Source of the DNA: Candidatus Poseidoniales archaeon
GTDB lineage: Archaea; Thermoplasmatota; Poseidoniia; Poseidoniales; Thalassarchaeaceae
DNA length: 64,000 nt
Reading direction: 5' to 3'
NCBI GenBank assembly: GCA_012959435.1
Contig: DUDF01000068.1
Span: forward strand, 34,468-98,467
Each line of letters starts with the position of its first letter. Within the stretch, counting starts at the first letter, position 1. This document shows, in pieces, positions 1 through 64,000 of this stretch. The translations under genes and the position numbers were made by a program. Below the pieces are notes generated by a model. It worked only from the letters and a program-made list of their open reading frames with translations. It did no database searches and was not told the origin of the DNA.

Positions 1-162
1 ACCGACTCAAATTGTGTTGAAGATAACTACTGTTTGACTATGACTTCTAGTACAGGAGATTTCCGAAATCATTTGGATGGAACTTGGACAGTTCAAGTAT
101 TCAACACTAAGCAGCATAATGCGGAAATCATTGAAATCCAGATAATCCTCAAATATAAATGA
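1..162 (+). CDS. 3' end of a CDS running off the left edge; C-terminal beta-rich domain resembling a proprotein-convertase P-domain or pre-peptidase C-terminal domain (function uncertain)
   Basis: Frame 1 is open from nt 1 to TGA at 160-162. The tail ...FRNHLDGTWTVQVFNTKQHNAEIIEIQIILKYK has the G-x-W-x-V-x-V ... I-x-I-x-L ending typical of P/PPC-type domains. Only 53 codons are visible. Confidence 0.3.
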   Translation, partial: TDSNCVEDNYCLTMTSSTGDFRNHLDGTWTVQVFNTKQHNAEIIEIQIILKYK

Positions 163-275
163 GGTCATTTGCGCCCCAGTGCCACGTTTAGGGCCCCGAT
201 GAAGGAACCGTTAATCTGCGAGTGGTTCAAATAGGGGTGGTCAGTCGGCGGGTCACTCAAAGGAGTGTATATACC

Positions 276-1565
276 ATGGGTTCACAATGGGAAGATAAGA
301 GCAAGGATCACCTGAACATCGTTTTCGTAGGTCACGTTGACCACGGAAAATCGACCACAGTAGGTCGTTTGATGCTAGACAGCGGACATATCGAGGCTCA
401 CGTTATTGAGAAGTTCGAGAAGGAAGCAGCAGAGCGTGGAAAGGCGGGATTCGGTTTCGCTTACGTTATGGATGGATTGAAGGAAGAGCGCGAACGTGGT
501 ATTACCATTGACGTTGCACACAAAGAATTCTACACACCTAACTATTACTTCACAGTCATTGATGCACCTGGTCACCGTGATTTCGTTAAGAACATGATTA
601 CTGGTACCAGCCAAGCAGATGCAGCAGTTCTGAATGTTGCTGCTAACGATGGTGTAAACGCACAAACCAAGGAACACGCTTTCTTAGCTAAGGTTCTTGG
701 TGTCAAGGAACTTATCGTCAACGTCAACAAGATGGATATATCTGGTGTTGATTGGTCAGAAGACAGATACAACAGCGTTGTTGAAGAAGTCAAAGGCCTA
801 CTAAGAATGGCAGGTTTCAGGTCTGATGACATTCCTTTCATACCATGCAGTGCTATTGAAGGTGATAACGTATTCAACAGGAGTGACAAGACTCCATGGT
901 ACAAGGGACCTACACTGTTCGAAGCAATTGATTCAGTTAAGTTGCCACCAAAGCCAATTGATAAGCCACTACGCTTGCCAATTCAAGATGTTTACAAGAT
1001 CGGCGGTATCGGAACAGTCCCAGTTGGAAAGATTGAGACTGGTACTCTAAACGCTGGAAAGACAGTTCAGTTCAACCCTTCAGAGAAGAGTGCTGAAGTA
1101 AAGTCAATTGAGATGCACCACACAGTTGTTGAAAAGGCACAACCTGGTGATAACGTTGGATTCAACGTTCGTGGACTTTCAGCAACTGACATCCGCCGTG
1201 GTGACGTTGCTGGATACACAGACAACCCTCCTTCATACGTGCGCCACGATGAAACATTCATTGGCCAAATTCAGTTGATGGACATCCCTAAGGCAATTGG
1301 TGCAGGATACACACCCGTGTTCCATGCTCACACTGCACAAGTGGCTGTTCGCTTCGTTGAACTTCTTGAGAAGACCAGCAAGGGCAAGAAGACTGCTAAC
1401 CCAGACTTCCTAGTAACCGGTGATGCTTGTCTAGTACGTTTCGCACCAACCAAGCCAATGGCAATCGAGGAAGCATCAATATTCCCTGAATTATCTCGCT
1501 TCGCTATTCGTGACATGGGTAAGACCGTGGCTGCTGGCGTGTGCATGAAGATTGAGAAGAAGTGA
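276..1565 (+). CDS. tuf: Translation elongation factor EF-1alpha (aEF1A)
   Basis: GTPase motifs GHVDHGKST, DAPGHRDF and NKMD are present, and the full length looks like archaeal EF-1alpha. I prefer ATG at 276 (MGSQWEDKSKDHLNIVFVGHVDHGKST). The GTG at 222 would add an atypical 18-aa extension. Confidence 0.97.
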   Translation: MGSQWEDKSKDHLNIVFVGHVDHGKSTTVGRLMLDSGHIEAHVIEKFEKEAAERGKAGFGFAYVMDGLKEERERGITIDVAHKEFYTPNYYFTVIDAPGHRDFVKNMITGTSQADAAVLNVAANDGVNAQTKEHAFLAKVLGVKELIVNVNKMDISGVDWSEDRYNSVVEEVKGLLRMAGFRSDDIPFIPCSAIEGDNVFNRSDKTPWYKGPTLFEAIDSVKLPPKPIDKPLRLPIQDVYKIGGIGTVPVGKIETGTLNAGKTVQFNPSEKSAEVKSIEMHHTVVEKAQPGDNVGFNVRGLSATDIRRGDVAGYTDNPPSYVRHDETFIGQIQLMDIPKAIGAGYTPVFHAHTAQVAVRFVELLEKTSKGKKTANPDFLVTGDACLVRFAPTKPMAIEEASIFPELSRFAIRDMGKTVAAGVCMKIEKK

Positions 1566-1618
1566 TTGCCTAACTATTCGGAGAGCACTGAGAATTAATT
1601 TCACAGGTTGGTATCTCC

Positions 1619-1951
1619 ATGGCAAGCATCACAGCAATCAAAATCACTGGTATGAACCATGTTGATGTTGATAGTTTGTGTAATGGTATCAAACAGATTT
1701 CAGAGCAGACTGGTGTCTCAATGAGAGGCCCAATACCACTGCCAACCCGTCGCTTGGTAGTTCCATGCCGCAAAGCACCTGATGGTGAAGGCTGTGAAAC
1801 CTGGGACCACTGGGAGATGCGAGTTCACAAGCGTTTAATCGAGTTGGAGATTAACTCAACCAAGGATGAAGCAGTTCTTGCACGAGTTGTCCACGGTTTG
1901 GAAATTCCAGATACTGTGACCATTGAGATAACTCTGCGCAATGTCAACTAG
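1619..1951 (+). CDS. rps10: 30S ribosomal protein S10 (uS10)
   Basis: The protein is 110 aa with GPIPLPTRRL...HKRLIEL, which is typical of uS10. It lies directly downstream of tuf, as in the archaeal str-like cluster. Confidence 0.95.
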   Translation: MASITAIKITGMNHVDVDSLCNGIKQISEQTGVSMRGPIPLPTRRLVVPCRKAPDGEGCETWDHWEMRVHKRLIELEINSTKDEAVLARVVHGLEIPDTVTIEITLRNVN

Positions 1952-1958
1952 ATTCATC

Positions 1959-2897
1959 TTAAGCGATAGATGCATCTTCTGCGAATCCTGCCGCAATCAA
2001 TCCAGTTGCGAAGTCAGATTCGCAAAACTCAACATCACCTTCCATCAGTTCTAACTCGTTTCCATCTGTATCCATAATTGGCGCTGGTAAGTCGGTTAAC
2101 ATTTTGATACGGATCATTCTGTCATCAGTCTCATCTGCTGAATTCTTACTTTCTTCAAGCGATGCACTTTCTGTAGAGTGTGAATCTTCCGTACTTGTGA
2201 CGTCTGGCTTTACCATTCCAGAGGTAGGGTAGGCACTCATTTTGGCAATTCTATTTTCTTCATCTTCATCAGGGTCTTCATATGGTTGGGATTCAACCTT
2301 TTTGACAACTACTTTTGGTGGCCCTTGTCCTGTGATTCCCCCATCATCCTTGACAAACGAGTCTAACTGAACTGTACCTCGCTCAACGACAGGGTTTTGC
2401 TCGGTTTCCCCAATCAATCCTTTTTGCAAGACATTCCATGAAACGTGGCGCTTGTACTTCTCAATTAGTTCATTCAAACCCTCGTAAAACGCTCTCTCTG
2501 CAGCGTCATGCCTCTGCCAGTCAAGTGGGGTGAGTGGACTCTTTGCATCTCCTAGGACATCACCATAAGGCGCTGATGCTAGATTATTGGTGGATGCGTG
2601 TCTAACGAAAGAAGTCAATCGGTGTTGAGTTAGATCAGCAACAGCTCTTCTGACATTCCCTTGGCGCCGGCTGAGATTTTGTGCTTTCACACTCCAGCCC
2701 TCAGATTTTCCTACTTCGGCTAGTTCAATATCGATGTTTGCAAGAAGAGTTGAAACCTGAGCCCAAAAATCAGGGCGAGGTAATTCAATTGGGTGATTCT
2801 GTTTAGCTTGTTGCCGCACTAAACTGAACAATTGGTTCTCTATTGCTTGCAATTGTGCGGCGCTAACGCGCGTAACTTCACCTCCCTCGCCGCTCAT
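1959..2897 (-). CDS. Hypothetical protein, probable GINS subunit (Gins51-like) with a long acidic linker
   Basis: The N-terminal half is helical. The C-terminal roughly 55 aa (MIRIKMLTDLPAPIMDTDGNELELMEGDVEFCESDFATGLIAAGFAE) matches the pattern of the GINS B-domain (V.vL.D.P.f.G.DG..y.l.kGDv..lp...A..Li..G.A). This is recognised from memory only. Confidence 0.45.
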   Translation of the reverse strand: MSGEGGEVTRVSAAQLQAIENQLFSLVRQQAKQNHPIELPRPDFWAQVSTLLANIDIELAEVGKSEGWSVKAQNLSRRQGNVRRAVADLTQHRLTSFVRHASTNNLASAPYGDVLGDAKSPLTPLDWQRHDAAERAFYEGLNELIEKYKRHVSWNVLQKGLIGETEQNPVVERGTVQLDSFVKDDGGITGQGPPKVVVKKVESQPYEDPDEDEENRIAKMSAYPTSGMVKPDVTSTEDSHSTESASLEESKNSADETDDRMIRIKMLTDLPAPIMDTDGNELELMEGDVEFCESDFATGLIAAGFAEDASIA

Positions 2898-3020
2898 TTC
2901 AACTCGCCCGATTTCCCACTGCTAGAAGGCATCCTAAGAATGCTTCACTCAAAACCATCCATAATTTCGATAACTCAGTCATGGTTGGAGAGAGTTCAAA
3001 CGAAGTGAGCACACCCAGTT

Positions 3021-6000
3021 ATGTGCAGAGGCGAAGCCATGGTGGAGAATTCAGATACAAGGAGAGCCTATCTTCTTGCTCTGTTACTCATCATCATGCC
3101 AATGACGATGCTCGTCTCCGCTAACCAAACCATGTGGGTGGGTCCAAGTGTTGTTTCATCCCCTCTTGGTGGTGGTAATGTCACTGTTACTGGTTTCCAA
3201 GTCCCTCAAGGTGAAGAAGTGCTTGATGCTTGGTTAGAGGTCAGTGAGGACGGTATGACCGACCTTGGCACCGGTGTTGAGTGGGTTGAGGATGCTAATG
3301 GTAAACTCAACTTTAGTTGGGGTCTTTGGGATTCAACTACAGCAAACTTCTTTGATGGTGCACTGAGTCTTGATGCAAACCATTCGGTTGGTAGAGTTAA
3401 TGACTTTGAAACCTTGAAGAGGATAGTTCAAGATTGGCAATATGGTGGCACCCCAGGTGTCTGGGAAATAAGCGATATGTTGGGGATTGCTGGCCCAATC
3501 AATGGTTCAGGGCGTGAATCTAGTGGTGGCTTGATCCCAATTGGGGGAGTGACCGGGCGTTACATCATCGCTACTTCCGACGACCAAGCACTTTCAAACG
3601 GAGTTCACAGTTGGATGGAATCTCCAGACTTTTACGTTCCAAATGTGATCGGCAATTTCAATCTCACATTCTCATATTGGCAGCATATGTATACGCCAAG
3701 CGAAGTTAACGGAAATGCTGATGGCGCTTGGGTTGAGATGAGTATTGATGGTGGGGCAAATTGGAATTACGTCACTCCAGAGGGGGGCTACAATAACCGT
3801 ATTAATTCTGCAGCTCCAGCACCAAACGGTAGTGGTGGTTCAAATTTTGAAGTGTGGGCTTCACCTAATGCAACAGGATGGCAACAAGCGACATTCAATC
3901 TTGATAACTATCCCGGAATTGCTAATGCTAGCAATGTCCGTTTCCGCTTCGTTGTTTGGACAGATGTCAACTCAACTGTCCAAAGACCAGGAATGTTCCT
4001 TGACAATGTAAACCTCACCAATACTGGGGCAGAGTTCGGTTCTTGGTTCCATGGTAATCTATCAACTTACTATGCGGATGGTGCTAATTCCTTCCTTTCA
4101 TTTGAAGCCAATCTATCAAATGCAAGCGGCCCAATCATGCTAGACTATGCGGTTGATTTTGACATGGAAGGAGATATCTATGACAATTTCAATTGGGAGT
4201 GGTCACTCAACAACTTCACATGGACTTCATTTTCCCCTCAGATGCCATCTTTTGGAGTTCTAATTGGGGGGCAAATGTATGTTGATGATTCAAGAGGTTG
4301 GAAGCCTCTTTCACATCCGTTACCACAATCACTCGCTGGCAATTCTTCTGTTTACATCCGCGTCTACCTTGAGACAGACTCATTCCCAGGTTCAGGTTTT
4401 GGTGGTACAACCCTAGACCCACCAGAAGGATTGTTTATCGACGATGTAAGGATATCATCGGGGACAACGGGTAATCAAACAACACACCTCTACCTAAATT
4501 TCACAGGTGTCAATAACGGTAATGCTACACACGGAAACATCGGTTCAGGGCTAGACGAGTGGCAACATCTAACCACTCACGGTGTGAATGGTCCTTCATA
4601 TCAAGCTGATTCTTTTGAGAATTCACCTCTCCTTCCTGAAGGGTGGGTGATTGATACGGACCGCGGCTCTGGATGGGAATTCCGTGCACATAACACAACG
4701 TGGGTGTATGGTCCTGATACTCCAGATTCAGGTTCTTATTACGCAGGTATTGTCTTTTCAGATAATTATCAACCGAATACTTGGACACATTTGATATCCC
4801 CTGCTTTGGCGATTCCTGTTGGTAGCCATGCACGTATTTCATTCAAGCAATTTGCATGTGCTGAACCGGGTTGGGACGGTGGTGTTGTTTACATCTCAAC
4901 CGACGATGGTCGTACTTGGATTCCTTATGGACAGAATGAACCTGATTTCTATGATACCCAACAGAATCAGAATCCAACTTCAGATATCTACAATTTGTGG
5001 GCAATGGATGGCAGTAATGCAAAGCCCACTTGTTATGGACAGCGTGGTCCTAGTAATAACAAATCATGGGTTACTAAGGAGGCAGATGTCAGTCAGTATG
5101 GTGGCCAAGCAATAAAATTAAGATTTTCGTTTTATTCTGATCCACTATTGGAAGCGGATGGTTGGTATCTTGATGATGTCGGGCTCTATGTTGACTGGTT
5201 TGAAGAGCAGGGAACTTGGACAAGCGGTTTAATTGATACAAGCAGGAATGGTTTGGGAACGATAGACATTGATGCCTCTGTTCCTAATGGGACCTGGGTC
5301 CGCTGCTCACTAATGGATGAAAATGGGGCAATTATGTTAGGGATGACAAATCTTAGTTTCCCTGCCATTCCATTACCTGGTTCACTCGGTGAAAAGGTGA
5401 GAATCAAATTAGATATGGGGACTTCTGAACCGGAATTAACACCAAAGATTCACGCATTGTATGTTGGGGGGACAAACATCTTCTCAGCTCGAGATGCATC
5501 TAATGGCTGGGCTATATCGCCATACCTTGATTTGAATCAAACATCAGGAAATCTGACAAATCTAGGATTATCCACCTATTCAGTCACAGGCCCCCTAATT
5601 TATGCGAATAGCCCAATGGAGGTATTTGAGTTATCAGGAGTAGGTGCCGGTGTTCTTGTGACATTGCTAGACGAGAGGGGAGTATCGTTCAATTATGGGT
5701 CATTAGGAAACAAAACAGTTCAAAGAACAATACCTCTAACTGCTTATCGTGTTCAAATTGACTTACAACCAGGAGGCTGGATTAATTCATTAAAAGTTGC
5801 AGGGAGAATTCTTCAACCCGGATTAAATGTCTCAATAGATGTTGGTGACGATGGGTCCATTGATTGGTCATTCAGTGAAGGAAATGATGGACGTGGTCAA
5901 CTTGGATGGCAGGATTCTCTAATGCTATCTAATTCAAGAAATGCAACCACTGATTCCCAATGGAATGGCATGAATTTTATCTCTCTACTAATTCCCAATG

Positions 6001-9000
6001 GCGCAATTGTTACTGGGGGTGTAGTCGGTGTGCAAACCTATCAGCAGTCCGTTGAAGTTAATCTTTCAATAGGTGGGGTTTCACTGCTTAATCAGCAAAC
6101 GGTTGAAAATGGCTTAGGAGTGATGGTATCATTAAACACAGCAGTCATTCAATCCATCAACGCTCAAGTTGGCATGCCTTTGCCAAATGCAACAAGGGAT
6201 TGGAAGCAAATCCCAATTTCACTCGATACAACTGATTTAACTCAAATCCGTATTTATGGGGTGAACTACATCTTGAGGGACAATGTATCAGGTCTTGGGC
6301 CAGTAGTTTCTGAGGCAGTTAATGCAAGCAGTCCAACTAATGGGACTTACAACATCCCAGTTCGAGTAGATTCAGAGGCTGGCGGTATCGGATTGTGGGG
6401 CGGGGTTGACCATGCACCACTTTTGGTTAACGAAGTGGTTTCAGTACCAGGAACTTGGCTTCCAGACCGACCCACAATCATTACTACTGAACTAACGCAT
6501 TTGTATGCAAGGGAACTGTTGGCTAGTGCCAATCTAACGTTGACTGCGCCTAGTGGGGATTTGATATCATTCTCGATTTCAGATTTTTCAAGCACCCCTA
6601 CATTCACTCAAAATAGTGGGGGTGGCCAAGTATCATTTGATACAACAACTACCACAATTTCACCAATTGAAAGAGGGTGGCAGATTGAATGGCATCTACA
6701 GACAGAATGGGGTTGGGACGATGTCGATTGGCTAGATGTTGCTGCCGGTTCTTGGGCCGTTAATGGCGTAAACCTTGCTGATGATGTTGTCAGAATAGGC
6801 ATAGGTTCGAAAGCAGTTGAAAATGATATGGAAATAGATACTTGGGAAGTTAGGAACCAAGATGGTAATCTGCTTTCGACCCGTGGCTCGCCAGCGTATC
6901 CATTTGAAATCGCCGCTGGCTCAATTGTTGAGGTCTCTGGCAAAGTCCGTTTTGAAGATTCAACAATGCGTCCTTCAAATGAAAATTTTCAGGTCACAAT
7001 CCAATCTGAACATATCAATCAGACATTGCAAGTTGTTGCCTCAAGTGGCCAAAATGGCCAGTGGAACGCTAGTGTTGTTCTCGGGCAAGCAAGCGGAAAA
7101 GTCAATCTCACTGCATGGATCCTTCGTCCTGGACCTACTGGTGTGTCTTTGAGTGGTGCAACAGATGTTACTAGTGATAGAACCCCTGTTACCCTAATTA
7201 TCGATTCCAACCCACCTACTCTCGGCCCATTGATGGCCTACACACCGAGTGGCCCAAGGCCAGCCGATGGCAATGTATGGCCAGAGGACAGGCTCTTACC
7301 TCTGTCAGTAGAAATATCAGAAATTGAATCCCTTGGCGGGCCCTTATTTCTACATTCGTGGATGGAAGGACTTGATGACATAGATAGCGACGGTGAAGCT
7401 GATGAATGGGAATATTCAATCATGCGTGAAATAACTCCAATGAAAGTAAACGGGACAGTGAAAATTGATTTCCCATCTCTAGATTTGGTGGCAAATGGAG
7501 AACATGGAAAGATTTCACTTTACATTACTGGATCTGACCTAGCAGGTCATCCCGTGCTAAATGGTGGGGCACCTGGTGTCGACAATGATATGGCAACCCT
7601 AGTGACTCAGGCTGACTTACCAACTACAATTTCGCAACCATCCATATCTCTTGATAGGTGGGGTGATAATCTACTGGTTGGTCAAATCCATGAATTCTCA
7701 TTTTCACTTACTGATGACAATGGTATCGGTTCTATTGACAACATTTCAATTGCGTTAGCGCCGGGAGATTATCGAGGTGATATCTGGCTTGATCCACTTT
7801 CTAGAGAATTATCGGTAAATGATAATTCTCCAATCACCCCAGTTGGTTTGGTTATTGATGAACTAGCCGCAGGCTCTTTCAAGGTAAAAATCCAATTCCG
7901 CCTTGGGGTTGATTCACCTCAATCGTGGAATACTTCAATCCAAAACCCCAGTGTAATAGTGACTGAGCACGGTCAAGTGCTAGAACTCGGAAGCAATTCA
8001 CTTTCTCATCTTTCATGGTCTGTTGATGGGAGAGTCAATCTGATGTTGTTAAGCGCCAACGACCTTTCCCCCCCTAATAGTGAATTAATAGGGGATACTC
8101 TGTATCTTCAACCCGATGATAGGTTCAATTTTTCGGGTCAATTACATCATCCAGCAAATGGATTAAATGTGGTATTGGATGGTAATTGGCAAGTCAATTT
8201 TAGCATGACCGACGGTCAAAATGATGTTGAAAATTGGCATATCGCTCTTTCTGATGCGTCCTCGTTCATAGCCACTTCTGAAATACCACAAACGAGATGG
8301 AATCGTAGGTCAGCAATGGTGCAAGCAATAATAGTTGGAGGTGTTCAAACAATACCCATTACCGAGATGAAATTACATATCGTAATTGATTCAATCCCCC
8401 CCCAACTTGATTTCCCTGTGACTACACTTAGCACCATCAACTCGAATCAGATGATGCAACAATTAGTGACCGTGCGGGTAAACGAAGCAGGAGGGATGGG
8501 GCAAAACCCTCTAGAGTTGCACTGGTCATTTAGAAGGCACGGCGTAGAAATTTCGAGTATGCACGGGGTTTCACAATTACCCCTCGCAACTGAGGCAGAA
8601 GGATTGTGGACGTATTCCACGAGAATAGATTTTGATGTTAATCCCGACCTTCTAATTCCAGATGATGATTTGGTGATATGGATAGTTGGGGGCGACTTAG
8701 CGGGGCATTCTTTAGAAGGAATCGGTACTGAAGGGAATAGCAGAATGACTCAATTACGTGTCATATTTTTCCAGCCAGTACTTTCAGAATTAACTGTAAA
8801 CCCATATCAGCCAACTATTGAATCGATGTTTACGATTGATGGCCGTATATTGAATGAAGGAAACGATATGGGTGTTGTAAAAGTTGGATTATGGGCATGG
8901 CAATCTAGTGGTGGCGGGGGTCGTTACCACGTTCTTAACGAGACTAATGTGACACTTTTACCTCAGCAGCATGCCATTTTCACATTTTCACAAGAGGCTT

Positions 9001-9335
9001 GGGCATCTGGCGATTTACAACTATATATTGCCATTAATGATGATGAAACAAATCTCACAAGCGTTCCCGTTGGACTTGTTCGTGAGCAATCTACAGGTGA
9101 AATTTTATGGCAGAATTTAGATTCACCTGCTGCGATTGGTCTAATGATATTACTAATATCTGTAGTGTTAATGATTGTAGTTGCAGCGGTTAGACACAGT
9201 GATGAAGAATGGGATGAGGTGGAGGAAGAAGAAGCCCCACCACCGCCACCATGGGCTCCTGATGAATGGCCAGAAGGTGCAGGCCCTCCTCCCGAAATAC
9301 TAACTCAGAGTTCATCACTTCTTGAGGAAGAGTGA
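3021..9335 (+). CDS. Giant (2104 aa) type-I anchored surface protein; predicted glycoprotein/adhesin-like
   Basis: - N-terminal signal or anchor: AYLLALLLIIMPMTMLVSA.
- Dozens of N-x-S/T sequons.
- Three jelly-roll modules ending FLDNVNL, LFIDDVRIS and GWYLDDVGLYV (MAM / choice-of-anchor-J-like).
- A CARDB-like domain near the C-terminus.
- TM helix AAIGLMILLISVVLMIVVAAV.
- Acidic, proline-rich cytoplasmic tail ending LLEEE.
- Alternative start at ATG 3039. Confidence 0.85.
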   Translation: MCRGEAMVENSDTRRAYLLALLLIIMPMTMLVSANQTMWVGPSVVSSPLGGGNVTVTGFQVPQGEEVLDAWLEVSEDGMTDLGTGVEWVEDANGKLNFSWGLWDSTTANFFDGALSLDANHSVGRVNDFETLKRIVQDWQYGGTPGVWEISDMLGIAGPINGSGRESSGGLIPIGGVTGRYIIATSDDQALSNGVHSWMESPDFYVPNVIGNFNLTFSYWQHMYTPSEVNGNADGAWVEMSIDGGANWNYVTPEGGYNNRINSAAPAPNGSGGSNFEVWASPNATGWQQATFNLDNYPGIANASNVRFRFVVWTDVNSTVQRPGMFLDNVNLTNTGAEFGSWFHGNLSTYYADGANSFLSFEANLSNASGPIMLDYAVDFDMEGDIYDNFNWEWSLNNFTWTSFSPQMPSFGVLIGGQMYVDDSRGWKPLSHPLPQSLAGNSSVYIRVYLETDSFPGSGFGGTTLDPPEGLFIDDVRISSGTTGNQTTHLYLNFTGVNNGNATHGNIGSGLDEWQHLTTHGVNGPSYQADSFENSPLLPEGWVIDTDRGSGWEFRAHNTTWVYGPDTPDSGSYYAGIVFSDNYQPNTWTHLISPALAIPVGSHARISFKQFACAEPGWDGGVVYISTDDGRTWIPYGQNEPDFYDTQQNQNPTSDIYNLWAMDGSNAKPTCYGQRGPSNNKSWVTKEADVSQYGGQAIKLRFSFYSDPLLEADGWYLDDVGLYVDWFEEQGTWTSGLIDTSRNGLGTIDIDASVPNGTWVRCSLMDENGAIMLGMTNLSFPAIPLPGSLGEKVRIKLDMGTSEPELTPKIHALYVGGTNIFSARDASNGWAISPYLDLNQTSGNLTNLGLSTYSVTGPLIYANSPMEVFELSGVGAGVLVTLLDERGVSFNYGSLGNKTVQRTIPLTAYRVQIDLQPGGWINSLKVAGRILQPGLNVSIDVGDDGSIDWSFSEGNDGRGQLGWQDSLMLSNSRNATTDSQWNGMNFISLLIPNGAIVTGGVVGVQTYQQSVEVNLSIGGVSLLNQQTVENGLGVMVSLNTAVIQSINAQVGMPLPNATRDWKQIPISLDTTDLTQIRIYGVNYILRDNVSGLGPVVSEAVNASSPTNGTYNIPVRVDSEAGGIGLWGGVDHAPLLVNEVVSVPGTWLPDRPTIITTELTHLYARELLASANLTLTAPSGDLISFSISDFSSTPTFTQNSGGGQVSFDTTTTTISPIERGWQIEWHLQTEWGWDDVDWLDVAAGSWAVNGVNLADDVVRIGIGSKAVENDMEIDTWEVRNQDGNLLSTRGSPAYPFEIAAGSIVEVSGKVRFEDSTMRPSNENFQVTIQSEHINQTLQVVASSGQNGQWNASVVLGQASGKVNLTAWILRPGPTGVSLSGATDVTSDRTPVTLIIDSNPPTLGPLMAYTPSGPRPADGNVWPEDRLLPLSVEISEIESLGGPLFLHSWMEGLDDIDSDGEADEWEYSIMREITPMKVNGTVKIDFPSLDLVANGEHGKISLYITGSDLAGHPVLNGGAPGVDNDMATLVTQADLPTTISQPSISLDRWGDNLLVGQIHEFSFSLTDDNGIGSIDNISIALAPGDYRGDIWLDPLSRELSVNDNSPITPVGLVIDELAAGSFKVKIQFRLGVDSPQSWNTSIQNPSVIVTEHGQVLELGSNSLSHLSWSVDGRVNLMLLSANDLSPPNSELIGDTLYLQPDDRFNFSGQLHHPANGLNVVLDGNWQVNFSMTDGQNDVENWHIALSDASSFIATSEIPQTRWNRRSAMVQAIIVGGVQTIPITEMKLHIVIDSIPPQLDFPVTTLSTINSNQMMQQLVTVRVNEAGGMGQNPLELHWSFRRHGVEISSMHGVSQLPLATEAEGLWTYSTRIDFDVNPDLLIPDDDLVIWIVGGDLAGHSLEGIGTEGNSRMTQLRVIFFQPVLSELTVNPYQPTIESMFTIDGRILNEGNDMGVVKVGLWAWQSSGGGGRYHVLNETNVTLLPQQHAIFTFSQEAWASGDLQLYIAINDDETNLTSVPVGLVREQSTGEILWQNLDSPAAIGLMILLISVVLMIVVAAVRHSDEEWDEVEEEEAPPPPPWAPDEWPEGAGPPPEILTQSSSLLEEE

Positions 9336-9363
9336 CAAAGGGAAGCATATACCGAGTTGCAAC

Positions 9364-9448
9364 GCAGGGGTACCCGAGCGGTCAAAGGGGGTGGGCTCAA
9401 GATCCACTGCTTAGTGCTTCGCAGGTTCGAATCCTGCTCCCTGCACCA
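9364..9448 (+). tRNA. tRNA-Leu (anticodon CAA), genomically encoded CCA
   Basis: - Manual cloverleaf: acceptor GCAGGGG/TCCCTGC.
- Anticodon stem-loop GTGGG-CTCAAGA-TCCAC.
- 13-nt variable arm.
- T-arm GCAGG-TTCGAAT-CCTGC.
- Discriminator A at 9445, CCA at 9446-9448. Confidence 0.9.
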
Positions 9449-9466
9449 AAATACAATATTATTGTT

Positions 9467-9631
9467 TCAGAAATAATCTAACGAGTAGCCGATGATATAT
9501 GTCCCAATGAAAACTACCGGTCCATATAACAGGACCAATTTGAGCATTTTCCACCACCTCTTATCTCCTATTCTCTCTTCAATCGCATCAGCGGCGCCGG
9601 CTCCAATCTCTTCAATCAGTTCTAGGGGCAT
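9467..9631 (-). CDS. Small (54 aa) tail-anchored membrane protein, hypothetical (not in the ORF track)
   Basis: Hand translation gives MPLELIEEIGAGAADAIEERIGDKRWWKMLKLVLLYGPVVFIGTYIIGYSLDYF*. It has an acidic amphipathic N-terminus, a basic/Trp interface and one clean TM helix. It is more protein-like than the overlapping Ser-rich plus-strand ORF 9492..9695. No clear RBS is visible. Confidence 0.3.
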   Translation of the reverse strand: MPLELIEEIGAGAADAIEERIGDKRWWKMLKLVLLYGPVVFIGTYIIGYSLDYF

Positions 9632-9798
9632 GTCCCGGCCATTAGGTTCAGAACATCATTCTTTGCCCATTATCCTTTTTCGGGTAATATCTTAGAATTT
9701 CTCAATAGGGAAATCATTTTTTCAATTAGATATTCATTACTAAAAATCTCCTCATTAGTTAGGCACACATTCAAACAGGGGAGGCAATAGGTCAGGTT

Positions 9799-12507
9799 AT
9801 GCGCAAGCGAGAGGATGAATCAGAGGGATTCATCTTTTTCGAAGATGATGATGAAGATGAGTTGATAGCATCTGAAGAGAAACTTATCAAAGATGAATCT
9901 ATTGAAAGTAAGGACGGCCAAGTAGAATCTAATGAATTGGCATCATTTCAGAAAGAACAATTTATACCTCTTCAAAATATCCTACCCAAAAAAGATGATG
10001 ATTATTTTTCTGCTGAATTAGTAACTGATGGCATCCATAATTTTGAATGGCCAATCAAAGGAATGGATTGCCCTGATTGTGCAATGAAAGCGAGTTCTGC
10101 CACAACAAAAAATCCAGCAGTTGCCTCTTGTAAGATAAGCCATGCCGATGGAATGGTTCGCCTTGGAATTGATCTTGGAAAGGGTGACCTTGCCAAAGCC
10201 AACCGCATCTTGTCAAGTCTGGGGCATGAGCCTGATGTTGATTGGTTTCGTCTATCAGGAGTAACTGTTGAATCGGTAATGGGACGGCAGCGCTGTGACC
10301 GAACTTCACTAAAGCGCCTCCTTCTATCTGCTCCTGGATTACTTGATGTGCGCTTGGAAGAAAAGGACATTCTGATACGCCGACCACCAACGATGCAGCC
10401 ACTAACTCGCCAAGAACATGAAATTGCACTTGAGAGAATGACAGGCAAGAGTGTTGAGTTGGTAAAAGGTGACGTGGTTGGCCTTTCAACAGAACATTGG
10501 CGGTTGATTGGTGCATCTATTGCCTTAGTTTTATTACCAATAATTCTTTTATTAGAAGCATTTTCTATGCCGACAATAATCATTGTTGGAGTTGGAATTT
10601 TAGGAACGGTTGTAGGCGGATTCCGTATGTTTATGGAAGCCATTGCGAGTATTCGTAATCGTGTTCTTGGTTTTCAAATACTTACAACCATGGCAGTTAT
10701 TGGTGCGGCGATTTTACAGCAATGGCCTGAAGCATTAATGGTAGTATTATTAGAATCAGTTAGCGGTCATCTAGAGTCCTCAGCCCTCATTAGAGCAAGA
10801 GATGCGATGCAGGGTGGATTAGACCGACTACCTCGTATGGCTAGAGTTGTTTCAGGAGAAAAACCACGTTTGGCAGGTGTTTCATCAACAACATTTAGCA
10901 CGGGGATATCCCCATTATCATCTCTTGAACCCTCACGTCCAGAACCAGAGGAAATCCCCATTGAACTTGTTTTTCCAGGGACAATGGTCGAGGTCAGAAG
11001 TGGTGAGTTGATTCCGGTTGATGGGATTATCACAGAAGGGGTTGGGCAAATTGACCGCGCCCCATTGACTGGAGAAAGTGTACCGATAAGGGTAGAAGAA
11101 GGTGAATTTGTTGAAGCAGGATTAGTACTTCTAAGGGGACCTATATTGATTGAAGTTTCAGCAGTTGGAGAGGATACTGCACTATCAAACCTAATTGACC
11201 GCGTACACACTTATCGAGATAAACCACCGCGCTTACAATCTTCTATTGAATTATTCACAAAATTCTGGGTACCTTCGGTATTACTTGGAGGGGTTGGTGT
11301 TGCTCTCATATATGGTGAATGGATGATGATGTTGTTACTATGGGTTGTTGCTTGCCCATGCGCTTTGCTTCTAGCCGCCCCAATTCCACATGCTACAGCT
11401 CTATCCACAGCCGCTCACCAAGGTGTCATCGCGCGTGGGGGCGATGTTCTTGAGAGAACAGCCCGAGTAGATCTTGCATTATTGGATAAGACTGGTACAT
11501 TGACAAGTGGAAAACCTCGCCTTAATTCTTTAGTTCTAGCCGATGGTGTTTCGATGCTAGAAGCACTTTCGCTCGCTGCTGGGTTGGAAGTTCGAAGTAA
11601 TCATCCATATGCATCAACCATTATGCTGGCTGCTGAGAGTGAAGATGCAGAGCCAATTGAAGTAAAATCATTGGCTGACGGAGTCGCAGGCGTTAGTGGC
11701 AAAAGCGGGCGCTCAATAGTTCGTCTTGGTAGCCAAGAGTGGCTAAACAGTGAAGGGATAAACATTGCACAACCTTTGGAGGATGCTGCAAGTGACGCGC
11801 GTGCCAATGGTTTCGGGGTGTCAATTCTCTCTAAGAGTAATAATGCAATTGCAGTTTTCACTTTCGTCAACGATGATTTGCGAGATGGCGTAAAATCCTT
11901 AATCAATGATTTTTCTGAACTTGGAATCGCTGTGGAATTACTTTCCGGCGATTCTCAACCCGCAGTTGAAGCACTCGGAAAGCAACTTGGAATTGATGCA
12001 AGATATTGTCGTGGTGACATAGATCCAGATGGCAAAGCCATTTGGGTAGAACGTCGTAGTCAAGCACTTTGCACTTTGATGGCAGGGGATGGATTCAACG
12101 ATGCTGCTGCGTTAGCGGCTGCGGATGTTGGCGTTGCAGTAGGTAGCGGAGAGAGTGTAAATCTTGATGCAGCAGATGTTCTTATCCCGTCTAATGACCC
12201 TCGGATATTGGCTCGTTTAATCCGCCTTTCTAAAAAGACGAGAATGATTGTAAACATCAATCTAGCAATCTCTTTAATCGTCACATTAGTGTTGGTAATA
12301 TCAGTTATTGACCGTTGGCATGCTAGCCTTGCATTAGGGGTATTTATCCATGAAGGAACTGCCATTATTATTTTACTAAATGGGATGTGGTTAGCCGATG
12401 AAGGCATGAGTAGATTGGGCACTCTTGGCACTCTTTTCAAACAACTTGGAAGCGATTGCATGGAGGCTTGGGGTTCACTAAAAGTGATGGTTACTGGTAG
12501 CGACTGA
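9799..12507 (+). CDS. Heavy-metal translocating P-type ATPase (P1B family)
   Basis: - HMA domain with GMDCPDCAMK.
- TM CPC motif (VVACPCALLLAAP).
- Phosphorylation site DKTGTLT.
- Hinge GDGFNDAAALAAADVGVAVG.
- HEGT in the last TM.
- A roughly 75-aa acidic N-terminal extension. Confidence 0.93.
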   Translation: MRKREDESEGFIFFEDDDEDELIASEEKLIKDESIESKDGQVESNELASFQKEQFIPLQNILPKKDDDYFSAELVTDGIHNFEWPIKGMDCPDCAMKASSATTKNPAVASCKISHADGMVRLGIDLGKGDLAKANRILSSLGHEPDVDWFRLSGVTVESVMGRQRCDRTSLKRLLLSAPGLLDVRLEEKDILIRRPPTMQPLTRQEHEIALERMTGKSVELVKGDVVGLSTEHWRLIGASIALVLLPIILLLEAFSMPTIIIVGVGILGTVVGGFRMFMEAIASIRNRVLGFQILTTMAVIGAAILQQWPEALMVVLLESVSGHLESSALIRARDAMQGGLDRLPRMARVVSGEKPRLAGVSSTTFSTGISPLSSLEPSRPEPEEIPIELVFPGTMVEVRSGELIPVDGIITEGVGQIDRAPLTGESVPIRVEEGEFVEAGLVLLRGPILIEVSAVGEDTALSNLIDRVHTYRDKPPRLQSSIELFTKFWVPSVLLGGVGVALIYGEWMMMLLLWVVACPCALLLAAPIPHATALSTAAHQGVIARGGDVLERTARVDLALLDKTGTLTSGKPRLNSLVLADGVSMLEALSLAAGLEVRSNHPYASTIMLAAESEDAEPIEVKSLADGVAGVSGKSGRSIVRLGSQEWLNSEGINIAQPLEDAASDARANGFGVSILSKSNNAIAVFTFVNDDLRDGVKSLINDFSELGIAVELLSGDSQPAVEALGKQLGIDARYCRGDIDPDGKAIWVERRSQALCTLMAGDGFNDAAALAAADVGVAVGSGESVNLDAADVLIPSNDPRILARLIRLSKKTRMIVNINLAISLIVTLVLVISVIDRWHASLALGVFIHEGTAIIILLNGMWLADEGMSRLGTLGTLFKQLGSDCMEAWGSLKVMVTGSD

Positions 12508-12565
12508 AGGTGGCAACTTGTTATAGCATAGTGCTAAGTGTTAGACAACAACGGGGAGCACAGAA

Positions 12566-13039
12566 ATGACAAAGATTCGGGGGGATACTCGGGAAGTAGC
12601 CTTAGCTCACAAAACGAGAAGAGGCATTGTTGAAACATTACAAAATGTTGAGGAGAGGTCAACAGTTCAGATTCAAGAAACAATTGGAGTCACTAGGTAC
12701 CACCTATATCACCATCTCAAACAACTTGTGAGTGCTGGGATTATAGAGAACCATCGTGACAAGGGCAGAGCACGTTGGTGGCGGCTTACTGGACCGATTG
12801 ATTTAGATGTGGCAAGTGATGCAAGTCAACCCGATTTATCCGGACTTCCTGATGAAGTTTCAGCCCTAATAAGAAGGGGCTCTGATGTCCATTGGATTGA
12901 AATTCCGGGTTCTGCAAGAGAATCCATTGCGGCCAAAAAAATGCTTGAAAGTGTAGCTGATGAATGGGGAGTTGAACTTGATTTACCATTCACTTTTACA
13001 CCAGGTGGAATCCTCATCATTGGTAAACCACGAAACTGA
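12566..13039 (+). CDS. ArsR-family winged-helix transcription regulator with a roughly 70-aa C-terminal domain
   Basis: ALAHKTRRGIVETLQNVEERSTVQIQETIGVTRYHLYHHLKQLVSAGIIE matches the ArsR/SmtB HTH pattern. GGGGAG lies 8 nt upstream of the ATG. The protein contains no cysteines. Confidence 0.75.
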   Translation: MTKIRGDTREVALAHKTRRGIVETLQNVEERSTVQIQETIGVTRYHLYHHLKQLVSAGIIENHRDKGRARWWRLTGPIDLDVASDASQPDLSGLPDEVSALIRRGSDVHWIEIPGSARESIAAKKMLESVADEWGVELDLPFTFTPGGILIIGKPRN

Positions 13040-13048
13040 GGTGAATGC

Positions 13049-13465
13049 ATGACTGAGGGAGAAGTAGAGGTTGATATTGCTTTATTAGAAGTTGAGTCAG
13101 AAATTTCTCCACCATTAATCAATTGTCCAAATTGTAATGGTTTACTTCCCCTAGGTTTGGGAACTAAGACTTGCACTCTATGTGATGCGGTTGTAAACGT
13201 TGAACATGAGGCCACACGAAAAGAGTGGGTAGAGGAAAGATTTGCTTGCCCAAACTGCTCCAAAGTTTTGGTTTGTGGGGTGGAAGAGAGACCTGCAAAA
13301 GTAGCTTGTTCATCCTGTTCAAATCAAATTGTTGTGAAACCAAAGGTTGTCAAGGTAGAGATTACTTGCCCTTCCTGTGAGAGACGCCTTCGCCTCAAGC
13401 CTCGACCAGGCTCGCGTCAGGTCAACTGTCCTGCTTGTGATGATGCTTTCAAGGTCACATTCTGA
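13049..13465 (+). CDS. Triple zinc-ribbon protein (three CPxC...CxxC units; the last is MJ0042-type)
   Basis: - Six CxxC pairs: CPNC/CTLC, CPNC/CSSC, CPSC/CPAC.
- The last unit, ITCPSCERRLRLKPRPGSRQVNCPACDDAFKVTF, fits the MJ0042-family finger.
- A GAGGTGA RBS is present.
- The gene starts 9 nt after the ArsR stop. Confidence 0.7.
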   Translation: MTEGEVEVDIALLEVESEISPPLINCPNCNGLLPLGLGTKTCTLCDAVVNVEHEATRKEWVEERFACPNCSKVLVCGVEERPAKVACSSCSNQIVVKPKVVKVEITCPSCERRLRLKPRPGSRQVNCPACDDAFKVTF

Positions 13466-13645
13466 TGCATGTGTAGGTACTTGGGAACTATTGTTTAGCA
13501 TTACACCTTTGGGGTATATGAATAGCCATTTGACGGATAATCTCACCCTGCCCACTCAAATAGGAAGAGACTTGCAGGTTTGTACTAGGAGCATTGTGCT
13601 CCAGGGGATGGGATCCTGACTGAAACAGAAGAGAAGTTAGCAGAA

Positions 13646-16225
13646 TTGAAGAAGCAAGCCGTTGGTGGTAGTGACCATTCACTTGCTGAATTACGTCATG
13701 AAATTACTGGTTCTGACTCGCCATCTTTGAAGAGAGCAGGCCAGGTTTCTCAAAATCTTACTAATGAAGAAGGGCTTCGTCGTAGCCTTGGTAGAGAACG
13801 CCGTTTACGGTTGAAGGATCAAGCAGAACGACTTTCGGCTGCTAAGGGCTCAATGAGTCGCGCTCTACAAATGGAGCACCAATCTATTCTAAATAATCTT
13901 GAATCTGAAATGCGTGTTGAGATGGAATCAGAACTTTCACGTTTAGAAAAAGAAACTCTCAGTAGAGAAGAAGAGATATTGCGCGAAGAATTGGATATGA
14001 GACTTGAGCGCGAGGAGATGTCACTTCGCGAACAACTTGAAGTTGAACAAGAACGCCGGCTAAGTGCTAGTCGTGAACAACTTCACACCCAACTTTCTAG
14101 TGATATGAATAATGAGTTTGATCGTCGCCGGGCTTTCTTGCAAGAGAAAATGGAGATTGAGGCGACCCAAGCACTCCAGGAGCAATTGTCTAATTTAGAA
14201 TCTGAATTAAAAGAAGAGATGGAGACTCAACTAAAGTCTGAGGAAGAACGTCAGGCAGAAATAATAGAAGCAGAACAGCATTCTCGTCTTTCAGAAAGGG
14301 AGATACAACTTAGAGATGGTATTCGTCGCCGCCTTGAGGGACAATTACGTAGCCGCCTGCGCGCTCGCGAGGCACGACTTAGAAGCGAGTATGAACATCG
14401 GGCTCATCGAATGGAGGAAGAGATTGCAAAAGACCTTCAAGTTGAATTAGAACAGCGTCTTACTTCGGAAACCGAACAACTTGAAGAGCGAATGCAACAG
14501 GATTTGGAGTTAGCAGTTGCACGCAAACGAGATGAAGTCCGCTCATCAATTCTTAATGAACTAAAAACACAGTATGGTGAGCGAATTGCAGAGCGTAAAC
14601 AGCGCCTACGCGAACGTTATGATTTAACTTTCAGTCAGTCTATTGATGAGATAGAACAGGCTCTCAATATTGAACTAGAAGATGTGCTTCAAGGTCGAAT
14701 GGAGGGTGAGTTTGAAACTTACCGCCGATCGCGAGAATCAGAAATATCTAGCCGGTTATCTCGATTCCGTCATGAAAGAGAAATTGAACTTCGTCAACAA
14801 CTTTCATCCACCTTTGAGGGTAGAAAGCAAGAATGGATAGATCAATTAGAACAGGAATATCGTTCCAAAGAGTCAGCAGTTCAGCGTCAAATCATGGCTG
14901 AGATTGATGCACGGGTTCGTAATGAGAAGATATCTCAAGAAACTTCTCTTGACTTGTTAAAGCAAGAGACATCGATGGAACTAGAGGTTGAGATGGAATC
15001 AAGACTACGAGATTTCAGGTCTCGAAAGGAAACTGAAGTAACCGACCAATTAGAGCGTCAACTTTCCAAGCGTGAGGAGATTATGCGCAACAAAGCACTC
15101 ATTGAAGTTCGCCGCCGTGAATCGGAAATCCGTGCAGAAATCGAAGCACAGCTTGCTGTTAAGAGAGCAGAAATCCGTGAACGTCTCGCAACTCTTGAGC
15201 AGCGCTCAGAAGAATTCAAGCAAGTGGCAGAAGAAAAGATCCGCACCCAACTTGAGCGCAATCTCGTTTCAGATGATGATTTGGAGGATCAAGTTCGTGT
15301 CAAGCAATTAGAGGATGAAGCCGAGAATCTTGAGAGCCAAGATACTGTTCTAAATCGCCGCCAGCGCTGGATGGGTGCTTTGGAAGGTGCTCAAGGCCAG
15401 ATGCCAGAGACAGCGGTTCGCCCTGGGGGTCTCATTGCAGGTGGTCGATTAGGACAACCTAAGTCATCAGCTCTAGTTTCAGATGGAACACCCCCAACAC
15501 CTGCTGCAGGACTACTGGGCTCCGGAGGACGATTAGCACCTTCACGGGCACCAATTGGACAGGCTTCAACAGCAACAACTCCTACGCCAGCCACAACAAT
15601 TCCTCGGCCAACTACTGGTTCGACATTGGCTGAACGCCTAGCACCGGTAAGAGCACCTATTAGAGTTGAAGGTGAGCAACCTAAGCCCGTGCGCTCTCTA
15701 AGTGATATTGCAGCGGATGTAGGTCCTGATTCTGAAATCAAAAAGCCAATAGATGATGATTGGGATGATGAAGAAGAATTAGAAATGACTTCTGCTATTT
15801 CAGGATTAGTCACACTTAAAGAAACTGAAACGGAAACGGAAACTGAAACCGAATCAGTCACTGAAGAACCAACCCCTGTGAGCCGAGGTCCGCCAGGTGG
15901 GGGCAAATTGATTCGGGAAGATGCTGACGAAGGGCAAAGTGCGGGAGAAACATCAGTACGTGGTCCTCCTGGTGGTGGGAAACTAGTACGGGAAAGAATT
16001 GCTCCTTCTCAAAGAAGTCGAATTAGTGATAGTACAGATTTACCTGTTGAGATTTTAAAGCCTGTTCGTAGGCCAGTACTTCAACCAAAGAGCAGTGAAA
16101 CTGCTAACATAAAACCAACAACAAGTACAGTCAAAATGATGATTCCTGCCGAGTCTCCAGAAGTTGCAAAACTAACTCCTGTGAAAACAACTCTCACAGC
16201 CTTAGAAAGTTCTGAAGAAGAATGA
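13646..16225 (+). CDS. 859-aa E/R/L/Q-rich long alpha-helical (coiled-coil or ER/K single-helix) protein with a disordered P/T/A-rich C-terminal region
   Basis: About 500 aa are uninterrupted helix-forming E/R-rich sequence with recurring LESE[ML]..EME..L units. The rest is a Pro/Thr/Ala-rich tail, an ETETETETETE run and two RGPPGGGKL[IV]RE copies, ending SSEEE. The start is uncertain. TTG at 13646 is the first canonical start, and the frame is open from 13589. Confidence 0.75.
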   Translation: MKKQAVGGSDHSLAELRHEITGSDSPSLKRAGQVSQNLTNEEGLRRSLGRERRLRLKDQAERLSAAKGSMSRALQMEHQSILNNLESEMRVEMESELSRLEKETLSREEEILREELDMRLEREEMSLREQLEVEQERRLSASREQLHTQLSSDMNNEFDRRRAFLQEKMEIEATQALQEQLSNLESELKEEMETQLKSEEERQAEIIEAEQHSRLSEREIQLRDGIRRRLEGQLRSRLRAREARLRSEYEHRAHRMEEEIAKDLQVELEQRLTSETEQLEERMQQDLELAVARKRDEVRSSILNELKTQYGERIAERKQRLRERYDLTFSQSIDEIEQALNIELEDVLQGRMEGEFETYRRSRESEISSRLSRFRHEREIELRQQLSSTFEGRKQEWIDQLEQEYRSKESAVQRQIMAEIDARVRNEKISQETSLDLLKQETSMELEVEMESRLRDFRSRKETEVTDQLERQLSKREEIMRNKALIEVRRRESEIRAEIEAQLAVKRAEIRERLATLEQRSEEFKQVAEEKIRTQLERNLVSDDDLEDQVRVKQLEDEAENLESQDTVLNRRQRWMGALEGAQGQMPETAVRPGGLIAGGRLGQPKSSALVSDGTPPTPAAGLLGSGGRLAPSRAPIGQASTATTPTPATTIPRPTTGSTLAERLAPVRAPIRVEGEQPKPVRSLSDIAADVGPDSEIKKPIDDDWDDEEELEMTSAISGLVTLKETETETETETESVTEEPTPVSRGPPGGGKLIREDADEGQSAGETSVRGPPGGGKLVRERIAPSQRSRISDSTDLPVEILKPVRRPVLQPKSSETANIKPTTSTVKMMIPAESPEVAKLTPVKTTLTALESSEEE
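15821..15853 (+). repeat. In-frame (GAA-ACN)n microsatellite encoding ETETETETETE
   Basis: The sequence reads gaaactgaaacggaaacggaaactgaaaccgaa directly. Confidence 0.9.
15884..15994 (+). repeat. Two copies of a 12-codon unit encoding RGPPGGGKL[IV]RE, 25 codons apart
   Basis: The copies are cgaggtccgccaggtgggggcaaattgattcgggaa (15884-15919) and cgtggtcctcctggtggtgggaaactagtacgggaa (15959-15994). The protein is conserved and synonymous sites have diverged. Confidence 0.85.
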
Positions 16226-16310
16226 TGAACATATTTTTGTGTCGACTATGGTTATTTACACAAAATCACGATACCACCGCATTCAAAGGTAGAACGCTCC
16301 TCATAGCGCT

Positions 16311-18743
16311 ATGCGCGCCTCGGTGAGTCTCTCATCACTTCTGTTGATTGGTGTACTTATTCCTTTACTTGCCTCAACAACTGCAAGCGCTACTTCATTA
16401 GCAAATGCTGGTGTAGTATCAGAGATTGACAGCCACACAGTTGGGATGTGGCAAACTTACGATGGTTATTCAATAGTAGTTAATGAAACAGGTTTCTTAA
16501 CGGCATTAGAAATTAAAAATGATGGCTCAGTTACAGAATCATGGAATTTTACCTTGAATATGTCAATCACAAGTGGAGCGATTGATAATTTCCAACATAG
16601 GCTTGCACTTGGTACTGATTCTGGAGTAAAGGTAATTTCAACTGAATTTCATGATTTACTTTATTCAATCAATATCATTGGGGGTGTTGATTCTGTTGGA
16701 TGGGATGGTAATGGTGACTTATGGGTCGGTGATAGAGCCTACCGATATGTTGCGGAATATGATGATACAGCTGCAACTGGAGTCACGACTCAAACACACC
16801 TCATTAAAGTGACAGCGGTTCTTGGCATGGCAAATGGTAGTGTGATATCTGGAGGAAGAGATTCAATAGTTAGGGTATCAGCACCAAATGGCTCAATGAT
16901 TCATGAGATGATGGACATTCAAAGTGATGTAGAAGGGCTGTATCTAATTGATAATGGGGGTACTCTAGTTACTACCTCTACTACTGGGCAGTTGATAACA
17001 TATTCAACCTCTGATTGGCAAAAGACCGGTGACATCTATCTTTCAACCGGTGGAATCATCAGAACAGTGGAACAAAACACCGATGGGACATTAATTGTAG
17101 GGACTCACAACGGACATCTAACAATATTGAATAGTAGTGATTTATCTGAATTGAGTTCATTCTCATCTTTAGGCGAGATCATCAGTGTTAAACTGAGCCA
17201 AGATAATTCTTTCTTCCTTTTGTCAACTTTTTCTGATAAATCAGATATTATCATGTTTGATTTAGATAGTGATGGGGATGATGTAGTTGATGCTGTAGAT
17301 GACTTCCCCGATGATTCAACTCAACAAATAGATACAGATGGAGACGGTTATGGGGATAACCAACTCGGAAACTATCCCGATAAATACCCACAAGATGCAA
17401 CCCAATGGTTGGATTCAGATGGTGATGGCCATGGTGACAATGCTAGCGGAAATAATGGTGATTTATTCCCATTCAACCCAACTCAATTTCAAGATAGTGA
17501 CGGTGATGGATTTGGGGATAATCCACTAGGCCAAGATGCAGACGCATTCCCGAATGATATCTCACAATGGCAAGATACAGATGGTGATCAGTTAGGTGAC
17601 AACCCAAACGGCACTAATCCAGATGCTTGTCCAACATCAGCAGGAAATTCATACAAGGACAGAAATGGCTGTTCTGATTCAGATAATGATGGCTATAGTG
17701 ATCCACGTGGTGATGATCCAAAGTGCTCATCAACTTATCCAAATGGGGCCGATGCTTATCCTCAAGATGCAACACAGTGGTGTGATACTGATGACGATAA
17801 TTTCGGAGATAACTTGAGTGGTAACAACCCAGATTGGTGTCCTGCAGAGTGGGGTAATAGCACCCGCGGAATCATTTTCAATGCTACAACCAATCTTTAT
17901 GTCACAATACAGAGATTTGGTTGTATTGACTTTGATGGAGATGGTTACGAAGATAGTGGTGAGCAAGATGGGCTAACTGACTGGTCAACCAACAAGAGTG
18001 AGTGGGTAGACAGTGATCGTGACGGTGTTGGAGATAATGCAGATTGGGATGATTTAGATCCGACAGTTTGGACTCTTGAACAGTATTGTGTAAAGAATCC
18101 TACTGATTACTCTAATTGTGAATTTGTATATGTTCCTGTAGATACTTCAAATAATGAACAAGAGTTGTCAGCGAGCGAAAAACGCTCTAAATTAATCAAG
18201 GAATTTTTGGTATATGGGGGCGGTATTGGGATCTTGCTGATTGCAGGAATCTTGGCTATTTGGGGATTAGTTGGTATTGTTAGAACATCAATTGCAAAGC
18301 GAGCACCTGATGCACAATACAGCCACCAGGATGCGACAAAAGAGTTGCAAGCATTTGAAGAGGGAGAGGAGTTCAAGACTCGTGGCGGAATTACAGACCA
18401 GAAAGGCTGGGAAGATGAAAAACTCGGTGATGGTGTAACTGAGGACGAACTATGGGATCTTGCTGATGATATTGAGAAGCCTTCAGCTGTCCCTGATTCA
18501 AGCAAGTTTGCTGATGAAGACTCATCATCGGAGGAACCTGCTGAAGAGTCAGATGATACTTCAGAGCCAGAGCCAGAGCCAGTAGAAGTTGAGAAACAGC
18601 CAACACCTACTCCTGAAGCAGCAACTTCAGAAATGCCTGAGGGCGCACCTCCACTACCGGAAGGTGGATTGCCTGCAGGTTGGACAACAGAGCAGTGGGT
18701 CTACTATGGGCATCAGTGGTGGGACGCGAAGAACAAAAGTTGA
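16311..18743 (+). CDS. Type-I anchored surface protein: signal peptide, beta-propeller-like domain, thrombospondin type-3-like Ca-binding repeats, TM helix, acidic cytoplasmic tail
   Basis: - Signal peptide LLLIGVLIPLLASTTASATS.
- WD/YVTN-like repeats.
- At least 8 D-x-D-x-D-G-x-x-D-x units (DTDGDGYGDN, DSDGDGHGDN, DSDGDGFGDN, DTDGDQLGDN and others).
- TM helix GGGIGILLIAGILAIWGLVGIV.
- Acidic tail containing MPEGAPPLPEGG. Confidence 0.8.
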   Translation: MRASVSLSSLLLIGVLIPLLASTTASATSLANAGVVSEIDSHTVGMWQTYDGYSIVVNETGFLTALEIKNDGSVTESWNFTLNMSITSGAIDNFQHRLALGTDSGVKVISTEFHDLLYSINIIGGVDSVGWDGNGDLWVGDRAYRYVAEYDDTAATGVTTQTHLIKVTAVLGMANGSVISGGRDSIVRVSAPNGSMIHEMMDIQSDVEGLYLIDNGGTLVTTSTTGQLITYSTSDWQKTGDIYLSTGGIIRTVEQNTDGTLIVGTHNGHLTILNSSDLSELSSFSSLGEIISVKLSQDNSFFLLSTFSDKSDIIMFDLDSDGDDVVDAVDDFPDDSTQQIDTDGDGYGDNQLGNYPDKYPQDATQWLDSDGDGHGDNASGNNGDLFPFNPTQFQDSDGDGFGDNPLGQDADAFPNDISQWQDTDGDQLGDNPNGTNPDACPTSAGNSYKDRNGCSDSDNDGYSDPRGDDPKCSSTYPNGADAYPQDATQWCDTDDDNFGDNLSGNNPDWCPAEWGNSTRGIIFNATTNLYVTIQRFGCIDFDGDGYEDSGEQDGLTDWSTNKSEWVDSDRDGVGDNADWDDLDPTVWTLEQYCVKNPTDYSNCEFVYVPVDTSNNEQELSASEKRSKLIKEFLVYGGGIGILLIAGILAIWGLVGIVRTSIAKRAPDAQYSHQDATKELQAFEEGEEFKTRGGITDQKGWEDEKLGDGVTEDELWDLADDIEKPSAVPDSSKFADEDSSSEEPAEESDDTSEPEPEPVEVEKQPTPTPEAATSEMPEGAPPLPEGGLPAGWTTEQWVYYGHQWWDAKNKS
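17260..18062 (+). repeat. Array of TSP3-like calcium-binding repeat codons (Asp-rich) within the CDS
   Basis: There are repeated gat-nnn-gat-ggn-gat-ggn units, and the protein carries DxDxDGxxDxxD motifs. Confidence 0.8.
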
Positions 18744-18758
18744 TTCCAAAACTTATTC

Positions 18759-19010
18759 TCAGTGAAAATCAACTGGGATTCGGGTCTTTAATTCACCTAA
18801 TTCTTTCCCAGATAGAGTTGATTCCCCGTCTTGTTTGAGGTTATTTACTAGTAACCATAGAATTGTGTTCCAGGTTTTCTTTGTGGCATGAAGTTCAATG
18901 GTGTTGCAAGCGGCTAGTTTGAGTAATTTATTCTCATCACTACCTTTGGCAAAGAGTCCTTTCACCAAAGTGTTCGAACTAATCCAGTATGCGGGGGCTT
19001 GTCCTTTCAT
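18759..19010 (-). CDS. Hypothetical 83-aa protein, tightly coupled to the upstream RHH gene
   Basis: The ORF starts 5 nt after the RHH gene stop. I recognise no motif in it (not RelE/ParE/PIN-like by eye). Confidence 0.45.
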   Translation of the reverse strand: MKGQAPAYWISSNTLVKGLFAKGSDENKLLKLAACNTIELHATKKTWNTILWLLVNNLKQDGESTLSGKELGELKTRIPVDFH

Positions 19011-19015
19011 TTATT

Positions 19016-19258
19016 TCACTCCTGAAAAGGTGAAAGTTCAAGTTTGGCAATCAATCCATTTACATCAATGTCATTTATTGACTCAAGTGCTTGTTGAAGC
19101 GCATCACTATCCCTGCTTATTTGATTGAGTCTGTACTCCTTTAGCAATTGTTGTAATAAGTCATCCACACTCTTGTAATTTCCCAATGCTCGCATTGAAT
19201 TTAATTGCCTTCGTACCTCAAAACTTACGCTTATCGATGTCATATCTGGTGAGCCCAT
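19016..19258 (-). CDS. Ribbon-helix-helix (RHH) DNA-binding protein, 80 aa
   Basis: The N-terminus MTSISVSFEVRRQLNSMRALGNYKSVDDLLQQLLKEY fits a beta-strand/helix/helix RHH pattern. The gene lies downstream of ParA. Alternative start at Met6 (19243). Confidence 0.55.
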   Translation of the reverse strand: MGSPDMTSISVSFEVRRQLNSMRALGNYKSVDDLLQQLLKEYRLNQISRDSDALQQALESINDIDVNGLIAKLELSPFQE

Positions 19259-19372
19259 TTTATCACTTATTCACCGTGAATCAAGGCATCTATAGAAGGA
19301 TGACGGTTGAAAAAAGGAATAAAGATGCAATTTGACCTATAAGTGCCCCAAAGCAAATCCACATGCCAAGCA

Positions 19373-20353
19373 TCATTCAATTTGTTGTAAGCGGTGTAAT
19401 TTGAGCCGACTAGTCTCATTTACTCCGTATTTATAACGTAACTTTTTCACACGGTCAGAGACTTCTTTGGCCAGCGACCAATATGCTTGTGAGCCTTTGT
19501 TTCTTTTAGTTGGCTTCTTCAAAATAACAACAGGAGCGCCTTCTAACGGTGCTTCTGCAATTGAGATAATTCTAGGAATCATTGTTCCAAAAACTTGCTT
19601 GTCAAAGTGCCGTCTAACTTCGGATGAAACTGTATTGCAAAGCCTTGTTTTTTGGTACATTGTTAATGCAATTCCAAATAACTTCAGATGGGGGTTAATT
19701 CTACGCTGAATCAATTTGATTGAATTCATCAATTGGCTCATACCTTCAAGAGCGTAATATTCGGTTTGCACAGGGATCAACACCCAATTAGCTGCAGCAA
19801 GGGCATTGATAGTTAGTAAGCCAAGACTCGGTGGTGTGTCGATAATGATGTAATCAAACTCATGAATTGCAGTGGCAAGCCCCTCTTTCAACCGTGTTTC
19901 TCTGCCGATGCGAGTTGCTAACTCAATTTCAGCACCTGAGAGTTGGATATTAGATGGAAGTAACCACAGATTTTCAACTTTAATGTAATTAGGAACTTTC
20001 TTCTCTTTCTTCGCTCCATCTTTATCATAACGGTGCTGGTTTTTCCACGCTTCGCGCATTGAATCAGTAAGTATTTCTGGAGAAATTAGATATTCATCCA
20101 AAATAGGTAGTTCTTCTCCCAAATCATTCATTAAAAGGTCGTATACAGTTCTACCAAGTTTACTCTTATCAACACCAAAGGAGGTAGAGGCATTACCTTG
20201 CGGATCAAGGTCAACAAGTAGCACTTTAGCAGGTTCTATGCCCCTAGAAAGGTTACCTTCAGCCAAGGATGTGGCGAGGTTTACCGCAGTGGTGGTTTTG
20301 GCACAACCACCTTTTTGGTTGGTGCAGGCAATGATCATTTTGTACGGGTCCAT
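19373..20353 (-). CDS. ParA/Soj-family partition ATPase (SegA-like)
   Basis: It has the deviant Walker A NQKGGCAKTTTAVNLA, DLDPQGN and IIIDTPPSLG. I prefer the start at ATG 20353 (MDPYKMIIA...), which is preceded by GAGGAGGGG. The ORF track start at 20446 adds 31 atypical residues. Confidence 0.9.
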   Translation of the reverse strand: MDPYKMIIACTNQKGGCAKTTTAVNLATSLAEGNLSRGIEPAKVLLVDLDPQGNASTSFGVDKSKLGRTVYDLLMNDLGEELPILDEYLISPEILTDSMREAWKNQHRYDKDGAKKEKKVPNYIKVENLWLLPSNIQLSGAEIELATRIGRETRLKEGLATAIHEFDYIIIDTPPSLGLLTINALAAANWVLIPVQTEYYALEGMSQLMNSIKLIQRRINPHLKLFGIALTMYQKTRLCNTVSSEVRRHFDKQVFGTMIPRIISIAEAPLEGAPVVILKKPTKRNKGSQAYWSLAKEVSDRVKKLRYKYGVNETSRLKLHRLQQIE

Positions 20354-20452
20354 CTCTCTCTCCCCTCCTCGTGTGGTACGGGCTCTGCTTTGAACCTTAA
20401 TCATAATCGCGATTGATTGTGCATATAACTTGCAAATAAACTGCAAACTGAA

Positions 20453-21451
20453 TCAAGCAGTTTGGATGACTGGAACAGGCACTTCAGAGAGAATTTTCCG
20501 TGTGATGTGCATGCCAGTAATTCCCCGAATCTTTGCTTCTGGCTTGAGCATAATTCTGTGGCTGATGATTTGTAGTGCGACACCCTTAATGTCATCTGGA
20601 ATCACATAATCACGACCATCAACTGCTGCTGATGCGCGGCCGGTCTTGAAGAGCGACTGGCTAGCACGAGGGGATGCGCCGGTGATTACTCTGTGGTCTT
20701 CACGAGTTCTCTGGACAACTTCAACGATGTAGGATAGAATTGCAGGGTCGATGTGAACAGTCTCCAAAGCCTTCTGCATTGCTACTACTTTCTTTGGGGA
20801 GGTGATTTGCTGGACATCGTGGTCATCCTTTCCTCGCAACTTTCTGCGGGCTAAAATCGCCTTTTCCTCAGAGCGGTCAGGGTAACCCATTGACATCTTC
20901 ATCAAGAATCGGTCCATTTGTGCTTCTGGAAGTGGGTAGGTACCTTCTTGCTCAATTGGGTTTTGAGTAGCTAATACGACAAACGGTGCTGGTAATTTGT
21001 GGGTAATTCCTTCAATTGTAACCTGCTTTTCTTCCATAGCCTCAAGCAAAGCAGCTTGAGTCTTTGGTGGCGCACGGTTAATCTCGTCAGCTAGTAGAAT
21101 GTTTGAGAACAGGGGTCCTGGTCGGAGTTTGAATTCCCCAGCCTTTTGGTCGTACATGTATGTCCCCATAATATCTGAAGGTAGCAAGTCAGGGGTGAAC
21201 TGAACACGCTTGAATTTACATCCAAGTGCTCTTGCAAATGTATTTGCAAGTAGTGTCTTTGCTAGTCCAGGGAAATCCTCAAGCAACATGTTTCCGTTCG
21301 ATAGAATACCGATAGTAACCTTTCGCAGATTCTCCTGCTTTCCTATGATGACTTTTGATACTTCATTCATCAATCCATTTGAAATTGCGCTTACAGTCGC
21401 AATCAAATCTCGTGTCCGACCATCTCCCCCCATAGTTGTCTGCATCGTCAA
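20453..21451 (-). CDS. MoxR-family AAA+ ATPase
   Basis: It has Walker A FPGLAKT, Walker B LLADEINRAPPKTQAALLEAMEE and MoxR-like length and architecture. Confidence 0.92.
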   Translation of the reverse strand: MTMQTTMGGDGRTRDLIATVSAISNGLMNEVSKVIIGKQENLRKVTIGILSNGNMLLEDFPGLAKTLLANTFARALGCKFKRVQFTPDLLPSDIMGTYMYDQKAGEFKLRPGPLFSNILLADEINRAPPKTQAALLEAMEEKQVTIEGITHKLPAPFVVLATQNPIEQEGTYPLPEAQMDRFLMKMSMGYPDRSEEKAILARRKLRGKDDHDVQQITSPKKVVAMQKALETVHIDPAILSYIVEVVQRTREDHRVITGASPRASQSLFKTGRASAAVDGRDYVIPDDIKGVALQIISHRIMLKPEAKIRGITGMHITRKILSEVPVPVIQTA

Positions 21452-21529
21452 CCTACCTCTCTACAATAACTGACCCGCCCAATTCGTACTAAAGGGTTGG
21501 GGGTTGAAACATCAACCACAATTCACTGC

Positions 21530-23335
21530 TTACCGACCCCAAAAGTGGTCATCTTTGCGATGGATGGCTATTATTTCGGCAAGTATTTCCTCTTCAATAC
21601 TTGATATGTTCAATTTCCGTAATTTCCGAATATGTGATTCCGGTACGTCAACTAGTAGCACATCTTCTTCATCAACACCACGACCAATTGTAATTCCCTG
21701 AATAGCGACTGCCAATTCATCTCCCTGCTTCGCTTCACTCAATACATGGTCGCCATCGCGGATAGATTTTACCCTACCTGCTTTTTCTCCATCAACTGTC
21801 AAAAGGCGTTGTCCAACATGGATTCTACCCGCCAATACTCTCACTCCTACGACAGCGGGTCCAGAACGTCGGAAGACATGATCTTCCATGATTAATATTC
21901 GGCCAGGGTGAATGACGTTCTCACGTCCTTCTTCTTCCAATCTTTTCTTGGTCAATTCAATCCATTCATCATACTCTTCAAGAATGTGATATATGATGTC
22001 TGAGCCAATATGTAACACATCACAATCATCACTGCTGAGTTCAGACTGTGCTTCTGCTAATATGCCCGAGCTAAAGGTAAGAAGAACTCTCTCGTATGGG
22101 TCGGCAGAAATAGCAGCACTTCTGATATCTTTACGATTGATTGGTCCAATAGTAGCAGAGCGGATATTTATGTTTCGAGGATTACCACTGACATCTTTCA
22201 TACCTCTTATTTCGAATGCTAAGGCTTCCAGTCCCCCTAGGGTGTCAGCCTTGATAGCGATTCCTTCTTCATCTAATTCGATTGAAATTTCGCACTCCTC
22301 TGTAATCTGGTCAATAATTTGCTGACGTGATTTATCATCCGGAATAACTCGGAGTGTTGTTCCTGCGAGAATAGATTCAATATCAGGCGCACTCAATTTT
22401 AGGCCAGCAGCGGCTGATACTGTATCTACTGAATCCCACCGGTCTCCTGCATCTCTCATTTCAGACATTCCACGAGGTGAAAACATCCCTTTGATTTTAG
22501 TCACCAACGGACCCGTTGGTGTAGCTACAGCAATTTCATCTCCTTTATTCATCGTCCCCCTGTGAAGAATGATATCTAGGGTTTTACCGAGTCCTCTCTC
22601 CTCTTTCATTTCAAGAACAGTTGCTTCTGCGCTTCCTTCAACATCTTCTAATTGTTCAGCCAAGAATTTTTCAGCCAACCCAATAGTTACTGCTAGTAGG
22701 TCTTGAATCCCCTCTCCTTCTTTTGCTGAACAAGGGACTAGTGCAATGTTTTTTGTAAAATCTGTAATATGGTCATAACGCTCAAGGTTGAATTCATGCT
22801 CACCAAATTGGCCAACTAACTGCCAGTATTTCTGGTCAAAAAGCGCTAGTACATCTTTACTCTGTTCTCGCAAAGAAACTGCCATTGCTCTACCATACTC
22901 GGATTGCCAACCATGGACTCGATCAACTTTATTGCAAGCAACCACAAATGGTGTTTTAGCCTGTCTCAATATTCGCATTGATTCTAGGGTCTGTGGTTTG
23001 CAACCATCAACTAGGTCAATTACCAAAATGGCGATGTCAGCGAGTGACCCACCCCGAGTTCGAAGGGTAGAGAAAGAGTGGTGCCCAGGTGTATCAATAA
23101 ATAGAAGGCCCGGGGAGTTGAAATTTTTTCCACCCATTAGTGGTGCACAGAGGTCGTTAAGAACCTCAGAAGGAACTTCGGTTGCTCCAATATGTTGTGT
23201 AATTCCACCGGCTTCCCTAGCCATTACGGAGGATTGCCTGTCACTTCCTAGTGAACGAATGTGGTCAAGTAGGCTAGTTTTACCGTGGTCAACATGGCCG
23301 AGGACTGCAACAATGGGCTGTCTCCTCTCTTTCAT
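21530..23335 (-). CDS. infB: Translation initiation factor aIF5B (archaeal IF-2)
   Basis: It has GHVDHGKTSLLD, DTPGH and NKVD. I prefer the start at ATG 23335 (MKERRQPIVAVLGH...), which avoids a 40-nt overlap with ndk. Confidence 0.93.
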   Translation of the reverse strand: MKERRQPIVAVLGHVDHGKTSLLDHIRSLGSDRQSSVMAREAGGITQHIGATEVPSEVLNDLCAPLMGGKNFNSPGLLFIDTPGHHSFSTLRTRGGSLADIAILVIDLVDGCKPQTLESMRILRQAKTPFVVACNKVDRVHGWQSEYGRAMAVSLREQSKDVLALFDQKYWQLVGQFGEHEFNLERYDHITDFTKNIALVPCSAKEGEGIQDLLAVTIGLAEKFLAEQLEDVEGSAEATVLEMKEERGLGKTLDIILHRGTMNKGDEIAVATPTGPLVTKIKGMFSPRGMSEMRDAGDRWDSVDTVSAAAGLKLSAPDIESILAGTTLRVIPDDKSRQQIIDQITEECEISIELDEEGIAIKADTLGGLEALAFEIRGMKDVSGNPRNINIRSATIGPINRKDIRSAAISADPYERVLLTFSSGILAEAQSELSSDDCDVLHIGSDIIYHILEEYDEWIELTKKRLEEEGRENVIHPGRILIMEDHVFRRSGPAVVGVRVLAGRIHVGQRLLTVDGEKAGRVKSIRDGDHVLSEAKQGDELAVAIQGITIGRGVDEEDVLLVDVPESHIRKLRKLNISSIEEEILAEIIAIHRKDDHFWGR

Positions 23336-23364
23336 CCATGTCACCTGCCCCTGTAATCTAAATT

Positions 23365-23823
23365 TTATTCTTCGTAGACCCAATCTTCTGCTGAGCGGGT
23401 CCAATCTACTAATCCTTCAGGGAACCAAAGTCCCAGTTCGAATTCTGCTGTCTCTTCAGCATCGCTACCGTGTATTATGTTATGTCCGATATCCATTGCC
23501 CAATCGCCACGAATTGTACCAGGGGCAGCATCACGCCCATTTGTTGGTCCGATAATGTTGCGAGCCACCTTGATTGCATCCACGCCACACCACGCCATTG
23601 CTACAACAGGCCCAGATGTGATGAACTTGAGTAGTCCCGGGTAGAAAGGTCGTTCAGAGTGAACAGCGTAGTGACTAGATGCTAATTCGTGGGATGGTGT
23701 CAACTGCTTCAAACCCACCAAACGGAGGCCTTTATCTTCAAAACGGCCAATAATCTTGCCAACCAATCCTCGCTGAACCCCGTCGGGTTTGACCATCACA
23801 AATGTCGTCTGCATAGTACTCAC
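23365..23823 (-). CDS. ndk: Nucleoside diphosphate kinase
   Basis: [15 protein letters not shown] and NIIHGSD (active-site His) are present. Length is 152 aa. Confidence 0.95.
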
Positions 23824-23881
23824 TGAAGCGGCCGTGACGCCACTCCTGTTTAAGCAAAACGCTTGAATGAAACAAGTAATT

Positions 23882-24073
23882 TTACTGGAAGCCGCCTTTT
23901 ACATAGTGGCGGGTCCACTTTACTTTGCGGGAATTTCGCTTCAAATTCACCATGTTCTTGCGGGCTTTACTGCTCTTGAACCACAGTACGGTGCCGTCCT
24001 TACGAACGTACATCTGTCCAGTACCAGGTTCAATTTCTTCGCCACTGAATGTGCAAACACGTCTCTCAGGCAT
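23882..24073 (-). CDS. rpl24e: 50S ribosomal protein L24e
   Basis: The [13 protein letters not shown] zinc-ribbon-like motif is present. The start at MPERRV (24073) abuts the S28e stop. Confidence 0.9.
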
Positions 24074-24074
24074 T

Positions 24075-24299
24075 TCATCGACCTCCGAGTTTACGTGCTT
24101 CACGACCAGTATCTCTGAGCATCAAAACATCTCCAACACGTATAGGGCCTAACACATTTCGAGTAATAATTCTACCAACGTCCCGTGGGTTTGGGGCATC
24201 ATTTACACGAACTTTGACTTGGGTAGCCTCACCGGTCATACCTGTTCGTCCTACAATCTCGACGACTTCTGCGGGCCAACCGTCTGTCATCCGGTTCAC
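24075..24299 (-). CDS. rps28e: 30S ribosomal protein S28e
   Basis: [24 protein letters not shown] and [17 protein letters not shown] are typical of eS28. Confidence 0.92.
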
Positions 24300-24300
24300 C

Positions 24301-24681
24301 TCAGTTTCCTGCTAATTCATTAGCAGATGCAACTACGTTTTTGAATTCGTCTGCTGCTCCTTCCATCTCAATAACTGCAATTGCAGATGTTGGGCGACCA
24401 ACTGGAAGTCCAGCAGCCTCTCCAAGGTAACTTTGGTCATTGACATAGATGTAAGGAATTCCACGTTCTTTGCAGATCATTGGAATTGGCATCATCATTT
24501 CTCCAGGGTTGACATTTTCTGCCATAATCACAAGCTTAGCATCGCCTCTCTCGCAGACTTTGATGACCTCGTTCATCCCCTTCTTGAAGTGGCTTCCACC
24601 TTCCTTCTCAATCTTCTTCACAAACTCGTAAACCATGTCCTGCACATCGGCAGGTGTTTCAAAATCAATATGTACGCTCAT
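24301..24681 (-). CDS. rpl7ae: 50S ribosomal protein L7Ae (kink-turn RNA-binding)
   Basis: [26 protein letters not shown] is present. I prefer the start at [10 protein letters not shown] (24681). The longer ORF up to 24777 overlaps the end of prs. Confidence 0.92.
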
Positions 24682-24773
24682 TGGATTAATCCTCCTGTAG
24701 TAGGTGTTCCGCCGAGGGCGTGGTCTGTATAAACGCACCGGATGGTGCAGTGAATCAAGAATCGTGGTACTGC

Positions 24774-25598
24774 TCACAAATTCAATCGCTCTCGCAACTG
24801 CTCAACACCCCTTGCCAAAGCAGCAGCCGATGAGACAAGAGCGCGCGGATTACTAGCAATAGAATCAGTTGCATGAACACCACTAACGTGGTCATCTAGT
24901 CGAGTGATAGCCCCGCCAGTAAACAAGCCGTGAGTGCATGCAGCATGTACTTCCTTCGCTCCTTGGGATAATAGTGCATCACTAGCTTTGCATATTGTCC
25001 CACCAGTACTAATCATGTCATCAACAATCGCTACAATAGCACCATCAACATCCAAGTCCTTTGGCTTGTGTTGAATAGTGTGTGCATCAATTCTTGTTTT
25101 CTCAAGATATGAGAATTTACAGCCTATTAGATTTGCAACATGGGTCGCCCTTTCAATCGCTCCTTTATCGGGGCTCAGGATAAAGTCTGGATTAACATTG
25201 ATTTTCAGGTGTTCAGCAATTTCTGGCATTGCCGAAACAAACTCAACGGGAGTATCAAGGTCATCTAATACTGATGGGGCGTGTAAATCTAAGACAATTA
25301 ATCCATCAATATGTCGCGCTAATAACCGTACGATTAGAGATGCAGAGATAACTTCCCCTTGCTGAAACCGTTTATCCTGCCTACTGTATCCAAAGTAAGG
25401 GACTGCGAGAAAGATTCCAGGTCCAACATCTTCAAGATTTTCAGGGCCATCCCCCATCAGATTATGCAGATTGCCCGATCTCACATCGTGAATCGCTTCA
25501 AGCATCAGTAATGCTTCAACAATGCCATCATCGGGAAAAGTAGTCGCTACAACAACTACTGGTTCAGAACGTACTGCATCGATACTTTTAGTTGGCAC
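24774..25598 (-). CDS. prs: Ribose-phosphate pyrophosphokinase (PRPP synthetase); the N-terminal roughly 43 codons lie upstream of the first canonical start (see findings)
   Basis: PYFGYSRQDKR, VLDLHAP and the PRPP loop VDDMISTGGT are present. The in-frame upstream sequence 25599-25727 encodes GERLPVVSGSIDGALASALAERLGWEHHELVARRFPDSEAYVR, which is the normal Prs N-terminus, but it contains no ATG, GTG or TTG. Confidence 0.9.
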   Translation of the reverse strand: MPTKSIDAVRSEPVVVVATTFPDDGIVEALLMLEAIHDVRSGNLHNLMGDGPENLEDVGPGIFLAVPYFGYSRQDKRFQQGEVISASLIVRLLARHIDGLIVLDLHAPSVLDDLDTPVEFVSAMPEIAEHLKINVNPDFILSPDKGAIERATHVANLIGCKFSYLEKTRIDAHTIQHKPKDLDVDGAIVAIVDDMISTGGTICKASDALLSQGAKEVHAACTHGLFTGGAITRLDDHVSGVHATDSIASNPRALVSSAAALARGVEQLRERLNL

Positions 25599-25905
25599 AC
25601 GTACATATGCTTCTGAGTCTGGGAACCGCCTAGCAACTAATTCATGATGTTCCCAACCTAACCGTTCTGCTAATGCAGATGCAAGGGCTCCATCAATACT
25701 TCCTGAGACTACTGGCAGGCGCTCCCCTCAAACTCTCCGACTAGTGGGCCCTTCATGTCATTTGTGTGTACTATGGTTCTAGTAAATGTGAGTAAGTTGG
25801 GTGAAGGCGGGCCAATCCAGTGAAATATGTGGCAACAATATTTATTCAAATCATGTTTATTTTCAAAAAATATGCAAAAACCACACTACATGGGAAAAAG
25901 GGGAG

Positions 25906-25980
25906 TGGGCGAGGCAGGATTTGAACCTGCGACCTCCCGGTTATCAGCCGGGTGCTCCAACCAACCTAAGCTACCCGCCC
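25906..25980 (-). tRNA. tRNA-Ile (anticodon GAU)
   Basis: The reverse complement is GGGCGGGTAGCTTAGGTTGGTTGGAGCACCCGGCTGATAACCGGGAGGTCGCAGGTTCAAATCCTGCCTCGCCCA. It has a 7-bp acceptor stem with one G-U, anticodon loop CTGATAA and a T-loop TTCAAAT. No CCA is encoded. Confidence 0.88.
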
Positions 25981-26033
25981 AAGGGTGAGCCGCGCCACCG
26001 AGGGGTTGAATTAAACGGTTCCGATTAGGAACA

Positions 26034-26645
26034 TCATTCTTCTTCTTCAAAGTCTTCTTCGTTAATTTCTCCCGAATTCAACTTTAGGTATGATGGCAGT
26101 CCCATCAATTTGTCAAATGTTCGTGAAAGAATTATCTCATCTAAACGAGGGCTAGTACGTGCCAAGAATTGAACTGGTATGTTGATCACACCATTTTCTA
26201 ATTTGTATCTTCGCCTTAGGTTTCCACGTGCCTTTACCTTTACTCCGCGGTATGTCCGCTTAATTTTCACAAGGCCAATGACTACCCCGAGGTCTTCACC
26301 CTGGGTGTCAAGAACTGCACGGTCAAGTAATTCATCCGGCGCGTATAATTTCTCATTGATTCGGACGGTGTTGCGCCATCTGCGTTGTAATTCTCTCATA
26401 GATTTAGTTAGTTTGATACTCCCATCGGATTGAATACTATGGAGTAGTTCTTTTGAAAGTGGAGCAAACTCAGCTGGCTTGCGCATAAATTCATCTGCAA
26501 CTCCTGGTTCAACTTGTAATCTGAAAGATTGTACTCTTTCTTCATTAGGGTGATATCTTTCCCCCACTATTACTCCAACGCGCGTTTGCTTAACATAAAC
26601 TTCTCGTTGTAACAATTCTTGTATCCTAAATGATTCATCTGTCAT
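26034..26645 (-). CDS. Hypothetical protein with PRC-barrel-like segments and an acidic C-terminus
   Basis: VLDTQGEDLGVVIGLVKIKRTYRGVKVKA and VGVIVGERYH resemble PRC-barrel strands. The protein ends EEDFEEEE. I prefer the start at ATG 26645, with GAGAGGG 7 nt upstream. The ORF track start is 26672. Confidence 0.5.
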   Translation of the reverse strand: MTDESFRIQELLQREVYVKQTRVGVIVGERYHPNEERVQSFRLQVEPGVADEFMRKPAEFAPLSKELLHSIQSDGSIKLTKSMRELQRRWRNTVRINEKLYAPDELLDRAVLDTQGEDLGVVIGLVKIKRTYRGVKVKARGNLRRRYKLENGVINIPVQFLARTSPRLDEIILSRTFDKLMGLPSYLKLNSGEINEEDFEEEE

Positions 26646-26672
26646 ATTTTTTCCCTCTCTATTACCGTGCAT

Positions 26673-27258
26673 CCCATGTCTCGGTTAAATTCCTACGCTC
26701 GGAGTCAGTATATTAACTATATGCCGGATTTTTAATTGGAAATGCAATTGAAAAAGACGGATAATCATTAATTAACCAATTGACAGTTATAATTTTGAAC
26801 AAATGACAACTATAATCAAAATTCAATTGAAACTAATGAGGTATAGGGTTTAATTTATCAATATGGTTAACAGTTTATTAGGGATTATCCGAATATAATT
26901 TTCAATTGGAAAGACGGATAATATTGGATTTTTAATTTTTTGCCCGGCTTGTTAGTTTGGATCCATAATAATCCAGAAGTTAGTGTTGTTATCTAATATG
27001 AAATTAGAAAACTTCACTGCTTTTTCGCATTTATTTTGAACACCGATATATTCGAAGAGAATCTGATATTCGAATGGATAATAAGTATTAACAAATATCC
27101 AATTGAAAAAATGAAAACCCAATTAGTAAATTACGTTATTTAAACAAGAATTTAGCTAATTTTTAAAAATATTTCATGTGATAATACATAGTTTTTGAAA
27201 TAAAACTACAAGTGTATACACAGCATAAATTGATGAGCGTATTCCTCCTCCCAATGAC
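26673..27258. promoter_or_regulatory. 586-bp AT-rich divergent intergenic region with dispersed direct and inverted repeats (CAATTG-core motif in 5 exact and 1 variant copies); divergent promoters and/or candidate origin-like element
   Basis: - This is the longest non-coding stretch in the window.
- CAATTG-core sites lie at 26733-43 (variant TAATTG), 26744-55, 26776-85, 26821-33, 26901-13 and 27098-110.
- aagacggataat occurs at 26754-65 and 26911-22.
- ggatttttaatt occurs at 26726-37 and 26926-37.
- An inverted repeat attatccg/cggataat lies at 26884-91 and 26915-22. Confidence 0.5.
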
Positions 27259-28779
27259 ATGCAAGATGTACTTTCCCAATTAGTGGAAATCCGTGCTAAT
27301 TCAGGAACACAACAAACTACCGGGTTAAAAGACGAGGTAATTACTCGGTTTGCAGCCACAAATCAGAACTTAATCCGCGCTATTGCAGAGGCATCTAAGA
27401 ATCATAAAGAATACATTGAGCAGTTTGGTCCCGAGGTATTATTGATGGAAGAATCCGAATTAATTCGGACGTTACAATCAGATTACATAAATTTCTATTC
27501 AGCTCCAACTGTTAATCCATACGTTGCAATAGCAGCTCGTGGCCCTTGGGTAATCACGTCTCATGGTGCGGTGTTGCATGACAATGGTGGATATGGTATG
27601 TTAGGTGGGGGCCATGGTCCAGATGAGGTGATTGGCGCAATGTCAAAGAATTGGGTAATGGCAAATGTGATGACTGCTTCATTTAGCCAGAAAAGGTTTG
27701 CAGATGCATTGCGTAGAGAGGTTGGGCATTCACGTGGAGCCTGTCCGTTTTCAAAATTTGTCTGTGTCAATAGCGGATCTGAATCAGTAACATTGGGCAT
27801 GCGAATTGCTGATGTTAATGCAAATAATATGACAGGTCTAGGGGGCCGCTATGATGGGAAGCAAATCAAGAAAGTGGCCCTCAAACAAGCATTTCACGGA
27901 AGAACACAACGTCCTGCATCAATATCAGATTCTTGTAAAAAAGGATATGTAGACAATCTTGCAACATTCCGTGAACGTGAGAACGTCATTATCGTTGAAC
28001 CCAACAATGTCGAAGATTTACAATCAGCTTTTTCAAGAGCAGAGGAAGAGAATTATTTCATAGAATTACTCGCCTTAGAACCAGTGCAAGGAGAAGGCTC
28101 CCCTGGTCAAGCCGTTACTCGAGAATTCTATGATGAAGCGAGACGATTAACTTCTGAACACGGAAGCTTGTTGTTAGTAGATTCTATACAGGCTGGGTTC
28201 CGTGGTAAAGGAAGCCTTTCAATTGTTGATTATCCTGGATTCCAAACTGCTGAAGCACCGGATTTAGAGACTTGGTCAAAGGCACTCAATGGGGGCCAAT
28301 TCCCCTTTTCCGTTCTTGGATTATCTGAACGTGCTGCAGAATTATATGTTGTTGGAATTTATGGCAATACCATGACCACTAATCCTAGAGCGCTAGAAAC
28401 GGCAGTAGAAGTACTCAGTAAGGTAACCCCTGAATTACGTGCAAACATTATTGAAAAAGGAGACGAGTTCCTCTTAAAACTAGGGGGCTTACAGAAAGAA
28501 TTCCCCAATGAAATTACTTTAGTTCAAGGTTCGGGTTTACTTCTGTGCGCAGAACTGAACCCCGAAACGCTCCCTGTTGTTGGCTTTGGTTGTGTTGAAG
28601 AGTGGTGTAGATTGAATGGGCTAGGAGTTATCCATGGAGGGAAAAATGCACTACGTTTCACCCCTCATTTTGATATAACCTCAGAAGAGATAGATTTGGT
28701 GATAGACATAGTTAGAAATTGTTTGATGGCCTTTTCTGAGACTGAAAATCTAATCAATTTACCTCAAGATACAAAGTGA
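27259..28779 (+). CDS. Class-III pyridoxal-phosphate aminotransferase (acetylornithine/GABA/diamine aminotransferase-like)
   Basis: NSGSESVTLGMRIA, LLLVDSIQAGFRGKG (DxxQxGxGRxG-like) and SKALNGGQFP (PLP-lysine region) are present. At 506 aa it is longer than typical family members. Confidence 0.85.
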   Translation: MQDVLSQLVEIRANSGTQQTTGLKDEVITRFAATNQNLIRAIAEASKNHKEYIEQFGPEVLLMEESELIRTLQSDYINFYSAPTVNPYVAIAARGPWVITSHGAVLHDNGGYGMLGGGHGPDEVIGAMSKNWVMANVMTASFSQKRFADALRREVGHSRGACPFSKFVCVNSGSESVTLGMRIADVNANNMTGLGGRYDGKQIKKVALKQAFHGRTQRPASISDSCKKGYVDNLATFRERENVIIVEPNNVEDLQSAFSRAEEENYFIELLALEPVQGEGSPGQAVTREFYDEARRLTSEHGSLLLVDSIQAGFRGKGSLSIVDYPGFQTAEAPDLETWSKALNGGQFPFSVLGLSERAAELYVVGIYGNTMTTNPRALETAVEVLSKVTPELRANIIEKGDEFLLKLGGLQKEFPNEITLVQGSGLLLCAELNPETLPVVGFGCVEEWCRLNGLGVIHGGKNALRFTPHFDITSEEIDLVIDIVRNCLMAFSETENLINLPQDTK

Positions 28780-29477
28780 ATCATAATATGTCAAAAGTAC
28801 CAGAAGGTGGAACGATGCCAAATATGGTGACTCTTCAAGGAGAAGAGGATAATTTCTTTTTGACATTAAAAGAGAGACTCGAGAGAATAGAAATTGACAC
28901 AGATTCTCCCGACGGCGTTCACATCTTATGCTGGCATTCAGGTCCAGCTGTAGAATGTGATTTAGTAATTCGCCCCTCAACAAGTAATCCATACCCTTGT
29001 GAGGTTCATTGTGAATTGGTGTTGCATGATATGTACGTTCCTAGTGGTTCAGGGGAATGGGGGCCAAAGGAAATAGAACACCAAGTTTCGTGGCTGAATA
29101 ACCCTGTTGGAAAAAGACCTCAGGGTGAGCCTAGGTATTGGATTCATGTTCGTGACGTAGTAGATATGATATCAGTATTATTTTCTAATCTACCAAATGG
29201 TGTAATCGATGTTAGTGGTAGGCGTTGTTGGAGTCATGAAGCGATGTCAAGCGAATTAGAGATGCTTTTCAAAAGAGTAAAGGCAGCAGAATCAAAGACG
29301 TTTCAATTAGAAAATTTGAAAATTTTTGAGCCCAAGACCGAACCAACGGTATCACCAACTAGGCCTAATCTTAGCCCACTACATTCTGCCTGCCAAAAGG
29401 TTGGACTAAACGGATGGCACCCCTTAGTTCCATTTAGAGTCGGTTTGATGGAGAGCATTGCACATCAGTTGTTGTAG
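28776..29477 (+). CDS. Hypothetical protein resembling the C-terminal half of NAD-dependent epimerases/dehydratases, without a recognisable GxxGxxG Rossmann motif
   Basis: RYWIHVRDVVDMISVLFSNLPNGVIDVSGRRCWSHEAMSSEL and ...CQKVGLNGWHPLVPFRVGLMESI match the extended-SDR C-terminal pattern. The GTG start overlaps the aminotransferase stop (GTGA). Alternative start at ATG 28788. Confidence 0.4.
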   Translation: MNHNMSKVPEGGTMPNMVTLQGEEDNFFLTLKERLERIEIDTDSPDGVHILCWHSGPAVECDLVIRPSTSNPYPCEVHCELVLHDMYVPSGSGEWGPKEIEHQVSWLNNPVGKRPQGEPRYWIHVRDVVDMISVLFSNLPNGVIDVSGRRCWSHEAMSSELEMLFKRVKAAESKTFQLENLKIFEPKTEPTVSPTRPNLSPLHSACQKVGLNGWHPLVPFRVGLMESIAHQLL

Positions 29478-29491
29478 TGCAATTTAGTGGT

Positions 29492-30505
29492 TTAATCCTC
29501 TGCAAATAGACTCGCGCCTAACAGTGGTAATAGTAAGGAAGCATCACCTTCAACTACAATTTGAGGTGCATCAGCACGGATTTTCCCCCAACTTATTGCT
29601 TCTTTGAGTCTTGCTCCAGATAATGAACCATCATGTTCCGAAGCCGTTGTGATCTGCACTGCAGAATCCAATCCCCCTCGATATTGATTCCACCAGATAA
29701 CATGGTGTTTGGATATACCTCCTCCAACTACCAAAGCGTGTGAAGAATCGGCGCCCCAAACCAAGTCTGAGAGGATTTGTTGGTCTTCTAACAGGTCAAG
29801 ATTGAAGTCTCTTGCCTTTTGCCTGTGCATAAATAATTGAGCCCCAACAGAACCATCGTATATCCCTGGGATAATAATTGGAATTCGATGTTTAGCAGCC
29901 CAATGAAGTAGACTTGATTCATCGTCAATTCTGTCACCCAAAGCCCAACATAATTCTACACTACCGAATCCTTGCCATGGATTTTCAGGGTTTGCCGTGC
30001 GTCTCTCATCATCAATTTCTTGTAGTATTGGCATTACAATTTTTTCAATAATATCACCATAACTAGCATTTGGAACAATCACATTCCCAAGTCGATTCAA
30101 GCCCTGTTCTCCCAGTTCAACATCATCTAACTCAAATGCACCATGGTAGTAATCACTGAAACTTCGAGCAATGTCATGGTCAAGAGTTCCACAAGTTGTC
30201 ACAACTACATTGAAGCGTTTTCTTTTCAATGCCTCAACGAAGAATCCACGTGTTCCAGTTGCACATAAGCAGGCTGGAAAAGAAAGCCAGTTTAACTGGG
30301 GATTGTCATCTTCATTTGAAGAATCATCAAGTTGCTCAAACATATCCTTTAGAATGTCGCGTGCTAAGGCAAGTTTAGTCGCTGTAAACCCACCTGCTGT
30401 GGCCATCTGGTCCAATAGTTTCGAGGCATTTTTAGTGGTTGAAAAATCGTAATCAACCACGGGCAAATCAAAGTCGTCTCGGTTTACCATTACATCACCC
30501 GACAA
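29492..30505 (-). CDS. dys: Deoxyhypusine synthase
   Basis: VVTTCGTLDHD, IPIIIPGIYDGSVG and VGGGISKHH are characteristic DHS motifs. Length is 337 aa. Confidence 0.92.
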   Translation of the reverse strand: MSGDVMVNRDDFDLPVVDYDFSTTKNASKLLDQMATAGGFTATKLALARDILKDMFEQLDDSSNEDDNPQLNWLSFPACLCATGTRGFFVEALKRKRFNVVVTTCGTLDHDIARSFSDYYHGAFELDDVELGEQGLNRLGNVIVPNASYGDIIEKIVMPILQEIDDERRTANPENPWQGFGSVELCWALGDRIDDESSLLHWAAKHRIPIIIPGIYDGSVGAQLFMHRQKARDFNLDLLEDQQILSDLVWGADSSHALVVGGGISKHHVIWWNQYRGGLDSAVQITTASEHDGSLSGARLKEAISWGKIRADAPQIVVEGDASLLLPLLGASLFAED

Positions 30506-30529
30506 GACGCTTCAAAATGAATACAGCGG

Positions 30530-31450
30530 TTATTCACAGAGCCTCTCAATTTCCTTTATTACTTCATTTGCAACATCAATTCCAGTCGCTCTTTCAATCC
30601 CCTCAAGTCCTGGGGATGAATTTACTTCCATCAACAATGGTCCACGACTTGACTCTAGCAAATCTACTCCACCGAATTGGATATTAAGGGCTTTACAAGC
30701 GTCAATACACATACGCTCAATATCTGGTTCAAGTTCTAGTTGTTCGCCAGTACCACCTCGATGGATATTACTACGGAAATCTTCGCCTTTTCCAGTTCTC
30801 CTCATTGCGGCTACGACTTTATCACCGACAACGATTGCCCGAATATCAGTTCCTTCGGATTCAGCGATGTATTCTTGGACAATTATTGGTTGGTGTAATC
30901 TTGCTAGGACATCAATTACTGATTCAGCACTTGCAACAGTATCACAACGCATTACACCTATTCCTTGGGTACCCTCCAATAGTTTCAGAACCACTGGGGG
31001 GCCACCAACTGTTTTGATGCAAGTGTGTAAGTCTGCAGATCCTCTTGCGTATGCTGTCCTAGGCATTGGTAAATCAACCGCGGCAAAACGCTGTAGTGCA
31101 CGTAATTTATCTCTACTTGCTGCAATACCATTACTCGGATTAAGGACAGGAACCCTAACAGCTTGAAATTGTCTGAGTATTGTTAATCCATGGCGTGTAA
31201 TGGAAGCCCCAATCCTAGGCACAATACAATCCATTTGTTGAACAATTTTATCCCCATTATAGAGTACTGTTGCTCCTTCTGACGATAAGTCAATTGTACA
31301 CCTAGTTGGATTGAGATAACTAACTCCATGGCCTGCACGCCGGGCAGCGGCTGCTAGTCTAGTTGTGCTGTATAGTTCTGGCCCTTGGGTCATGATGACT
31401 ATCTCGAGTCTCCGTCCCATACCACTCCTTGGGTGACTCATTGCTTTCAA
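30530..31450 (-). CDS. rimK: RimK-family ATP-grasp alpha-L-glutamate ligase
   Basis: The N-terminal pre-ATP-grasp region is LYSTTRLAAAARRAGHGVSYLNP. The ATP-grasp core runs GPPVVLKLLEGTQGIGV ... IVQEYIAES.GTDIRAIVVG ... FGGVDLLESSRGPLLMEVNSSPGLEGIE. Confidence 0.85.
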   Translation of the reverse strand: MKAMSHPRSGMGRRLEIVIMTQGPELYSTTRLAAAARRAGHGVSYLNPTRCTIDLSSEGATVLYNGDKIVQQMDCIVPRIGASITRHGLTILRQFQAVRVPVLNPSNGIAASRDKLRALQRFAAVDLPMPRTAYARGSADLHTCIKTVGGPPVVLKLLEGTQGIGVMRCDTVASAESVIDVLARLHQPIIVQEYIAESEGTDIRAIVVGDKVVAAMRRTGKGEDFRSNIHRGGTGEQLELEPDIERMCIDACKALNIQFGGVDLLESSRGPLLMEVNSSPGLEGIERATGIDVANEVIKEIERLCE

Positions 31451-31465
31451 ATTGACCGATTGGGA

Positions 31466-33874
31466 TTATCCCTCATTTTCCAATTGGAAAATTCGATCTC
31501 TCAATTGCGCAGCCTTCTCAAATTCAAGTCTAGTTGCTGCCAGTTTCATCTGTTTCCGTAGTCTATCGAGGAGCCGTTCAAGGTCTTCATTCATCACAGA
31601 CTCATCAACTGTTGTGATATTCTCATCCCCCTCCAAAATCGAAGAAGCAACATTTGCCCACGAAGGTTGGCTAACATTACTAACTGATTCTCCTTCTGAG
31701 GCCCACCCATCTGTCCCTAGGTCAAATCGTTTTGCTAAATCTCTTTCATCTCTGATTTTTCCACTTTGGCCTGTGGTTCCACCAACAAATCTCTTGCCAC
31801 CACTGCCACCTGTGCCCGCTGTTCCAGCCAACAGTTCCTCTACTTCGATACCCATTATTGGTAATTCTTTGACAATAGTTTTTGGGGTAATACCATTCCT
31901 AACATTGAATTCATCCTGCCGTTTTCGTCTTTCAACAGTTTGAAAAATTGATGTACTCATCGCATCAGACATTGAATCTGCATACAACAACACTCTTCCA
32001 TTTTCATTACGTGAAGCTCGACCAATGGTTTGTAGAAGGGAACGCTCATTTCGTAAAAATCCCTGACGGTCAGCATCAAAAATTGCTACTAATGAAACTT
32101 CTGGGAGGTCAAGCCCTTCTCGCAATAAATTAATTCCTACAATTACATCAATGTGGCCAATTCGTAAAGCCTTAATGATTTCAGATCTCTCGATGGTGTC
32201 AATTTCAGAATGAAGGTAATGTGATTTCACCCCCATTCTCTGTAAATAACTGGAAACTTCTTCAGCAAATTTGATTGTCAAAACAGTAACCAATACCCGT
32301 TCCCCATTCAATGTACATTTGTTAATCTCATCAAGTAAATCCTGAATTTGGCCTTCTGTAGGGCGAACTTCAATTTCAGGGTCAAGTAAGCCGGTCGGAC
32401 GTAATTCCATACGCACAATGCCTTCAATTTGTTCAAGGGATTTTAGAAGGCTATGTGATTTCTTAGGTTTCTGTATTTCTGATTCAATAGCTCCACCGCC
32501 TCCTGGGACATGGAGTAATTCTTTGGGGACGTTCTGCCCTGTCACCTCAGCAAGGTGGCGAAGTTCTCTCTCTCCTGGTGTTGCAGAGGCGTACAACATT
32601 TGTGGGACAAGATTTTGAAACTCATCTATACGTAATGGTCTGTTGTCAGCAGCAGATGGTAATCTGAATCCATGCTCAATCAAGGACATTTTTCTTGAGT
32701 GGTCACCAGCGTACATTCCTTTTAATTGAGGGAGTGTCACATGGCTTTCATCCATGATAACGAGAAATTTGTCGGGAGCCCCGTGAAATTGTTTAGCAGC
32801 AGCTGCAAAAAAATCAAGCAAGCAGTATGGTCTTTCTCCATGAGTTCTACCATCAAAATGCATAGAATAATTTTCAATAGCTTTGCAGTGTCCAGTTTCT
32901 CTGAGCATTTCTAATTCAAAAGTGGTTCGAGTTTCAAGGCGGTGCGCTTCCATCTCTTTACCTTCTTTCTCTAATTCATGTATTCTTTCTGATAACTCAA
33001 ATTCGATATCTTGTAATGCTTGTACGAATCTTTCTGGGCTAGTCATGAAAAATTCTTTTGGATGAATCCAAGCTTCTTCTAGTTCGTCAAGAGGTTCCCA
33101 TGAAACCGATTCACAAACCTGAATTCTTGTGACTCCATCAAAGTCAAACCGAATACGAAGAGGGTCATCTCGACTTGGCATCCAGACATCCACAACTTCA
33201 CCGCGGCAACGAATTTCTCCCCGTGAGATTTCACCGGTTATGCGTTGGTATTGCAATTCAACCAACTGTTTGACTAAGTCAAGAGGTTCGATCGCTTGGC
33301 CGACGTATATTCTTGCGTGTTGTTTTAGGAATGTTTCAGGTGGGTTGAGCCCATATATTGCTGAAACAGTACCAACGGCGATAACATCAGGCCGAGATAC
33401 AAGAGATGCAACAGTAGCAAATCGCTCTTGTTCAATTCTTTCATTCATCTGCAATTCTTTGTCTATGTATAGGTCTCGTTTTGGTAGGTATGCTTCTGGT
33501 TGATAATAGTCATAGTGGCTGACAAAGTATTCTACAGCATTTTCTGGAAAAAGGGTGGACATTTCCTGCCACAGTTGACGGGCTAATGTTTTGTTGTGGC
33601 TAAGAATCAGGGTTGGTATATTCAGTCTTTCAATAATGTGTGCCATAGCGAATGTTTTGCCCGAACCAGTCACTCCAAGTAGTACCGCTCTCTCCTGTGA
33701 ATTGTTGAATTGAGAAATCAATTTTTCAATTGCTTGTTTTTGGTCACCTGCAGTATTGTATTCGGAGTGTAATCGGAAGCAGGAGACTGATGGGTCTAAC
33801 CAGTCTGAAGCCGCCCCCTCAATGGCTTTAGACAAATCAAAATGGTCGATATCATCAGTTGCCATGGAAACCAC
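31466..33874 (-). CDS. uvrB: Excinuclease ABC subunit B (UvrB) with an extended linker before the UVR domain
   Basis: GVTGSGKTF, MDESHVTLPQ, the helicase motifs and the C-terminal UVR motif LEFEKAAQLRDRIFQLE are present. A roughly 120-aa Gly/Ser/acidic insert precedes the UVR domain. Confidence 0.95.
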   Translation of the reverse strand: MVSMATDDIDHFDLSKAIEGAASDWLDPSVSCFRLHSEYNTAGDQKQAIEKLISQFNNSQERAVLLGVTGSGKTFAMAHIIERLNIPTLILSHNKTLARQLWQEMSTLFPENAVEYFVSHYDYYQPEAYLPKRDLYIDKELQMNERIEQERFATVASLVSRPDVIAVGTVSAIYGLNPPETFLKQHARIYVGQAIEPLDLVKQLVELQYQRITGEISRGEIRCRGEVVDVWMPSRDDPLRIRFDFDGVTRIQVCESVSWEPLDELEEAWIHPKEFFMTSPERFVQALQDIEFELSERIHELEKEGKEMEAHRLETRTTFELEMLRETGHCKAIENYSMHFDGRTHGERPYCLLDFFAAAAKQFHGAPDKFLVIMDESHVTLPQLKGMYAGDHSRKMSLIEHGFRLPSAADNRPLRIDEFQNLVPQMLYASATPGERELRHLAEVTGQNVPKELLHVPGGGGAIESEIQKPKKSHSLLKSLEQIEGIVRMELRPTGLLDPEIEVRPTEGQIQDLLDEINKCTLNGERVLVTVLTIKFAEEVSSYLQRMGVKSHYLHSEIDTIERSEIIKALRIGHIDVIVGINLLREGLDLPEVSLVAIFDADRQGFLRNERSLLQTIGRASRNENGRVLLYADSMSDAMSTSIFQTVERRKRQDEFNVRNGITPKTIVKELPIMGIEVEELLAGTAGTGGSGGKRFVGGTTGQSGKIRDERDLAKRFDLGTDGWASEGESVSNVSQPSWANVASSILEGDENITTVDESVMNEDLERLLDRLRKQMKLAATRLEFEKAAQLRDRIFQLENEG

Positions 33875-33896
33875 TCACAATTGATTGTCCTTCAAT

Positions 33897-34625
33897 TCAT
33901 GGGCGATATAGCCCACCATTAACATGCAGAATAGCACCAGTAATGTAACTAGAATCATCAGACAATAGGAATGATATGACATTAGCAACTTCCTCAGGAT
34001 CCCCGAGCCTTCCCATTGGAATCGTTTCCTCTCTAGCGCTTCTTTTCATTGGAGAGTCATTAGCGACTAGGTCAGTATCAATAGTTCCAGGTGCGACCAC
34101 ATTCACTCTCTGGCCACTTGGTGCAACATCAAGTGCAAGCGAGCGAGCCCAACTATGCAATGCTCCTTTTGAAGCGGAATAATCAGCACCAGTTGCGGCT
34201 CCTTTAATTCCTAGTTGACTGCCCAAAACTACGATTGAGGCCTTCTGTGAGATGTGTGGCGATAGTGCTTTCCACACAAGGAATGAGCCAGTAAAATTGA
34301 TATTCATAGTTTGTTCAAGTGCTTCAAGAGTTAGTTCTTCGGCTTTCCCACGTTCATACACTGCATGATTTAATACCAGTGCATCAACACCTTCCCGTAT
34401 CCAAGGATGGTCTGCAAGAATCATCACCTCACCTGAATTAGAGCAGTCCACTTTGACAGCGACGCAGTCACATCCAATCTCTCTTACATCTGCGATGACA
34501 TTTTCTGCAGATTGTGAATCTGTATGGTAGGTGATTATCAGGCGGTACCCCTCTTTAGCGAGGCGCCTAGATGTGGCCGCTCCAATTCCTCTGCTTCCCC
34601 CAGTGATTACTGCCAATTTATTCAT
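33897..34625 (-). CDS. Short-chain dehydrogenase/reductase (FabG-like)
   Basis: TGGSRGIG and the catalytic YSASKGAL are present, with PGTIDTD. Length is 242 aa. Confidence 0.88.
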   Translation of the reverse strand: MNKLAVITGGSRGIGAATSRRLAKEGYRLIITYHTDSQSAENVIADVREIGCDCVAVKVDCSNSGEVMILADHPWIREGVDALVLNHAVYERGKAEELTLEALEQTMNINFTGSFLVWKALSPHISQKASIVVLGSQLGIKGAATGADYSASKGALHSWARSLALDVAPSGQRVNVVAPGTIDTDLVANDSPMKRSAREETIPMGRLGDPEEVANVISFLLSDDSSYITGAILHVNGGLYRP

Positions 34626-34634
34626 GTCATCACC

Positions 34635-35573
34635 TCAATCTTCTAGCATGAGCCCTTTATCTGGTTCCATTAATATGATGGCTAATAGGAGAATCCACCC
34701 CGTCAACATGGATACACGAAACAGAGTCGTTTGGAAATTAGCAAACTTCTCACGCCCTATGATAACAGCGATGTTCAATATCGCCATCACCCCTGCTGCC
34801 CCTAGGAACCAAATTTCATCCATCGGGTTAGATATTGCAAAGCATGCGAACCAGACTAGAGTTAGTTGAACAGATGTTCGAGTAGTAGTCATCTCAGAGA
34901 ATCGCGAAGGGAATGAATGAATACCGTTTTCTCGGTCACTCTCTACATCCATGCATGCATAGTTGATATCGAAGGCGGTTATCCAAAATGCAACACCTAG
35001 AGAGATGAAGAAAATAGTTGGATACCAAAGCAGGTCGGTGTAAGTGTCGTGCATCCCGGTAATTGCAGCCCAACCATGCACATCTGCCGCAACTGCAACC
35101 CAAGCTCCAGCTGGTGCAAGGCCAAGACACAGGCCTAGCCACAAATGACAAAGCCAAGTGTAACGCTTTGTGTATGGGTAGATGACGAAAACTAAGACAG
35201 GAAGCCAAGCCATCATCAGTGCCACTTCGTTGAGTTGCCAAGCACCTAGGAGAAGCATGCCAAGGAAAATTGTCGATAGGGACCAAGCCGTTTTCATGGT
35301 CATATCTCCCGAAACTAGGTGCCGGTTTGCAGTTCGTGGGTTAGCGGCATCAACATCTCGATCAATGATGCGATTCAGAGTCATTGCAAGGCCACGAGCT
35401 CCAACAGCAGCGATGAGAATCCAGGCTAGGTCTATCCGCACCCAGCCGAGTACACTAACGGGGAGTTCATGCATGAATTGATTGTAGGCGAGAATGTAAC
35501 CAATTAGCACAAATGGGAGGGAAAAAAGAGTATGCTCAATTTTTACGAACTCCAAAATTTGCTTAACACCCAT
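34635..35573 (-). CDS. UbiA-family aromatic prenyltransferase
   Basis: It has NRIIDRDVDAANPRT (NxxxDxxxD), a multi-TM profile and a second Asp-rich region, YACMDVESD. Confidence 0.88.
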   Translation of the reverse strand: MGVKQILEFVKIEHTLFSLPFVLIGYILAYNQFMHELPVSVLGWVRIDLAWILIAAVGARGLAMTLNRIIDRDVDAANPRTANRHLVSGDMTMKTAWSLSTIFLGMLLLGAWQLNEVALMMAWLPVLVFVIYPYTKRYTWLCHLWLGLCLGLAPAGAWVAVAADVHGWAAITGMHDTYTDLLWYPTIFFISLGVAFWITAFDINYACMDVESDRENGIHSFPSRFSEMTTTRTSVQLTLVWFACFAISNPMDEIWFLGAAGVMAILNIAVIIGREKFANFQTTLFRVSMLTGWILLLAIILMEPDKGLMLED

Positions 35574-35574
35574 A

Positions 35575-37638
35575 TTACCACCTCGTTACGTTTGGTTGCC
35601 AAGTTGTCTGTTCGTATCCATCATAGCCAGCCATGTTTGCTACTTTAGCAAGAGTTTCTTGGTCATGGATTGTGATTGGAGGCCAACTCCTGATTGGAAG
35701 AATTGGGTCTAGTGCTGATATTTCTTGTCCCGCACTTGCAAGTGCTTTACGCCCTGGGTGTGGGATTGGAGTGGTAGCATCCCAGCAAATTCTGGTACGG
35801 TCAGAATCAAAATGTAAATCTCTGCCAACATCAAATCTAACGGTTAATTGCCAGAGTAATTTTTGGTTTGATCCTGCTGAATGTAATTTCACATCATCAT
35901 CAGTGATAAAAAGCCACCTTAGGTGTTCAGATTCTTCTAATTGCCAAATTGAATTCATCAATTGAAAAATACGTTGTCTTTGAGCCCTACTAGCTTCAAC
36001 TTGTACAGCCCAAGATGATGGGTCAAGAATTGCTTGCATTCCGTTGCTTGGGCTAGGTGTATCATCAATTTTTGTGGTTATGACCATGATTGATGGTCTT
36101 AGGAGAATTGCTTCACTCACCTCATTCATTGCTCTGACTTTAGCACAGAAGTCAACCGAAACCCCTGGTGCATCAACTTGTCCACGGCGCCAATCCGGAG
36201 ATTCATCAAACCCTGTCCCCCTAGGTAACCCAATTCCTCCTTTACGTGGGTCAGAACTTGGTAATGTTGTAGCGTCAATCAGCAATTTATCGTGAATATT
36301 TTCCCATGGTGATGAAGTATCAAGAGTGTCAGCAACCATCCCTGGGATTGTAATTAAATCACTTCGCGGGTCAACCTTTTCATGGAGAACATCAAGGAGT
36401 GCATTCAGGTCTTTTACAGGATGATTTGGATCAACGGCTATGGAAATTTTCGTGAACATCAATTGGCCAGCACCCAATAAACCAAGGCACGTTTTTCTTG
36501 CCTGACGTGGGTACCTTTGTTTTGAAGCAACAATTGCTAAATTGTGGAAACCAGTTTGCAGTGGCACGAACATATCGACAACATCTCTGTGCTGGAAATT
36601 CAAAATTGGCAGGAAAGCGTCGGTAATTGCTTCACCTAGATATCCATCTTCCATTGGTGGAAGTCCAACAATTGTCATTGGGGCGATAGCATCAACTCGA
36701 TGGGTAATGGCTGTCACATGCATCACAGGATAATCTCCTTCTAAACTATACAATCCGAAGTGGTCACCAAACGGTCCTTCGGGTTTGGTTTCTCCCGGAA
36801 CACAATATCCTTCAATTACTATATCTGCTTCTGCTGGAACCCACAAATCTTGAGTGGTTGCCTTAACCAATTTAAGCCTCTGATTTGCTAAGAAAGAGGC
36901 AAACATAAATTCAGAAAGATTGTCAGGAAGTGGTGAAATTGCACTGAAAATTAATTCGGGTGGCCCTCCAAGGCAGATTGCAACAGGGATTTTGTTGACG
37001 GAACCAACACTAGCATCAGCATGGTCTGCGCCGTGTTTGTGCATCTGCCAGTGTAGGCCACATTCAGTTGGGCCATATATTTGTGAGCGATACATGCCAA
37101 GGTTTTGCTCACCACTGATTGGATCTTTCGTAACTACTAATGGTAGGGTGATAAATGGGCCACCATCTTCTGGCCAAGTTTTTGGAATTGGCAGAGTGGT
37201 TAGGTCAGGATTTTCCATCACCACTTGCTGGCAAGCCCCCTTTTTCACTCGTTTCGGGGCCATTCGCAATCCTTGTCGGGCTAGGCTTATTCCTTTCCAT
37301 GGCTTTTTGGAAATGGTTGCAACATCTGGTTTCATCAACTCTACAAGTCGCTTTCCAATAGTTGCTAAATCTTCTACACCCAATGCAGTTTTCACTCGCT
37401 GCCTAGTTCCAAAAAGATTCATCGCTAGTGGAATTGTAGAAATACTCCCATCTTGCAATCTTGGTTGCTCAAAAATCACAGCCTTCCCTTCAGTTTTTAC
37501 TAGGCGGTCAGCAATGCAACCAGCTTCTAATTCAACGTCAACTGGCCTTGAAATGCGAAGCACATCTCCCTGTTCCTCAAGGGCGGCGATAAATTGCTGC
37601 AGATTACTCCATCCCACAGCCCTCGGAGGGGCTCTCAC
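35575..37638 (-). CDS. UbiD-family (prFMN-dependent) decarboxylase with a roughly 200-aa C-terminal extension
   Basis: The N-terminal roughly 490 aa look like UbiD (DGGPFITLPLVVTKDPISGEQNLGMYR, PEGPFGDHFGLY). The gene starts 1 nt upstream of the UbiA gene. GTG start. Confidence 0.88.
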   Translation of the reverse strand: MRAPPRAVGWSNLQQFIAALEEQGDVLRISRPVDVELEAGCIADRLVKTEGKAVIFEQPRLQDGSISTIPLAMNLFGTRQRVKTALGVEDLATIGKRLVELMKPDVATISKKPWKGISLARQGLRMAPKRVKKGACQQVVMENPDLTTLPIPKTWPEDGGPFITLPLVVTKDPISGEQNLGMYRSQIYGPTECGLHWQMHKHGADHADASVGSVNKIPVAICLGGPPELIFSAISPLPDNLSEFMFASFLANQRLKLVKATTQDLWVPAEADIVIEGYCVPGETKPEGPFGDHFGLYSLEGDYPVMHVTAITHRVDAIAPMTIVGLPPMEDGYLGEAITDAFLPILNFQHRDVVDMFVPLQTGFHNLAIVASKQRYPRQARKTCLGLLGAGQLMFTKISIAVDPNHPVKDLNALLDVLHEKVDPRSDLITIPGMVADTLDTSSPWENIHDKLLIDATTLPSSDPRKGGIGLPRGTGFDESPDWRRGQVDAPGVSVDFCAKVRAMNEVSEAILLRPSIMVITTKIDDTPSPSNGMQAILDPSSWAVQVEASRAQRQRIFQLMNSIWQLEESEHLRWLFITDDDVKLHSAGSNQKLLWQLTVRFDVGRDLHFDSDRTRICWDATTPIPHPGRKALASAGQEISALDPILPIRSWPPITIHDQETLAKVANMAGYDGYEQTTWQPNVTRW

Positions 37639-37737
37639 CTAAGAAACATCAAGGGTGGGTATTCAATCAAATTGGCACACATTATTCGTATTCTAGCAAC
37701 CGTGTTATTCATGAAGTGACTCCCCTCATCACAACCC

Positions 37738-38973
37738 ATGGAGGGAGGCGCAACAGAGTGTGACGTCTTGGTCATTGGTGCTGGGCCCGGCGGTGGTGCG
37801 GCGGCTTTGCACAGTGCAAGAGAAGGCCTCAACGTAATCTTAATCGAAGACCATGATGAGATTGGGACTCCAGTACACTGCGGAGAATGCATTTCTGATT
37901 TAGCAATCAATAATTTACAACTTGAACTTCCAGCCTCGGTAATTGCACGTCCTGTGGATGGCATTAGGGTGTTATTTCCTGATGGCACTGCTAAAAAATT
38001 AAGTGAACCGGGATACGTTCTAGAAAAGCATCTGTTTGAACAGTGGTTAGCAGGAGAAGCAGTTGAAGCAGGTGCGCAATTACACCTATCACACAAATTA
38101 ACAGGTTTGGAGCGTCAAGAAATTGATGGTGTTTTCAATGGTTGGCTATGCGAGGGCAAGGGTGATCAATTTCCAATTACAGCTAAGATTGTAATTGATG
38201 CCTCAGGTGTTGCTGGGGTATGCTCAAAACTATTGAAATTGAATCCTCGTCCAGAAGTGATTGCCGGAATGCAATATGAGGTATTAGAAGTTCCAACAGA
38301 TGGTTACTTAGATTTTTATATTTGGCCGAAATATGCTGAAAAGGGTTACCTTTGGATGATTCCAAAGTCAGATGGAAGGGCTAACATTGGGTTAGTAACT
38401 GAGAATAAAAAAGGGGCCGTCAAGGCACTTGACCAATTCATAGAGGATACTGAATTCAAGGGCTTAGAAATGATTAATCCACCATGGCGGAAAGAAGGTA
38501 TGAAACTACGGGGTTTTGGTGGGACGATTCCAATTTCGGGGCCACATGAAGCGACTCATGCTGATGGGATAATGCTTGTTGGTGATGCCGCTGGTTTTAC
38601 TTCACCTCTGTTTGAAGGTGGTTCTCATCTAGCATTGAAATCAGCAGCATTTGCTGCTCAGACAGCCGCTGAAGCGATTGCCGTAGGAGATATATCAGCG
38701 GCTAAGTTAGCTATTTATGCGACTAGGTGGAAGATGGAGTTCCCGCCTTATGAAAAAATACTGAGAGGTAAGACTGCTTTGTATTCACTCAGTGATTCAG
38801 ATATGTCAGTGATGGGCAAATGTTTCCCCGAAGAGATGTCTTCAATGGGAATTTCAGGAAAGGCGATGGTAGGAATTCGTTTACTAGTTAGAAGGCCAAG
38901 TCTATACTTTAAGAAAATAGTTCCAGCGATGTTAGCATTTGGTTACAGCCGTGCTAAATACTACGGATGGTAA
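37738..38973 (+). CDS. Geranylgeranyl reductase-family FAD-dependent oxidoreductase
   Basis: The FAD fold DVLVIGAGPGGGAAALHSAREG, GDAAGFTSPLFEGG and a length of 411 aa are typical of archaeal GGR. Confidence 0.85.
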   Translation: MEGGATECDVLVIGAGPGGGAAALHSAREGLNVILIEDHDEIGTPVHCGECISDLAINNLQLELPASVIARPVDGIRVLFPDGTAKKLSEPGYVLEKHLFEQWLAGEAVEAGAQLHLSHKLTGLERQEIDGVFNGWLCEGKGDQFPITAKIVIDASGVAGVCSKLLKLNPRPEVIAGMQYEVLEVPTDGYLDFYIWPKYAEKGYLWMIPKSDGRANIGLVTENKKGAVKALDQFIEDTEFKGLEMINPPWRKEGMKLRGFGGTIPISGPHEATHADGIMLVGDAAGFTSPLFEGGSHLALKSAAFAAQTAAEAIAVGDISAAKLAIYATRWKMEFPPYEKILRGKTALYSLSDSDMSVMGKCFPEEMSSMGISGKAMVGIRLLVRRPSLYFKKIVPAMLAFGYSRAKYYGW

Positions 38974-39034
38974 TCATACAATCAGCCAGGTCGTGGCCGA
39001 AATTGCCATCAATTGATGGCTACTCGCACAATGC

Positions 39035-41581
39035 GTGCAGTGGCTTCTTTGGTTAGCAATCGCCGTATCCATGGCCGGCATCGCGATACCATGGAAGAAT
39101 CTGTCAACGGAGCAATTATTGTGGATTCCACGTGTCATTACAACAATTCAGGTTTTACCATTTATTGCTCTCAGTTGGCTATTTATCAGTGATTCTACAA
39201 ATTATGATTTAGTCCGACTTTACGGTGGTAGTGAGATGCCAATTGCCTACCGCATCAGTGCAGTTTGGGCTAGTAGAGAAGGCCCAACTCTTCTTTGGGC
39301 TGGCTTATTGGGAATCAGCGGTCTTGCTTTCCAAGGCCTAGGTAAGGGAGATAGTTCAATCCTTTTTCGTAGGTTAGTTAATGGGACAATTCTAACAATT
39401 TTATCTATTGCTCTTATGATGCGACCTTTCAGACTAGCCCAGAGCAGTTGGAGAGGTGAGTTAAACCCACTTTTACAAACCGATTTGATGGTCTTTCATC
39501 CACCACTTGTTTTCCTGTTTTACTCACTTTGTATCGTAGTAATGCTGAAGGCACTAGCCACAGTTCTCAGCAATGATGAAGTTGATGAATCTCAACTTCG
39601 TGAGATGGTAACTCCTCCTGCAAGAGTAGCATTAGCAGTAGGTACGATTGGTGTCGGGCTCGGTGGTCTTTGGGCTTACACAGTGCTTGATTGGGGCGGG
39701 TATTGGGCTTGGGACCCTGTTGAAACTGCATCACTCTTACCTTGGCTCAGTCTCCTTCTCCTGCTTCATTTACGTGTGACCCCTGGTGGTAAAAATAGTG
39801 GTTTTGTTCTTCCTTTAGCAATCCTTCCCGGATGGTTCTCTATTCACGCGACCATGGTCACTAGAGCCAATGGTGTGTGGGCTTCAGTACATGCTTTTGT
39901 GTCAGAAGAAGTTGGGTCTCAGAGTGATTCTGCATTATTGCGAATTATTGACCTACAGAACTCAGGAGTCAGTGGGACTGAGGTCATTACCTACCTCATT
40001 TCGCTAGTAGCAATTTTGGCAATTACCGTGGCTGTGATGGTTAGTCGGCAGGCTAAGATTGATAGTGGTGAAAATATGCAATTCGCGAACAGATTTTCAT
40101 TATGGATGATTTTGGTATTACCATTATCGCGGCTAATTACTGTTGACTTGTTTGGCGCAGAATCAAGCATAATTGAGCAGGTGCCTACATTCATTCTACT
40201 TGTAGCAGTGGCAGCGCCATTATTGGCAATCATGTTACCACCTGAACCTGCTGGTTCGAAATTGTTTTCAGATCGCGAAAAGGCGGTCTCAATGTCTGCT
40301 GTAATCCTACTATCATTATACATTAATGAACCATTAATTGCAACACTTCTCATCTTGTTGATGCTCCTGAAAGCAAGTTCGGATAAAGAGTCAGAAATGA
40401 TTTGGACAGTAGCTGGAATAGTTGTTACCCTAACTTCGGTTTACGCTTATCTCATTGATGTATATGCTGCTGGAATCGGGCTGTTAATCTTCATTTGGCC
40501 ATTATTGATTCAAGATGTTGAAGATGGAGAAGAGCAGACTTTGAAGGAACGTATATTGGAGTTTTCAATTCGGAAAACCCAAATTCGGCTATCTCTATTT
40601 GCGCCGATTGTTATTGGTGGGACATTTTTCACACTAACTTGGATGTTGATGATTGCTAGTGTAGATGGGACTTCATTGGCAATGCATGAGATGTTCGGGG
40701 CCCCACTTATTCTGTTAATCGCTGCTGCTTTGGCAACATATTCGTGGAAAGATACAGTGCCGGAAAAAATGGTCCCCCTTCTTCTATTCGGTTTTATTAT
40801 CATAGGGATTGTTGTAGGTGTATTGCTTGATATCCCTATTGTAGGGGATAGCAGTTCACAATTTAGCGACACAATAAATCGTGGTGAAGTTGCATGGTTG
40901 CTATTGCCTATCTTAATCGTAGCAATCCCTTCAGTAATACGTCTTGCATTTGATCTCTATCAACGAACAGCAAAAGGGTATTCTCCTGCAAAAATGCGCA
41001 GTGCACTTGCCCACACCGCCCACGTAGGAATTCTTTTGTTACTGGTTGGACATATATTCACAACTACACTAATTGACAGAACAGACCCATCTCATCAAGT
41101 AGTCTTGGTGCAAGGGCAACAGGTTTCTCATGAAGGATATCTACTAACTTTTGATGATTGGACAGTACTTTCCCCTGAAGATGCAGAATTCAACGAGCGT
41201 TTTTCGGTTGGTGACGGTTTCCTTGGTGCTAAAATTGACATCTACAATGAGGAGGGTATTTTGTTGGAGAGTGTTAATCCAGGTATGTTAAGGTTTGATG
41301 GGTCAAACAGTTTCCCTCGCAGTGAGGTAGATAGGTATACATCTTTGAGTGGTGATACTGTGTTTATCTTTGATTGGTCGCAAACACAAGCATTAGGCAA
41401 TGCGTCAGGAATTATGGATGGTGATAGCGGCGATATTGGGCTTGATAGGGTACGCCTAACTGTCTATCATCTCTCAGGGAGCCATCTTGTTTGGGCAGGG
41501 TGGCTAATCATTGTCCTCTCCACTTTAGGAATCGCTGTTACCTCTATTCAGCGACCTAGTAGGCCGATTTCATCTATCTGA
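39035..41581 (+). CDS. Cytochrome c maturation heme-handling protein (CcmF / CcsA-ResC family)
   Basis: The Trp-rich WWD-type motif WGGYWAWDPVETASLLPWL is present. The protein is polytopic (848 aa) with a large C-terminal extracytoplasmic region. Confidence 0.8.
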   Translation: MQWLLWLAIAVSMAGIAIPWKNLSTEQLLWIPRVITTIQVLPFIALSWLFISDSTNYDLVRLYGGSEMPIAYRISAVWASREGPTLLWAGLLGISGLAFQGLGKGDSSILFRRLVNGTILTILSIALMMRPFRLAQSSWRGELNPLLQTDLMVFHPPLVFLFYSLCIVVMLKALATVLSNDEVDESQLREMVTPPARVALAVGTIGVGLGGLWAYTVLDWGGYWAWDPVETASLLPWLSLLLLLHLRVTPGGKNSGFVLPLAILPGWFSIHATMVTRANGVWASVHAFVSEEVGSQSDSALLRIIDLQNSGVSGTEVITYLISLVAILAITVAVMVSRQAKIDSGENMQFANRFSLWMILVLPLSRLITVDLFGAESSIIEQVPTFILLVAVAAPLLAIMLPPEPAGSKLFSDREKAVSMSAVILLSLYINEPLIATLLILLMLLKASSDKESEMIWTVAGIVVTLTSVYAYLIDVYAAGIGLLIFIWPLLIQDVEDGEEQTLKERILEFSIRKTQIRLSLFAPIVIGGTFFTLTWMLMIASVDGTSLAMHEMFGAPLILLIAAALATYSWKDTVPEKMVPLLLFGFIIIGIVVGVLLDIPIVGDSSSQFSDTINRGEVAWLLLPILIVAIPSVIRLAFDLYQRTAKGYSPAKMRSALAHTAHVGILLLLVGHIFTTTLIDRTDPSHQVVLVQGQQVSHEGYLLTFDDWTVLSPEDAEFNERFSVGDGFLGAKIDIYNEEGILLESVNPGMLRFDGSNSFPRSEVDRYTSLSGDTVFIFDWSQTQALGNASGIMDGDSGDIGLDRVRLTVYHLSGSHLVWAGWLIIVLSTLGIAVTSIQRPSRPISSI

Positions 41582-41660
41582 TATTGGATAATTTCACCGT
41601 TTCACTCATAAAGGGGGAGTCGGTCGGCGGCTCGCCCCATCAGGGGTTGAAGTGGTATTC

Positions 41661-42410
41661 ATGGAAGAGGGCACGATTGTGTACATAGATTACGACCTGT
41701 TTGAGGTTGATTCAGGAAAATTAATTGAGACCACGCGTGAGGAGACTGCAAAGTCAAATGACGTCCATGAAGAGACACGAAATTATGAACCCCTATGCGT
41801 CACTATCGGTGCGGGAACTTTGATTCCAGGATTTGAAGAGAGCCTTGAAGAAGCTAAGGCTGAAACAGATTATAATATTGAGATTTCAGCAGACAAAGCC
41901 TACGGTGAACGTGACCCTGGTGCTGTTGAAATGTTGGGTCCACAACAATTGGCTCGCCAAGTGAGAGACCCTGATAATTTACAAGTTGGAGGGCCTGTTG
42001 AGATTGGTGGTCGAAAAGGCACCCTAGTCATGTTCCGTGCTGGCCGTGCACGAATTGATTTCAACCATGAGTTAGCAGGCAAATCACTTCGTTACAATTA
42101 CCGAATTACCAAGGTTGTTGAAGAGAAGGATGAGATGGTAATGACTCTTCTAAAGATGTCAACAGGGTCTGATGACTTCGAGGTAGAGTTTGACGGAGAC
42201 GATGTATCCATCACAATTCCAGAGTTCCTTGGATATGACCAATCATGGGGTATGGCAAAGTTCCAACTCATTCGTTCACTACGTGACACTGTTGGTGCTA
42301 AAACAATCGTCTTTAGAGATGTGCATCAATTTAGAGAGGCCGCAGAAGAAGAAGAAGAAGAGCACGTTCACGATGAAAACTGTGACCATGATCACGACGA
42401 AGAAGAGTGA
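41661..42410 (+). CDS. FKBP-type peptidyl-prolyl isomerase (SlyD-like) with an acidic/His/Cys tail
   Basis: IGAGTLIPGFEESLEEAK and AYGERDP are present, with an IF-like insert. The tail is EEEEEEHVHDENCDHDHDEEE. I prefer ATG 41661 over GTG 41652. Confidence 0.85.
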   Translation: MEEGTIVYIDYDLFEVDSGKLIETTREETAKSNDVHEETRNYEPLCVTIGAGTLIPGFEESLEEAKAETDYNIEISADKAYGERDPGAVEMLGPQQLARQVRDPDNLQVGGPVEIGGRKGTLVMFRAGRARIDFNHELAGKSLRYNYRITKVVEEKDEMVMTLLKMSTGSDDFEVEFDGDDVSITIPEFLGYDQSWGMAKFQLIRSLRDTVGAKTIVFRDVHQFREAAEEEEEEHVHDENCDHDHDEEE

Positions 42411-42442
42411 ACCTCTTTTGATAGAGCCTACTCGGCGGTGCA

Positions 42443-43843
42443 ATGAGCACTGATGTGGATGAATCAGAATCTTCTGGAGATGCTGATTTGACTGATGAAG
42501 TAAAAGTTGACACAAATGAGAAAGAGCCATCTTCAAAAGTTAGTTTCCCTCGTCCATTACCTGATTCTGAGTTTGCTAAACACGAGTTAGTAGCATTCAC
42601 CATAATTGGGCTGGGGATGGCGTTACCTGGGATCGCTTATCTGCTAGGACTTTTCACTGACGTGTGGGTATTATGGGACATTGTTGACTTGAACATCGTG
42701 CAACCGATTATTGGTGAAGGTGATGGTGATTCAAGTTACAACCCAGTTGATACAGCCGCGTATGGGATTCTTCTAGTATCTTTCATCGTCAGTCTATCCG
42801 CATTATTACGAAAGTGGGGTATTTCAAGTGAAGACAGAATGCTTTACTCATTGCTGCCTTGGGTATTATGGGCCGTATTAGTTGAAGTGCATGAGGATGC
42901 AGGACTTTTCGCAGATAATGTTGATTCTTGGTTTGTTTCTCCCATTATCCATTTTCAAACAGCTGGTTGGATTTTACTTATTGGAATGTTTGTTCCAATT
43001 TTGAAGGAGATGGAATCCAGTCCTGAAAAGGATAAGTTTCTCACATTTTTGCCATTGATTGTAGTGGTAGTTAGCCACTTGATTCTATTTTACGAATTTT
43101 CAGTTACAGGCAATATTGCTGTAGTACTAGTGATTCCTGGATTCTTTTGGTTTTTCTTTGAAGTTGAAGAATTCAGTTGGAATAACTGGTTCAATGATTG
43201 GAATCAACTAGAGCGCTCTTTACTCTATGCTGGAATCGGTGCTTGTATCTTGAATGCGGTTAGTTTGATGGGATTCGTCCAAATCCAGTTAGTTGCTGGA
43301 GAATTAACGGTTTGGCCAGCATTTGTGATACTTGGTGGCCCACTCATTATCGTAATGATTCTACGCCATCGAGGCTTGGATTCCTTTAGGGATTTGATTA
43401 GCAAAGGAATAACACCTGGTATGCTAGATGAGGGGATGACTCTCCAAGAGTGGGAAAGTCTCGAAGGCAAAGAGTTTGAAGAAAATGAAAAGTTTGTCAA
43501 GCAGGCGGCTTTTGCAACCCCCATTGTATTGATGGCAGTTTATGGTCAACTTGTAGATGGTTTTGCATCATGGTTGGGGGTTGATGTTTTTGGATATTCT
43601 GAAAAGCATGTCCTGTCAACTTTGGTAATGCGTTTAGCAGGTGGCGATGAAGGTGGTTCTGGAGGTGGCTGGGGATTTTTTGTGGTGAAAATGGCCTTGG
43701 CTTTGGTGGTTATCATGTTCTTTGCTGAGTGGCGATGGGAAAAACGCCAATCTCATCTTCGATTATTGGTTGTCCTCGGACTTTTAACTGTGGGGCTCGC
43801 TCCGGGCCTTAGGGACCTAGGACGGCTCATGTTGGGTGTTTGA
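42443..43843 (+). CDS. Polytopic membrane protein; the C-terminal part is DUF63-like (archaeal membrane protein family)
   Basis: There are about 9 TM segments. [26 protein letters not shown] resembles the conserved DUF63 core as I recall it. The N-terminus is acidic. Function unknown. Confidence 0.5.
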
Positions 43844-43890
43844 AGCCGCACCGTTCAAACACCTGTTTGATTCCGACCCTATGGGTCGAC

Positions 43891-45501
43891 ATGGATAGAC
43901 TACCTTCTTCGGTGCGAACTAGCGACAAACAATACGCCACAAATTCAGAACATAATCAAGCCATTGTGGTGGCAATGGAGGGTCGTATGGATGCTGTGGT
44001 GGACGGAGGTGGTGGGAAATATGTTGAACGTCATCGCAGCCGAGGAAAAATGTTGCCTAGAGAGCGAATTGAAGCCATTTGTGACCCTGGTACCGCTTTT
44101 CTAGAATTGAGTAAATTAGCAGCAAACGGTCTCTATGATGGCAACGCCCACAGCGCTGGGATCATTACTGGAATCGGAATGGTTCATGGTCGTGAATGTA
44201 TGTTCGTAGCCAATGATGCAACTGTGAAAGGCGGCTCATACTATCCAATGACTGTTAAAAAACACATTCGTGCCCAAAGTATTGCTGAAGAGAATGGTTT
44301 GCCTTGTATCTATTTAGTAGATTCTGGTGGTGCGTTTTTACCATTACAGGACGAGGTTTTCCCTGACCGAGAACACTTCGGCAGAATATTCCACAATCAA
44401 GCAGTAATGAGTGGTAAAGGTATACCTCAGATTTCTGCAGTCCTTGGTTCATGTACTGCAGGAGGTGCCTATGTACCTGCTATGAGTGATGAATCAATTA
44501 TTGTCAAAGGCAATGGGACCATTTTTCTTGCTGGTCCTCCACTTGTGAAGGCAGCTACAGGGGAGGAGGTGACAGCCGAAGCATTAGGCGGGGCAGAAGT
44601 CCATACGGTAGAATCAGGAGTTGCTGACCATTTTGCAGAAGATGAGCCAGAAGCCCTAAGAATAGTTCGTAACATTGTAGAGAATCTTCCTGCACCTTAC
44701 AAAGTTGCGTTAGATGTAGCAACTCCTGAACCACCACATTACGATCCTGAAGAGTTATTGGGAATAATTCCTGAAGATAACAGAATGCCATATGATGTTA
44801 GAGAAGTGATTGCAAGAATCACCGACGGTTCTCGTTTCCACGAGTTCAAGGCTCGTTATGGTACCACGATTGTTTGTGGATTTGCTCGAATTCACGGTTA
44901 TCCAGTTGGTATAGTTGCTAACAACGGAATCCTATTTTCAGAATCAGCACTCAAAGCCACTCACTTCATTGAATTGTGTGGTCAGCGAGGCACTCCGCTT
45001 GTATTTTTACAGAACATCACTGGATTCATGGTTGGAAGTGAATATGAGGCTGGTGGAATTGCTAAAGATGGAGCAAAAATGGTTACTGCAGTTGCTTGTG
45101 CGCCAGTGCCAAAGTTCACAGTAATTATCGGCGGTTCTCATGGCGCTGGGAATTATGCTATGTGTGGCAGAGGATATGACCCGCGATTCCTTTTCATGTG
45201 GCCCAATTCTAGGATATCAGTAATGGGTGGGCCTCAGGCAGCAAGTGTGTTGACTACCGTGAAGCAGGACCAACGAGCGCGTGAGGGTCAGGCACCAATG
45301 GATGGTGCTGAGTTAGATGACTTCCAAAAACCGATTCTAGAGAGGTATGAAACCGAAGGCTCCCCATACTATGCCACTGCCCGATTGTGGGATGATGGAA
45401 TCATCGACCCAAGAGATACTAGAGATGTACTGGGGTTGAGTATTTCTGCTGCACTGAATGGCCCATTCCCCGATTCAGAATATGGCATTTTCAGAATGTG
45501 A
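43891..45501 (+). CDS. Acyl-CoA carboxylase carboxyltransferase subunit, methylcrotonyl-CoA carboxylase beta-like
   Basis: [29 protein letters not shown] and the overall carboxyltransferase pattern resemble MccB/LiuB. I prefer the start at ATG 43891. Confidence 0.9.
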
Positions 45502-45514
45502 AGGAGCAATTGCA

Positions 45515-46384
45515 ATGAATGATTTTTCAATTGGAGAATTGATGCCAGAAACTGGCCTGTGCACCCTCAATATTGACGGTTCAGTGGGATATCTGACGTT
45601 ACAACGTGAGGATGTATTCAATGCCTTAAGTCCAGAATTGATTGGAGAATTATGTGATTTACTTGATTGGAGTAAAGAACGCTCAGTAAGTGAGCGTGGT
45701 CAATTGAAGGATAGCAATGGTGAGCCGTATCTTAGAGTAATTGTATTGACTGGTAGTGGCAAACATTTCTGCGCAGGCGCGGATATTGGTTGGATGCAGG
45801 CATCAGGGGCTCAAACATCTGAACAAAATCGCAATGATGCGGGGCGTCTTGATAGATTATTCAACACCCTCTGGTCACACCCATGTTTCACTATCGGTGC
45901 GGTACAGGGTGTCGCTCTAGGAGGCGGGGCTGGTCTAATTGCTTGCCTTGATCACGTGATTGGGGAGAGCAAAACAAATATTGCATTATCTGAAGGTAAA
46001 CTAGGAATTTTACCAGCAGTCATTGGTCCCTATGTATATCGCAGGCTTGGTAGTGCTCAAACTCGCCGTCTCGCAATGTTGGCAAAACGCATTGGAGTTG
46101 AGGAGGCTTTACGAATCGGAATGATTGATGAGCAGGTGGAATCTCCTGAACAATTTAGTGAGGCGATTCAAGGCGTGGTGACAGAAGTGTTGACCACAGG
46201 CCCTTCTGCCGTAGGGGAAGCGAAACGTTTGGTATTACAGTTTGACCGTTGGGATGGTACTGATGAGGAACTACGCCAGTGGACGTTAGATAAGACCTCG
46301 GAGATGCGTGGTTCTTCAGAAGGTCAGGAAGGCCTGTCGTCATTCATTGAACGGCGCCCTCCATCATGGAACAGTGAGGATTGA
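45515..46384 (+). CDS. Enoyl-CoA hydratase (crotonase family), probable methylglutaconyl-CoA hydratase
   Basis: The oxyanion-hole motifs GSGKHFCAGADI and GVALGGGAGL are present. AAGGAG lies 8 nt upstream of ATG 45515. The gene sits between MCC subunit genes, as in liu clusters. Confidence 0.88.
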   Translation: MNDFSIGELMPETGLCTLNIDGSVGYLTLQREDVFNALSPELIGELCDLLDWSKERSVSERGQLKDSNGEPYLRVIVLTGSGKHFCAGADIGWMQASGAQTSEQNRNDAGRLDRLFNTLWSHPCFTIGAVQGVALGGGAGLIACLDHVIGESKTNIALSEGKLGILPAVIGPYVYRRLGSAQTRRLAMLAKRIGVEEALRIGMIDEQVESPEQFSEAIQGVVTEVLTTGPSAVGEAKRLVLQFDRWDGTDEELRQWTLDKTSEMRGSSEGQEGLSSFIERRPPSWNSED

Positions 46385-46390
46385 GCAACA

Positions 46391-47932
46391 ATGGATTTGC
46401 CTTCTTGGATTGCTAATGCGCCTTTCAAATTTGGCAAGGTTCTAGTTGCCAACCGTGGTGAAATTGCCTGTAGAATTATTCGAGGATGCCAAGAGATGGG
46501 GCTAGCCACTGTAGCGATTTACAATGATGCTGATGCAAATGCTATGCATGTTGAGTTAGCAGATGAATCAGTACACCTAGAAGGTGATGATTTAGCATCT
46601 ACTTATCTATCAGCAAATTCAATAATCAATGCTTGTCGAATAAGTAGGGCGGATGCACTTCATCCAGGATACGGATTTCTTTCTGAGCGAGCAGATTTTG
46701 CAGAGTTGGTGGGGTCAAGTGGAATAATCTGGATTGGCCCACCTGCAAAAGCGATTGATTCAATGGGTGATAAAGTAAAGGCTCGTAGATTGATGCTCAA
46801 TGCAGGTGTCCCACTTGTACCCGGTGCCGAACTAACATTTCAGGATTCTTTAGCTGATACTGTTGATGAATTACGTAGGGCGTCTAGTGAAGTAGGGTTT
46901 CCAATTTTACTGAAAGCCTCAGCCGGAGGTGGCGGAAAAGGAATGAGGTCCGTTGAAACATCTGGGGAATTGGAGGCGGCTTATCTATCAGCCAAGCGTG
47001 AAGCACTTTCAGCATTTGGAGATGACACCATCTATCTAGAAAGGAGAATAGTTTCACCGCGTCATATTGAAATTCAGATACTCTGTGATACTCATGGAGG
47101 TGCAATCCATTTACTAGAGCGCGAATGTAGTATCCAAAGGAGACATCAGAAGGTTATCGAAGAAGCACCAAGTGTCGCATTATCTGTTGGGATGCGGGAG
47201 CAAATGGGTGAGGCTGCGATAAATGCCGCTAAAGCAGTTCACTATGTTGGTGCTGGTACTGTAGAGTTCTTGCTTTCAGGAGATGAATTTTTCTTTTTGG
47301 AAATGAATACTCGTCTCCAAGTTGAGCACCCTGTGACTGAATTGGTTACAGGGGTTGATCTAGTTCAAGAGCAATTACGAATTGCTGCAGGTCATCCATT
47401 AGAGATTGCTCAAGATGAGGTATTTCCTCGTGGGTGGGCGATTGAGGCTCGAATTTATTCCGAGGATGCAGCTAATGGATTCCTACCTTCTATTGGTCCA
47501 ATAGCAGTTTTCAGGCCCCCCGAAGGGCCAGGTATTCGTCTTGATACTGGTGTCAGACAGGGTGATGAAGCAAGAATTGACTTTGACCCGATGCTTGCAA
47601 AACTCATTGTTCATGCTCCTGATAGGCAGCGTGCTATTGAGCGAATGTCTAGAGCATTAGAGGATTTCATAATCCTAGGTGTCACCACAAATATTGAATT
47701 TCTAAGGAGTGCGATCACTCATCAAAAGTTTGCTGCTGGTGACACAACAACGGATTTCATAGAGTCAATATGGCCTGATGGATGGGAGTCATTAGGCGAC
47801 CCTGCAGCGGCTGTAATCGCCGCAGCAAGCGCTGAGAAAGCCGGCCTTCATTTGGGCATATTAAGTGTTGAACTTGAAGATTCACCAGACCCGTATAATC
47901 CGTTTTCCACATTGGGTAGGAGATATCCATGA
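46391..47932 (+). CDS. Biotin carboxylase subunit (BC domain of acyl-CoA carboxylase alpha)
   Basis: VANRGEIACRIIR, the ATP-grasp motif GGGGKGMR and EMNTRLQVEHPVTE are present. The protein ends shortly after the BC domain. Confidence 0.93.
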   Translation: MDLPSWIANAPFKFGKVLVANRGEIACRIIRGCQEMGLATVAIYNDADANAMHVELADESVHLEGDDLASTYLSANSIINACRISRADALHPGYGFLSERADFAELVGSSGIIWIGPPAKAIDSMGDKVKARRLMLNAGVPLVPGAELTFQDSLADTVDELRRASSEVGFPILLKASAGGGGKGMRSVETSGELEAAYLSAKREALSAFGDDTIYLERRIVSPRHIEIQILCDTHGGAIHLLERECSIQRRHQKVIEEAPSVALSVGMREQMGEAAINAAKAVHYVGAGTVEFLLSGDEFFFLEMNTRLQVEHPVTELVTGVDLVQEQLRIAAGHPLEIAQDEVFPRGWAIEARIYSEDAANGFLPSIGPIAVFRPPEGPGIRLDTGVRQGDEARIDFDPMLAKLIVHAPDRQRAIERMSRALEDFIILGVTTNIEFLRSAITHQKFAAGDTTTDFIESIWPDGWESLGDPAAAVIAAASAEKAGLHLGILSVELEDSPDPYNPFSTLGRRYP

Positions 47933-47942
47933 GGTATTCAAA

Positions 47943-48452
47943 ATGAAAGAATTCATCAATCAAACAGATGACAGTGATTGGGCTGTTGGCGTTATTGATA
48001 CCGCAAGTGGTTACTCTGCAATCAAAATTGAAGTTAATGGTGAACCCTTGGACCTCCAAGATTGGCGGGTATCAATCGGCGCATCTAGTGATGAAGTATC
48101 ACTTGAGCGTGGTGATGGAGAGGAACGGTTGGTACTTGTCAAAGTGGAAGATACTTGGTGGGTGTATCACAACGGCCATACCTCAAGAGTGAGTGTTGTT
48201 GAGCGAGGAGCAGTGAGTACCTTCGACAGTATGGGTGGGTTGACTTCACCAATGCCTGGGAAAATACTCAGTGTCATGGCATCGGTTGGTGAACCAGTAG
48301 ACAAAGGACAGACCTTACTAATTTTAGAAGCGATGAAAATGGAGAATCGGATTTGTTCCCCGGTTGATGGAATAGTATCAGCAATACACTTTGAGGCCGG
48401 AGACCAAGTTAATCAAGGAGCCATTCTAATTGCGATTGAAGAGTCGGATTAA
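47943..48452 (+). CDS. Biotin carboxyl carrier protein (BT-like linker plus biotinyl domain)
   Basis: The biotinylation motif EAMKMEN is present, with PMPGKILSV upstream. ATG 47943 lies 10 nt after the BC stop. Confidence 0.85.
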   Translation: MKEFINQTDDSDWAVGVIDTASGYSAIKIEVNGEPLDLQDWRVSIGASSDEVSLERGDGEERLVLVKVEDTWWVYHNGHTSRVSVVERGAVSTFDSMGGLTSPMPGKILSVMASVGEPVDKGQTLLILEAMKMENRICSPVDGIVSAIHFEAGDQVNQGAILIAIEESD

Positions 48453-48469
48453 CCAATTGAAAAATCAAT

Positions 48470-49753
48470 TTACCAATTGCAAGATTGTAGTATTGTCTGG
48501 CCTTGCATATATGGTTGCAGCACTGCTGGAATCTGGACCAACCCATCTTCCATCTGATTTTGCTCAATTATCGCCACTAGGGCTCTACTAGTTGCAACTG
48601 CAGTTGAATTCAAAGTGTGGACTGCCTCATTTCCATCAGCTGTACGGTATCGCATTCGTAGGCGATTAGATTGGTAATCAGTGCAGTTTGAACATGAAAC
48701 CACTTCTTTGTAGGATTCCACACCGGGTAGCCAAGCTTCCAAGTCGTACTTCTTAGCAGCAACAGTCCCCATGTCTCCAGTACAAATGTTGACAATTTCA
48801 TAATGAAGATCTAAGGAATTCCAAAGTTCAACGCAGTTAGTGAGCAACTCTTCATGTAATTCCCATGAATCATCTGGCTTGCTGATGATTATCTGTTCAA
48901 TCTTGGTGAATTGATGGACTCTCCAAATTCCTTTATCAGATTGTCCATGCGCACCCACCTCTCTTCTAAAACAGGGTGAAATACCAACCATCCTCAAGGG
49001 TAGCATTGATGGTTCAATGACCTCATCCATGAACATTGCAGTTAGTGGATGTTCGCTGGTTGCAATTGTGTAGAACCCTTCTGGCTGAACGTTGTACATC
49101 ACTGTTTCAAAGTCGTCTAAGTCAGTAACTCCTTCGTACGCCTTACGATTCATCATCATAGGAGGTTGTACAAGGGTGTATTCTCTAGAGGTGAGGAAAT
49201 CAATCGCATATTGTTGCAAGGCTAATTCCATACGCGCAAGGTCCCCCTTCAGGAAGTAGAAGCGACTGCCAGCAATTTTAGCGGCTCGGGGAAGGTCAAC
49301 CCAATTATTCATGTCAACAAGTTCATTGTGAGTTTTTGGACTAAACGAATAATTTTGTTTTTCCCCATGTTTACTGTGTTGTGTATTGCCACCCTCATCT
49401 TCGCCGATTGGAACACTATCGTGGAGAATATTTGGTATCTTCATTCTCAAGCTGTCACGTGTTTTGATGAGATTATCTGATTCAACTCCCAACTCATCTA
49501 TTTGTGCCCCCAAGGTTGCAACTTGTGCTAAGATCTTCTCAGCCTCTTCATCGTCACCAGTTTTTTTGGCTTCTGCAATTCCTCTAGCAGCCTCATTACG
49601 TTGGCGACGTAATTGGTCAGCATCGTAACGAGCCTTTTTCCATGCATCGTCTAGACGAATTACTTCATCGATATTGTCGTGAAGAATCCCTCTCTTGTCG
49701 TGGTCAGCACGTATGATATCAGCGTGGTCACGAAACATCTTGATGTCTAACAT
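48470..49753 (-). CDS. serS: Seryl-tRNA synthetase
   Basis: It has an N-terminal coiled-coil arm and class-II motifs (SPCFRREVGAHG, NSTAVATSRALVAIIEQNQ). Length is 427 aa. Confidence 0.95.
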   Translation of the reverse strand: MLDIKMFRDHADIIRADHDKRGILHDNIDEVIRLDDAWKKARYDADQLRRQRNEAARGIAEAKKTGDDEEAEKILAQVATLGAQIDELGVESDNLIKTRDSLRMKIPNILHDSVPIGEDEGGNTQHSKHGEKQNYSFSPKTHNELVDMNNWVDLPRAAKIAGSRFYFLKGDLARMELALQQYAIDFLTSREYTLVQPPMMMNRKAYEGVTDLDDFETVMYNVQPEGFYTIATSEHPLTAMFMDEVIEPSMLPLRMVGISPCFRREVGAHGQSDKGIWRVHQFTKIEQIIISKPDDSWELHEELLTNCVELWNSLDLHYEIVNICTGDMGTVAAKKYDLEAWLPGVESYKEVVSCSNCTDYQSNRLRMRYRTADGNEAVHTLNSTAVATSRALVAIIEQNQMEDGLVQIPAVLQPYMQGQTILQSCNW

Positions 49754-49802
49754 TTATCTTCACCTTGCTGATTCATGTCATCCACTTGAACCCATTCATC
49801 AC

Positions 49803-51977
49803 CTAGAATATTGTAATACCAAATGAAATAGCCCCGTATCCTATGGAGATAAATCCAGTGATTAAGTATCCTAGAATACTACCTCCATTGAGTAAAGGTA
49901 ACCCTGCTTGAGGCCGCCCCATAGCGACATACCCCATCAGAACTACATAACCAAGAAGCCCTCCAATGAGGGAACCGATTGCAACGAACATCGGGTCACT
50001 CAATCCCATAAAAGTGCCATCAGATGGTAGGAATGTAAGTGCTGAGATGACTAGCATACCTGGGAAGATGACATCTCCAAGACCCATGAATAGCGCATCT
50101 CCTGTATTCTTCTTAGGTCTGGGGCGAGGTGGTTCAGGGGTAGGGAGTTTGGCCCCACTCTTTGCCCCATGCTCTTTCTTTGCAGAAGCAGGTGGCTCGT
50201 CCATCTTACTAATGGTATCCTCACCTTCGTCAAGGAAAGAATATCCTTTATCTTGAGGTGCTACTAACAGTATTGGAAGTTTGAGTCCAATCATCGTATC
50301 TGCGAGGTCAAGCATGTGCTTTGACTTGTACACTGCGTACCAATCATATATTGCCGCCACTATCATGAAAATTAGAATTAATGTTGGTACAAAACTTACT
50401 CCGATAATGGTGATAACTCCCGCTCCAGTTAGGATTCCAGTAGTGTTCACAACGTACCATTCAGGTCTGATTGTAAGGGCAATCATCAGTACAGTAGAAG
50501 CGAGTAAGGCGACTATTTGGGACCAGTAAATTGGCAACCAGTATCCAGCGGAATCCTCTAGAATTATTGCTGGTTCGTTAACTGGTGTAGCAATGATTGC
50601 ACTTTGAGTAGTGTTTACAGTATATGTTGTAAGGATGCCATCCTCAATATCGATTTCATCCCAAGCAGGATTATCAATGGTGTGGAGTATCATGTCTATT
50701 GGGCCTTGTGAAACGGGTCCTTCAATAGTTAAACTCTCAACCATGACCCAACCTGAAAACATCCTTGTTTCTCCACCTGATGCAATCCACACATCAACTC
50801 TGCCGTCATGTTGGTCATCAGCAAGCATGATACCTTGAATATCAGAATCAAATGCATCACGTTCGTTGAATTTTATGTGCTCTTCAACGCTCATCTCTGC
50901 ACCATCCCATACATAGCCGTAGACCTTCCCTGTCTCAGTCCCTAGCATCAACAAACTGTCAGTTGCATTTGCATCCCACCAATTATGTCCACTCCATGGG
51001 GAGTGGCCAAATGTGGATGCAGTGAATGCATCTCCTGAATTAGGGGTAACTTGCCAAAGTATAGTGGCATTTACTAAATCAGTTCCACCAGTATGTTGAC
51101 TATCTGGAATTTCAATAATTCCTGCCCAGCCATAAGATACCAAGAGTAGAGTATTTTCATTGAGCATGCTACCTTGCATAAATTCTCCAGAATTGAATTG
51201 TTCTGGGAGACTATAGACCCAACCTGAATAAGTGACATTCATATTGTTGAATGGGTCAATTCGTTGCATAAAATTGTTGTAGATAGCCCAGTCATTTTCT
51301 TCTGCAGAAAAGCCAACAACGCATGCGATATCGACATGGCTTGTGATAGGTGTACCATCAGATTTGTCTAATTTCTGCCAGCGATTACCATCACACATCA
51401 CATAAGAATCAAGATTATCTACCATTCCGATTCCATGAGCGGAATAACCACCATCGTCTAATTGGAGTGGGAAATTCCATTCCGCAACTGCTGATTGACC
51501 ACTTTCCAATCCGCTTGGCTCACTCATTTTGATGAGATGTGTTTGGTTAGTAACTATGAAAGATGAAGGGTCAAAATCAACGAAGACAATTTCAGCGTCC
51601 AAAGCACTTTCATCTCGGAATTCAGGAATGGGCTGTGGTTCATCCATAGCATAAGACGCTAGAGGAACCATAGCATAAGAGAGAGAAATCCATAGGATAA
51701 ACAGGACTCCCCACTTGATAATGGATTGAAGCCCTCTTTTTGCTAACCAGATAATAAACGCGGTAAAAACTAGAATCAGAATAAATTCCAAGCCGATTAA
51801 ACCAACTTTTGTAGTTCCAGCCTCTCCAAACGCTCTTGCTTCTGGTCGATCCCAAAACGGCTGAATGTAGATAGCAAGCAATATTGTACCAACAAACATC
51901 ACCCCCATTGTACTCATTGAACGCCATTGTCCAGCCATCTGAGAAAGGATGTTTGCGAAGCGGCTCTCACCTGTCAT
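49803..51977 (-). CDS. Presenilin/signal-peptide-peptidase-type intramembrane aspartyl protease (archaeal PSH family) with a large extracytoplasmic insertion
   Basis: - Catalytic YD (IYDWYAVYKSKHML, codons 50343-50348).
- GLGD (FMGLGDVIFPGML, 50073-50084).
- PAL-like QAGLPLLNGG.
- KLPILLV is also present.
- A roughly 370-aa non-TM domain lies between the third TM and the protease core.
- I prefer the start at ATG 51977, because the 52097 start would overlap divergent folC. Confidence 0.8.
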   Translation of the reverse strand: MTGESRFANILSQMAGQWRSMSTMGVMFVGTILLAIYIQPFWDRPEARAFGEAGTTKVGLIGLEFILILVFTAFIIWLAKRGLQSIIKWGVLFILWISLSYAMVPLASYAMDEPQPIPEFRDESALDAEIVFVDFDPSSFIVTNQTHLIKMSEPSGLESGQSAVAEWNFPLQLDDGGYSAHGIGMVDNLDSYVMCDGNRWQKLDKSDGTPITSHVDIACVVGFSAEENDWAIYNNFMQRIDPFNNMNVTYSGWVYSLPEQFNSGEFMQGSMLNENTLLLVSYGWAGIIEIPDSQHTGGTDLVNATILWQVTPNSGDAFTASTFGHSPWSGHNWWDANATDSLLMLGTETGKVYGYVWDGAEMSVEEHIKFNERDAFDSDIQGIMLADDQHDGRVDVWIASGGETRMFSGWVMVESLTIEGPVSQGPIDMILHTIDNPAWDEIDIEDGILTTYTVNTTQSAIIATPVNEPAIILEDSAGYWLPIYWSQIVALLASTVLMIALTIRPEWYVVNTTGILTGAGVITIIGVSFVPTLILIFMIVAAIYDWYAVYKSKHMLDLADTMIGLKLPILLVAPQDKGYSFLDEGEDTISKMDEPPASAKKEHGAKSGAKLPTPEPPRPRPKKNTGDALFMGLGDVIFPGMLVISALTFLPSDGTFMGLSDPMFVAIGSLIGGLLGYVVLMGYVAMGRPQAGLPLLNGGSILGYLITGFISIGYGAISFGITIF

Positions 51978-52043
51978 GACTACGGCGAGAGTGAAAACCC
52001 ATTTGAAAGCGAGGGTCACAAGAGATAGGGTGGGCGGGTATCT

Positions 52044-53396
52044 GTGAGTGATGTTCGAGAGTGGTTTACCGGGCTGAAAGTGCTTGGAATGCGCCAAAGT
52101 CTTGAAACAACCGCGATTTTACTAGCGCGTTTGGGCATGCCGCAAATGAAATTCCCATCAATTCATGTGGCGGGTAGTAACGGTAAAGGAACGACTTGCT
52201 CAATTCTGTCAAATTGTCTGTCACTCGCGGGCGTAAGTTGTGGATTGTTTACTTCTCCTCACCTTTGTTTTGTAGAAGAACGGATAAGAATAGATGGCGT
52301 CCCTATTTCACCCGAAATATTTGACCAGTGTCTTGAAGAAATACGGGGAGCGGCTCTAGTTGAACCAATAACAATGCCAACTTATTATGAGGCTACTTTT
52401 CTAGTTGCGATGCTGGCTTTCGAGGATGCTGGAATTGACCGAGCTGTAATTGAGACAGGACTTGGTGGCAGGCTTGATTCCACAAGATTAGTGCACGCAG
52501 ATTGTTGTGTTCTTACAGAGTTAGCACTTGAACACACCGATGTACTGGGTGAAACCCTAGGTGAGATTGCTGCTGAGAAGGCTGCAATTACTCGGCCGGG
52601 TGAGATTTTTCTTGCTAAATGGAATTATGATGCGGAGGCAAGAAAATCAATAGAAGATGCTGTTGGTGACCACAAACTAGGATTTTGGTGGAGACCAGAT
52701 CGAGCCTTATTGGTTCGTTTTGATAATACTGGCAAGAGTCATCGCCCAATTTCAGAAATTGCTACACCAAGTGGCTGGTCACCATATCAGAAGGAGGCAT
52801 CAATTCTCGCCCATGCCACCTTGACTTTGCTTGAATTGTACGAGGCTGCTAGTATGATGCCTAGTGCACTATTGCATACAGTTTGGCCCGGGCGCGTTCA
52901 ATGGCTTGAACATGAAGGCGTTCCAATTCTGATAGATGCGGCACACAACCCTAGTGGGATGCAAAAAACATGCGACCAATTACGCATCCAGATGGAACAA
53001 GATGAAGCCCCAACACCTGGAGTGGTATTGTTAGGTTGCACTTCGCAAACTGATTTAGTTGGATTCCTCAATCCGCTGGTAGAATTACTGATTCAAGGCG
53101 AGGTTGATCACATTGTGGTCACTGAGCCACAGAAAGGAAGGAGACAGGCGATTTCAACATCTGAGTTGGCTGCTGAGTTAGAAGCACAAGGAGTCCCAGC
53201 ATTCATTGAACAAGTGAAAAATCCAAAAGAAGCATTAGAAAGAGCACTGGAGTTATCAAAACAAGATGCAAACAAACCAATCCTTGGCATCGGTTCCATC
53301 TATTTAGTAGGGAATCTATTAACAGCACTTGGATTAGATACAATAGATGCGATGACAACCCTTCGCCCTTCAGAGGAGGGTGTGCATTGGACATGA
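52044..53396 (+). CDS. folC: Folylpolyglutamate synthase / dihydrofolate synthase (Mur-ligase family)
   Basis: The P-loop HVAGSNGKGTTCS, EVGLGG-like ETGLGGRLD and DAAHNPSG are present. GTG start. Confidence 0.88.
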   Translation: MSDVREWFTGLKVLGMRQSLETTAILLARLGMPQMKFPSIHVAGSNGKGTTCSILSNCLSLAGVSCGLFTSPHLCFVEERIRIDGVPISPEIFDQCLEEIRGAALVEPITMPTYYEATFLVAMLAFEDAGIDRAVIETGLGGRLDSTRLVHADCCVLTELALEHTDVLGETLGEIAAEKAAITRPGEIFLAKWNYDAEARKSIEDAVGDHKLGFWWRPDRALLVRFDNTGKSHRPISEIATPSGWSPYQKEASILAHATLTLLELYEAASMMPSALLHTVWPGRVQWLEHEGVPILIDAAHNPSGMQKTCDQLRIQMEQDEAPTPGVVLLGCTSQTDLVGFLNPLVELLIQGEVDHIVVTEPQKGRRQAISTSELAAELEAQGVPAFIEQVKNPKEALERALELSKQDANKPILGIGSIYLVGNLLTALGLDTIDAMTTLRPSEEGVHWT

Positions 53397-53432
53397 CGGT
53401 ATTATCATTAGGCCGGCCCTTCACGACAGGCA

Positions 53433-53927
53433 TTGTCGGTGGTTGATGTGAAGGAGAAACATCTGAAAATTCGCATCGAGCAGTGCTTAGCATTAGCAAA
53501 GGCCAGTAACTGCCCCAGAGCAAAATTTGGCTCACTTCTAGTTGACCCTGACCGCAATGTCATTTTGATGGATGGATACAATGGGGGTCCACGAGGCGGA
53601 GGAGATTTGTGTGGTGGAGAAGTTTGTCTTCGTGACACAGAGAATGTTGTTTCAGGAACACGAGTTGAAGTTGGTTGCCACCACGCGGAAATGAATGTGA
53701 TTTGCAATGCAGCAGCAAATGGAGTTCCAACAAAGAATGCTTGGCTAATTGTGACTGGGGAACCATGCATGATGTGTGCAAAGTTGATTCATCATGCGGG
53801 AGTTACTAGAGTAATTATCGTGGATGGTGGTTTTGGTGGGGTAAATGGCGTGGATTATCTTAATTCTCATGGGGTAGTTGTGCAAATGACTGATGGTCCA
53901 AAGGACCCACGTGGTGATTTGAAGTAA
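53433..53927 (+). CDS. dCMP deaminase (cytidine/deoxycytidylate deaminase family)
   Basis: The zinc motifs CHHAEMN and PCMMCAKLI are present. Length is 164 aa. The exact start is uncertain (TTG 53433, GTG 53439 or GTG 53448). Confidence 0.88.
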   Translation: MSVVDVKEKHLKIRIEQCLALAKASNCPRAKFGSLLVDPDRNVILMDGYNGGPRGGGDLCGGEVCLRDTENVVSGTRVEVGCHHAEMNVICNAAANGVPTKNAWLIVTGEPCMMCAKLIHHAGVTRVIIVDGGFGGVNGVDYLNSHGVVVQMTDGPKDPRGDLK

Positions 53928-53933
53928 GGTGAT

Positions 53934-54503
53934 TTATTCACTAAATGACTCAATCAATGCTTTGAGTTGGCCATGTAAATCATCTACATCGCCATTGTTA
54001 TGAATTACAACATCAGCCATTGCTGCAGTAGCAATTAAGGCTTGACCACTTTCATCATGAGCAATCAATTCAGATTCTTCTTGCTCAACAAATTGTTCAA
54101 AATTTTCAGCATCTCCAGTACGACCACGTGCAACTAAACGCTCCCATCGTACTTCTCTAGATGTACGGATTTCAATCATCATGAAATCATTACGCTTGCG
54201 TAGAGCTTCAACTTCAGCAGGGGTCCTAATGCTATCAATCGCATGATCTCCATCTTCACCAATTCGGTCAAGTAACATTTCTGCTAAAATTCCTGGGCCA
54301 CCCATTGCTCTGAGTTTTCTCCCACCCTCAATTAGGTTGTCACGGTTAATTTCTTGGCCGTTAGAGCGTAGCCAATGGCGAATGGAGTCAGAACATGAAT
54401 TTACACCAAAGCCATGTGCCTTCAGCCATTCAATAACAGTGGTTTTTCCTGACGCATTACGTCCAGTTAACCCCACTAACATCAAAGACGACGAGCACGC
54501 CAC
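53934..54503 (-). CDS. P-loop nucleotide/nucleoside kinase-like protein (dephospho-CoA kinase / UPF0200-like)
   Basis: The Walker A motif GLTGRNASGKTT is present and the size is about 185 aa. Substrate unknown. Alternative start at 54482. Confidence 0.6.
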   Translation of the reverse strand: MACSSSLMLVGLTGRNASGKTTVIEWLKAHGFGVNSCSDSIRHWLRSNGQEINRDNLIEGGRKLRAMGGPGILAEMLLDRIGEDGDHAIDSIRTPAEVEALRKRNDFMMIEIRTSREVRWERLVARGRTGDAENFEQFVEQEESELIAHDESGQALIATAAMADVVIHNNGDVDDLHGQLKALIESFSE

Positions 54504-54539
54504 TGCTCAAAGTAATAACGGCAACAGTCAAGATAGGAA

Positions 54540-57500
54540 TCAGGCCCAAAATCTTCTTGTCCTGGCATAATTAAGTTCAGCATCATGAATTATTTTCAGC
54601 ATTAATTCTCGCTCACCTTTCGGAACTCGATTGAGGATTCGGCTAGCAGTTTCTTCACCTACACCTCTAGCCATCAAGCAGATTAGTGCTTCAATCCCTC
54701 TTTGGCGGACAATATGTGCATTTTTCTCCATCCTTGCCTGCACTGTTTGGTCTTCCGAGGCAACCCAACCTGCCAGCATTTCTTCCAATCCTTCACGCGT
54801 TGCGGCAAGCATCGTCCCACCACATTCACAGTGTGTGTGCTTAGCCCCATACATGGCTACGCGGGTTCGCATGCGTGAGCCACAAGCCAAACAGATTAGG
54901 ACCGCTCTTTCGTTTACTAACCGCTCTTCTAGACGCACTCTGACTTCCGCATCTGACCAGTTTGGCAGTAGTAGGTCTCTCTCACTTCGAGGTGAGATTC
55001 CGAGTGCTCCAGATGCGGTTTGTTCTATTCGTACTGCACCTGATTGAATCGCTTCTAGTAGCGCTACTGTGCCATCAATATCCATCTGGTCATGGAATAA
55101 TTTGTCCAAAGCCTCGTCGAGAACAACCGTGCCACGATAGCGATTAATGATCCCTTGGAGATTGACTCTGCGTGGGTCAATCCCTCGCTGTAAAATACCA
55201 AAAGTTTTGCACACTTGAACTAAGCGAGCACGTAGTTTCCTTCCATTTGGAATTGTCATTCGCATAATGTCTCGTAAAGCCTCAGGTGGAGTTTCAGTGA
55301 GCCAAGTAACCATCGAATCTGCAGTTAATGCTGGAACTTGCAGGGAGATTCGGTAAGGGTCAATGATTGCCCGTCCGCTTTTCCCATCAATAGTAGATGC
55401 CATTGCTTGCAAAAAATGTGCTAGCGCAGCATTCACTTTATTTCCATGACAACAGTTGAGGACGAGGGCATCTCGACGCGCTTCAATCGTGAGTAGTCTA
55501 GCATTAGGTATGCATCCGGTAGCATCCAAATGTTCTCCAACGCTTGTAGTTAGAGTACCAAGTGAATAGTCAGATACGGGGTATTGTGAGAGTTGGTGTT
55601 TCTTTGGCAGTTCCTCAATCCAAGCATTGACCTTTGCACCAAAATCATCATCCTTTGGATATTCCACATCCCATCCATGGTCCTCTGCAATAACCATCCT
55701 GAGATTGCCTACTTCACGGGCTATGTCTGCAGGAACTGCAGGCAGTTCACCAGCCCATACAGGGGCTGTACTAATGTCAGAGACAGGGGCAACTAACAAC
55801 TCGCTTTTTTCTGGGTCGGCATCAATGATTTGCCATGTCCTGCCAGCCATCACAAATCGCCGTGGCGAACCATCTTCTTCACCACCTGAAGAATCCAAAG
55901 ACAAAACAAAGGTTTCATCCACATTTCCTAAAGCTCTACGTGTGACAGAATCGCGAACTGAGTAACGAGTCTCGTCAGCAATCATAGAGAGATGGTTTAG
56001 CATGTAATGACGGCTTCGTGAACCTGGTGAGAACCAACCGTTTTTGAGGCTCTTTGGGAGGGTGGAGCGTAAAGCGTTGGACCAAGTCTCTCGTTGCTTC
56101 TCAGTGATATCCTCAAGTTCCTCATATTTCGGTCTTTTTTCAGGCAAGTCTTTGTTTTTCTCTGCTGCTACTTTCCAAATAATTGGTGGCCAATCAATAG
56201 GGTCTGAGTTGGCTGGGTTTTCAACAAGTTTCAGTAATCTTCTATCGTCAAGGATGGTGATTATTTCATTAACTTCGCTATCGGTGATGTCAGAGAAAAT
56301 TGGCGCTCTGCGAAGTAAGGTTGCTGCTGATGAAAGTGGAATCACTTTTTCAGCAATTGCAGTTAAAATTAGTTGGTTAGCAACTACTGAGAGTGGTTTT
56401 CTACGCCATTCGACTCCTTCAAGTTCACTAGCCATTGCCCGTCTTGTAATTACGGCAGCTTCGGCGATGTCATCATTTTCCCAACATAGTAACATGCCTC
56501 TTGATGTTCCTCCCAATACGTGCTCAGCCCTGCCAACTCTTTGCAGGAGTCTATCTACCGCGCGTGGTGACTGAACTTGATGCACCTGTTTGATTGAGCC
56601 AACATCAATTCCTAATTCAAGACTTGAAGTGCAGACAAGTCCGTGCAGATTTCCTTTTTGTAATTCTGATTCCATCTCATGTCTGGTTTCGGCCGCTAAT
56701 GACCCATGATGAACTCCTATATTCAATTCTTCATCGAGTTTACTTATTCTTTGAGCCACTGTCTCTGCGGCATTTCTAGAGTTTACGAATATCAAGCAGG
56801 GAGCACTTTCCCTAACTTTTGAGGCTAAGCAGCGAAGAGCCGCAAGACCCCTTGGAGACACGTGTAGTTCTAGTGATAGTGCTCGATCATCTGCGGTTGT
56901 TGGTTCAGTCACAACCAGTAATTCTGCTGGCCGAGGGGCGGGGGCGTTGATAGGCGTGGTAGTTGGTGAGAGCCAACCAGCCATTTCGTCAGGGTTTCCT
57001 ACAGTTGCGGACAATCCAATTCGTTGAACACGGCGGCCACACAACTCATCGATTCTTTCCAAAGCGATGGTCAGTTGTGCACCCCTTTCAGAAGCCGCTA
57101 AATCGTGTACCTCGTCAATCACAACCGCTTGAAGATTTTTCATCCCTTCACGCAGTCGACTACCAAATAGCAATAATTGACAGGTTTCTGGAGTTGTAAC
57201 AAGAAGGTGGGGTGGGTTACGGGATTGTTTTGTTCTTTGTGACTGAGTAGTATCTCCGTGACGTACATCAGAGCGTAATCCACATGCCTGTGATAAGGAC
57301 GAGATCCTTCTATCGATATCTCTGTTCAGTGCACGCAGTGGAGTGATGTACAGAATGCACATTGGTTGCCATTTGTCTTTGATTGCTCTGGAGAGTAGTG
57401 GCATAACTGCTGCTTCGGTTTTACCGCTTCCAGTGGGAGCGATTAGTAAGTGGTCAGAGCCGTCCAAAATATGTGTTTGTGACGCTGCTTGAATTGGCGT

Positions 57501-57569
57501 TGGACTCCAACCTCGTTCGTCAGCGAGTTTAGTGAGTGGATCTACAAGTGAACTGAAATCAGACACCAA
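54540..57569 (-). CDS. Lhr-like large superfamily-2 DEAD/DEAH-box helicase
   Basis: APTGSGKTEAA, VIDEVHDL, the SAT-like motif LSATVGN and helicase C motifs are present. A long C-terminal region carries a CxxC...CxC zinc ribbon (CLACGS...HCECGG). The start codon is TTG or GTG at 57569/57566. Confidence 0.88.
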   Translation of the reverse strand: MVSDFSSLVDPLTKLADERGWSPTPIQAASQTHILDGSDHLLIAPTGSGKTEAAVMPLLSRAIKDKWQPMCILYITPLRALNRDIDRRISSLSQACGLRSDVRHGDTTQSQRTKQSRNPPHLLVTTPETCQLLLFGSRLREGMKNLQAVVIDEVHDLAASERGAQLTIALERIDELCGRRVQRIGLSATVGNPDEMAGWLSPTTTPINAPAPRPAELLVVTEPTTADDRALSLELHVSPRGLAALRCLASKVRESAPCLIFVNSRNAAETVAQRISKLDEELNIGVHHGSLAAETRHEMESELQKGNLHGLVCTSSLELGIDVGSIKQVHQVQSPRAVDRLLQRVGRAEHVLGGTSRGMLLCWENDDIAEAAVITRRAMASELEGVEWRRKPLSVVANQLILTAIAEKVIPLSSAATLLRRAPIFSDITDSEVNEIITILDDRRLLKLVENPANSDPIDWPPIIWKVAAEKNKDLPEKRPKYEELEDITEKQRETWSNALRSTLPKSLKNGWFSPGSRSRHYMLNHLSMIADETRYSVRDSVTRRALGNVDETFVLSLDSSGGEEDGSPRRFVMAGRTWQIIDADPEKSELLVAPVSDISTAPVWAGELPAVPADIAREVGNLRMVIAEDHGWDVEYPKDDDFGAKVNAWIEELPKKHQLSQYPVSDYSLGTLTTSVGEHLDATGCIPNARLLTIEARRDALVLNCCHGNKVNAALAHFLQAMASTIDGKSGRAIIDPYRISLQVPALTADSMVTWLTETPPEALRDIMRMTIPNGRKLRARLVQVCKTFGILQRGIDPRRVNLQGIINRYRGTVVLDEALDKLFHDQMDIDGTVALLEAIQSGAVRIEQTASGALGISPRSERDLLLPNWSDAEVRVRLEERLVNERAVLICLACGSRMRTRVAMYGAKHTHCECGGTMLAATREGLEEMLAGWVASEDQTVQARMEKNAHIVRQRGIEALICLMARGVGEETASRILNRVPKGERELMLKIIHDAELNYARTRRFWA

Positions 57570-57624
57570 ATAACTCCCCTCTCAGGCGAGGGGGCAAGCC
57601 TGAGTGTGAAAAGGGCGCCGGCTC

Positions 57625-60600
57625 TCAGTAGTCGTCATCGTCATCATAATCGTCGTCATCATAATCATCGTCATCTTCATCATCAAACATGTGATCATCA
57701 TCAAACAATTCTGAGCGACCAGTAAGGGCTCCCTTCATGCTGACGTATGCAACAATAGGCAGTACAATCATGGCAATAATGATTCCAATTACAGCGAGTA
57801 GATTTTGGCGAGCTCCTTCAACCCAACCCATGCCAAATGCGTAATCCACAGAAACTCCTACGCTAGCGCTATTATCTGACTCGTCAACTTCAGTAATTTC
57901 ATTTTCTGAGTCAACAATTACAATGACTCTGTCAACACCTTTCTCAGCGATCCAAGTTGCAGAAATAGGAATCGATTCATCGGCGATGCCATTCAGTTTT
58001 TGGGTCGCAAACGGTTTTTCAGAGTCGCCAGAATAGAATCCAACAACAAATCCAGAATTAGTTGTGCCACCGAGATTTGAAATCCATGCAGTAATCTCAA
58101 TTTTGTCACCGTTGGCAACAATCTCACGATCGGCTGAAATGCGTTCAACAGTCAACTGTGCCCCAAGTGCGCCGAATCGAATCCATTGAAGTTCATGGTC
58201 ACCATTTAGGTCCACAGGTTCTCTTACAGGGTCACTCTTGGAATTTCCTTCCGTTGCTAGTGGATTACCAGCTGAATCCCAACCTTCAATCCAGAATCCA
58301 ACTTCATAATCCTGAAGTGGCGGATTCATTCCATCGCCAATCAAGTCAACGGTACCAGTCCAAGTGATTGCTTGTTCCTCTTGAAGCATACCCAGTAGTG
58401 ATGAGCCTGAGGAAATCTGGCGCTGGTTCTCATCACGCATTAACCAATGAACCCATTGTGGACTTCTAGATAGGTCAGCATCTTCCCATCCAATGAACTC
58501 AACTGGTACTTCAGTAAGTGCAGAACTGTTGGCGATATCAATTACATCAATCGGTGCTAGCCTTTCAAGAACTCTAGGTGGTGCGTGGTCAACCTTAACT
58601 TGAAGAGTTGTGGAAACAGTATCACGGGTCATGTCCTCACCTCTTCCAGGGATATTTCTAACCCCTGCTAGGAAAGTTCTAGTCTCGCTAGAAGCGAGGG
58701 TAGGTGCAGCCCCAAGAGGAACTTCTAAACTAAATCCTCCTTCATCAGTTAGGCTACCATCTGACCAGTATTGTACACCATCAAAGACTTCAACAGTAAT
58801 TCCAAGATTTTTCGGTGCGGGAACATCGCTACCTTCGTAGACAACACGTCCAGACCAGCGCAAACGGTCGTTAGGAACAACTCTACTCCCGTCAAATACA
58901 GGACCAACTCGTGGTTCCTGAACGTCTTCTACAGTGTAAGTTTCAGCATCTAGAACCAAGTCATTCTCTATTCTGAATGTGTGCTCCGTGAAGATTTCTC
59001 GGCGTGGTTCAGTACTGCCCAATTGAGTGAATTCCAAGGCGACATCTGACAAATCAGCATCAGGCCAATCCCATGAGAACTGGAATGCAAATGTGACCAT
59101 CACCCAAGGCAAACCGGTTTCGTTAGTGGTGACAATTCCTCCACATGACTCATCAAGTAGATTATTGCAAGCGGGCGAAATAACAAGGAAATCATCATCA
59201 GTCCAGAAAGTTTCGTTACTACCGCTATACGACAATCGTTGTTGGTCTCTTTCAGGGTCTGGCCCTTCAAAGTCAAAGATGATGGAAATATCAGTGAAGT
59301 CAATCAAACCGTTTGCATCAACGAGTCCGAGTGTGAGGTATTGGGTTGTTCCAGCAAATGCTCTCTCTCCATCTTCGTGGCCTGCCCAGTGCAGTCCGGT
59401 GAACACCGAGTCCATGTCTTTCCTAGTTCTGTAAGTTACCAAGTCATAATCAAATCCTGGCCCGTCTGAACGCAGTAGTGAATTTCCTGCCACATCAGTC
59501 CCAGTAACATAGTATGATACTCGTGCCATATTTGGATTACTAGAATCATCAATAATTGCAAAGAATAACTTGTCAATGTCGTCAGTCATGTTGATCATTG
59601 TTTGGTTGATGTATTCCGCTGCGTCAGCATTACCATTACGGTTAGAGTCATGTTCTGACTCTACCCAGTAGTGAAGAGTCAATACTTCCGGTGCGCCTAT
59701 TGCATCCTGAATTCGGATACGTACTGCTTGATCTTCATAACCAGCTTCGTATGCATTATCCAGAGGTGTAGCTTCTATCAGCGATGGACTAGTTGCATCA
59801 ACTCGGATGGTTCGCTGCCACGATTCGTTGATTGACAAGACCTTGAGTGGGTCTCGTGGATTGTCAATTTGTACCTCATAAAACACACCCTCTGGGCGAT
59901 TAATAGTATCTACAGGGACTGGGATAAAGAACTCCCCATATTGGTTGGAGCGGTCTTTTGCTTGTAGGAAGTCACCTTCAGGTGTTCGCTTGATAACTGC
60001 AACATCAAAAGTAGAGTCTAGAGGTGCATCTTGGGTTCCATCATACCACACTGCTCCTTGGAAGTAGAGTGTTTCTCCAGATTTAACCCATTGATTTTCT
60101 GGCACATCATCGTGGTGGACTGCTCCATCATTGTCTCTAACCTTCATCCACCCAAGTCCATAGGATTGGTTTACACGAATGCCAGGTGTGTTACTTGTTC
60201 GTGATGATAGTGACATTGGTGAGAGACCTTGGTCATCAGTACAACTGACTCTGAATCCAACATTGCTCTGTTCGTTGAAGTTAGAGGTCACGCGGAAAGC
60301 CCAGTGGATTTCTAAAATCCCGTTACTGTTATTGGTCCATGTTGCAGAAGCATCTGGAATAATCCAGTCTTCGGGGTCATCATCAACAAGTGTTCCATCA
60401 CTGTTCCAAGTTAGGGCAGGGGTTTCACTTGAGGGTTGAGCCAAAAAGGTAAGAGTTGCTGTAGAAATCCCTCCAGCATCTTCACCAATCACATGTCTAC
60501 TTACGACTTCATAAGCGTCAATGGTTTCATGTAACACCATACTTTCATCCCAATTAATGTCAAGATTCACCGTTTGCATGACGTAAGTAATTGAGAATGA

Positions 60601-62739
60601 ATTAATCACCACATTCCCTGAAGAGTCTGATTCAATTTGGATAGGAATTAGAATCGTTCCAGAACCGGTGTCTGGGATTTCATTATTTATTGCATTAACA
60701 ATGGAACTACCCGAACTGCCGGTTGCTATGACTGTTGAAAGTAGGGCGTTAGTGTGAGTCCATTCAGAACTGCCATCACTACCAATGTCTAACTTCACGT
60801 TTTGAGGGGCATTAGAGTAGAGAGCGACTTGGAAGTCATCTACGATAGGGCTGTATGAGTTTCCCCCTCCAGAGTAAAAGTAGAAGCAAAGGGAGAGGTA
60901 AGTCAACCCCGTAGGGAAATTTACTGTTTGGCCAGACGTTCCCAAAGTTGTCGAAGTTCCCGATGTGCAACCGCTTGATGTGGTCCACTTTACAGATAGT
61001 GAACTTCCACCTAGTTCAGTTGCGTTCCACCATACTTGGGCAGCGACAGGTCCATTTGAGCCAGTGCCTCCAAAATATGGGGTTCGCATCCACATTAATC
61101 CTGAGGATGCGTATGAACCAGTATAACCGAGGTTAATTGTGTCAATCAGGGCAGAAACATTGCTGTTTGTACTGTTTAGGTATGCTCGCCATCCTAATTG
61201 GATTCCAGAATTTGCGAAAATCACTTTTGTTCCTATTTGTGCTTGTTTCCAAGTTATTCCACCATCATTTGTAACTTCGTATTCAACTGATGTACCAGTT
61301 GGCTTCCAAGATATTGCTGCTGTTAGTGTAAGGTCGGGGGTGGCTCTCGTTGCAATGATTGCAGATGATGTAATTATTCCAGAAGTGGTTGTGGGTGTTC
61401 CCATTGAAGTGGCAGTTGATTGGCCATTAGTCAGAATCTTGTGTGAACTTCCACTTGGACACTGGTTGTTGTAAAAACAAGTCCAAGCAATTGTTCCAGC
61501 GCCAGTTGATTCAATGCCATAATGAGCTCGGTTTGGGAACAAAATATCACCTTGATGTTCTGGCCATGCTCCACCTCTGAGGAAAACAGAGTGGTAGTTT
61601 TTCGCCTTACAATTGTTGTTACTTGCTTGCCAAGTACAGTAGACATTCACTGTCACTCTGTCCCCAGCAACATCAAGTCCCGAGGGCAGTCCCTTTCCGC
61701 TTGCGACCATCATTAACAGTTGTGTGGACAATGCTTGAACGGGGCTTGAGCGGTTGACATTCCACAAATAGTAATTGTAATTTGGATTCGAATATTGGGT
61801 TGTTAGCACATACATTTCATTGTCAACGGGGTCAAAGGCAACTCCCCCAATCTTGTAATTCCCGCCATACCATGCTTGATTGCATGACCAAACAGCCTGC
61901 CCAGCAGAATTCACAGACACAGTCCATTTTGCGATGTAGTTGTAATTCCAACTGGTGGTCCAAATAGTACCATTCCCATCGCTAGTGATGTCAGAAAGGT
62001 AACGCATAGTAGATGTTGTGCAGCTGTTATACTGCAAACTAGCAGTTCCAACCCTAGCACCAGTTGTGCTGTTATATTGATGAATAGTTGCGAAATTAGA
62101 TGTTCCTGAATTAGGCCAATGAGCGACATAAGTATTATTTTCTTGGAAAGCCACAGGACCAGCATAATTCCAAACCCCTCCAGAATAGGCTGAATATCCC
62201 TGTGTAGTTGCGCCAATTAAATCAGAAGCAGCAAATCCGATTGCCCCGCCGGTTGTATTGTGAACTGTGTTTGGTGCACTAGAAATATCGTTGGTCCTTG
62301 TTAAAGTCCAACTGGCTTCACTTTGCATCTCTCTAAGGGATGTTTGATCGTTACTGACATCGATTGAGGTACGATAATCATATCCAAAGTAAGGGACATT
62401 CATTGGTCCATCTGTTGTTGAAGGGCCGCCGAAGTGTGTATTGGTAGTTGCATTGGCCCAAGTAGTTGTTGAAGGGGTTCCAGTGAGGGAGAAACTGGCA
62501 GATGTGACATCGGCACCATAGGGCATGTTCACCCCGGCTGTCCCACCATTACCTTGACCAGTGAAAGTGTGGGAGAAGCTGGTAGTACCGTCAGCAAACT
62601 GGGTTTCAGTGGTTGCTGCGATTGCTAATGGCAATACTGCGGAGAATAGCATTAACCCAACTAGGAAAAATGAGATAGTTTTGATTTGAGTAATGCATCT
62701 GAACATAGGCGGTCCCTTAGGGACCGTTAGGGTTACCAT
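57625..62739 (-). CDS. Giant (1704 aa) type-I anchored surface protein with a CARDB domain and a poly-Asp/Tyr cytoplasmic tail
   Basis: - Signal/anchor FFLVGLMLFSAVLPLAIAA.
- Ser/Thr/Asn/Gly-rich beta ectodomain with many sequons.
- C-terminal CARDB-like domain (EITAWISNLGGTTNSGFVVGFYSG...VDESDNSA).
- TM helix LLAVIGIIIAMIVLPIVAYV.
- Tail DDEDDDDYDDDDYDDDDDY.
- Alternative start at ATG 62706. Confidence 0.85.
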   Translation of the reverse strand: MVTLTVPKGPPMFRCITQIKTISFFLVGLMLFSAVLPLAIAATTETQFADGTTSFSHTFTGQGNGGTAGVNMPYGADVTSASFSLTGTPSTTTWANATTNTHFGGPSTTDGPMNVPYFGYDYRTSIDVSNDQTSLREMQSEASWTLTRTNDISSAPNTVHNTTGGAIGFAASDLIGATTQGYSAYSGGVWNYAGPVAFQENNTYVAHWPNSGTSNFATIHQYNSTTGARVGTASLQYNSCTTSTMRYLSDITSDGNGTIWTTSWNYNYIAKWTVSVNSAGQAVWSCNQAWYGGNYKIGGVAFDPVDNEMYVLTTQYSNPNYNYYLWNVNRSSPVQALSTQLLMMVASGKGLPSGLDVAGDRVTVNVYCTWQASNNNCKAKNYHSVFLRGGAWPEHQGDILFPNRAHYGIESTGAGTIAWTCFYNNQCPSGSSHKILTNGQSTATSMGTPTTTSGIITSSAIIATRATPDLTLTAAISWKPTGTSVEYEVTNDGGITWKQAQIGTKVIFANSGIQLGWRAYLNSTNSNVSALIDTINLGYTGSYASSGLMWMRTPYFGGTGSNGPVAAQVWWNATELGGSSLSVKWTTSSGCTSGTSTTLGTSGQTVNFPTGLTYLSLCFYFYSGGGNSYSPIVDDFQVALYSNAPQNVKLDIGSDGSSEWTHTNALLSTVIATGSSGSSIVNAINNEIPDTGSGTILIPIQIESDSSGNVVINSFSITYVMQTVNLDINWDESMVLHETIDAYEVVSRHVIGEDAGGISTATLTFLAQPSSETPALTWNSDGTLVDDDPEDWIIPDASATWTNNSNGILEIHWAFRVTSNFNEQSNVGFRVSCTDDQGLSPMSLSSRTSNTPGIRVNQSYGLGWMKVRDNDGAVHHDDVPENQWVKSGETLYFQGAVWYDGTQDAPLDSTFDVAVIKRTPEGDFLQAKDRSNQYGEFFIPVPVDTINRPEGVFYEVQIDNPRDPLKVLSINESWQRTIRVDATSPSLIEATPLDNAYEAGYEDQAVRIRIQDAIGAPEVLTLHYWVESEHDSNRNGNADAAEYINQTMINMTDDIDKLFFAIIDDSSNPNMARVSYYVTGTDVAGNSLLRSDGPGFDYDLVTYRTRKDMDSVFTGLHWAGHEDGERAFAGTTQYLTLGLVDANGLIDFTDISIIFDFEGPDPERDQQRLSYSGSNETFWTDDDFLVISPACNNLLDESCGGIVTTNETGLPWVMVTFAFQFSWDWPDADLSDVALEFTQLGSTEPRREIFTEHTFRIENDLVLDAETYTVEDVQEPRVGPVFDGSRVVPNDRLRWSGRVVYEGSDVPAPKNLGITVEVFDGVQYWSDGSLTDEGGFSLEVPLGAAPTLASSETRTFLAGVRNIPGRGEDMTRDTVSTTLQVKVDHAPPRVLERLAPIDVIDIANSSALTEVPVEFIGWEDADLSRSPQWVHWLMRDENQRQISSGSSLLGMLQEEQAITWTGTVDLIGDGMNPPLQDYEVGFWIEGWDSAGNPLATEGNSKSDPVREPVDLNGDHELQWIRFGALGAQLTVERISADREIVANGDKIEITAWISNLGGTTNSGFVVGFYSGDSEKPFATQKLNGIADESIPISATWIAEKGVDRVIVIVDSENEITEVDESDNSASVGVSVDYAFGMGWVEGARQNLLAVIGIIIAMIVLPIVAYVSMKGALTGRSELFDDDHMFDDEDDDDYDDDDYDDDDDY

Positions 62740-62820
62740 TTCAATCCTTTGTATTTAGAACAAAAAGCCGGTACACCGAAACTGTATCAATCAGGAGGCT
62801 TTCGAGCGGATGGGATTGAG

Positions 62821-63663
62821 ATGGCGGCAGGTAGGAAGCGGAAGACATCAAAGCGAAGTTTGAAAGCATATTTTGGAGAGTTTTGGGAGAACCAAAGAGA
62901 CCGTCACTTGGTTATTTTGGGAATGCTGACAGTTCTCACTTTTGCATTGATGTTGTGGGCTTTGGCCTTCTTCACAATATTTGCTTCAAACGCACAACAG
63001 GAAGCCAATAGTTGGGCGAATTTGACGGCTGTAACATGGGTTGGAGTCTTACTCGCTTTCGTTCTATTATTGTTTGTTATTCCGGAGTTTTTCCATTATC
63101 TTGGAATACGTAATTCTCTAGTTGATATGCTAGAAACAGACTCTCGCGCGGAGATGCAAAAAAACAAGAAAGAATTGGATGAGGCGGCGGAATTACTCGC
63201 TGGCGCTTGGCCAGCAAGAATCGAGGCTAAGAGAGTGGAGTTAGGATTACGCCGAGAGATGCCCGAGGGTATGGAATTACCAGCCAATGAAGGTAACGAA
63301 TTATTTGGCGGATGGTTGAACACAAAGTATTCACGATTAGCTCAGAGATTTCCGGACTCTAATATCTTCAAAGACCCGGGCATTAACAAGTTGATATTAT
63401 TCAGTTCACTTACTGGATTGGTGTTATTTGTCTATAATGCAACGATTGGATTAGCGCGCGAAACGGTGTCTAGTCCACGTAATATGAGCGTTGACTTAAC
63501 CTCAATCATGAATGGTGGGGAATATAATGCAACTTGGGCTCCACACTTGGATTTAGTTGGAGGGATTTTGATTGCTATATTTGCGGTTATTCTTTTCATG
63601 ACTGGACCCGCGTCCACTGACGAGGATGATTCAAAGAGTGACTCAATTCAAGAAGAAGAATGA
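62821..63663 (+). CDS. Hypothetical 4-TM membrane protein with a central cytoplasmic helical region and an acidic tail
   Basis: The basic N-terminus MAAGRKRKTSKRS is followed by 2+2 TM helices. The predicted outer loop carries the sequons NMS and NAT. The protein ends DSIQEEE. I prefer ATG 62821 over TTG 62749. Confidence 0.55.
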   Translation: MAAGRKRKTSKRSLKAYFGEFWENQRDRHLVILGMLTVLTFALMLWALAFFTIFASNAQQEANSWANLTAVTWVGVLLAFVLLLFVIPEFFHYLGIRNSLVDMLETDSRAEMQKNKKELDEAAELLAGAWPARIEAKRVELGLRREMPEGMELPANEGNELFGGWLNTKYSRLAQRFPDSNIFKDPGINKLILFSSLTGLVLFVYNATIGLARETVSSPRNMSVDLTSIMNGGEYNATWAPHLDLVGGILIAIFAVILFMTGPASTDEDDSKSDSIQEEE

Positions 63664-63678
63664 ATGAGGCGGTAATAG

Positions 63679-64000
63679 ATGGCCACACCTCTAGGCTGGA
63701 TACGCGAAGCATTACTCGCAATCGGATTAATTTCGCTTCTAGTAATTGGCCTATGGGCAACCACTGGCACCGTACCTCCAATGGTAGTTGTTGAGTCATC
63801 ATCAATGATGCATGATAGTGAAGGAGAAGTTGGGGCGATTGACCCTGGTGACCTAGTCCTCGTCATGTCAACGTCGCGCCGAACCAAGATTATTAGCATG
63901 GCAGAAGCAATGGAGGAAGGTGGCGAATTAGAAGGATGGGAATCACATGGTAAACCCGGAGATGTCATCATCTACAAGAAAAATGGTGGTATTGACACTC
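63679..64000 (+). CDS. Signal peptidase I, archaeal/Sec11-type (5' part; runs off the right edge)
   Basis: Hand translation gives MATPLGWIREALLAIGLISLLVIGLWATTGTVPPMVVVESSSMMHDSEGEVGAIDPGDLVLV... It has a TM anchor, the catalytic-Ser box (V-E-S-S-S-M) and GDLVLV, typical of S26 peptidases. It is absent from the ORF track because no stop lies in the window. Confidence 0.7.
   Translation, partial: MATPLGWIREALLAIGLISLLVIGLWATTGTVPPMVVVESSSMMHDSEGEVGAIDPGDLVLVMSTSRRTKIISMAEAMEEGGELEGWESHGKPGDVIIYKKNGGIDT

Follow-up and report, generated by a model that had tools for sequence, protein, structure and literature searches.

In eukaryotes, a C-degron ending in -EE is read by the WD40 receptor DCAF12, and EEY/F-COOH ends are read by CAP-Gly domains and edited by TTL, TTLL, and CCP enzymes. 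Other C-terminal signals are PGF-CTERM—a motif, a transmembrane (TM) helix, and a basic tail, cleaved outside the cell—and HbYX (hydrophobic-Tyr-X). Few archaea of the surface ocean are as abundant as those of Marine Group II; to our knowledge, none of the latter has been cultured, and their cell biology is known from sequence alone. The usual substrate of the ligase RimK, bS6, is, as far as we know, a ribosomal protein specific to bacteria and lacking in archaea. RimK extends a protein C-terminus that ends in Glu (PMC10092738).

The 64,000-nucleotide stretch of DNA analyzed here (the window) is taken from a contig of a Marine Group II (Poseidoniales, MGIIb) MAG. A preliminary description had reported five functionally unrelated coding sequences (CDSs) in it that end in EEE and had known of no archaeal system using such an end. 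All five open reading frames (ORFs) were confirmed, with the stop directly 3' of the EEE codons at the positions first reported (Table 1), and full-text literature searches likewise yielded no prior description of EEE ends. Gene calls in public records, made independently, place the same ends on the genes checked (those encoding 304, 312, 711, and 2104 aa). The protein labels first proposed mostly held. The 2104-aa protein has a signal peptide, an InhA-like MAM domain, a C-terminal TM helix at residues 2039-2057, and a 47-aa tail closed by EEE; the 859-aa protein is long, E/R-rich, coiled-coil-like, and soluble, being without a TM segment; the isomerase contains FKBP_C and FKBP26_IF domains, with a His-rich tail preceding EEE; and the 304-aa ORF contains four TM segments, its true start likely being Met25 at 62821, which would give 280 aa. 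The exception is the PRC-barrel label of the 212-aa protein, which corresponds to a sub-threshold Pfam match only (E=0.011). The tails of the membrane-protein carriers are predicted to be cytoplasmic from the order of signal peptide, ectodomain, TM helix, and tail; those of the other carriers are presumed to be so.

Table 1. Features of the window, with the codons and residues at the C-terminal ends
Feature	Position	Strand	C-terminal end or domain matches
2104-aa type I surface protein	3021-9335	+	..SSSLLEEE; EEE codons 9324..9332 = GAGGAAGAG, then TGA
859-aa protein	13646-16225	+	..ALESSEEE; EEE codons 16214..16222 = GAAGAAGAA, then TGA
212-aa protein	26034-26672	-	..EEDFEEEE; EEEE codons 26037..26048
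Bacterial-type RimK alpha-L-glutamate ligase, 306 aa	30530..31450	-	Pfam RimK (1.8e-54) and Rimk_N
CcsA-like 848-aa membrane protein	39035..41581	+	..PISSI, not EEE
FKBP26-type peptidyl-prolyl isomerase	41652-42410	+	..DHDHDEEE; EEE codons 42399..42407 = GAAGAAGAG, then TGA
1704-aa CARDB surface protein	57625-62739	-	
Acidic D/E/Y-rich tail of the 1704-aa protein, predicted cytoplasmic	57628..57717	-	ends in Tyr
4-TM membrane protein (ORF of 304 aa)	62749-63663	+	..DSIQEEE; EEE codons 63652..63660 = GAAGAAGAA

EEE makes up 0.1% of the tripeptides in window proteins, so that 0.04 terminal EEE are expected among the 41 credible CDSs, against five observed (binomial P=6e-10); the enrichment originally estimated, from about 0.05 expected among about 48 CDSs, thus stands, with the lower CDS count. 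Chance, acidic low-complexity composition, or a gene-calling artefact might be suspected, as the FKBP and 212-aa tails are acid-rich and some distant FKBP homologues with long E/K-rich tails (6/~130) also end in EEE. However, EEE codons precede none of the 6516 stops in non-gene frames but 5 of the 43 gene stops, and among the 21 GARGARGAR 9-mers of the window a stop lies directly 3' only at the five gene ends. When C-terminal stretches of 10, 20, or 30 residues are shuffled in 48 contig genes, 0.36, 0.16, or 0.12 EEE ends are predicted, respectively, whereas seven were observed (seven of the 57 genes tabulated on the contig, or ~12%). In these seven genes the offset of EEE from the C-terminus is 0; an offset of 1 occurs only in two EEEE tails, and offsets of 2-11 never occur. 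Local acidic composition therefore does not account for the frequency of EEE ends, in line with the original claim.

Comparisons of orthologues showed that the end itself is conserved. EEE closes 43/44 FKBP orthologues, although the tail upstream may be His-rich, absent, or replaced by an added SAP domain; 16/16 orthologues of the 2104-aa protein, which end in xEEE with L, H, Y, or D at position -4; and 66/66 homologue clusters of the 4-TM protein, down to 48% identity. In the 859-aa family, 19/23 orthologues carry EEE, some with four or five E and including that of a Poseidonia sp. at 44% identity, and one clade ends in ESD or DSD instead. Conservation is weaker in the 212-aa family (21/41, the remainder ending in LED, xDE, VEE, or LNE) and in the PAP2 family (69/116 full-length clusters, comprising nearly all of those at >=48% identity). 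The CcsA-like protein lacks EEE in the window, but 13/48 of its orthologues, in other clades, have the end, with differing tail sequences. Whole tail modules are swapped between orthologues while EEE is kept. At positions -1 to -3, the FKBP and 2104-aa families have a column entropy of ~0 bits and the 859-aa family one of 0.4-0.6 bits; the values upstream (-4 to -12) in the EEE families are 1-3 bits, and control families reach 1.8-3.6 bits at their last three positions. The expectation that EEE termini would not vary freely among orthologues was thus borne out, and these comparisons show purifying selection on the three terminal Glu residues while the residues upstream drift or are swapped. 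The tails printed for the FKBP, 2104-aa, and 4-TM families contain no Asp at -1 to -3, even though it is the commonest residue at -4. An extended motif, S-x-[LQS]-EEE, had also been proposed; it disappears in orthologues, where position -4 is D, E, G, S, L, Y, Q, H, F, T, or others, and was dropped. By contrast with the carriers, no EEE end was found in about 50 other families of the cluster table, such as UvrB (0/80), DHS (0/71), and UbiD (0/63). Conservation of EEE across more than 100 independent assemblies, at locus GC contents of 36-64%, excludes GC or AT composition as the cause; together with the retention of EEE in the 4-TM and PAP2 families, the enrichment, shuffling, entropy, and non-gene stop counts, and the agreement of public gene calls, it leads us to reject chance, composition, and artefact, whose remaining probability we regard as negligible.

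Outside the window, EEE ends were found in ~5 of ~94 families—a 312-aa protein (5/6), PAP2, a 412-aa protein, an ABC ATPase, and a 156-aa protein—which is ~30 times chance (expected, ~0.1-0.2). This prevalence of ~5% is below the figure for the source contig; about one protein family in twenty in Marine Group II ends in EEE. At least 11 unrelated families carry the motif, the CcsA-like and 212-aa families doing so in separate clades with differing tail sequences. The motif is limited by lineage: all FKBP representatives at >=50% identity end in EEE, whereas only 6 of the ~130 more distant ones do, homologues below 40% identity mostly lacking the end; the named ones among these distant FKBPs belong to other Thermoplasmata, a boundary that is coarse because outgroup FKBPs are labelled only "Thermoplasmata," "Thermoplasmatales," or "Thermoplasmatota archaeon." A divergent Thermoplasmatota contig with an EEE-ended FKBP has no further EEE end among its 22 genes, and one GC-rich clade with the same synteny has none in ~35 genes. 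A tblastn search for magroviruses (Marine Group II viruses) with a Marine Group II PolB query matched only haloviruses and phages. On balance, the EEE end is probably a selected, lineage-specific C-terminal motif of Poseidoniales, clearest in MGIIb (Thalassarchaeaceae).

The codons that specify the motif are also constrained. Both GAA and GAG are used in terminal EEE, which, like the use of all three stop codons and the wide range of locus GC, points to selection on the protein. Position -2, however, is GAA in 101/109 EEE tails, whereas 38% of internal EEE have GAG as the middle codon. GAA-GAA-GAR is strongly preferred at the end even where the genome is GC-rich: at loci of >=52% GC, in which 62% of Glu codons are GAG, GAGGAG occurs in 0/18 terminal EEE, while internal EEE are mostly GAGGAG. 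GAGGAGGAG is a synonymous coding of EEE (the same peptide as that encoded by GAAGAAGAG), and GAAGAAGCG codes for EEA. The skew cannot arise from peptide selection alone, hinting that selection may act on more than the protein. One reading takes the RNA string GAA-GAA-GAR-stop as the selected unit and the peptide as a by-product; it would act via termination or recycling efficiency, via the P-site tRNA-Glu, or by avoiding a Shine-Dalgarno-like GGAG at the stop. In keeping with such a role, non-EEE genes show no GC3 dip near stops, and 81% of EEE genes stop with TGA, versus 61% of others. However, the other purine-rich codons AAR, AGR, and GGR never substitute for GAR; at gene ends the string invariably lies in frame directly before the stop, a position that only the five gene ends occupy among the 21 window 9-mers; and TGA, TAA, and TAG all occur after EEE, for which reason stop-codon specificity was rejected. 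Furthermore, what lies 3' of the stop differs from case to case—it may be a tRNA gene, a convergent gene, or a gene at a distance of 16-86 nt—which argues against reinitiation coupling and led us to reject the purine run as a Shine-Dalgarno or reinitiation signal, and EEE is a property of families rather than of the genome as a whole. GAAGAAGAG is also only weakly complementary to the typical archaeal anti-Shine-Dalgarno sequence, which may not be that of Poseidoniales. A decoding signal is improbable as the explanation.

The analogy with RimK and S6 drawn in the preliminary description is closer than was supposed there, as the window encodes a true RimK orthologue: it scores 241 bits against NCBIfam rimK_fam (cutoff, 143), its closest equivalog being the S6--Glu ligase; it matches PDB entries 7qyr, 4iwx, and 5zct at E~1e-77, compared with 1e-22 for LysX; and it shares ~50% identity with the enzymes of Pseudomonas and E. 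coli. However, RimK lies between UvrB and DHS in only 11/80 related loci (a cluster of 12 including the window copy), always with UvrB at >=80% identity, and close homologues (>=65% identity) form only ~12 clusters at 90% identity, the next matches being bacterial at ~50%. Because close clusters are so few before bacterial homologues appear, the distribution indicates that RimK was probably acquired horizontally, and recently, by a narrow subclade. Being confined to that subclade, the gene cannot explain an order-wide motif and was rejected as the order-wide writer. The EEE ends could still be read as acceptor primers for C-terminal poly-alpha-glutamylation by this RimK, as is the ..EE end of bacterial bS6. 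A full-length ligase is encoded in the same genome as C-termini with at least two Glu, and its usual substrate seems absent from archaea; the precedent for extension of Glu-ended proteins, the variation from three to five encoded terminal Glu among close orthologues, and the selection of Glu over Asp all fit. Yet, judged at the UvrB-DHS position, RimK and EEE do not co-distribute across the lineage: EEE ends are conserved in many lineages without RimK there, and the tails seem alike at loci with and without it. Such priming is, therefore, quite unlikely as an account of the motif, but RimK may act on EEE tails in its own subclade as a plausible secondary user.

We favor, with somewhat better than even confidence, a reading of EEE as a C-terminal tag, whose function might be docking, sorting, or modification. 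The claim that EEE is a C-terminal short linear motif rather than a result of composition is upheld by the shuffles, the strict terminal position, and the orthologue entropy: the motif is fixed at the extreme C-terminus, conserved while its flank varies, and convergent in unrelated proteins. xEEE-COOH would then be a lineage-specific motif ending variable, probably flexible tails, whose possible exposure and disorder are suggested by their hypervariability, low complexity, and varying length. Its membrane carriers, with predicted cytoplasmic tails, would include the 2104-aa surface protein, the 4-TM protein, a signal-peptidase-like protein, the PAP2 enzyme, and the CcsA-like protein, and its soluble carriers the FKBP chaperone, the coiled-coil-like protein, the 212-aa protein, and the ABC ATPase. 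A putative cytoplasmic factor—a binding partner, a protease adaptor, or a Glu-specific enzyme—would recognize the three Glu side chains and the free alpha-carboxylate, making the end a tag comparable to eukaryotic EEVD, EEY, or -EE ends. Only one C-terminus-binding domain is encoded next to EEE genes, namely the PDZ of the M50 site-2 protease that neighbors the 304/312 EEE gene pair; it lies within an acidic 167-aa loop that bears glycosylation sequons and is hence extracellular, and it was rejected as the reader.

The EEE carriers share no obvious function, and a general proteostasis or decoding rule fits this at least as well as a docking site. EEE might cap exposed tails, blocking or directing degradation or trimming at the C-terminus by a lineage-specific protease, proteasome activator, or carboxypeptidase. 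Non-polar C-termini destabilize and acidic ones stabilize proteins in bacteria and in Haloferax reporters; the tails capped here are hypervariable and of low complexity, acidic last residues are in general excess (10/41 window genes end in E), and related families end in EDE, ESE, SEE, or DAE. A pure charge cap, however, should admit Asp, and none occurs at -1 to -3 in the tails printed for three large families; UvrB, DHS, and p233 have freely varying, presumably exposed ends and yet no cap; and the M14 carboxypeptidases near PAP2, considered as trimming enzymes, have both a signal peptide and, at the C-terminus, a TM helix, are hence extracellular, and were rejected. We regard such a cap as unlikely.

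A different acidic end occurs on the 1704-aa surface protein, which, as first described, closes in a D/Y-rich run (..DDDDYDDDDYDDDDDY). A [DE]n-Y end is present in the window copy and in 4/5 orthologues examined and is a second, distinct conserved acidic C-end. A broader scheme, which we consider improbable, would join the two in a cytoplasmic "C-terminal glutamate code," in which encoded EEE and [DE]n-Y ends, both on membrane-protein tails and on soluble proteins, are read and further Glu is added in RimK-bearing MGIIb lineages. If true, Poseidoniales would possess a prokaryotic equivalent, across the proteome, of the C-terminal glutamylation and tyrosination of tubulin, with an ATP-grasp ligase taken from bacteria and its natural substrate, bS6, left behind.

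A strictly terminal, Glu-specific motif retained on ~5% of families, whose members range from surface-protein anchors to a chaperone and transporter subunits, would imply an undescribed recognition system and would be a rare prokaryotic case of a proteome-wide C-terminal linear motif. With the motif as a starting point, that system could be sought by means of peptide baits, phylogenetic profiling, and renewed searches of metaproteomes, and the MGIIb RimK offers a natural test of how a bacterial RimK acts in a cell without bS6.

Of the known systems, RimK/bS6 resembles this locus in its acceptor C-terminus with consecutive Glu and in the RimK orthologue of the window. However, bacteria have one dedicated substrate, bS6, whereas here the end is borne by dozens of unrelated proteins and bS6 is lacking; moreover, the ligase is found in a narrow subclade, but the motif throughout the order. 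The EEVD-COOH of eukaryotic Hsp70 and Hsp90, bound by TPR co-chaperones, is likewise an acidic extreme C-terminus on a flexible tail, and a chaperone (FKBP) is among the carriers here; yet the end is EEE rather than EEVD, the carriers extend beyond chaperones and are neither Hsp70 nor Hsp90, and no TPR reader was found here. The DCAF12 and CAP-Gly/TTL systems similarly depend on terminal Glu and a free carboxylate, and the 1704-aa family ends in [DE]n-Y; these systems belong to eukaryotes, nothing homologous to their readers was found here, and EEE is enriched here rather than avoided. The PGF-CTERM/archaeosortase system and the HbYX motif of proteasome activators are, like EEE, lineage-restricted archaeal C-terminal signals. 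In contrast to both, EEE is acidic, lies after the TM helix in what is predicted to be the cytoplasm, and occurs on unrelated proteins, its post-TM tails being 8-47 aa long, acidic, and without a PGF/PEF motif, unlike archaeosortase-type sorting signals.

Five open reading frames in the window stop directly after Glu-Glu-Glu (EEE), as the preliminary description had it; the stop codon is TGA in each case. The excess over chance that it estimated also stands, with five ends seen against 0.04 expected from 41 credible CDSs at the 0.1% EEE tripeptide frequency of those proteins (P = 6e-10), although its count of about 48 CDSs was too high. Three Glu codons precede 5 of 43 gene stops in the window versus 0 of the 6516 stops that lie in non-gene frames, and a stop immediately follows just five of 21 GARGARGAR 9-mers, all five at gene ends. 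Glu is the last residue in 10 of 41 window genes.

Flank genes were taken from contig PSPV01000011.1 (82,578 bp; MAG GCA_004195585.1), of which the window (~44% GC) forms positions 9993-73992. Every relative matched by the 859-aa protein bears the title Candidatus Poseidoniales, Thalassarchaeaceae or Marine Group II (MGII) archaea, which makes the source an MGIIb archaeon. Two further EEE-ending genes lie beyond the window, none being present among the nine upstream genes checked, so that the contig overall carries EEE ends in 7 of 57 tabulated genes (~12%). That composition or chance accounts for these ends is extremely improbable: shuffling the last 10, 20, 30, or 50 residues of 48 contig genes yielded 0.36, 0.16, 0.12, and 0.06 EEE ends, respectively, with a maximum of four in any simulation, against seven observed. 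In the same 48 genes, EEE occurs at offset 0 from the C-terminus in seven, at offset 1 only in two EEEE tails, and at offsets 2-11 never. Thus, the signal is strictly terminal and not a mere property of acidic tails, as had been proposed.

Coordinates in the window of the genes discussed, and ends of their families
Feature	Coordinates	Strand	EEE in family	Remarks
2104-aa surface protein	3021-9335	+	16/16	cytoplasmic tail with conserved Pro-rich segment 'WPEGAGPPPEILT'
ArsR-type HTH, zinc-ribbon protein, 859-aa protein, 810-aa protein, two small ORFs, ParA/MinD-like ATPase, MoxR AAA+ ATPase	12566-21451			gene order largely conserved among related Poseidoniales loci examined, including Poseidonia sp.
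859-aa coiled-coil-like protein	13646-16225	+	19/23	one clade ends ESD/DSD
810-aa type I membrane protein	16311-18743	+		signal peptide, propeller-like region, TSP3-like DxDxDG calcium-binding repeats, TM 639-657; 150-aa cytoplasmic tail with conserved Trp-rich end 'LPAGWTTEQWVYYGHQWW', its start WW-domain-like
Nucleoside diphosphate kinase family	23365-23823	-		ends WVYE, WIYE or WVYEE across MGII
212-aa protein	26034-26672	-	21/41	rest LED, xDE, VEE, LNE
RimK, 306 aa	30530-31450	-		between UvrB and deoxyhypusine synthase (DHS)
CcsA-like 848-aa membrane protein	39035-41581	+	13/48	window copy ends ..ISSI
FKBP	41652-42410	+	43/44	remaining one ends SEE
1704-aa CARDB surface protein	57625-62739	-		acidic cytoplasmic tail 57628-57717, last residue Tyr
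4-TM protein (304-aa ORF)	62749-63663	+	66/66 clusters	start probably Met25 (62821); N-terminal extension from TTG start, nearly all orthologues being at most 280 aa
312-aa protein	contig flank		5/6 genomes	..KNTEEE; sixth ends SEE; faint, far sub-threshold match to archaeal signal peptidase I
711-aa PAP2 membrane protein	contig flank		69/116 full-length clusters	..PTEEEE; EEE in nearly all clusters of at least 48% identity

Two sets of loci supplied the orthologues, 26 from genomes surrounding the 859-aa gene and 80 from metagenomes surrounding UvrB, and the ORFs of both sets were then clustered. The last three residues are not free to vary in carrier families, as both the counts and the column entropy show. 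The 4-TM family retains EEE to as low as 48% identity, while zero EEE ends were found in roughly 50 other families of the cluster table, with UvrB at 0/80, DHS at 0/71, UbiD at 0/63, and p233 at 0/57. Column entropy at positions -1 to -3 from the stop is ~0 bits in the FKBP and 2104-aa families and 0.4-0.6 bits in the 859-aa family, as compared with 1-3 bits at -4 to -12 and 1.8-3.6 bits at -1 to -3 of control families. The FKBP family is the most telling case, in that the upstream tail is exchanged and the EEE end constant: across the family, the tail is a His-rich metal-binding-like run, almost absent, or an appended SAP domain (Pfam SAP, 1.1e-11), and EEE ends all of them. EEE-ending members of the CcsA-like family carry tails of several different sequences.

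The tails are on balance probably bearers of a selected, lineage-specific C-terminal linear motif, cytoplasm-facing or presumed cytoplasmic, and recognised by a putative factor. Asp is never seen at -1 to -3 among the printed tails of the FKBP, 2104-aa, and 4-TM families, yet it is the most frequent residue at -4. The alternative of a proteostasis cap or degron is tentative and rather unlikely; since Glu is strictly preferred to Asp and the extreme terminus is required, recognition by a specific pocket or enzyme is favoured over a generic charge cap. The one candidate reader tested, the PDZ domain of the M50 protease adjoining the 304/312 gene pair, was ruled out by topology.

With respect to topology, a signal peptide in the 2104-aa and 1704-aa proteins is followed by a large ectodomain, single TM helix, and tail; the helices of the 4-TM protein are even in number and its N-terminus is basic; and EEE follows the last helix by 8-30 residues in the PAP2, 312-aa, and CcsA-like proteins. 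This layout places the membrane-protein ends on the cytoplasmic side. The earlier placement of all termini there can be kept for these proteins, but is only presumed for the FKBP, 859-aa, 212-aa, and ABC-ATPase proteins, which contain no TM segment.

Prevalence was counted only in families outside the window, the window having been flagged for its EEE ends, and covered contig flanks and non-syntenic neighbours in other MGII loci. EEE ends occur in ~5 of ~94 such families (~5%, versus 0.1-0.2% expected), namely the 312-aa protein, PAP2, a 412-aa protein, an ABC-transporter ATPase, and a 156-aa protein. The ATPase end is present in two lineages (42% and 59% GC), loci with EEE ends range from 36% to 64% GC, and the 859-aa end is also found in a Poseidonia (MGIIa) genome. 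FKBP representatives (50%-identity clusters) at least 50% identical to the query all end in EEE, but only 6 of ~130 more remote FKBP26-like proteins, whose tails are long and rich in E/K, do so, which is the level of composition; the few with names are Thermoplasmata or Thermoplasmatales. In a PAP2 clade at 43-45% identity, both loci examined (L143 and L144; 57-62% GC) retain the ParA-PAP2-NadA synteny, PAP2 has a short basic tail ending mostly in SERRG or RRD, and none of ~35 genes ends in EEE. The motif is therefore lineage-restricted and uneven within the order, parts of which may lack it or have it only rarely.

The preliminary description had likened these ends to the S6 tail extended by RimK, and the window does encode a bacterial-type RimK alpha-L-glutamate ligase (Pfam RimK 1.8e-54, Rimk_N 1e-27; NCBIfam rimK_fam 241 bits, cutoff 143). 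Among equivalogs, the bacterial S6--L-glutamate ligase scores best (283 bits, well ahead of MptN 166, LysX 134, and CofF 70), and the window protein aligns full-length to Pseudomonas and E. coli RimK structures (E~1e-77; LysX 1e-22). To our knowledge, bS6 is a ribosomal protein specific to bacteria and missing from archaea. The bS6 C-terminus, ending in Glu, is a known acceptor extended by RimK (PMC10092738). Taken together, these points single out the EEE tails as obvious candidate substrates. That their main function is RimK priming is nevertheless unlikely, because RimK lies between UvrB and DHS at only 11 of 80 related loci, all with UvrB at least 80% identical and representing only the closest MGIIb relatives; in other loci spanning this position, UvrB nearly always directly neighbours DHS, and the FKBP keeps its EEE end. 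The close homologues of RimK fall into only about a dozen 90%-identity clusters, the next matches being bacterial RimKs at ~50% identity, a distribution indicating recent horizontal acquisition into an archaeon lacking bS6. RimK would be at most a secondary user of a pre-existing motif.

Terminal codons, compiled from the window and related loci L002-L107, are skewed: GAA occupies -2 in 101 and -3 in 79 of 109 unique tails, and -1 is 59 GAA and 50 GAG, the middle codon of internal EEE triplets being GAG in 38%. At loci with GC of at least 52%, where GAG makes up 62% of Glu codons and GAGGAGGAG or GAGGAGGAA encodes most internal EEE, GAGGAG is found in 0 of 18 terminal EEE. The -4 codons vary freely, and no GC3 dip was found near stops of non-EEE genes. 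This skew indicates that a decoding- or RNA-level constraint acts in addition to the one on the amino acids; it could stem from avoidance of an SD-like GGAG next to the stop, from the choice of tRNA-Glu during termination, or from slippage-driven concerted evolution of GAA repeats. That EEE is primarily a decoding or mRNA signal, as the skew might imply, is quite doubtful, however, since use of both Glu codons and of TGA, TAA, and TAG argues for selection at the peptide level.

The [DE]n-Y end of the 1704-aa family, shared by the window copy and four of the five orthologues inspected (DDDDDY, DDDDY, DEDEY, EDEDEY), is a second type of conserved acidic C-terminus, reminiscent of EEY-COOH ends. 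Searches of the full-text literature turned up no account of an EEE motif in archaea or Poseidoniales, in agreement with the earlier statement that no archaeal system using it had been described. EEE would be a new C-terminal motif within an already known class of signal, which includes EEVD, EEY, -EE degrons, PGF-CTERM, and HbYX; it is unlike all of these in sequence, lineage, carriers, and presumably reader.

Follow-up and report, generated by a model that had tools for sequence, protein, structure and literature searches.

A presenilin homologue of Poseidoniales archaea with a predicted extracytoplasmic beta-propeller inserted between TM3 and TM4

The window analyzed here, a stretch of 64,000 nucleotides from a Candidatus Poseidoniales archaeon, encodes a real and apparently undescribed variant of a known protease family: an archaeal presenilin homologue (PSH) interrupted by a large domain, which is predicted with high confidence to fold as a seven-bladed beta-propeller. 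In the Poseidoniales (MGII), the most abundant archaea of the surface ocean, the PSH orthologue as a rule has this long form. Coordinates of the gene and its parts are listed in Table 1.

Table 1. Features of the long-form PSH gene; positions are those of the window.
Feature	Position	Strand	Residues	Basis or remark
Long-form PSH gene, complete	49803..51977	(-)	724 aa + stop	ORF list and translation
TM1-TM3 of core	51648..51914	(-)	aa 22-110	hydropathy; alignment to P0160 residues 9-120 (48% identity) and 4hyc residues 35-93
Inserted domain, predicted extracytoplasmic seven-bladed beta-propeller	50532..51647	(-)	aa 111-482	AF2, Foldseek, short-orthologue alignment
Acidic loop DDQHDGRVD	50793..50819	(-)	aa 387-395	resembles FG-GAP/DxDxDG calcium-binding loop
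TM4-TM6 including first catalytic motif YD (50343-50348; aa 544-545)	50325..50531	(-)	aa 483-551	alignment to 4hyc residues 108-205
Cytoplasmic TM6-TM7 loop	50100..50324	(-)	aa 552-626	12 K+R residues
TM7-TM9 with GLGD (50073-50084; aa 632-635) and PQAGLPLLNGG at PAL position (49881-49910; aa 689-699, QAGLPLLNGG being 690-699)	49806..50099	(-)	aa 627-724	alignment to 4hyc residues 213-293

By sequence, the two ends of the protein together make up a complete GxGD intramembrane aspartyl protease of the PSH type, whose catalytic signature is intact. Pfam PF06550 was matched with an E-value of 2.6e-49 (168.7 bits, cutoff 23.9) and the PSH equivalog NF041679 of NCBIfam with 225 bits (cutoff 125), the latter match being split in two stretches. 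Alignment to the Methanoculleus marisnigri PSH (MCMJR1, PDB 4hyc, 301 aa) gave an E-value of 4.9e-30; these matches lie far above the level of chance. Y544-D545 lies within the hydrophobic segment 531-551 and G632-L-G-D635 within 627-649, and both align to their counterpart residues in 4hyc. At the PAL position, PQAGLPLLNGG is aligned with PQAGLPPLNGG of 4hyc; the literal PAL sequence is absent, which has been described before for MCMJR1 (PMC2947513). At least 95% of the 47 long forms compared share the motif residues of YD, GLGD and the PAL position. The TM6-TM7 loop comprises a conserved HMLDLA/KLPILLV segment followed by a basic, proline-rich linker, which is variable in length and sequence. 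HMM searches and the 4hyc alignment thus bear out an earlier note on this DNA, which had proposed an archaeal PSH with the full GxGD signature. Re-translation also returned exactly its open reading frame and all of its motif coordinates, those of YD and GLGD included. The longest version of the frame starts with TTG at 52097 (764 aa) and runs into the divergent folC-like gene, while the ATG chosen in that note, giving the 724-aa form, is common to most homologues.

Hydropathy analysis revealed three TM segments, no hydrophobic segment between aa 112 and 480, and six more TM segments afterward. Since query residues 107 and 491 are aligned to residues 93 and 108 of PSH in 4hyc, the insert is located in the TM3-TM4 loop. 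The match between the short orthologue P0160 and the window likewise falls into two parts, 52001-51660 and 50510-49812, which flank an insert of approx. 383 codons (50511-51659). For the nine hydrophobic segments, the presenilin orientation with a cytoplasmic N-terminus is predicted from hydropathy and the distribution of basic residues, as the short loops contain 18 K+R on the inferred cytoplasmic and 2 on the external side. In the presenilin/PSH topology, the TM3-TM4 loop faces outward, on the opposite side from the basic TM6-TM7 loop. The propeller is thus predicted to reside outside the cell.

Structure prediction with AF2 yielded a pLDDT of about 85-95 for the insert in the whole-protein model and a pTM of 0.82 in an insert-only model, with 28 predicted strands arranged as 7 blades of 4. 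Both models were searched against the PDB using Foldseek, the insert model giving 1491 matches at E<=10. Among the best 50 matches listed per search, almost all were beta-propeller domains (E about 5e-9, TM about 0.5, 6-12% identity); the best matches of the insert were the seven-bladed propellers of RACK1, Atg18, DDB1-BPB and G-beta, and BamB was also among the propellers matched. Neither a closer specific relative nor a nicastrin-like match was present among these best 50 listed. The fold is generic (TM about 0.5) and gives by itself no clue to function. At the family level, no Pfam family matched the insert of the window at E-values up to 5 and no NCBIfam model matched either; HMMs of the WD40, FG-GAP, Kelch and PQQ repeats gave no significant match, and relatives showed only stray sub-threshold hits to FG-GAP_3 (0.077) and Kelch_3 (0.37). 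We uphold the earlier description, in which three N-terminal TM helices precede a soluble, beta-rich insert of about 370 aa with propeller-like repeats; GWVYSL, GWAGIIEI, GKVYGYVWDG and VWIASGG, named there as repeats, all fall within predicted beta-strands. Its extracytoplasmic placement in the same note stands as a prediction, based on the basic residues of the loops, the family topology, and the negative net charge and N-x-S/T sequons of the insert given below. In the whole-protein model, the membrane part has a pLDDT below 50, too low for reading off where the propeller sits with respect to the substrate gate.

The insert is very acidic (D+E 59, K+R 11, net charge about -48) and contains 5 N-x-S/T sequons. 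D387, D391 and G392 of the acidic loop are invariant in 22 close homologues; order-wide, only D387 reaches 80% conservation, with D391, G392 and D395 below that value. By its resemblance to known sites, this loop may bind calcium. A disulfide C195-C219 was considered as a general feature and rejected: both cysteines are invariant in close relatives, yet only one Cys is present in many of the more distant long forms.

Searching 1.84 billion representative proteins with an insert profile resulted in 30 matches, about 20 of which are proteins of 688-779 aa with the domain in the same place; PF06550 followed downstream of the domain in 9 of 9 tested. Two apparent non-PSH contexts, P0044, where trypsin is joined to a propeller, and the repetitive 2559-aa protein P0048, were discarded as homologs, as they are only marginal repeat matches. 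As far as sequence searches tell, the domain thus occurs almost only in PSH proteins of roughly 690-780 aa from both families of the Poseidoniales. Of 158 relatives, 80 GTDB loci were kept and all 80 have full-length coverage. Nearly all are named Poseidoniales or unclassified marine Euryarchaeota, with Poseidoniaceae and Thalassarchaeaceae both present. The PSH gene lies between serS, which is kept in 77 of the 80 loci, and the folC-like gene, kept in 71.

Short orthologues of 346-381 aa without the insert (P0160, P0218, P0228) were found in one sublineage of the Poseidoniales, labeled Thalassarchaeaceae. They occupy the same slot (folC-like gene, PSH, then serS), show 48-55% identity in TM1-3 and the catalytic core, and have the N-terminal motif QWxSM...DxPExRAFGExGTT in common with the long form. 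The distance from this motif to PEWY is 123-129 aa in short versus 454-495 aa in long forms, and intermediate lengths were not seen. Short and long forms as paralogues were ruled out by the shared syntenic slot and by finding no locus with two copies. In a neighbor-joining tree rooted with MCMJR1, the short forms are one clade (79 of 100 bootstraps) nested among the long forms; the insert was probably lost secondarily in this sublineage. As short orthologues exist at the same locus, the protease core works without the insert. Capture of the domain from a local source was also checked, namely from the 810-aa propeller-like surface protein at 16311-18743; hhalign with the insert profile showed no relationship (probability 1%), which leaves such an origin unsupported.

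Among long forms, whose inserts measure about 306-369 aa, mean pairwise identity is 22% in the insert (minimum 11%) versus 62% in the core; the insert evolves at about three times the rate of the membrane part. Purifying selection acts on the insert, where dN/dS is 0.14-0.21 (about 0.15), compared with 0.03-0.08 for the core. Across the order, no conserved polar or charged site or patch was detected in the insert, where only C219, G346 and G350 reach 95% conservation. Because insert-free orthologues exist and no polar site is conserved, we see the insert as an accessory module, tuned by lineage, which the enzyme can do without.

Several database entries of the family (P0237, P0140, P0162) are truncated calls whose first residue lies within the insert, and annotation of the family is, therefore, inconsistent. 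The architecture is hidden in public annotation since the long form is plainly named “PSH” and some calls are truncated. In the literature covered by our search, no paper named presenilin and Poseidoniales together, and presenilin was absent from the top-ranked MGII papers; a survey of archaeal intramembrane aspartyl proteases (Raut, Glass, Lieberman, Proteins 2021) may mention long forms.

MCMJR1 shares with the long form the family, the YD and GxGD aspartates, PQAGLPxLNGG, nine TM segments and the presenilin orientation. It differs in length (301 versus 724 aa), in a TM3-TM4 loop of about 15 residues where the propeller stands here, and in a shorter TM6-TM7 loop. A large extracellular domain above a homologous catalytic subunit is also found in gamma-secretase, where the ectodomain of nicastrin sterically limits substrates to type-I proteins with short stubs (PMC7248309). 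However, the ectodomain of nicastrin is of the alpha/beta (aminopeptidase/transferrin-receptor-like) type and belongs to a separate type-I subunit, whereas the domain predicted here is built into the protease chain as an all-beta propeller; the two lack kinship in sequence and fold, and the APH-1/PEN-2 context is absent. A nicastrin-like fold of the insert is ruled out by the seven-bladed all-beta model. In RseP, a site-2 protease, a tandem of periplasmic PDZ domains is inserted between TM segments and has been proposed to filter substrates by size exclusion. RseP resembles the long form in this placement of an extracytoplasmic domain in an intramembrane protease, but it is a bacterial M50 metalloprotease unrelated to A22, and the fold is PDZ. 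SPPL2a/b/c are, as here, GxGD proteases that carry a luminal or extracellular domain in their own chain, the PA domain, which affects substrate recognition (PMC12043953). In contrast to the long form, they are eukaryotic, carry the PA fold N-terminally before TM1 and have the SPP orientation suited to type-II substrates. Membership in the SPPL2 type was rejected, as Pfam gave no PA-domain match, the insertion is in the TM3-TM4 loop and the predicted topology is presenilin-like.

In gamma-secretase, TM3 contributes to the lining of the substrate-docking site, as seen in published substrate complexes. Attached at the outer end of TM3, the propeller would lie on the enzyme's outer side. Its most likely role there is that of a lineage-tuned ectodomain, which would choose among the extracellular stubs of type-I membrane substrates or gate them sterically, or else recruit a partner for this; cleavage would then take place between the YD and GLGD aspartates. 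By analogy, its role would be akin to that of nicastrin, the SPPL2 PA domain and the RseP PDZ tandem, with a different fold and ancestry. We regard this selecting, gating or recruiting role as an evenly balanced proposition. A narrower version, in which the long form is a single-chain counterpart of presenilin-nicastrin, whose rapidly co-evolving propeller would recognize or gate the stubs of MGII type-I surface proteins so that cleavage would free their acidic cytoplasmic tails, is put forward only tentatively, as we find it rather doubtful. The three type-I proteins with acidic tails to which the earlier note pointed (3021-9335, 16311-18743, 57625-62739) exist as described, but topology and general synteny are all that tie them to PSH, which makes them candidate substrates only. 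Candidates under this narrower version include a conserved CARDB protein with a GWxDxxRxNPL-TM-acidic-tail module.

Other roles of the propeller were weighed against the same data. It may be a sensor or regulatory domain that switches the protease allosterically on binding of a small ligand, of Ca2+ or Mg2+ as cation, or of a polymer outside the cell, with no contact to the substrate. Its extreme acidity, the DDxxDGxxD loop similar to FG-GAP calcium sites, the purifying selection and the frequent ligand binding at the central channel of propellers would suit such a role. However, ligand-binding residues conserved across the order are lacking, just one residue of the acidic loop reaching 80%, and no family-level match to ligand-binding propellers was obtained, so that we consider a sensor unlikely. 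The generic fold is equally that of protein-interaction scaffolds such as BamB, RACK1 and DDB1-BPB; together with a rapid, lineage-specific divergence typical for surface-exposed interaction domains and the dispensability in one sublineage, this could point to a docking or localization module, tying the protease to the S-layer, the cell envelope or another surface complex without a direct part in catalysis or substrate choice. A general module for envelope docking should turn up in other surface proteins too, but the domain is essentially found fused to PSH only, and its insertion adjoins TM3 instead of a terminus; docking as its sole role is, therefore, quite improbable.

Should the insert be a tolerated passenger, acquired once, with little or no present function and now decaying, its very low conservation and its loss or original absence in one clade with unchanged synteny would be expected. 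Nevertheless, selection on it is clearly purifying, intermediate lengths are absent, and frame, length and a match to the insert profile are kept in both MGII families over about 20 clusters at 50% identity, a detectable profile match implying the same fold. We, therefore, hold a mere passenger to be very improbable. An artificial long protein, caused by misassembly or by fusion via a missed stop, or an insert which is in fact cytoplasmic or transmembrane, might be suspected from the truncated entries and the poorly predicted membrane part. This is effectively refuted, since the frame runs without interruption both in the window and at 80 independent genome loci, and the insert has no hydrophobic segment, with homology and the positive-inside count placing it outside.

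Archaeal PSH is the standard cofactor-free model of presenilin. With the long form, a PSH with a built-in ectodomain is fixed in most of a globally abundant archaeal order. Together with its natural insert-free orthologue, it makes the effect of an ectodomain on the substrate choice of a GxGD protease addressable without the four-subunit gamma-secretase, and the propeller variant could reveal how presenilin-type proteases choose their targets. If the reading as a single-chain counterpart of presenilin-nicastrin were true, it would mean regulated intramembrane proteolysis in MGII and provide a first handle on physiological substrates of PSH.

The gene occupies one open frame on the minus strand, at the position given in the earlier note, and every motif position given there proved exact on translation (see the table); four strand-like motifs (GWVYSL, GWAGIIEI, GKVYGYVWDG and VWIASGG) lie mid-protein. 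The maximal ORF comprises 764 aa from TTG 52097, a start which produces an overlap with the divergently transcribed folC-like gene. The ATG at 51977, also the earlier choice, is the start in most homologues and is therefore favored, leaving only about 66 nt between the genes for two divergent promoters. Two antisense ORFs within the gene are unsupported and probably spurious.

Features discussed in the text (nucleotide positions in the window unless marked aa)
Feature	Position	Strand	Remark
Long-form PSH gene	49803-51977	minus	single ORF, 724 codons plus stop
YD	50343-50348	minus	from translation
GLGD	50073-50084	minus	from translation
QAGLPLLNGG	49881-49910	minus	from translation
Acidic loop DDQHDGRVD	aa 387-395		one blade of the insert; resembles an FG-GAP-type calcium loop
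Antisense ORF, 96 aa	49966-50256	plus	inside PSH gene, opposite strand
Antisense ORF, 82 aa	50281-50529	plus	inside PSH gene, opposite strand
folC-like (Mur-ligase-type) gene	52044-53396	divergent from PSH	GTG start overlapped by maximal PSH ORF
CARDB surface protein, 1704 aa	57625-62739	minus	C-terminal TM and acidic tail
Type-I protein, 810 aa	16311-18743	plus	acidic, proline-rich cytoplasmic tail of ~150 aa

The proposed identity as a GxGD protease of the archaeal presenilin homologue (PSH) family was upheld by three matches: residues 484-708 match Pfam PF06550 (2.6e-49; model positions 89-278 of 283), NCBIfam NF041679 (PSH equivalog) reaches 225 bits over two stretches of the protein (curated cutoff 125 bits), and the 301-aa Methanoculleus marisnigri PSH (MCMJR1, PDB 4hyc) matches at 4.9e-30. 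In the 4hyc alignment, query residues 47-107 correspond to PSH 35-93 and query 491 to PSH 108, so the extra sequence stands in for the short TM3-TM4 loop. Hydropathy places TM segments 1-3 at about 22-42, 57-78 and 87-110, finds no hydrophobic segment in residues 112-480, and gives six further TM segments C-terminal of the insert, which bears out the suggested order of three helices, insert and catalytic helices. Across 47 long forms from the whole order, Y544, D545, G632-L-G-D635 and Q690-AGLPLLN-G699 are at least 95% conserved, except that G698, unlike the rest of its motif, falls slightly under this cutoff. Judged by these residues, we see no reason to doubt that the core is catalytically competent. 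By all sequence criteria tested, the long form is a member of the known PSH family and departs from it in architecture.

The insert had been described as beta-rich, propeller-like and extracytoplasmic, and the predictions agree. In a whole-protein AlphaFold2 model (me5f74e27f09c, built with 22 sequences in a full-length alignment), residues 120-480 form a confident all-beta domain (pLDDT block means mostly 85-95); the insert modeled by itself reached a pTM of 0.82. Both models show 28 strands in fours and hence seven predicted blades. The membrane part was modeled poorly (pLDDT <50 in residues 1-62 and 505-637); that the well-known core fared worse than the novel insert is the opposite of what might be expected. 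For both models, the top 50 Foldseek matches listed from the PDB were almost all beta-propellers (RACK1, Atg18/WIPI, DDB1-BPB, G-beta, BamB; E ~5e-9, TM-score ~0.5, 6-12% sequence identity), with no specific structural relative and nothing nicastrin-like among them; a Pfam search up to E = 5 returned no family for the insert. As a prediction from models, the propeller assignment is solid. Regarding the side of the membrane, the presenilin/PSH topology puts 18 Lys+Arg of the short loops in the cytoplasm vs. 2 outside, and the insert, separated by three helices from the basic TM6-TM7 loop, would therefore lie on the opposite face. It contains 59 Asp+Glu vs. 11 Lys+Arg and five N-x-S/T sequons. 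An extracytoplasmic insert is thus a mutually consistent prediction.

Among 1.84 billion representative proteins, a search with an insert profile yielded 30 hits, about 20 of them proteins of 688-779 aa with the domain in the same place, the remainder being fragments or marginal repeat matches. PF06550 followed the insert in all nine long hits tested; the domain is coupled near-exclusively to PSH. Scanning one genome per species in GTDB gave 158 relatives, and in the 80 loci kept all 724 residues are covered (33-89% identity). Nearly all belong to Poseidoniales, including MAGs labeled Poseidoniaceae (MGIIa) and Thalassarchaeaceae (MGIIb), the latter containing the closest relatives. Two long archaeal PSH genes, with serS and the biotin carboxylase cluster arranged around them as in MGII, sit in bacterial MAGs named 'Yoonia sp.' (L040, CAXRJJ010000003.1) and 'Pseudobdellovibrionaceae' (L077, PBRN01000113.1); these contigs are most likely mis-binned Poseidoniales. 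In 77 of the 80 loci, serS lies downstream and codirectional (49 nt away in the window), and the folC-like gene is upstream and divergent in 71. This is order-wide housekeeping synteny and no evidence for a functional operon. A biotin-dependent carboxylase cluster (43840-48452, plus strand; carboxyltransferase, enoyl-CoA hydratase-like protein, biotin carboxylase and biotin carboxyl carrier) shows order-wide synteny with the PSH-serS pair; its carrier ORF, called from GTG 47865, overlaps the biotin carboxylase end and is probably over-extended.

The survey of homologues suggested in the earlier note recovered the long form in both families, and insert-free orthologues as well. When the C-terminal core was the sole query, many PSH proteins of 346-381 aa emerged, ~55% identical in the core and labeled Poseidoniales or Thalassarchaeaceae by their submitters. 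The spacing from the N-terminal motif to PEWY is strictly bimodal, being 123-129 aa in 118 short forms and 454-495 aa in 24 long forms, with no intermediate value among them. Three separate short-form clusters are likewise flanked by the folC-like gene and serS, in the slot that the long form holds elsewhere, and no second PSH copy was found at any locus or in the window; the two forms are therefore orthologues, and paralogy is ruled out. In a neighbor-joining tree of the core, rooted (weakly) with aligned MCMJR1 segments, the short forms are a single clade nested among long forms (79 of 100 bootstraps for monophyly) and in no bootstrap sister to all of them. Together with long forms in both families, this favors, subject to the weak root, a single gain at the base of the order, followed by a single loss. 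The propeller is dispensable in one lineage.

Among the 47 long forms, mean pairwise identity is 22% (minimum 11%) in the insert and 62% (minimum 50%) in the core, and only C219, G346 and G350 of the insert reach at least 95% conservation, so that no set of conserved residues resembles a catalytic or ligand-binding site. Sensing of a ligand or cation would be a rival function for the propeller; the acidic loop in one blade has a calcium-loop appearance, and its first Asp is its sole residue to reach 80% conservation order-wide. Alternatively, the domain could be a near-neutral passenger, but dN/dS among close relatives (insert 0.14-0.21, core 0.03-0.08) indicates that it is maintained by selection. 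The insert is kept by purifying selection, yet its surface is free to vary, which counts against an enzyme as well as a functionless passenger and suits a surface-exposed module with an interaction or steric role; docking to the envelope is a further rival.

The predicted architecture is an intact PSH core with an external propeller held between TM3 and TM4 at their outer ends. In the gamma-secretase-substrate structures of Yang 2019 and Zhou 2019, the substrate helix reportedly docks among presenilin TM2, TM3 and TM5, so that a propeller hanging from TM3 would sit beside or above the point where the extracellular stub of a type-I substrate emerges. Nicastrin's ectodomain sterically confines gamma-secretase to substrates with short stubs (PMC7248309), and the PA domains of SPPL2 proteases affect substrate recognition (PMC12043953). 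By analogy, the likeliest role of the propeller may be substrate selection or gating, a statement which as a whole has roughly even chances. Nicastrin, the SPPL2 PA domain and the RseP PDZ tandem would be the closest functional analogies; nevertheless, the insert is not of nicastrin type, lacking a fold match, and the long form is no SPPL2 with PA domain. It works like no directly tested system.

As candidate substrates, the three type-I proteins named in the earlier note all have a signal-like segment at the N-terminus and, toward the C-terminus, one TM helix followed by an acidic tail. The C-terminal module of the CARDB protein (GW-x-[DE]-x-x-R-x-[NQ]-P-L, a Pro- or Gly-containing TM helix and a 30-40 aa acidic tail whose last two residues are an aromatic and an acidic one, also given as W/Y-E/Y) is kept in 42 related loci out of the 43 that have the protein; in the exception, L027, a run of N masks it. 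The gene adjoins an Lhr-type helicase gene in 43 of 48 long-form loci extending that far and is absent from this position in the short-form loci L081-84 and L087-88, which carry genes for an M50 peptidase and others there instead. This contrast amounts to one phylogenetic event plus general synteny and is a lead rather than evidence. The 810-aa protein has weak, sub-threshold beta-propeller matches (EML, WDR55); kinship with the PSH insert was rejected, as hhalign finds no relationship.

We found no paper naming "presenilin" together with Poseidoniales, the archaeal survey of Raut et al. (2021), with a possible mention of long forms, lying outside the search; the top-ranked MGII papers do not mention presenilin. 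In databases, the long form is entered just as "PSH" or as "presenilin-like A22 family membrane protease", and several 'PSH' entries of 280-412 aa (P0237, P0140, P0162) are truncated long-form gene calls starting within the propeller. Such calls may disguise long forms as ordinary short PSH in surveys.
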